Shown: one piece after another, positions 1 to 20,000 of the stretch
Layout: each line of letters begins with the position of its first letter
Numbering within the stretch: position 1 is the stretch's first letter
IMG/VR virus record: IMGVR_UViG_3300002092_000003
Coordinates: 60,982-80,981 of that record
Length of the DNA: 20,000 nucleotides
DNA from: an uncultured virus (IMG/VR IMGVR_UViG_3300002092_000003)
Lineage: Duplodnaviria; Heunggongvirae; Uroviricota; Caudoviricetes
Direction: 5' to 3' (one strand)
Made by a program: the position numbers and the translations under genes
The notes under the pieces: generated by a model
The model's input: the letters and a program-made list of their open reading frames with translations, nothing else
Database searches by the model: none
Told to the model about the DNA's origin: nothing

Positions 1-254
1 TAACTTCTGGACTTAGATCTTCAGAAGATCAGGCTCGAATAAATCCAAAGGCTTCTCATAGTAAACATTTGACGGGAAATGCAGTTGATATTCAAGATCT
101 CGATGGAAATCTACATCAATGGTGTAAAGATAATGAATCTCTATTAACCGAAATCGGATTGTGGTTAGAGAATCGACAAGGTGTGTGGCAGCATTTTCAA
201 AGTATTCCTTTTGGATCTTATCAGTCTGGTGGAACAATTTGGTTTAACCCCTAG
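1..254 (+). CDS. Peptidase M15 family Zn-dependent peptidase (endolysin / D-Ala-D-Ala carboxypeptidase-like), 5'-truncated by the window edge
   Basis: The frame is open from base 3: TSGLRSSEDQARINPKASHSKHLTGNAVDI...WQHFQ. It shows the M15 motifs TSGxR, SxHxxGxAxD and a downstream WxH. The track ORF 69..254 is only its 3' part. Confidence 0.8.
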   Translation, partial: TSGLRSSEDQARINPKASHSKHLTGNAVDIQDLDGNLHQWCKDNESLLTEIGLWLENRQGVWQHFQSIPFGSYQSGGTIWFNP

Positions 255-262
255 GAATATAT

Positions 263-466
263 ATGAAAAAAAGCGAAATAATTAAAAGATTATGCATCTT
301 TGCAGATAAAGAACAATTATTTGATTTACGAGATCAATATGATTATTCAATAGCGAAGAAAATACTTCAATTTTTAGAAGATGAAGGGATGGTTCCACCT
401 TTATTATATACAGGAACTCAAACAGAACCTACTGACATTTATGATTGGGAATCGGAAGATGTATAA
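263..466 (+). CDS. hypothetical protein
   Basis: 67 aa ORF with an AGGA RBS; contiguous with neighbouring genes. Confidence 0.7.
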   Translation: MKKSEIIKRLCIFADKEQLFDLRDQYDYSIAKKILQFLEDEGMVPPLLYTGTQTEPTDIYDWESEDV

Positions 467-662
467 ATTCAAAAAAGTAAGCGATCCCCAAAATAGATTC
501 GATAACGTTGAAATCGAGCATTCAGCAGATGTAGTTACGGCTTCCGATCTCGCGGAAGCTTTCTATTTTTTTGCAATAGGTTGTGGATTTCAGCCTACGT
601 CAGTAATTTCAGGGATGGAAACAGTATTAGAACAATACAAAAAGGACGAAGATGAGCAGTAA
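459..662 (+). CDS. hypothetical protein (likely start ATG 459, MYKFKKVSDP...)
   Basis: ATG 459 overlaps the end of the previous gene. The longer track start at 381 overlaps that gene extensively. Confidence 0.65.
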   Translation: MYKFKKVSDPQNRFDNVEIEHSADVVTASDLAEAFYFFAIGCGFQPTSVISGMETVLEQYKKDEDEQ

Positions 663-1194
663 AGAACCTAGATTACCAAAAGAACTTACTGGAAAGCCTA
701 GACATCTTCCTCGAATGCCAGAAAATATATTAGATTACAGTGACATGGAAAGACTAGGGGATGCTGAAGTATTACAACGTTCTGCGGAGAATCTTTCGAT
801 GGAGCAAAATGAATTAAAAAGAATTATTGACGTATACCATAAAAACATGCTATTATGTCTTACTGAAGGGTATGTAGTTACTATTCCGAATGTAGTAAGT
901 CTTTATACTGCCGTTTATAAACCTAGAGAGGGTGTTCGCGGTGTGTTATCAAATGGATTTGAACGAGTAGAACAGTGGTCGATATCAATTAGAGCGGTTA
1001 CGAAATCTATAGCAAGAAGAATTGTAAGAAAGAACGCAAAATATATTAGGGAGACTCACGGTTATGAAGCTTTATTTGAACCAGAACCAAACAAGTTACT
1101 TGAACGAAATTATTTCTACAACTGCATTGACCGCCCAAAAAGCGAACGATGGGCAGGTGGCAAAGATCCTCGCAGATCTGGCGAAGAAAATTAG
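652..1194 (+). CDS. HU/IHF-like DNA-binding protein with N- and C-terminal extensions
   Basis: The segment DAEVLQRSAENLSMEQNELKRIIDVYHKNMLLCLTEGYVVTIPNVVSLYTAVYKPREG follows the HU/IHF pattern (two helices, G-x-x-V-x-I-x-x-x-x-F/L, then an R-x-G arm). Confidence 0.55.
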   Translation: MSSKEPRLPKELTGKPRHLPRMPENILDYSDMERLGDAEVLQRSAENLSMEQNELKRIIDVYHKNMLLCLTEGYVVTIPNVVSLYTAVYKPREGVRGVLSNGFERVEQWSISIRAVTKSIARRIVRKNAKYIRETHGYEALFEPEPNKLLERNYFYNCIDRPKSERWAGGKDPRRSGEEN

Positions 1195-1495
1195 TCCCAA
1201 ACATAGTTATGTAAAGCTAAAAGCCTACGAAGCGGAATATGTATTAGAGTACATTGAGGCTACTAGAAGTGCTTTAGATGATGCATTAGTTACTTTATCT
1301 ACAGATGAAAGAGAAGAGAAAGATCGCCTCATACAAAAAGCTACAGGGATGAGAGATGAATTAGAAGGTGTAGTATTTTTAATCCGATCTAAAGGAATAC
1401 TTACCCAAGCAGAAAAAGAAGTGGAATATAATAGAGCAATGAATAAAGATATTGAAGCCGCAATAAGCTATGAGCCGGAAATCGAAAATGTTTAA
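1064..1495 (+). CDS. hypothetical helical/coiled-coil protein
   Basis: 143 aa ORF with GGGAG upstream; overlaps the previous ORF by 131 nt. Confidence 0.7.
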   Translation: MKLYLNQNQTSYLNEIISTTALTAQKANDGQVAKILADLAKKISPKHSYVKLKAYEAEYVLEYIEATRSALDDALVTLSTDEREEKDRLIQKATGMRDELEGVVFLIRSKGILTQAEKEVEYNRAMNKDIEAAISYEPEIENV

Positions 1496-1724
1496 TCCTC
1501 CTACTTGCCAATGTACAACATGTGATACAGTGCTCAGATCCCGGTGGGAAGGGCACTTTGTCCGTTGCGAATGTGGAGAATCTTTTGTTGATCAGACACG
1601 CTACTATAGCCGATATGGCGGTAATGTTAAGTCTATTGAACAACTTTTAGCAATAGATTTTTATGCCATTATTTTTAGTGAGAATCTACAAGAATTTCTT
1701 GACCAAAATCCAGAAATGGAGTAG
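1488..1724 (+). CDS. small Cys/His zinc-binding phage protein
   Basis: CxCxxC...SxxxxHFVxCxCG...VD...Y.RYGG pattern. ATG 1488 overlaps the end of the previous gene. Confidence 0.7.
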   Translation: MFNPPTCQCTTCDTVLRSRWEGHFVRCECGESFVDQTRYYSRYGGNVKSIEQLLAIDFYAIIFSENLQEFLDQNPEME

Positions 1725-1759
1725 TATCTTTCTCAGGCTAACACTATCAAGGGGAATCA

Positions 1760-4645
1760 GTGAACTTATCTAATAAACTTCTTTCGGACATTACAGCATT
1801 CAGAACTTACGCAAAATATATGGCACATTTAGGTCGCAGAGAAACTCTCTCAGAAACTATTAATCGTGACATGATTATGCATCTTCAGAAATTCCCAAAG
1901 CTTTCTAACGAAATTACAAAATCATTTAGGTATGTGCATGATTTAAAAGTTATGCCTTCTATGCGAGCTTTGCAGTTCGCCGGTGAAGCAGTATTAAAAA
2001 ATAATATGCGTCAATTTAATTGTTCGTATGCACCTATCGACGATACAAAAGTATTCAGTGAAGCATTATTTCTTTTGCTTTCCGGTGTAGGGTTTGGATT
2101 TTCTGTTCAACAAAGACATATCAGTAAATTACCAAAGCTTAAGAAACCAAACGAAAGTGTTCGTTATATTGTACACGATAGTATTGAAGGGTGGAGTGAT
2201 GCATTAAACACTCTATTAGAAGCATTCTTTTTCGGTAAAATTAAACCTGATTTTGATTTATCTTTAATTCGCGCAAAGGGTTCTTATTTAGTAACTACTG
2301 GAGCAAAAGCTCCCGGTCCAGAACCTCTTAAAGTAATGTTAAAGCAAATAGAAGAGCGTTTAAATTTATCTATAGGACGACGATTAACTTCATTAGAAGT
2401 GCATGATATTGTGTGTATTATTTCAGATGCAGTATTGGCGGGAGGCATAAGACGTGCCGCGCTTATTTCTCTATTCGATAGAACAGACATTGCAATGTTA
2501 AAATGTAAACATGGAAACTGGTGGGAAAAGCATCCTTATCGCGCTCGTGCAAATAATAGTGCCGTATTGCCGAGAGGCAAAACCACAAAAGAAGAATTTG
2601 ATTTCATCTACGATATGTGTAGAGATAGCGGAAGTGGTGAGCCGGGAATTTATTGGACAAACAATGAAGATCACGGAACAAATCCATGCAAACCATTGTA
2701 TTCTACTATACTAACCGACAAGGGATATATTACATTTGAGCAAGCATTAAAACTAGAATCATTAATGGTAATGGGAATAGATGGAAAATACAAAGAAGCA
2801 TCCAAACCGTTTAAAACGGGATCTCAAAGAACAATTACAAAAATAACATTATCTAATGGTAAATATTTATTTGGAACAGAAAATCATTTACATATGTTAG
2901 AGTCTAATGAGTGGAAGAGAATGGATGAACTTGAAATAGGAGATCATTTAAAATTCTCAACTAATAAAATATTTGCCACTGAAGTTGATAATAAAAAAGA
3001 ATATGAAGACGGATTATTTGCTGGATGGATACACGGAGATGGGTGGTTTTCAAAAAGAAAAGACAGCGAAGGGTATACAGTAGGTATGTGTTTTGGTAAT
3101 CATGAGTTTGATGTTGTAGATTTATTCGAAAAAATGTTAGATGTAAAAACAACTCCTCATGCACAAAAACCAGATACATGTAGAGTATTCTCTGTACATA
3201 GAAAAGTATTGTCAGATCGACTGTTAGAGTTCGGAATGAGCTTAGATAAAAATGATTTAACTTGGATCTATGGAAAATCTAAAGACTTTAAATTAGGATT
3301 TATAAAAGCATTTTTTACAGCAGATGGATCTGTTAGATCAATGAATAATGTAGAAGTATATTCTGCTAGAAGAGAAGCATTGGAAGTAGTATCTAATGTT
3401 TTAAATGAATTTGGTATATATAATACAATTACTGTTCATAATAACGCAAAATCTTATATAGCTAAAGATGGAAAAATTAGAAATAATAAAACCTCATATA
3501 AAATAAATGTATATTCTGGTCAATACAAAAAGATAGGATTTATTTCTAAATTAAAAAATGAATTACTACAAAATCATATTGAAAAAGAAATAGTTAGATA
3601 TAAGAATCATGTAACAATTATTGATATTGAGACTAATTATGATGTTCAAGATGTATATGATATTACAGTGTATGACGAAACTCATGCCTTTTATGATTCT
3701 GGAGTAGTTTCACATAATTGTGGAGAAATCTCTTTAAAGCCAAATCAATTTTGTAACCTTACTACCGTAAATCAATCAAATATAAAAGATAAGAAAGATT
3801 TTTTAGGTAGAGTTACTGCTGCAACAGTACTAGGAACAATCCAAGCATCTTATACTGACTTTAGTTATCTTCGTCCAATTTGGCAACAGACCACAGAAGA
3901 GGAGGCTTTATTGGGAGTATCCTTTACGGGAATTGCTGACAGTAGCGGAATAGTAACTACTGAATGGTTACGGGAAGGTGCAGCATTAGCAAAAGAAGTT
4001 AATGAGCGCATCGCAAAAAAAATTGGTATTAATCCTGCTGCCAGAATTACAGCAATTAAGCCAGAAGGAACTGCCTCTTGTGTTTTAGGATCAGCCTCTG
4101 GAATTCACGCTAGACACAGTGATTACTATATTAGAAGAATTAGAATGAATAAGGATGACGCGCTTGCTGTATATTTAAAGAATACTATACCGGATTTAGT
4201 AGAAGATGATAAATTTAGTTCAACGGGAATTGTCGTTAGTATACCGCAGGAGTCTCCAATAGGATCAATAACTAGACATACTGAAACTGCAGAGACTTTA
4301 TTCAATCGCACTATGCAATACAACACTAATTGGATTAGAGAAGGGTATAGGTCGGGAGATAATCAACATAATGTTTCAGTGACTATTTCCGTTAGAGATG
4401 AAGAATGGGAGATGGTTAGAGGTCTAATGTGGGAAAGCAAGGAACTATACAATGGTATCTCATTGCTTCCTTTCAATGGAGGAACTTATGTGCAAGCTCC
4501 TTTCGAAGATTGTACTAAAGAACAATTTGAAGAAATGTCTAAGCTTGTGAAAGATATTGATTTAACTAAAGTTGTGGAAGAATCTGATAAGACAGAAAGA
4601 ATAGAAATCCTTTCTTGCGCTGGCGGGGTCTGTACAATTGAGTAA
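1760..4645 (+). CDS. nrdJ: Class II (B12-dependent, monomeric RTPR-type) ribonucleotide reductase containing an intein
   Basis: Motifs PSMRALQFAG, FNCSY, GVGFGFSV, GGIRRAALI, GSGEPG, TNP/CGEI, TAIKPEGTAS and C-terminal CAGGVC. No ATP cone and no NrdB gene in the window. GTG start with GGGG RBS. About 617 aa after intein removal. Confidence 0.93.
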   Translation: MNLSNKLLSDITAFRTYAKYMAHLGRRETLSETINRDMIMHLQKFPKLSNEITKSFRYVHDLKVMPSMRALQFAGEAVLKNNMRQFNCSYAPIDDTKVFSEALFLLLSGVGFGFSVQQRHISKLPKLKKPNESVRYIVHDSIEGWSDALNTLLEAFFFGKIKPDFDLSLIRAKGSYLVTTGAKAPGPEPLKVMLKQIEERLNLSIGRRLTSLEVHDIVCIISDAVLAGGIRRAALISLFDRTDIAMLKCKHGNWWEKHPYRARANNSAVLPRGKTTKEEFDFIYDMCRDSGSGEPGIYWTNNEDHGTNPCKPLYSTILTDKGYITFEQALKLESLMVMGIDGKYKEASKPFKTGSQRTITKITLSNGKYLFGTENHLHMLESNEWKRMDELEIGDHLKFSTNKIFATEVDNKKEYEDGLFAGWIHGDGWFSKRKDSEGYTVGMCFGNHEFDVVDLFEKMLDVKTTPHAQKPDTCRVFSVHRKVLSDRLLEFGMSLDKNDLTWIYGKSKDFKLGFIKAFFTADGSVRSMNNVEVYSARREALEVVSNVLNEFGIYNTITVHNNAKSYIAKDGKIRNNKTSYKINVYSGQYKKIGFISKLKNELLQNHIEKEIVRYKNHVTIIDIETNYDVQDVYDITVYDETHAFYDSGVVSHNCGEISLKPNQFCNLTTVNQSNIKDKKDFLGRVTAATVLGTIQASYTDFSYLRPIWQQTTEEEALLGVSFTGIADSSGIVTTEWLREGAALAKEVNERIAKKIGINPAARITAIKPEGTASCVLGSASGIHARHSDYYIRRIRMNKDDALAVYLKNTIPDLVEDDKFSSTGIVVSIPQESPIGSITRHTETAETLFNRTMQYNTNWIREGYRSGDNQHNVSVTISVRDEEWEMVRGLMWESKELYNGISLLPFNGGTYVQAPFEDCTKEQFEEMSKLVKDIDLTKVVEESDKTERIEILSCAGGVCTIE
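2687..3718 (+). mobile_element. Intein (344 aa) with LAGLIDADG homing endonuclease
   Basis: Begins with Cys (CKPLYSTILTDKG) after TNP and ends ...VYDITV...VVSHN before CGEI. Block B is GTENH. LAGLIDADG blocks are FAGWIHGDG and FIKAFFTADG. The segment is visibly more AT-rich than its flanks. Confidence 0.95.
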
Positions 4646-4823
4646 TGATACCTTTACAAAATGCCCCTATTGTGATAGTATGGTTGAAGTAGATATAGAG
4701 TTCGCTCGCAAAAACGGGCGAATATTCTGTAACACCTGCTGCAAAGCATTTGATATAGCTTTAGAAGAAGAGAAAGAAGACAAGACAAAATCTGATTATT
4801 ATGGCGGATTTAATTATTGGTGA
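4638..4823 (+). CDS. small zinc-ribbon protein
   Basis: CPYC...CNTCC; TTG start overlapping the end of nrdJ. Confidence 0.7.
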   Translation: MSNDTFTKCPYCDSMVEVDIEFARKNGRIFCNTCCKAFDIALEEEKEDKTKSDYYGGFNYW

Positions 4824-4826
4824 TTT

Positions 4827-5012
4827 ATGGAATATGTTGAAACTAAAAAGGGTTCGTTCTTAGTATTTGATACAGACGAAGAGTATTTGCAATTAGCTTT
4901 TGCTGCATATGAAGTTTTTAAATTTCGCGGAAAAACAAAAAAGATTTGCGATAAGTATATAAACAGATATATTAATTTGGCATTGAGAGAATACATTGAG
5001 AAATTAAAATGA
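4827..5012 (+). CDS. hypothetical protein
   Basis: 61 aa ORF in the operon; ATGA overlap with the next gene. Confidence 0.6.
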   Translation: MEYVETKKGSFLVFDTDEEYLQLAFAAYEVFKFRGKTKKICDKYINRYINLALREYIEKLK

Positions 5013-5206
5013 CGTATAAGGACATAAAGCTATGGAGTCTTCCGATAGATAAGGACACGCCATATCGTGACATTACTGAATATGTTCGGTTTAAAACCGA
5101 ACGCAGTTGGTATGCCACCATCACTAAGCAGCACGGCTACTATCACTTAAGGCTAGATGTATTCGATAGTAAATTAGTAGATGCAATCTTCATGAGTGAT
5201 ATGTGA
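5009..5206 (+). CDS. small protein with C-terminal SK[LV]xxA[LI] motif
   Basis: Ends FDSKLVDAIFMSDM; ATGA/GTGA coupling to neighbours. Confidence 0.7.
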   Translation: MTYKDIKLWSLPIDKDTPYRDITEYVRFKTERSWYATITKQHGYYHLRLDVFDSKLVDAIFMSDM

Positions 5207-5394
5207 AATTGAAATACTATTTCGATACTAGACGCAATAATACAGATTTATTATATCTTTTAACAAAAGCTTATTCTGAAGATATAGAAGAACTTGGTAT
5301 ATGGTTTCAAAAACTAGGCAGGGATACTCATAGTATTAGAGTAGATTCCGTTAACTCAAAATTAATTATAGCAATGTTCCGGGAGAAAATATGA
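5203..5394 (+). CDS. small protein with C-terminal SK[LV]xxA[LI] motif
   Basis: Ends VNSKLIIAMFREKI; 4-nt overlaps on both sides. Confidence 0.7.
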   Translation: MKLKYYFDTRRNNTDLLYLLTKAYSEDIEELGIWFQKLGRDTHSIRVDSVNSKLIIAMFREKI

Positions 5395-6113
5395 GAGAAG
5401 AATTTTATGATCGATGGGTAAATATGCAACACGGCATGGAACTCGATCCAGATATCAATAAAGGAAAACGAAATAATGAAAATGGTATACTATACTTAGC
5501 TGAATATATTATGTGCCTACACAAGGAAGCAGATATAGTTACTTATGATAAATTAGTATTTGAGCAAATAGTATCTAATCTGCGTTATCAAGATGCCGGA
5601 GTCTATAATAGAGGGGAAGGGGAATCTACTTCTGCTCACGTAAACTTTGTACCTGCTGAATCTCGAAGATCTATATCGCATGATAATATCACAGGAATAT
5701 CTTGTGCAAGCTATCTGTTAGGAAATAAAGAGGAGTGTAAAGCTATCGCAAATCACGGTCTTAAGAATTTTTTTGTATTTAATAATATTAAGCCTTTATT
5801 TTCATTCCCCTTTAATCCCGGTAATATAGCCCCTTGGTTAGCCTTGGGCGGGCACGAGCTTCTGGCTTTAGTATTTCTTCCCTTTTTTATTATAAATTTT
5901 CTTATTACTATGTGTAAAGGAAAACAAGATACTAGCAGTAAAAAACTATATATACTTACTCTTTACACGCTAAGAGATGTGTTTGGATTTGGGTGGCTAA
6001 ATACTCTTTTAATTAAACGCATGGAATCTCAATATGGCGGAGGATACTTACATGAGATTTATAGTATTTATTATACCAATGTGAATCATCCTTTACGAGA
6101 AATTACAAAATAG
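5391..6113 (+). CDS. hypothetical protein with a hydrophobic (possibly membrane) segment
   Basis: 240 aa ORF with GGGAG RBS; hydrophobic stretch LLALVFLPFFIINFLITM. Confidence 0.8.
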   Translation: MREEFYDRWVNMQHGMELDPDINKGKRNNENGILYLAEYIMCLHKEADIVTYDKLVFEQIVSNLRYQDAGVYNRGEGESTSAHVNFVPAESRRSISHDNITGISCASYLLGNKEECKAIANHGLKNFFVFNNIKPLFSFPFNPGNIAPWLALGGHELLALVFLPFFIINFLITMCKGKQDTSSKKLYILTLYTLRDVFGFGWLNTLLIKRMESQYGGGYLHEIYSIYYTNVNHPLREITK

Positions 6114-6116
6114 TAT

Positions 6117-6145
6117 TTGACTTTTTTTTAGTATTATAGTATTGT
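6117..6145 (+). promoter_or_regulatory. putative sigma70 promoter
   Basis: TTGACT-17 nt-TATTGT in the intergenic gap upstream of ORF 6193. Confidence 0.5.
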
Positions 6146-6150
6146 ATCTT

Positions 6151-6183
6151 GACGGCATCCCTGCCGTCTTAACCTTCGGTTAA
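6151..6183. other. two adjacent hairpins directly before an RBS
   Basis: GACGGCA-TCCC-TGCCGTC followed by TTAACC-TTC-GGTTAA, abutting AAGGAG. Confidence 0.6.
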
Positions 6184-6192
6184 AGGAGAGCT

Positions 6193-6450
6193 ATGAAATC
6201 TGCTAAGACTTTACATAAAATAGCTCATGCCTATCAAGCTGCTATGCCTGTAAGCTCAATCAAAGAATTGAGCGACACTATCGAAATTCATGCACATCTC
6301 GGCGCTGAACTATGCGAATTGTTCGTTGCTGAAAAAATAAGTGAGACTGCCGTAAAGCAACTTAGGAAGAGTGGTTTTACGGTATCTTATCTTAAATTTG
6401 TATCTAATAATAATTGGAGACTCGTCTCTATTAATTGGGAGAAACCTTAA
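6193..6450 (+). CDS. hypothetical protein
   Basis: 85 aa with a strong AAGGAG RBS. Confidence 0.8.
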   Translation: MKSAKTLHKIAHAYQAAMPVSSIKELSDTIEIHAHLGAELCELFVAEKISETAVKQLRKSGFTVSYLKFVSNNNWRLVSINWEKP

Positions 6451-6758
6451 TGACCGATATCAAAAATCCATTTAGTATTGTTGCCCCCCTATCTATTACA
6501 GGAGACATTCCCGCACTAGAGGGAGTGATGACCTATGCAACTTCCGAGTCTGTTCCCCCGGAACAAGAACCTGATATCCGAACTCCTATCGAGCGCATGA
6601 TACAGAAGGAGTTAAAGTCAGATAAGTTTCTATTAGCTTATTATGATGAGAACGGCGATGTAGGATTTTATACCGGCGAAGGTATGGACCCGGAAGGTAT
6701 AAGCTTTATTACAGATGTAATGAAAGCAAGAGTAATGATGCAGCTTCTATTAGATTAG
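6450..6758 (+). CDS. hypothetical acidic protein (start likely ATG 6450, MTDIKNPF...)
   Basis: TAATG coupling and GGGAG upstream. Confidence 0.75.
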   Translation: MTDIKNPFSIVAPLSITGDIPALEGVMTYATSESVPPEQEPDIRTPIERMIQKELKSDKFLLAYYDENGDVGFYTGEGMDPEGISFITDVMKARVMMQLLLD

Positions 6759-6794
6759 AAGTTCTAAATATAAATTATTTACAGGAGGTGGGTT

Positions 6795-6944
6795 ATCCCA
6801 TTAAAAAAAGGCGGATCGAAAAAGACAATTAGCGAGAACATTAAGACGGAAGTTAAAGCAGGAAGACCAGTTAAACAAGCTGCGGCTATTGCTTATTCAG
6901 AAGCTAATAAATCTAAAAAGAAGCCATCGAAGAAAAAGAAATAA
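6795..6944 (+). CDS. small basic phage protein of the 'MPLKKG.S.KTIS.NI...AGRP.KQA.AIA.S' type, apparent AUC start
   Basis: Translation (I/M)PLKKGGSKKTISENIKTEVKAGRPVKQAAAIAYSEANKSKKKPSKKKK. AGGAGG lies 6 nt upstream and there is no in-frame ATG/GTG/TTG. Not in the ORF track. Confidence 0.75.
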   Translation: MPLKKGGSKKTISENIKTEVKAGRPVKQAAAIAYSEANKSKKKPSKKKK

Positions 6945-7199
6945 ATGAATAACGTAGAAATATTTGAAGGATTAGAAGATTTAGTCAAAACAATTAGTTT
7001 AGGTAAACACAACTATTTCTTTGGAGTTCTACAATCATTAAGAACTAAACAAGTCCAGTATAAACTATCACGCCCAGCCTACACAAGTAAAGTGTTAGTT
7101 GGGCTTTTAAAACAGGAATATGAAACGCGTATGTATTCTGCAGGATTCACTACGGATGTTAGCAGTTACAAATACAGACAGGTAATTAAACAGTTTTAG
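6945..7199 (+). CDS. hypothetical protein (internal SKVLVGLL motif variant)
   Basis: 84 aa ORF starting immediately after the previous stop. Confidence 0.6.
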   Translation: MNNVEIFEGLEDLVKTISLGKHNYFFGVLQSLRTKQVQYKLSRPAYTSKVLVGLLKQEYETRMYSAGFTTDVSSYKYRQVIKQF

Positions 7200-7464
7200 T
7201 CTTGCATTTGTCACAGCATCTACTAGCACCATTTGCAAGTGTCATGTCTTCGCCACACACATTACAAGGCACAGTCGTGCCCAAGGGAATGTTCCCGGCG
7301 GCTAGTCTTCTCTTCGCATCGTAGGCAAGCTTATAAGCGGAATAGCATTCTGGACAACGCTTACCATACCAGCGATTTCCGTTAGCATCCACATATATAT
7401 AGTAGCCTCTGTACTTTTCTAGTATTGTTCTCTCTTTATCTTCTGAGCATATTTTACAAATCAT
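7186..7464 (-). CDS. multi-CxxC zinc-finger protein, the only convincing minus-strand gene
   Basis: CKIC, CPEC, CNVC, CCDKC. Probable start at MICKIC with GGAGAAGG upstream on the minus strand. Confidence 0.75.
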   Translation of the reverse strand: MICKICSEDKERTILEKYRGYYIYVDANGNRWYGKRCPECYSAYKLAYDAKRRLAAGNIPLGTTVPCNVCGEDMTLANGASRCCDKCKTKTV

Positions 7465-7465
7465 C

Positions 7466-7494
7466 TTGACCTTCTCCAACATTTATGATACCAT
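7466..7494 (+). promoter_or_regulatory. putative sigma70 promoter (extended -10)
   Basis: TTGACC-17 nt-TACCAT with TGn; lies upstream of the 7505-8692 gene cluster. Confidence 0.45.
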
Positions 7495-7504
7495 ACACTA
7501 GTAT

Positions 7505-7714
7505 TTGTTAACCTTCACAACGAAGTTGGTATTTATATATTACTATCACTTTATTTCCCGCATAGGATTCCTTAGAAGTTACATCAGCGACGGGAAGGTG
7601 GAGTATTGGGCAACCAAGATAACAGATGGTCAAATGCACCTATCTCCTACCATAACTAAAAAGACTCTAGTATGTAGTAGCGTACTGCTTGCAATCTTCG
7701 GAAAGAGCATATGA
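7505..7714 (+). CDS. small protein with C-terminal motif variant
   Basis: Ends VCSSVLLAIFGKSI; the start is uncertain (TTG, no clear RBS). Confidence 0.55.
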   Translation: MLTFTTKLVFIYYYHFISRIGFLRSYISDGKVEYWATKITDGQMHLSPTITKKTLVCSSVLLAIFGKSI

Positions 7715-7983
7715 AGCGAACACAAACCTTTATAGACTATGTATTATCTCGCGCTAAGAAGCGGGGAAATCCTTATAATTTCTCTAGTGCCTTAGACATA
7801 CCATATTACACATTAGACATGACTGATGAATGGGAGGCTATTGAGAGCCTGAAGAGTGCATGGACTTATGCGGCTTTAATCGAGCATGGTAAAACAGGTA
7901 GGGTTATATTCCCCCATGAGGTAGTACATTGTAAGATATGTAAGGCACTGTTCCTGCCTATAGAAGAGGCGGAAGACCTATGA
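7711..7983 (+). CDS. small protein with C-terminal motif variant
   Basis: Ends HCKICKALFLPIEEAEDL; ATGA overlaps. Confidence 0.7.
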   Translation: MKRTQTFIDYVLSRAKKRGNPYNFSSALDIPYYTLDMTDEWEAIESLKSAWTYAALIEHGKTGRVIFPHEVVHCKICKALFLPIEEAEDL

Positions 7984-8171
7984 TGTACCTATACAAGTCT
8001 AAGCTGCTAGAAAACCTAATAGACATACATAACATTACAGGAAGGCAGTATGATAACTTTAGCTGGCATAGGTATATGTATGATGAAGACTTAACGCTAA
8101 AGGAAGAAGCTGTATTCAGCAAGCTTATCACCTCTATATTTGAAGGACTAAATACTGATGAAACCATATAA
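7980..8171 (+). CDS. small protein with C-terminal SK[LV]xx[AS][LI] motif
   Basis: Ends VFSKLITSIFEGLNTDETI; GAGG RBS. Confidence 0.7.
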   Translation: MMYLYKSKLLENLIDIHNITGRQYDNFSWHRYMYDEDLTLKEEAVFSKLITSIFEGLNTDETI

Positions 8172-8379
8172 TTTCAATATGTTGCATAAGATAGGATGGG
8201 TAATAGCAACAGAGAATCCTATTAACGAGTTGATGCTATATGTCACAGGATTCTATGCGCCTATGATCCATGATAGCGAGTTCGTAAGAACACACTACAG
8301 CCATGTCTGGAGGGAAGAGGTAATAGTGTCTAAAGTCACCACAGCCCTGCTACAAGCAAACACAAGTATAAGGAGTTAG
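8158..8379 (+). CDS. small protein with C-terminal SK[LV]xxA[LI] motif
   Basis: Ends IVSKVTTALLQANTSIRS; AAGGA RBS. Confidence 0.7.
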   Translation: MKPYNFNMLHKIGWVIATENPINELMLYVTGFYAPMIHDSEFVRTHYSHVWREEVIVSKVTTALLQANTSIRS

Positions 8380-8380
8380 G

Positions 8381-8554
8381 ATGATACCTTCCAAATACAA
8401 ATATTACATCTACCGGGCTTCAGGAGCTTCACAAGGCTTCTCAAAGCATAGGCATAGAGCCGGAGGATTGCTTAGGGCAGGATGTGGCTATGTGAGATAT
8501 GATGCAAGATGGTCGTCAGTGATGTTGGCATTGCTACCAAGGGAGAAGAACTAA
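8381..8554 (+). CDS. small basic protein (57 aa) with C-terminal motif variant
   Basis: MIPSKYKYYIYRASG...RWSSVMLALLPREKN with AAGGAG RBS; below the track length cutoff. Confidence 0.65.
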   Translation: MIPSKYKYYIYRASGASQGFSKHRHRAGGLLRAGCGYVRYDARWSSVMLALLPREKN

Positions 8555-8692
8555 ATGAAAGAACTATTAGAGAGGCTAGAAGCTCAGATGCATGCAGTAG
8601 CGGGAATTACTGGTATCCGACGAGGCAATCCTCCTAGAGCAATACACAAAATATACAAAGATGCTGGTCTTAAAAGCAAATTGTTAGCATAG
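8555..8692 (+). CDS. small protein (45 aa) ending in truncated motif KSKLLA
   Basis: MKELLERLEAQMHAVAGITG...GLKSKLLA with GGGAG RBS. Confidence 0.55.
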   Translation: MKELLERLEAQMHAVAGITGIRRGNPPRAIHKIYKDAGLKSKLLA

Positions 8693-8740
8693 CGTACACA
8701 TATAGTAGATGAGTGTGCGTGTGTAGAGGTAGTATTACAA

Positions 8741-8780
8741 TTCTCACACCTCTCCAGCCTCCCCACCCCCCCCCTACCGC
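8741..8780. other. C-rich / poly-C tract, candidate genome-terminus or packaging region
   Basis: CCTCTCCAGCCTCCCCACCCCCCCCCTACCGC in an AT-rich genome, in a non-coding gap just before the promoter-dense region. Confidence 0.45.
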
Positions 8781-8829
8781 AGTATGTCAAGATAAGCTTA
8801 AGATAAACTGTAGGAATAAAGATTGCATA

Positions 8830-8845
8830 TGCATAGCTCATGCCA
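8830..8845 (-). promoter_or_regulatory. sigma54-like -24/-12 element
   Basis: Minus strand reads TGGCATGAGCTATGCA, versus consensus TGGCACRNNNNTTGCW; GG-N10-GC spacing is exact. Confidence 0.3.
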
Positions 8846-8895
8846 ATGTATAAGCTATTAGTATTACATAGATGTTATGTGATAGTGCATAGTAG

Positions 8896-8924
8896 TTGAC
8901 AAGCTTGATGCAATCTGTTATGAT
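8896..8924 (+). promoter_or_regulatory. sigma70 early promoter
   Basis: TTGACA-17 nt-TATGAT, TGn extended -10, GATGCA in the spacer. Confidence 0.85.
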
Positions 8925-8956
8925 GTATGTATAGAACATAACGCAAGGGGTTAACA

Positions 8957-9130
8957 ATGAGTAAGACACAATCATGGGAAATAGGTCAAGTAGTAAAGGT
9001 AGGGTTTATGACACTGACTGTTATCAGTATGAAGAACGGTGACTATCTGTTAAAATCAGCAAAGGGAGTATACTATAGCTTTATAGCATATCGCGGTATA
9101 TCTAAGCTGGATGATTATGGTAGCTTTTAG
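8957..9130 (+). CDS. small beta-rich hypothetical protein (57 aa)
   Basis: MSKTQSWEIGQVVKVGFMTLTV...YYSFIAYRGISKL with AAGGGG RBS behind a promoter; below the track cutoff. Confidence 0.75.
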   Translation: MSKTQSWEIGQVVKVGFMTLTVISMKNGDYLLKSAKGVYYSFIAYRGISKLDDYGSF

Positions 9131-9173
9131 TATTCTATGACGCTGGCATTAAGTATAATGCTGACTGTTGGTG

Positions 9174-9186
9174 TAAGTGATTGATA
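9174..9186 (-). promoter_or_regulatory. IHF-consensus site
   Basis: Minus strand TATCAA-TCAC-TTA matches WATCAANNNNTTR. A second near-match AATCAG-CTAC-TTA lies at 9291-9303 (-). Confidence 0.4.
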
Positions 9187-9328
9187 ATACTGGAGAGTGT
9201 GACGTTAACAGTTGCAGACTTACGCATAATGTACGCAAAATACTGCGGAGTGTTATAGGCTAGGTTTTTTAGGAAAATTCTGAGGATAGCTAAGTAGCTG
9301 ATTTACTGTATTCCTCTATATTATACTC

Positions 9329-9357
9329 TTGACATAGCATTTCAACTATGATATAAT
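9329..9357 (+). promoter_or_regulatory. perfect-consensus sigma70 promoter
   Basis: TTGACA-17 nt-TATAAT with TGn. Confidence 0.92.
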
Positions 9358-9380
9358 CGTGTAGTAACAAGGAGTTATAT

Positions 9381-9629
9381 ATGGCTAGAATGAATCATCG
9401 TAAACTTAATGCAAAAACGAATGCTATCAGCAAGGGACATTCCGCTGATGCATCGAGTCGCAGGCGTAAAGCGGCTAAACTTGCAAGCGATAAACAAAAG
9501 AAGTATATGAGTAGTTTAGGTATTCGTTATGCTAAAAATATAACGATGCGAAAGGCTAAGGAATTGATATCGGAGTGTTTGAATGCCAAAAGTAAAAAAG
9601 TTGACGTAGCTTTAAATACTCTTGTATAA
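9381..9629 (+). CDS. small basic hypothetical protein (possibly nucleic-acid binding)
   Basis: AAGGAG RBS; K/R-rich; segment ASDKQKKYMSSLGI...AKELIS. Confidence 0.8.
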   Translation: MARMNHRKLNAKTNAISKGHSADASSRRRKAAKLASDKQKKYMSSLGIRYAKNITMRKAKELISECLNAKSKKVDVALNTLV

Positions 9630-9944
9630 ACAAAAGGTTTGAGGCGTTAAACATTACTTTAAGATTGGCGTTTAACTCTTGGCGGCTTTCAACATGTACC
9701 ATTACCGCTAAATATCCCTAATTTACCTTAGACCTTCCGCTTGATTCTTTTGGCATTCGTAATCAAGAACTCGTTAGCCTTAGTTATCCTTGCATAGCTG
9801 TCAGTAATTAAACCAACTTTCACACTGCCCCGAGCCTCTTAGCCTAGTTTGTATATAGGCATTCTTTCACGGTTCTAAGATAAATCAATGGAATAAGTTG
9901 CCTAAGATGGGCGAAATGTACTCATTCATATATATTTGTTAAAA

Positions 9945-9980
9945 CCGAGTTTCACTCGGCAAGTCTTCGACTTTATTTGT
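9945..9980. terminator. tandem hairpins, possible bidirectional intrinsic terminator
   Basis: AAAA-CCGAGT-TTC-ACTCGG followed by AAGTC-TTC-GACTT-TATTTGT. Confidence 0.5.
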
Positions 9981-10004
9981 GCTAGGTAAAATATGCATGG
10001 TATA

Positions 10005-10033
10005 TTGCAATAGCATCCAACCTGTATTATATT
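10005..10033 (+). promoter_or_regulatory. sigma70 promoter
   Basis: TTGCAA-17 nt-TATATT. Confidence 0.6.
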
Positions 10034-10082
10034 ATAGGTAACAAACAAACGGCAACTAGATTGCCCTTAATCGGAGATTACT

Positions 10083-10169
10083 ATGAAAACTATCACTATC
10101 GCCATTACACTTAATATCATCGGTTTATTACTTATTGCTAAAATGATTTCAATCATGCTTGCATTCTAA
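10083..10169 (+). CDS. 28-aa hydrophobic single-TM peptide
   Basis: MKTITIAITLNIIGLLLIAKMISIMLAF with GGAG RBS and its own promoter. Confidence 0.65.
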   Translation: MKTITIAITLNIIGLLLIAKMISIMLAF

Positions 10170-10187
10170 GACGCGTTGTGTTAAAAT
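10159..10187 (+). promoter_or_regulatory. sigma70 promoter
   Basis: TTGCAT-17 nt-TAAAAT, TGn, GACGCG in the spacer. Confidence 0.7.
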
Positions 10188-10218
10188 GAATTAAGAAACA
10201 AAACAAGTGAGGGCATAA

Positions 10219-10494
10219 ATGAAAGCATACTGTAAAGGATACCAATACTCTCTATATCAATCACTTATTCGCTCTACAACGCTTACACTAAGCAACAAAG
10301 GTAAGTATGGCATAGATTACTTAGAATGTCAGATTATATGCGAAAATGGCGTATTTACAATGGAGATGACTGACGGCTTTAAAAGCTTAAAATATACAGT
10401 AGGATTCAATAACTTAAAGCAAGCAATGAATATTGGACATGGTTGGATGGTAGCTTTATTGAATGAACGTAAAACCTATTTAAAGGCGGTATAA
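10219..10494 (+). CDS. hypothetical protein
   Basis: 91 aa with GAGG RBS. Confidence 0.75.
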   Translation: MKAYCKGYQYSLYQSLIRSTTLTLSNKGKYGIDYLECQIICENGVFTMEMTDGFKSLKYTVGFNNLKQAMNIGHGWMVALLNERKTYLKAV

Positions 10495-10495
10495 G

Positions 10496-10693
10496 ATGAC
10501 ATTACAACTACTACAAGATATGTACCTTGACTATGTAAACAACTTCTTAAGCATCGAACGGTTTGCCGAATACCACGGTATGGAATACTATGACGCTGAA
10601 TGGCTTATAGAGCAAGGCAAGGCTTTAAACGCCGTTCAAGGGCATATTACAAGTATGAATGTATGCATGATATTGAATAAAACAGACCGATAA
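10496..10693 (+). CDS. small phage hypothetical protein (YLDYVNNFLSIERFAEYHG)
   Basis: AAGGCGGT RBS; 65 aa. Confidence 0.75.
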   Translation: MTLQLLQDMYLDYVNNFLSIERFAEYHGMEYYDAEWLIEQGKALNAVQGHITSMNVCMILNKTDR

Positions 10694-10721
10694 TAAACGA
10701 AGTTTAAACGAGGTTACGAGT

Positions 10722-10865
10722 ATGTTTAAAAAAATAGACGTATATTACAATGGTAAGTATTTATATTCAACTAATAGCAGCAAAACATGTAAAGAGGCTA
10801 AGGCTAAAATGCTGAAATTGTATCCGAAAATGAATGAAGCTCGGCTTAAAGTATATTTTGCTTAA
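10722..10865 (+). CDS. small hypothetical protein (47 aa)
   Basis: MFKKIDVYYNGKYLYSTNSSKTCKEAK... with GAGG RBS; below the track cutoff. Confidence 0.7.
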   Translation: MFKKIDVYYNGKYLYSTNSSKTCKEAKAKMLKLYPKMNEARLKVYFA

Positions 10866-10877
10866 AAAGAGGTGGTT

Positions 10878-11096
10878 ATGACATTACTAGAAAAGTTACA
10901 ACAGATTGATAAAAGCTTTGAATTTAATTTAAATGATGATATCTACGAGTCAAAAAGTTTTGAAGTTGTATGGATTGAATCCGATATATTTACAGTATCT
11001 TATATTACTCAAGATTTAGATACCGGAATAATCAATTATCATCTTAAAGGTATTATGAGTGAAGAACAATTACTAAATTATATTAAAAACTATTGA
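10878..11096 (+). CDS. acidic hypothetical protein
   Basis: GAGGTGG RBS before ATG 10878. Confidence 0.7.
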   Translation: MTLLEKLQQIDKSFEFNLNDDIYESKSFEVVWIESDIFTVSYITQDLDTGIINYHLKGIMSEEQLLNYIKNY

Positions 11097-11121
11097 CTAA
11101 TACAATGCGTTAAGATATACT
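11093..11121 (+). promoter_or_regulatory. sigma70 promoter
   Basis: TTGACT-17 nt-TATACT, AATGCG in the spacer. Confidence 0.8.
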
Positions 11122-11152
11122 AGTTATAGGCAACAAAAACAGAGAGGGAATT

Positions 11153-11332
11153 ATGAGCGAATACGAAGCACTAAAGCAATATGACGAAATGCTAGATGAA
11201 CTTTATGGTGAAATCAAAATATGTGGCTATGAATATTCCGCTAGCAATGCATTAAAGGAAGTTGATCCAATTGCCTATAGATGCGGATTTAATGATTTTT
11301 GTGATGCTGAAAACATTGAAATTGAAGATTAA
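11153..11332 (+). CDS. very acidic 59-aa early protein (candidate DNA mimic / anti-defence)
   Basis: MSEYEALKQYDEMLDELYGEIKICGYEYSASNALKEVDPIAYRCGFNDFCDAENIEIED; 16 D/E versus 4 K/R; GAGGG RBS. Confidence 0.75.
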   Translation: MSEYEALKQYDEMLDELYGEIKICGYEYSASNALKEVDPIAYRCGFNDFCDAENIEIED

Positions 11333-11337
11333 TTTAC

Positions 11338-11366
11338 TTGCAATGTCTAACGCGGTATGTTAAACT
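11338..11366 (+). promoter_or_regulatory. sigma70 promoter
   Basis: TTGCAA-17 nt-TAAACT, TGn, AACGCG in the spacer. Confidence 0.7.
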
Positions 11367-11401
11367 GTATTAAGAGCTAAAACCTTTACGGAGTAAAATA
11401 T

Positions 11402-11849
11402 ATGAAATTCAGCAAAAAAAAGACAACAATACGAATCCGCTAACGTGATACTAAACGTAAACACCATGAAAGCATTTAGCTACGATTGGTGGCAGTTTGT
11501 TGCGCTTGTAAATGGAAAAGTAGTATTCAACGACTATAATTATTCTAATGCAACATGTAAACATCAATCGAAAGTAAGAGGCATGTTACATACATTAGGT
11601 ATTAACATTGACATTACAGTAAGTTGCTCGAAAGGATTGCAATCAAAGGAGGCTATGGATTCTATAATTGCAGCATTAAACTACGATATTAAAGACTTAG
11701 AGACTAAGATAGCCGCGCCACGTTCTCAAAAAGCTAAAAACGTTGAACGTAAAGAAGCTATTGAATCTCTTAAAGCTAAATTGTTTTCAGTACTTGCTCT
11801 TTATAAGTCACCATTAGAGGCGGCAATTTCGAAAGATTTAAGTTTATAG
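11402..11849 (+). pseudogene. hypothetical gene with an apparent frameshift in an A8 tract
   Basis: GGAG RBS plus ATG 11402 reads into a stop after 13 codons. Removing one A from the run at 11414-11421 joins it to the 134-aa ORF (MKFSKKRQQYESANVILNVNTMKAFSYDWWQF...). Confidence 0.6.
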
Positions 11850-11878
11850 TTGACTAACACATAAAGTTATTGTACAAT
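11850..11878 (+). promoter_or_regulatory. sigma70 promoter
   Basis: TTGACT-17 nt-TACAAT. Confidence 0.75.
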
Positions 11879-11907
11879 ATATTAAGAAACAAAAAGGGAG
11901 TAACGAC

Positions 11908-12036
11908 ATGCAAAATCAAAACTCATCTAAACAAGCTATATCTAGCAATAAAGGGCTATCTAGCGTTACTCCCACTGCCCTTTTCTTTTTACATGCATTA
12001 GTAATATTAGGAGTTTATATATGCTCAGAAAAATAA
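11908..12036 (+). CDS. small membrane protein (42 aa)
   Basis: GGGAG RBS; C-terminal hydrophobic stretch ALFFLHALVILGVYIC. Confidence 0.55.
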   Translation: MQNQNSSKQAISSNKGLSSVTPTALFFLHALVILGVYICSEK

Positions 12037-12170
12037 TAGAATCTCATAAATTTGTATTTGTAAGCATTATCCTTTTCTTAACAATGACATTTGCTTGTAA
12101 GCTAGGCGTTGAAATGGCTACTAAGACACCGATAGGAACGTCAACCTATACAGGCAATAGATTACAATAA
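12021..12170 (+). CDS. small membrane protein (49 aa)
   Basis: AGGAG RBS; FVFVSIILFLTMTFA. Confidence 0.6.
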   Translation: MLRKIIESHKFVFVSIILFLTMTFACKLGVEMATKTPIGTSTYTGNRLQ

Positions 12171-12173
12171 CAC

Positions 12174-12202
12174 TTGACAAGCTTAACGCAAAATGTTAGA
12201 AT
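12174..12202 (+). promoter_or_regulatory. sigma70 promoter
   Basis: TTGACA-17 nt-TAGAAT, TGn; near-identical to the promoter at 13082. Confidence 0.85.
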
Positions 12203-12233
12203 AATTTAAGGATACAAAAACAGAGAGGTATTT

Positions 12234-12452
12234 ATGTCAGAATTAGAAATCAGAAATGAACTAACAAGGCTTGAACCGCTCGCTATTATTTACAGTACTA
12301 TGGATAGGGAATACTATAACGAGATACAAGCTGAAATAAGACGCTTAGAGCTATTACTGTTAGATCACATGGTATCTAATAATGTAGCCTTAACAGAATT
12401 AGAATCCGACAATGAAGTAGCACAAGACCTATTCGATTTATATAACGCATAA
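12234..12452 (+). CDS. acidic helical hypothetical protein
   Basis: 72 aa with GAGG RBS. Confidence 0.75.
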   Translation: MSELEIRNELTRLEPLAIIYSTMDREYYNEIQAEIRRLELLLLDHMVSNNVALTELESDNEVAQDLFDLYNA

Positions 12453-12467
12453 ACAAAAAGGAATACT

Positions 12468-13079
12468 ATGAAAGCATTATTAATTTTATCGACACTTACA
12501 CTATTAGCATCATGCGGTAAACACCACGTTGCCGACGGTATAGACGGCAAGGATGGCTATTCCCTTGTAGCCCTTAGTGGTAGTATTGTTGCTAACGCAT
12601 CGTGTCCAGCGGGCGGAGTAGCTACTACAATATACAAAGACTTAAATCGAAATGAAGTTGTGGATTTAGATACTGATAAATTAGTAAGCAGTTTCATTGT
12701 ATGTAATGGTTTGACAGGGGCGCAGGGTAATGCAGGGGATAACGGAATAAACGGTCAAAATGGGGCGCAAGGCAGTCAAGGCGCGGCGGGGCAAAACGGT
12801 ACTAATGGAATAAATGGAACAAACGGCACCAATGGTGCGTCAAGCATCTTACAAGTAATTAATTTACGCCATGACATTTGTGGGGAATCTACAGTAAACT
12901 TTTCAGAAGTAGTTATCAAGCTAGCCGACGGGCGATATCTTGCAAGCTTTTCAGATGATGTAAATGGGTATAATACAAGATTTACTATATTAGTACAAGG
13001 AATAGGATACCAAACAACGGATAATACAAACTGCAGATTTATGCTTAATTCTAGCAATGTATTGGTGAAAATACAATAG
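12468..13079 (+). CDS. lipoprotein with collagen-like Gly-X-Y repeat
   Basis: Signal peptide with lipobox LASC; 15 consecutive GXY triplets (GLT...GAS) flanked by Cys-containing domains. Confidence 0.85.
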   Translation: MKALLILSTLTLLASCGKHHVADGIDGKDGYSLVALSGSIVANASCPAGGVATTIYKDLNRNEVVDLDTDKLVSSFIVCNGLTGAQGNAGDNGINGQNGAQGSQGAAGQNGTNGINGTNGTNGASSILQVINLRHDICGESTVNFSEVVIKLADGRYLASFSDDVNGYNTRFTILVQGIGYQTTDNTNCRFMLNSSNVLVKIQ

Positions 13080-13081
13080 TA

Positions 13082-13110
13082 TTGACAAGTTTAATGCAAA
13101 ATGTTATAAT
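13082..13110 (+). promoter_or_regulatory. perfect-consensus sigma70 promoter
   Basis: TTGACA-17 nt-TATAAT, TGn, AATGCA in the spacer. Confidence 0.92.
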
Positions 13111-13126
13111 AATTTAAGAGGTGTAT

Positions 13127-13273
13127 GTGAACAATTACTTTATAAACATGGTATGTACTAACGGAAAAATTAGCTACTTTGTGCTAAATTTACACGATGC
13201 ATTATTTAGAAAACAGTTTCAAACACTTAAAGATGCAAAAAAAGAAGCTAAAAAACTAAACAAGGCGGTATAA
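13127..13273 (+). CDS. small hypothetical protein (48 aa)
   Basis: GAGG RBS with GTG start; ends ...FRKQFQTLKDAKKEAKKLNKAV. Confidence 0.6.
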   Translation: MNNYFINMVCTNGKISYFVLNLHDALFRKQFQTLKDAKKEAKKLNKAV

Positions 13274-13274
13274 A

Positions 13275-13457
13275 ATAATAACACTATTAAATACTGAAAC
13301 AGACGAACAAGTAACATGGACACTTCAAGAGGTGTTAGCCGATCTTAACCGTGATAGGTCAGACGGTTGGCGCAATTACGATGAAAGCGATTGGCAAGAG
13401 GGCTTACAGCATTTTACACAATGGCAAGTGGTTGATAACAAAAGTCAAGGGGAATAG
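13275..13457 (+). CDS. small Trp/acidic phage protein (60 aa), apparent AUA start
   Basis: (I/M)ITLLNTETDEQVTWTLQEVLADLNRDRSDGWRNYDESDWQEGLQHFTQWQVV.... The RBS AAGGCGGT-N5 has the same spacing as in ATG genes 10496, 13910 and 14792. An in-frame stop lies at 13257. Confidence 0.65.
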   Translation: MITLLNTETDEQVTWTLQEVLADLNRDRSDGWRNYDESDWQEGLQHFTQWQVVDNKSQGE

Positions 13458-13458
13458 T

Positions 13459-13668
13459 ATGAGTTTTGCAAAAGAAAATGGAATTGATGTATATAGACTT
13501 GTAGCGCATTTAGATAGTGGCAAGTATAGCGTAGAGAACGGCACTAAAACGCCTTTGACAATTGCCCCTTTAGATACAATGGATGAGGCTATAGACTTTA
13601 TATACAAGCATAATGTGGCGCGTGGAAGTGTATCGTGTAGGTATGTATTAGTAGAATCAAAGGAGTAA
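13459..13668 (+). CDS. hypothetical protein (true start likely ATG 13459, MSFAKENG...)
   Basis: AAGGGG RBS; the track extension to 13351 overlaps the AUA-start gene. Confidence 0.7.
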   Translation: MSFAKENGIDVYRLVAHLDSGKYSVENGTKTPLTIAPLDTMDEAIDFIYKHNVARGSVSCRYVLVESKE

Positions 13669-13671
13669 TTT

Positions 13672-13908
13672 ATGCAAACTATAAAAATACAGAGATATAG
13701 TAATCGCAAATTGTACAATTATGAAATGTCGCGTCATGTAAATGTAAAAGAATTAAAGGAGTTTATTGATGCAGGGTTTAATTTAATTGTTGTAAATCAT
13801 GACACAGGTGAGGATGTTACACGGCAAACGGTAGGGGAACTTATAAAGCAATCGGAAGGTGACTTGACTAATGTTTACTTGTTTATGTTAAAACGTAAGG
13901 CGGTATAG
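13672..13908 (+). CDS. PhaR-like (PHB/PHA accumulation regulator N-terminal) DNA-binding domain protein
   Basis: IKIQRYSNRKLYNYEMSRHVNVKELKEFIDAG...VVNHDTGEDVTRQTVGELI matches the PhaR N-domain pattern IKKYxNRRLY...S.Y.....G....V....TGEDxT. Confidence 0.8.
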   Translation: MQTIKIQRYSNRKLYNYEMSRHVNVKELKEFIDAGFNLIVVNHDTGEDVTRQTVGELIKQSEGDLTNVYLFMLKRKAV

Positions 13909-13909
13909 T

Positions 13910-14128
13910 ATGTTTAAAATAAATGAAAAAGTAATAGCTTACGGACTTGATGGCGTTATAATTAGCATAGATACTAAAAATAGCTTAACATACCCGATCA
14001 AGGCTAGATTTTCTAATAACCGCATTGCTACTTTTACACTTACTGGTATTCATGACGTTTGGCACAAAAAAAGTGAATTGAAAAAAGCAACTATGATAAA
14101 TAAATTAATAATGAAGTTTTTTCCATAG
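13910..14128 (+). CDS. small SH3/KOW-like hypothetical protein
   Basis: MFKINEKV...GVIISID...YPIKARF...TFTLTG. Confidence 0.7.
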   Translation: MFKINEKVIAYGLDGVIISIDTKNSLTYPIKARFSNNRIATFTLTGIHDVWHKKSELKKATMINKLIMKFFP

Positions 14129-14137
14129 GAGTAATTT

Positions 14138-14488
14138 ATGTATTACGAATTAAGACAGAAGATATTGCCGCAACTCATTGAAATAAGATATACAGTAAAA
14201 CAGGATAAAACTATATTTAACATTAGATTATTTAGAGTAGCAATTCCCGCTTTAAATCAATGTTATTTTACGTCTACTCTGAATGATTCAATATTACCGA
14301 GATCATTTAGATCTTCGTGTTTTAAAATAAAAGGTATGGACATAGTGGATTCAATGGAGTATTATGATAGTAGAAACATAAAAAGAGGTGAACATATTTA
14401 CGAAAAAGATGTGCAATTTAAAACAATGAGAACATTAACTTTAAAAGAAATATATAATTTTGCTAAAACTAAAACATTAAGTATTTAA
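14138..14488 (+). CDS. hypothetical protein
   Basis: AGGAG RBS; 116 aa. Confidence 0.75.
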   Translation: MYYELRQKILPQLIEIRYTVKQDKTIFNIRLFRVAIPALNQCYFTSTLNDSILPRSFRSSCFKIKGMDIVDSMEYYDSRNIKRGEHIYEKDVQFKTMRTLTLKEIYNFAKTKTLSI

Positions 14489-14495
14489 AAAAGGA

Positions 14496-14780
14496 ATGAC
14501 TAATATGCAATTTAAAACAATAGAAAATTTAGAGGACTGGGAAAAATCTTATCCCGAAATGTATAAAGTAATTCACGATGTAATAAAAGAAGAAAATTTA
14601 AAAGACCTTATATTTTGCGGAGTTAGGAGATATTCCCCTCTTTTACGAATAGGCTCCTTCGACATAGCAGTAGAGGGCAGCTTATATAGGCTAGGATTTA
14701 CCTTCACATGCAATGACGATGGTACTAACTTAGATTATTGTACTTACGAAGACGATGGACGATACTTTCAATATAAATAA
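14496..14780 (+). CDS. hypothetical protein
   Basis: 94 aa; the start may be ATG 14505. Confidence 0.7.
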   Translation: MTNMQFKTIENLEDWEKSYPEMYKVIHDVIKEENLKDLIFCGVRRYSPLLRIGSFDIAVEGSLYRLGFTFTCNDDGTNLDYCTYEDDGRYFQYK

Positions 14781-14791
14781 GGCGGTATAGC

Positions 14792-14977
14792 ATGGTTATT
14801 GAATCTTTAATTGCATTACTTGTAGTAATATTAGGCGCAATACTATTCTGCTTAGGGATTATAGTAATAGCTAAAATCTGGTATTACTCATGGTTCGCAA
14901 TCACCTTTGTACTTGTATATATTCAGCAAAAAGGCAATTATGGCTATGCGCAACATAAACTATTGACAAAAAACTAA
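14792..14977 (+). CDS. small membrane protein
   Basis: Long hydrophobic N-terminus; AAGGCGGT RBS. Confidence 0.7.
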   Translation: MVIESLIALLVVILGAILFCLGIIVIAKIWYYSWFAITFVLVYIQQKGNYGYAQHKLLTKN

Positions 14978-14990
14978 TATCTGTTATACT
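14963..14990 (+). promoter_or_regulatory. sigma70 promoter
   Basis: TTGACA-16 nt-TATACT with TGn. Confidence 0.7.
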
Positions 14991-15018
14991 AAGTGTAGTA
15001 CTTAAAAACAGGAGTTTT

Positions 15019-15120
15019 ATGAAAGCACTAATTATCATCACATTACTAGCGATTATGACAGCATGTACAACTAATGTAGTTTCACCACAACAAGCTAAAC
15101 AAGATGCAAGAAGTAGATAG
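15019..15120 (+). CDS. 33-aa lipoprotein
   Basis: MKALIIITLLAIMTA-CTTNVVSPQQAKQDARSR; lipobox-like site; AGGAG RBS. Confidence 0.65.
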   Translation: MKALIIITLLAIMTACTTNVVSPQQAKQDARSR

Positions 15121-15298
15121 TAAATTCTATTGCCACTGCATAGGCGATATTTCTTGCTTTTATACTTTAGATTCTTATTGGCATTCTTATAATGCCGGAG
15201 ACTTATTAGCACAGCAAGAGGATTTTGGAAACGATCTAGGCAACTATAGAAAATGTATTCTATATACAAAACTTTTAAAAGCATTATATGAGGTGTAA
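15104..15298 (+). CDS. small protein with C-terminal TK[LV]xxAL motif
   Basis: Ends LYTKLLKALYEV. Confidence 0.6.
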   Translation: MQEVDSKFYCHCIGDISCFYTLDSYWHSYNAGDLLAQQEDFGNDLGNYRKCILYTKLLKALYEV

Positions 15299-15299
15299 C

Positions 15300-15518
15300 A
15301 TGTTAGCATATCTTAAAAACTTTATTATTGGCTTGGCAGTTGCATCTTTCGTAGCTGGGGCAATCATAATACTATTTAACATCTTTCAGTATTTCTATCT
15401 TAATTACGATTTTAACGCTAAATATGCCTTGTATATTACCTTATTCTTTGGTAGTATTCATGGGCTAGCATTAGTGGGATCGGCAACGGCAAAATATTTA
15501 CAAAGGAAAAGCAAATGA
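15300..15518 (+). CDS. two-TM membrane protein
   Basis: GAGGT RBS before ATG 15300; two hydrophobic segments. Confidence 0.7.
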   Translation: MLAYLKNFIIGLAVASFVAGAIIILFNIFQYFYLNYDFNAKYALYITLFFGSIHGLALVGSATAKYLQRKSK

Positions 15519-15904
15519 ATTTTGAAGAGAGTTATGATACAAATGGACCTGAGCTTATTAGCCGCTTTAGAGAGCTGCTTAAGCTTAAATTTGGCGCAGA
15601 GAGTGACCTAGCTAGTGCAAGAAATAAAGTAAGCCGTATAAGCCTATTAGGTAACGCAGATAACGAGATTATAGCTCATAGCAAAGAATCTATTCCAGCG
15701 GATAATGTAGCACAAATACAGATTCGTTCTGTTTTAGTATTGTCGCAGTTTTATTTAAGCATTGATGACATTATGCAGTTGCTAGATGATGCAGAATTAT
15801 TTACAGAGCTACTAAATAAGCTTGCAAGTAAGAGCAGTAGAGTGTATGCTACTAAAGAGCAGGTTTATGAAACAAGTGGATTGCTAATACAGTTTCTACG
15901 TTAG
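15515..15904 (+). CDS. hypothetical protein
   Basis: 129 aa; AAGGA RBS; ATGA overlap. Confidence 0.75.
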   Translation: MNFEESYDTNGPELISRFRELLKLKFGAESDLASARNKVSRISLLGNADNEIIAHSKESIPADNVAQIQIRSVLVLSQFYLSIDDIMQLLDDAELFTELLNKLASKSSRVYATKEQVYETSGLLIQFLR

Positions 15905-15913
15905 GAGTAATTT

Positions 15914-16228
15914 ATGATTTATGTGAGTTTAATACTAAATGTTATTATTATTTTAGTATACTTTAAGAGCGGCGATAAAGCATCTCAATCTGATTTCATT
16001 AACCTTAAGATAGAAGTTGATAAATTACGATCTAAAACGCTTAAGTTTAAAAAAGGTGATTATGTTGTGTATAATAATGTAAAATGTTTTATTTCTAGTA
16101 TTAATATTGATAGATATGAAGGGTTTTCGTATGCGGTGCATAGTCCCTATCATATACAAGGACCGAACATCTCTCGATATATAGGAGAAGCTGAATTAAC
16201 AATACTAAAATGCAAAAAGGAAAAATAA
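15914..16228 (+). CDS. membrane-anchored hypothetical protein with SH3-like C-domain
   Basis: N-terminal TM, then KFKKGDYVVY; AGGAG RBS. Confidence 0.7.
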   Translation: MIYVSLILNVIIILVYFKSGDKASQSDFINLKIEVDKLRSKTLKFKKGDYVVYNNVKCFISSINIDRYEGFSYAVHSPYHIQGPNISRYIGEAELTILKCKKEK

Positions 16229-16376
16229 ATGCTATCAATACTAATTCGCGGTTTACTAACGATTTTAATCGGCTTACTCTTAAAGCAAAGGGAATTCCTA
16301 AGCTTTATAGGCATAAGCTATCTTGTTGACATGGCTTACTATGTTATGATAATACTGCAAACAAAAGGGCGGGGCG

Positions 16377-17270
16377 GTGAATAAAGGTATCAGGCTATCG
16401 CATAGCTCTCGCGAAACATATAATTCTTGTCCGCAAAAGTGGAAGCTTCACTATATAAATAAGTATCGTTCCCGACGCACTACGTCAGCTCTCGTTTTCG
16501 GGTCATCGATAGATAACGCATTAAACGATTTACTGCTAAACGGCAATTACGCACAAGCTGAATTAATATTCACGGACGAATGGCTAACATACAAAAATGC
16601 TAATCACATAGATTTTTATCCGAGCGATTACGATAGCTCATTATTGACGCTACAAGACGTTGAGACTATCGAAGCTATAGCAGACGATGCAGAACGTAAA
16701 CATGCCTTAGCATGGCATACGTTGCTTGTAAAAGGCATTGTGATGCTACGAGCATACCATACAGATATTTACCCCCGCATTAAGAAGGTACATAGCGTAC
16801 AGACACCTGTAAACTTAATTGGAATGCTGGAAGATGGTACTGAGTCTACTGACTCCATCAGCGGGTTCATCGATTGTATTCTTGACTTAGAATTAGATGA
16901 CGGCACGATAGCTACTGTAATTGTAGATAACAAGACTAGCAGTACGCCATATCCTAAGAACGCAGTACTAACAAAAGAGCAAACTGCTTTGTATTCCTTA
17001 GCCTATCCTGATATTGAATACGCAGCGTTTGCCGTTATGGTTAAAAAATCTTTAGGCAGAACGCAATTGCTGATTGGTAAGCCGCCAGAAGAATTAAAAC
17101 AGAAAGTGCTTGACAATTTTGTTGAAACATTAGAGAATATAAACGCGGGAAAGTTCCCGCAGAACAGAAAATCATGCTTTAGTTTTGGCAGTAAATGCTG
17201 TTATTATAGCTATTGCCACGGAGAAGGATTCGATGAGAACATCTTTGAGAAAATCGATGAAAACAAGTAA
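16377..17270 (+). CDS. PD-(D/E)XK (RecB/Cas4-like) exonuclease
   Basis: LSHS...CPQKW, GFIDC, IVDNKTS, QTALY, and a C-terminal Cys cluster CFSFGSKCCYYSYC (Fe-S staple pattern). Confidence 0.88.
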   Translation: MNKGIRLSHSSRETYNSCPQKWKLHYINKYRSRRTTSALVFGSSIDNALNDLLLNGNYAQAELIFTDEWLTYKNANHIDFYPSDYDSSLLTLQDVETIEAIADDAERKHALAWHTLLVKGIVMLRAYHTDIYPRIKKVHSVQTPVNLIGMLEDGTESTDSISGFIDCILDLELDDGTIATVIVDNKTSSTPYPKNAVLTKEQTALYSLAYPDIEYAAFAVMVKKSLGRTQLLIGKPPEELKQKVLDNFVETLENINAGKFPQNRKSCFSFGSKCCYYSYCHGEGFDENIFEKIDENK

Positions 17271-17421
17271 AGAATTATATGCTTGCATAGGTTCTAAAAA
17301 TGTAATAGGATTTATATTAGGTATCTATTCTTTTCATTCTACTTATGATTTTGATTCAAAAATAGGAACTTATGTTAGTAAGATAGTATTTGATACAAAA
17401 CTTATAAAGGCGTTAAGATGA
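17257..17421 (+). CDS. small protein with C-terminal TK[LV]xxAL motif
   Basis: Likely start ATG 17257; ends FDTKLIKALR. Confidence 0.6.
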   Translation: MKTSKELYACIGSKNVIGFILGIYSFHSTYDFDSKIGTYVSKIVFDTKLIKALR

Positions 17422-17639
17422 GATATCTAGATACACATAAAGCGGATAAAAGTAAACTGTGGGTGGTATATTCTAATCAAATAAATCCAGCAATCACTTC
17501 CACAATGGCAAGATACTTCTATTCATCTAAGGACTTAGCCCAACATTGGACAAGGTTAGTATCTGATAATACTAGTAAATGGCAGTATATGAAACTTTCC
17601 GCTGGACAATCGAAAGTAATTGAGGCATTATACAAATGA
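17418..17639 (+). CDS. small protein with C-terminal SK[LV]xxAL motif
   Basis: Ends GQSKVIEALYK; ATGA overlaps. Confidence 0.7.
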   Translation: MRYLDTHKADKSKLWVVYSNQINPAITSTMARYFYSSKDLAQHWTRLVSDNTSKWQYMKLSAGQSKVIEALYK

Positions 17640-17851
17640 GTACAATACGTCAACAGATGAGAGCATCAAAATGTGCAGTTGGATGGGTAGAAAAAAGAAT
17701 TCCTACGAGAAGACTGCGAGAGCTTGTAAAGGGACATTTTACTTGCTGTGAAGATTACGCCCTAAACAGCGATTCTATGTTATACTATAAAGTTAGCGTA
17801 ATTAAAAGCAAAGTAATACAAATACTATTAAAGGAGAAACTATGTCAGTAA
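17636..17851 (+). CDS. small protein with C-terminal motif variant
   Basis: Ends IKSKVIQILLKEKLCQ. Confidence 0.7.
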   Translation: MSTIRQQMRASKCAVGWVEKRIPTRRLRELVKGHFTCCEDYALNSDSMLYYKVSVIKSKVIQILLKEKLCQ

Positions 17852-18252
17852 AAGTAATGAAGGTGTACGAATTAGCTCGCAAACACAATGAGCCTGTATC
17901 AGACTTCGTAGCCAAGCTTAATAGCTTAGGCTTTACAGTAAAGTCTCACCTATCCTCATTAACCGCAGAAGACCTTGTAACCATTAGCGCATTGCTATCG
18001 AATACAGGCTTGGAAGAAGTTATTCCGCCGAAAGCAAGTAACCTCGACAAAAAAGTATATCCTGAATGCTGTAGTGTTGTGATTACAAAAGTAAGTGAAC
18101 GCCAGTATACTATTAGTATTGTTGATAGTAAAATTGTGAATGGAATGCTTGAGGTTACTGTAGTAGAGCAAGATAGCAGTAGCAGAAGTAAAGCTGAGGC
18201 TTTAATAGAAGCTGATAGAATCGGCTATAAATACAAGATTGACCGAACGTGA
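17842..18252 (+). CDS. protein with an N-terminal translation initiation factor IF2 N-domain-like module
   Basis: KVMKVYELARKHNEPVSDFVAKLNSLGFTVKSHLSSLTAED matches the IF2_N pattern RVYELAKELG....EL...L..LG..VKSH.S.L; AAGGAG RBS. Confidence 0.75.
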   Translation: MSVKVMKVYELARKHNEPVSDFVAKLNSLGFTVKSHLSSLTAEDLVTISALLSNTGLEEVIPPKASNLDKKVYPECCSVVITKVSERQYTISIVDSKIVNGMLEVTVVEQDSSSRSKAEALIEADRIGYKYKIDRT

Positions 18253-18437
18253 AGAGATACTACTTCGGAGTGATAAGCTGTGCTAATTATTGGAAGCTTA
18301 CGATTATTCAGCGTGGAGCTAGAGCTAATTTACCTCTATACGCAATTCAACCTGACAGCCCATATAATAGAGAGTATAATCACAGAATAGCAGAAGGTGT
18401 TTGGGAATCTAAAGTAGCAAAGGCATTATATGCGTGA
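18249..18437 (+). CDS. small protein with C-terminal SK[LV]xxAL motif
   Basis: Ends WESKVAKALYA. Confidence 0.7.
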   Translation: MKRYYFGVISCANYWKLTIIQRGARANLPLYAIQPDSPYNREYNHRIAEGVWESKVAKALYA

Positions 18438-18648
18438 AAAATTTAGACGATTAAATTTCAAAATAGGCGATCCTTGCGATGGATTTAATCCTAGCAGAGT
18501 AATTTGTACTATATTTAATAGAAATTTTAGACGTCACAGGCTAGATACTAACCATCTATTCTATGAACAGTATTATACCACTGAAAGTTATATGCTAAAA
18601 CAGACGGTATACGGTAGTAAACTAGTAGGTGCATTATGCGAAAGTTAG
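18430..18648 (+). CDS. small protein with C-terminal SK[LV]xxAL motif
   Basis: Ends YGSKLVGALCES. Confidence 0.7.
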   Translation: MREKFRRLNFKIGDPCDGFNPSRVICTIFNRNFRRHRLDTNHLFYEQYYTTESYMLKQTVYGSKLVGALCES

Positions 18649-18766
18649 CCGCATCTTTTTGCTTGCTAATTTCTCTGTATACTGCTAGCATAGTAGTACC
18701 AGCAAATAGTATTCAGCTTATGCTGTTTGGAACACAATTAATGACTTGGATTTTTAGGAGGAAAAT

Positions 18767-18985
18767 ATGACACACATAGAAATAAACGTAGGTACAAACA
18801 AATACATTGTTCCCCTCGCAGGGCTTTACCTGACAGGCGAAAAGTCTAGCAGAATCAATCTCGCAGGTGTGGGAGGATTTGATGTTACCGACGAGGAGTA
18901 TCAGAGAGTGAAGGAGATACTGCTACGCGAAGACTTATTCTTTTTGCCGAAAGATAGTGAACAAAAACCAACAAGGATTAAATAA
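18767..18985 (+). CDS. hypothetical protein
   Basis: AGGAGG RBS; 72 aa. Confidence 0.8.
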   Translation: MTHIEINVGTNKYIVPLAGLYLTGEKSSRINLAGVGGFDVTDEEYQRVKEILLREDLFFLPKDSEQKPTRIK

Positions 18986-19623
18986 TGAAAACATCAGAAT
19001 CAATCAAGCATGTGCTATCTGCTTTATTTAAAGTGCAAACGCAAATGAATAAAGTAATTAAAGATAGTAAGAATCCATTTTTTAAGTCAAACTACGCAGA
19101 TATTAATGCGTTGCAAGATGAACTAAAACCTCTGTTAACGGAATCGGGTTTAGTAGTTATGCAGCCCCCTACTACGCAAGACGGTAAAAATTACATTGAG
19201 ACTTATATTGGGCATCCTGAGTCTGGTGAATTTATGAGCAGCTTAAATGAAATCATCGTAGCGAAGCAGAATGATCCCCAATCCTATTTAGCCGCACAAA
19301 CTTATACTCGACGTGGAGCATTACAAGCTACCTTTAACATGGGTGCAGTCGATGATGATGGGAACTATGCGTCAGGACGTTCTGATAAATTAGAAAACAG
19401 TAAAATTCCACCAAAGAATAATACTGTTCCACCAAAAGAATCCCATTCTGTAAATAGTAATCAAGTAGCAGCGGCATCTGTAACTGTGAAAGTAATTCCA
19501 GTAAAGCCTAGCGCAGTAGCAGAATTCCAAGCCGCAAAGCCTAAGACGACAAGTTTTAAAGCTGCTGCTGAAGCAAAAAAACAACCAATTGTTGTCGCAG
19601 AAAGCGACGACTTAGACCTTTAA
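18985..19623 (+). CDS. erf: ERF-family single-strand annealing protein
   Basis: KDSKNPFFKSNYADIN, GLVVMQ, H.ESGEF, DPQSYLAAQTYTRRGAL, DDDGN, and a low-complexity C-tail ending DDLDL. Confidence 0.9.
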   Translation: MKTSESIKHVLSALFKVQTQMNKVIKDSKNPFFKSNYADINALQDELKPLLTESGLVVMQPPTTQDGKNYIETYIGHPESGEFMSSLNEIIVAKQNDPQSYLAAQTYTRRGALQATFNMGAVDDDGNYASGRSDKLENSKIPPKNNTVPPKESHSVNSNQVAAASVTVKVIPVKPSAVAEFQAAKPKTTSFKAAAEAKKQPIVVAESDDLDL

Positions 19624-19632
19624 GGAGTAATT

Positions 19633-19824
19633 ATGAGTATAAAAATAGATACGGTAAAAGAATTACAAATATTATTAGAAAACAAAAAGATACTAAGTGT
19701 GTCAGTAGATAATGACACTAGTTCTGTTCATTTTCTATTAGATGGATTTACATTATCAGTCCGTTCATTTTTAATAGAAGGTATTGCACATTTAGATATA
19801 ACTGGAAAAACAAACAAGGAGTAA
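19633..19824 (+). CDS. hypothetical protein
   Basis: AAGGAG RBS; 63 aa. Confidence 0.75.
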   Translation: MSIKIDTVKELQILLENKKILSVSVDNDTSSVHFLLDGFTLSVRSFLIEGIAHLDITGKTNKE

Positions 19825-19826
19825 TT

Positions 19827-20000
19827 ATGTTACCAATTATAATTCTTATAGGTATTTTTATTGTCATGCTTCCTGCAATTATAAGTGCATTTGGTTTTAT
19901 AGATAATGAACAGGAATTAGAATATTTAAAAGAAATAAAAGAATTGGAAGTAGCTTTAGCAATTGCAGAAACGAGATACGAATCGGCATACGACCAATTA
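19827..20000 (+). CDS. membrane protein, 3'-truncated by the window edge
   Basis: AAGGAG RBS; MLPIIILIGIFIVMLPAIISAFGF..., open to the window end. Confidence 0.7.
   Translation, partial: MLPIIILIGIFIVMLPAIISAFGFIDNEQELEYLKEIKELEVALAIAETRYESAYDQL

Follow-up and report, generated by a model that had tools for sequence, protein, structure and literature searches.

Many small genes of an uncultured Caudoviricetes phage end in nearly the same eight residues, which raises the question of whether one short peptide has been attached to unrelated proteins or whether the genes are diverged copies of one another. The preliminary description of this DNA (the window, a stretch of 20,000 nucleotides) had favoured the former, with a shared C-terminal helix serving as a signal for many variable modules.

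Enrichment of the C-terminal motif

The 13 C-terminal octapeptides originally listed are all present in + strand ORFs at the reported gene starts, and these ORFs carry the motif [ST]-K-[LV]-x-x-A-[LI]-[FYL] 0-9 residues from their ends. The phage genome is circular, of freshwater origin and 80.9 kb long, and it holds 33 motif-bearing ORFs, 13 in the window and 20 in G000:C1:377-18252. The family HMM alone revealed a 34th copy (G000:C1:21514-21699, SGLIKAIF; E 5.7e-5), which was absent from its training set. The 33-34 copies represent approximately 22% of the called genes (about 34 of about 154).

Within the final 20 aa, the strict pattern [ST]K[LV]..A[LI][FYL] is carried by 11 of the 106 called + strand genes and by 0 of the 48 - strand genes, with 0 internal matches in 10,843 + 12,008 aa, while a looser regular expression finds 27/106 and 0/48, respectively, with 2 internal matches. 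The motif is far more frequent than in composition-matched tails, as had been proposed as a check: when each gene tail was shuffled 2000 times, the mean number of matches was 0.01 (strict) and 0.144 (looser), with maxima of 1 and 3. Among mechanically called ORFs of at least 30 aa, the motif matched 28/317 on the + strand vs 0/239 on the - strand. The family HMM, searched against 812 six-frame ORFs, gave at least 18 bits for members and at most 8 bits for noise. Leave-one-out full-length HMMs (search space 813 ORFs) recovered 18/33 members at E <= 1e-3 and 26/33 at E <= 0.01, and missed four (G000 7072, G000 16312, and 7711 and 8381 in the window). The carriers are 49-90 aa long (median 65), and the 36 + strand proteins of at least 100 aa (117 aa and up) all lack the motif at their ends. 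The copies in the window, with their family-HMM score where available and leave-one-out (LOO) E value, are as follows.

5009..5206, + strand: member, 65 aa, ...DVFD-SKLVDAIF-MSDM; HMM 38.4 bits (in training set); LOO E 1.1e-3
5203..5394, + strand: member, 63 aa, SKLIIAMF, start overlapping the preceding stop (GTGA); HMM 34.3 bits; LOO E 3.2e-4
7505..7714, + strand: member, 69 aa, SSVLLAIF; HMM 42.4 bits; LOO E 1.1e-4; N-terminal part alone 14.3 bits against other members, above all 50 shuffles
7711..7983, + strand: borderline member, 90 aa, CKICKALF plus a 9-aa tail; HMM 40.9 bits (in training set); LOO E 1.7, unrecovered
7980..8171, + strand: member, 63 aa, SKLITSIF; HMM 41.0 bits; LOO E 1.6e-5
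8158..8379, + strand: member, 73 aa (P0001), SKVTTALL; LOO E 2.7e-6; full-length paralog at G000:C1:912-1106; 64%-identical ortholog P0006 from another metagenome
8381..8554, + strand: borderline member, 57 aa, SSVMLALL; HMM 26.5 bits (in training set); LOO E 1.0, unrecovered
15104..15298, + strand: member, 64 aa (P0008), TKLLKALY; LOO E 4.4e-6
17257..17421, + strand: member, 54 aa (P0003), TKLIKALR abutting the stop; LOO E 6.9e-6; ORF open from 17185, with 17257 the ATG start
17418..17639, + strand: member, 73 aa, SKVIEALY; LOO E 2.6e-3
17636..17851, + strand: member, 71 aa (P0015), SKVIQILL; LOO E 8.8e-5
18249..18437, + strand: member, 62 aa, SKVAKALY; LOO E 7.6e-4; codons AAG GCA TTA TAT G double as SD and ATG for the next member
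18430..18648, + strand: member, 72 aa, SKLVGALC; LOO E 9.3e-4
6945..7199, + strand: doubtful and uncounted, 84-aa ORF with internal SKVLVGLL 28 aa from its end; HMM 7.9 bits, E 0.26, at the top of the noise
8555..8692, + strand: doubtful and uncounted, 45-aa ORF ending SKLLA*, possibly a truncated copy; no family-HMM match among 812 six-frame ORFs

The last two ORFs and one at 11445 had been put forward as weaker copies; the ORF at 11445, like that at 8555, gave no HMM match, and we retain none of the three.

Gene arrangement

Among the DNA-metabolism genes of the + strand block, on the strand opposite to the structural module, the copies are arranged head to tail in runs. Most are translationally coupled, as had been noted: 26/33 starts overlap the preceding stop or fall within 20 nt of it. 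An SD-like site precedes 18/33 member starts vs 12% of other ATGs, and, together with the coupling, this supports the view that the ORFs would be genuine genes. Seven members flank an AAA_5 ATPase gene (G000 1136-2269) and a DUF2201 gene (G000 2670-3905, VWA-like/putative metallopeptidase) in one coupled run. Among small + strand genes, members make up 1/17 in a block of near-perfect sigma-70 promoters, the single one being P0008, vs 31/54 elsewhere (p 1.6e-4). On this basis members would be co-expressed with the replication genes, a timing that depends on consensus promoter scans whose totals lie at chance level (103 vs 85.5 +/- 9.8; 75 vs 77.9 +/- 10.7).

Conservation at the protein level

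It had been argued that the use of both TCN and AGY codons for the motif serine reflects conservation of the protein and not a DNA repeat, and the codon counts agree. Ser/Thr at position 0 is spread over 8 codons (TCN 15, AGY 10, ACN 8), and same-codon pairs for Ser show no excess (66/304 vs 71.5 expected from codon usage). The same codon is found in 0.451 of same-residue pairs vs 0.398 expected.

The motif could nonetheless be a by-product of the ribosome binding site and start of the next gene, as the preliminary description had itself considered for the RBS, or of a repeated element or recombination site located where genes end. The codons of x4-A5 are indeed AAGGCA, AGGAGC or GAGGCA in 13/33 members, and of the 14 members with a downstream start 3-13 nt further, 9 have an SD formed by them; the string AAGGCATTATATG is recurrent, and a same-codon excess is seen at K1, A5 and L6. 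However, in 17/33 members the next start is more than 13 nt away or there is none, and the RBS explanation fails because these members retain the motif, along with a separate SD. The matches also all follow the reading frame, close real ORFs and fall on one strand, the - strand ORFs having none and internal matches being limited to the two mentioned above, and the conserved hydrophobic positions are encoded by many different codons. A DNA-level origin is therefore close to refuted and appears to us extremely improbable. The next gene's RBS accounts only for the x4-A5 bias, in about 9 members, although overlap with the RBS and start of that gene could be the source of part of the extra constraint at the C-terminus.

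A conserved C-terminal unit

Conservation is not confined to the octapeptide and reaches 9 residues upstream of it, with an aromatic residue at -9 and a hydrophobic one at -7, K/R at -6 in 21/33 members and V/I/A at -3 in 29/33. The shared unit has approximately 17 residues: aromatic-x-hydrophobic-[KR]-x-x-[VIA]-hydrophobic-x-[ST]-K-[LV]-[IVL]-x-A-[LIM]-[LFY]. It evolves slowest, both between paralogs and in the two available ortholog pairs: P0001 and P0006 are identical at 23/26 of the last columns vs 26/50 of the preceding ones, and P0002 and P0007 at 26/26 vs 47/53.

The N-capped amphipathic helix proposed earlier is supported by the predicted structures. In both AF2 models, which are weak given an alignment of 33-35 paralogs alone, a helix begins immediately after the Ser/Thr and the block has a pLDDT of 80-88. 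The P0001 model (pLDDT 63.6) has a helix from K59, just after S58, and no strands, while that of m912 (pLDDT 74.3, pTM 0.55) has E11-16, H20-28, E46-50, H51-54 and H57-63, where the unit makes up the final strand and the helices that follow, with the highest confidence in the model (block pLDDT 88), and its strand is paired with an N-terminal one. A search for structural neighbours of the model found none (best Z 2.1, best Foldseek E 2.7). Across 29 motif helices the mean hydrophobic moment is 0.55 vs 0.34 for control 8-mers, 10/29 exceeding the control 95th percentile, with a net charge of +1.3; Gly or Lys often follows the helix. The unit may consist of a short strand, a turn and a two-turn, Ser/Thr-capped, basic amphipathic helix at the common core of a small beta-alpha-beta-alpha fold, and the sole invariant polar surface, formed by Lys +1 and Lys/Arg -6, would lie on it.

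One diverged family or many tagged proteins

The carriers had been described as unrelated modules without mutual similarity, which stands only in part. In 23/33 members the N-terminal part has no detectable similarity to other members, so that common descent of every copy is presumed. On the other hand, the pair m69139/m912 shares 36% identity over 64 aa (E 3e-6) and further pairs align end to end, and held-out N-terminal parts beat at least 48/50 shuffles in 10/33 members (binomial p 1.3e-5). Neighbours are the most alike, the 17 adjacent pairs supplying 6 of the top 33 most similar pairs vs 1.06 expected (p 2.8e-4). With all carriers of 49-90 aa and conservation running upstream of the motif, the idea of unrelated modules bearing a tag is not supported. 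From their sequences, the ORFs resemble diverged paralogs more than unrelated proteins onto which a tag was transferred, and we favour, at a probability of roughly 0.55, copies of a single lineage-specific, tandemly duplicated and strongly diverged family of ~65 residues, most likely of non-enzymatic binders. The family would have grown by repeated tandem duplication, and its N-terminal two thirds may have diversified to give each copy a separate partner or site. Most likely co-produced with the replication genes, such binders could modulate nucleic-acid or defence machinery, either of the host or of the phage itself.

A portable docking or address tag, by which the C-terminal helix would plug varied small proteins into one hub, is less likely in our view. 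The hub could be a component of the phage or host replisome, the neighbouring MoxR-type AAA ATPase with a VWA/metallopeptidase partner (seven members surround such genes in their coupled run), a protease or the capsid interior, in which case the members might be cargo that is packaged and later ejected, with a tag working like those of T4 internal proteins or encapsulin cargoes. Strong conservation is indeed limited to a short, amphipathic terminal part whose polar residues are invariant, this part is the slowest to change in orthologs, similarity between most N-terminal parts is undetectable, and the small size and median pI of 9.0 resemble those of packaged internal proteins. However, the carriers never exceed 90 aa and never have a known domain (none in Pfam, PHROG or NCBIfam), and the distance from the motif to the C-terminus varies from 0 to 10 aa among members, which makes recognition of a free carboxylate unlikely. 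The conservation extends into the preceding strand, paired in the model with an N-terminal strand, duplication is favoured by the paralogs that align over their full length and by the resemblance of neighbours, and the genes are located among replication genes and away from the structural strand. Thirty-four unrelated cargoes with a portable address label are accordingly less likely than one diverged family.

The members could also be small nucleic-acid-binding proteins, either site-specific regulators or structural DNA binders, whose basic strand and Ser/Thr-Lys helix start make a 'ribbon-helix'-like contact with DNA or RNA. Their median net charge of +2.6, their aromatic content (14.5% vs 11.3% in non-member small proteins), the conserved K/R at -6 and K at +1 at the helix start, their place among replication and recombination genes and the analogy with the zinc ribbons of phage G, for which such roles have been proposed (PMC7824862), all point this way. 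Nevertheless 9/33 members are acidic or neutral (pI 4.7-6.9), and no Pfam DNA-binding family matches, ribbon-helix-helix included. Ribbon-helix-helix domains have two helices, whereas the unit has a strand followed by one short helix, and we regard such a role as doubtful. Less probable still is a tether to the inner membrane on its cytoplasmic side, of the kind that C-terminal helices provide for MinD and FtsA. The hydrophobic moment, the positive charge and the Gly or Lys after the helix would suit it, but an isolated 8-residue helix is a weak membrane binder, the small residue conserved at +5 (Ala) and the conserved strand preceding the helix fit protein packing, AF2 packs the unit at top confidence, and an independent hint of membrane function is lacking.

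Distribution and comparison with known systems

By these searches the family is previously undescribed and lineage-restricted, being absent from every library searched (no family match in Pfam, PHROGs, NCBIfam or PDB). Among 1.84 billion representative proteins there were 12 matches at E <= 1e-3, all from this same genome, and 5.8 billion clusters gave two near-orthologs only. Two loci with a primase-helicase 33-34% identical have no copies of the family.

Conserved C-terminal elements with variable N-terminal parts in many paralogs are also found in the multigene families of large eukaryotic DNA viruses and in the ankyrin proteins of poxviruses, whose hub-binding domain is C-terminal and PRANC/F-box-like, with presumed roles in host interaction; those proteins are much larger and have a known hub (SCF). 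The internal proteins of T4 have an N-terminal, cleaved capsid-targeting sequence, and encapsulin cargoes have C-terminal loading peptides. As in these systems, a short terminal peptide is here found on dissimilar, small and often basic proteins, in the context of an HK97-type capsid, but the unit is C-terminal, unlike the T4 tag, runs into a structured strand, and is restricted to proteins of 49-90 aa with genes in the replication module.

A parallel in kind is the zinc-ribbon expansion of Bacillus phage G, described as ~35 copies with proposed roles as specific regulators or binders, and likewise made of tens of diverged small non-enzymatic paralogs in one genome with a restricted distribution (PMC7824862). 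The present family has no zinc ribbon, its conservation is focused in the 17-residue C-terminal unit, and its copies are scattered as short runs through the replication module instead of forming a single block. The phage G genome is about 500 kb and the present one about 81 kb, and therefore the density of the family is far higher here, ~34 copies in such a phage representing an unusually dense gene-family expansion.

A terminal motif shared by small proteins

All 13 octapeptides listed in the preliminary description were confirmed at the ends of + strand ORFs. Genome-wide, the strict pattern lies within the last 20 residues of 11 of the 106 called + strand genes and a looser pattern in 27, neither occurs in any of 48 - strand genes, and internal matches in about 23,000 residues number none (strict) and two (looser). 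The motif also withstood the proposed comparison with shuffled tails: with 2000 shuffles per tail, the mean was 0.01 for the strict pattern and 0.144 for the looser one. A genome-wide anchored listing gave 34 ORFs, and 33 members were left once window 11445 (134 aa) was dropped because the family profile gives it no support.

The profile built from these 33 scores the members at 18 bits or more and every other six-frame ORF at 8 bits or less (812 ORFs), and it detected a further copy outside the training set (21514-21699 of G000, the whole contig). Since members match their own profile by construction, a leave-one-out run was made; it recovered 18 of 33 at E <= 1e-3, rising to 26 at E <= 0.01, and missed the four most degenerate motifs (G000 7072, G000 16312, window 7711 and window 8381). 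Three ORFs put forward as weaker copies, at window 8555 (SKLLA*), 11445 (SPLEAAIS) and 6945 (internal SKVLVGLL), find no support in the profile and are rejected as members.

In the alignment of the 33 members, anchored on the motif with Ser/Thr as position 0, conservation starts nine residues upstream, with an aromatic residue or Leu at -9, a hydrophobic residue at -7, Lys/Arg at -6 (21/33), Val/Ile/Ala at -3 (29/33) and a hydrophobic residue at -2. The motif itself reads Ser/Thr (32/33), Lys (26), Leu/Val/Ile (33), a hydrophobic residue, any residue, Ala (25) or Ser (5) at +5, Leu/Ile/Met/Val (33) and Leu/Phe/Tyr (26).

The phage genome

The window is the final 20 kb of an 80,981-bp contig (G000:C1:60982-80981) with a GC content of 36%, whose ends overlap exactly by 71 bp (G000:C1 1-71 and 80911-80981), so that the assembly is circular and probably complete. 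In a protein search the same proteins also appear on contigs as long as 118,838 bp, and identical DNA is present in three freshwater metagenome runs. PHROG and Pfam scans identify a tailed phage; tRNA genes were looked for and none was found. The scans place the main genes as follows.

G000 22.4-60.1 kb, - strand: terminase, portal, major head protein, tail fibres
60.3 kb through the junction to 22.4 kb, + strand: single continuous block
+ strand block: ribonucleotide reductase with an inserted intein-like segment
+ strand block: PD-(D/E)XK exonuclease; Erf
+ strand block: AAA_5 ATPase; DUF2201 VWA-like/metallopeptidase protein
+ strand block: primase-helicase; family B DNA polymerase
+ strand block: further nucleases; dNMP kinase

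The ribonucleotide reductase gene (window 1760-4645, 961 aa) carries its intein-like insertion at about 2689-3733. A divergent relative in run X3, with flanks about 80% identical, runs from 2688 straight on to 3734 across 13 other letters, and thus does not have the insertion. The primase-helicase (G000:C1:4289-6250) ends in ...GESEDLF and Erf (window 18985-19623) in ...ESDDLDL; such acidic tails with a terminal hydrophobic residue recall SSB/T7-type partner-binding tails. HNH or endonuclease VII-type genes number at least nine genome-wide, and several of them directly adjoin family members (e.g. G000 6317-7072, 8143-8532 and 18245-18625).

Protein-level conservation

The claim that conservation acts on the protein is borne out by codon usage: eight different codons encode Ser/Thr at position 0, and codon sharing at Ser0 shows no excess. 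Overall, member pairs with the same residue share the codon in 45.1% of cases vs 39.8% expected from genome codon usage, the excess being limited to Lys+1, Ala+5 and Leu+6. Its visible cause is overlap with the next gene's Shine-Dalgarno site: the next gene starts 3-13 nt past the Ala codon in 14 of 33 members, and in 9 of those 14 the codons for x4-Ala (AAG GCA, AGG AGC, GAG GCA) form that site. In 17 members the next start lies further off, with its own separate Shine-Dalgarno site, or there is none, and the motif is retained. An overlapping ribosome-binding site, named earlier as a possible explanation of the motif, therefore accounts for bias at one or two positions and not for the motif, and we regard a DNA-level artefact as essentially excluded.

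One family or a portable tag

The proteins had been described as unrelated and sharing only a tag, a view that holds in part. All carriers are 49-90 aa long and have no recognisable domain, where a tag would be expected on proteins of different families and sizes, and the unit is absent from all 36 + strand proteins of at least 100 aa (117 aa and up). By BLASTP, the best full-length pair (members m69139 and m912) is 36% identical over 64 aa (E 3e-6), and other pairs align over 53-67 residues with weak E-values. When N-terminal parts were held out and scored with N-terminal-column profiles of the other members, 10 of 33 beat at least 48 of 50 shuffles, with about two expected by chance (binomial p 1.3e-5). 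Twelve of 33 members have an N-terminal [YF]-x-[YF], vs 5 of 34 non-members (p 0.04). Neighbouring copies tend to be alike, the 17 adjacent pairs supplying 6 of the 33 closest pairs vs 1.06 expected (p 2.8e-4).

What stands of the earlier view is that the other 23 N-terminal parts give no detectable similarity signal in the leave-one-out comparison with shuffles; we thus infer, rather than demonstrate, the common descent of all copies. A fixed register to the free terminus is a trait of ssrA-like or PDZ-read C-degrons; here anything from 0 to 10 aa follows the motif, and these tails bear no sequence relation to one another. Many copies under a common profile, greatest likeness between adjacent copies and a narrow distribution are features of a lineage-specific paralog expansion, and the family shows all three. 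Phage G has a genome of about 500 kb. The closest published parallel comes from large phages, in which families of small proteins have expanded within single lineages; the zinc ribbon of phage G, at about 35 copies, has been called unprecedented (PMC7824862). The family described here differs in being an orphan, in its much higher density in a mid-sized (~81 kb) genome, and in the concentration of its conservation in the terminal 17-residue unit. Word-based literature searches on phage paralog families with a conserved C-terminus or on the T4 capsid-targeting sequence returned no description of the family.

Predicted structure of the conserved unit

AF2 models were built with the paralogs as the sole alignment. 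That of window 8158 is weak (pLDDT 63.6); that of G000 912 is better (pLDDT 74.3, pTM 0.55) and has a strand at 11-16, a helix at 20-28, a strand at 46-50, a helical turn at 51-54 and a helix at 57-63, the unit being its best-predicted part. The N-capped amphipathic helix proposed earlier agrees with these predictions: the last helix begins right after Ser/Thr in both models, and it is amphipathic and basic, with a mean hydrophobic moment of 0.55 vs 0.34 in controls and a net charge of +1.3.

Fold searches with the better model gave no neighbour, the best E in BFVD being 2.7 and the 48,161 PDB representatives yielding one chain at Z 2.1. Feature matches from the ESM Atlas were not usable (Atlas models pLDDT 0.45), a PDB sequence profile gave 0 matches at E <= 1, and sequence neighbours were absent from Pfam, PHROGs and NCBIfam. 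A ribbon-helix-helix domain consists of a strand and then two helices; the family shows one two-turn helix between strand and stop and no Pfam match at E <= 0.1 (14 window members and two doubtful ORFs), and this identity was rejected. The sliding-clamp-binding motif of QL[SD]LF type is a Gln-led penta- or hexapeptide with set hydrophobic spacing. It was likewise discarded, by comparison with the consensus only, as the unit has no leading Gln and its hydrophobic residues fall at +2, +3, +6 and +7.

Distribution and constraint

Two near-orthologs were found in other metagenomes, and both resemble their counterparts here more closely over the C-terminal 26 columns than over the remainder. Identity between the window 8158 protein (P0001) and P0006 is 23/26 in these columns vs 26/50 before them, and in the second pair (P0002/P0007) it is 26/26 vs 47/53. 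The paralog-specific middle of P0001/P0006 is also conserved, which indicates that individual copies are maintained.

Among 1.84 billion representative proteins there were 12 profile matches at E <= 1e-3, all of them this genome's own. Only about one-third of the phage's own copies pass this threshold in that search, so it could miss a single distant copy but probably not a relative with tens of copies. Two distant metagenome loci (L005 and L006), whose primase-helicases are 33-34% identical, hold neither a copy nor an analogous shared tail. Phage relatives were not found by blastn/tblastn against 50,697 phage records, in IMG/VR (exonuclease, terminase and primase-helicase queries) or in prokaryote genome contigs (primase-helicase query). 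Contigs of the metagenome runs gave no usable variation inside member genes, and the run X3 relative gave no alignment of at least 80% over window stretch 4606-5540.

Possible functions of the family

Our preferred reading, with a probability of roughly 55%, is a single tandemly duplicated, fast-diverging family of small binders that act during the replication phase. The C-terminal strand-turn-helix would be the invariant core and bear a conserved polar surface, and the N-terminal two thirds would set the specificity of each copy. About 6.5 kb and about one-fifth of the genes of a ~81-kb phage go to this one orphan family, and each copy that could be compared with a relative's ortholog (two near-ortholog pairs) is conserved; copy number and conservation together imply that selection strongly favours a large set of different versions of one small scaffold, as would be expected of proteins that bind host targets or defences. 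The family is in effect a compact natural library, with an invariant 17-residue core and variable heads, in which host-takeover or counter-defence activities could be sought, and it allows a direct test of shared terminal modules as phage docking elements.

It is also conceivable, if rather doubtful, that the C-terminal unit docks the members onto one common hub, and slightly more doubtful in its fuller form, a common 17-residue plug joining about 34 different small heads to a single phage or host hub. Such a hub could be the replisome, the capsid interior or the adjacent ATPase/metallopeptidase pair, in which a MoxR-type AAA_5 ATPase (G000:C1:1136-2269) adjoins a DUF2201 protein with a putative metallopeptidase and a VWA-like domain (2670-3905, in stretch L001). 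Seven family members flank and interleave this pair in one coupled run, which makes it a candidate hub, as a lead and not as evidence. If true, hub docking would mean that a mid-sized phage encodes a combinatorial library of adaptors or cargoes, and we know of no described counterpart in bacteriophages. Two variants are allowed by the sequence features: nucleic-acid binding, which we consider unlikely, and membrane tethering, for which we see even less chance. With MinD/FtsA-type C-terminal membrane-targeting helices the family shares a predicted terminal basic amphipathic helix.

Promoters, coupling and timing

Translational coupling of the members, as first proposed, is well founded: in 26 of 33 members the start overlaps the stop of the gene before it or lies close behind, and an upstream Shine-Dalgarno-like site is present in 18. 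Near-perfect extended -10 sigma-70 promoters are confined to window 8.9-15 kb on the + strand in a consensus scan, a method that yields consensus matches only and whose total counts are at chance level.

Window 8896-8924, + strand: sigma-70 promoter
Window 9329-9357, + strand: sigma-70 promoter
Window 12174-12202, + strand: sigma-70 promoter
Window 13082-13110, + strand: sigma-70 promoter
Window 14963-14990, + strand: sigma-70 promoter

Each has 11-12 of 12 consensus matches and the form TTGACA-16/17 nt-TG-TATAAT, with the 16 nt spacing only at 14963, and all five lie between genes in a block made up of small ORFs outside the family; the same scan gave none of equal quality in G000 1-20000. 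This promoter-rich block probably represents the immediate-early region. Of its 17 small + strand genes one is a family member, vs 31 of 54 elsewhere, a scarcity which suggests that they are expressed with the replication genes and not with the immediate-early set.

Elsewhere on the + strand, away from the head genes, lies a ClpP-family serine protease homolog (G000:C1:19221-20000; 221-1000 of stretch L002) with a signal-peptide-like N-terminus, and its gene is followed by those of small membrane proteins and a DUF1003 protein. Within the promoter-rich block, window 12468-13079 encodes a predicted lipoprotein with the lipobox LLASC and collagen-like Gly-x-x repeats, and window 13672-13908 a protein of 78 aa with a match to the PhaR-type PHB_acc_N DNA-binding domain (E 1.7e-14).
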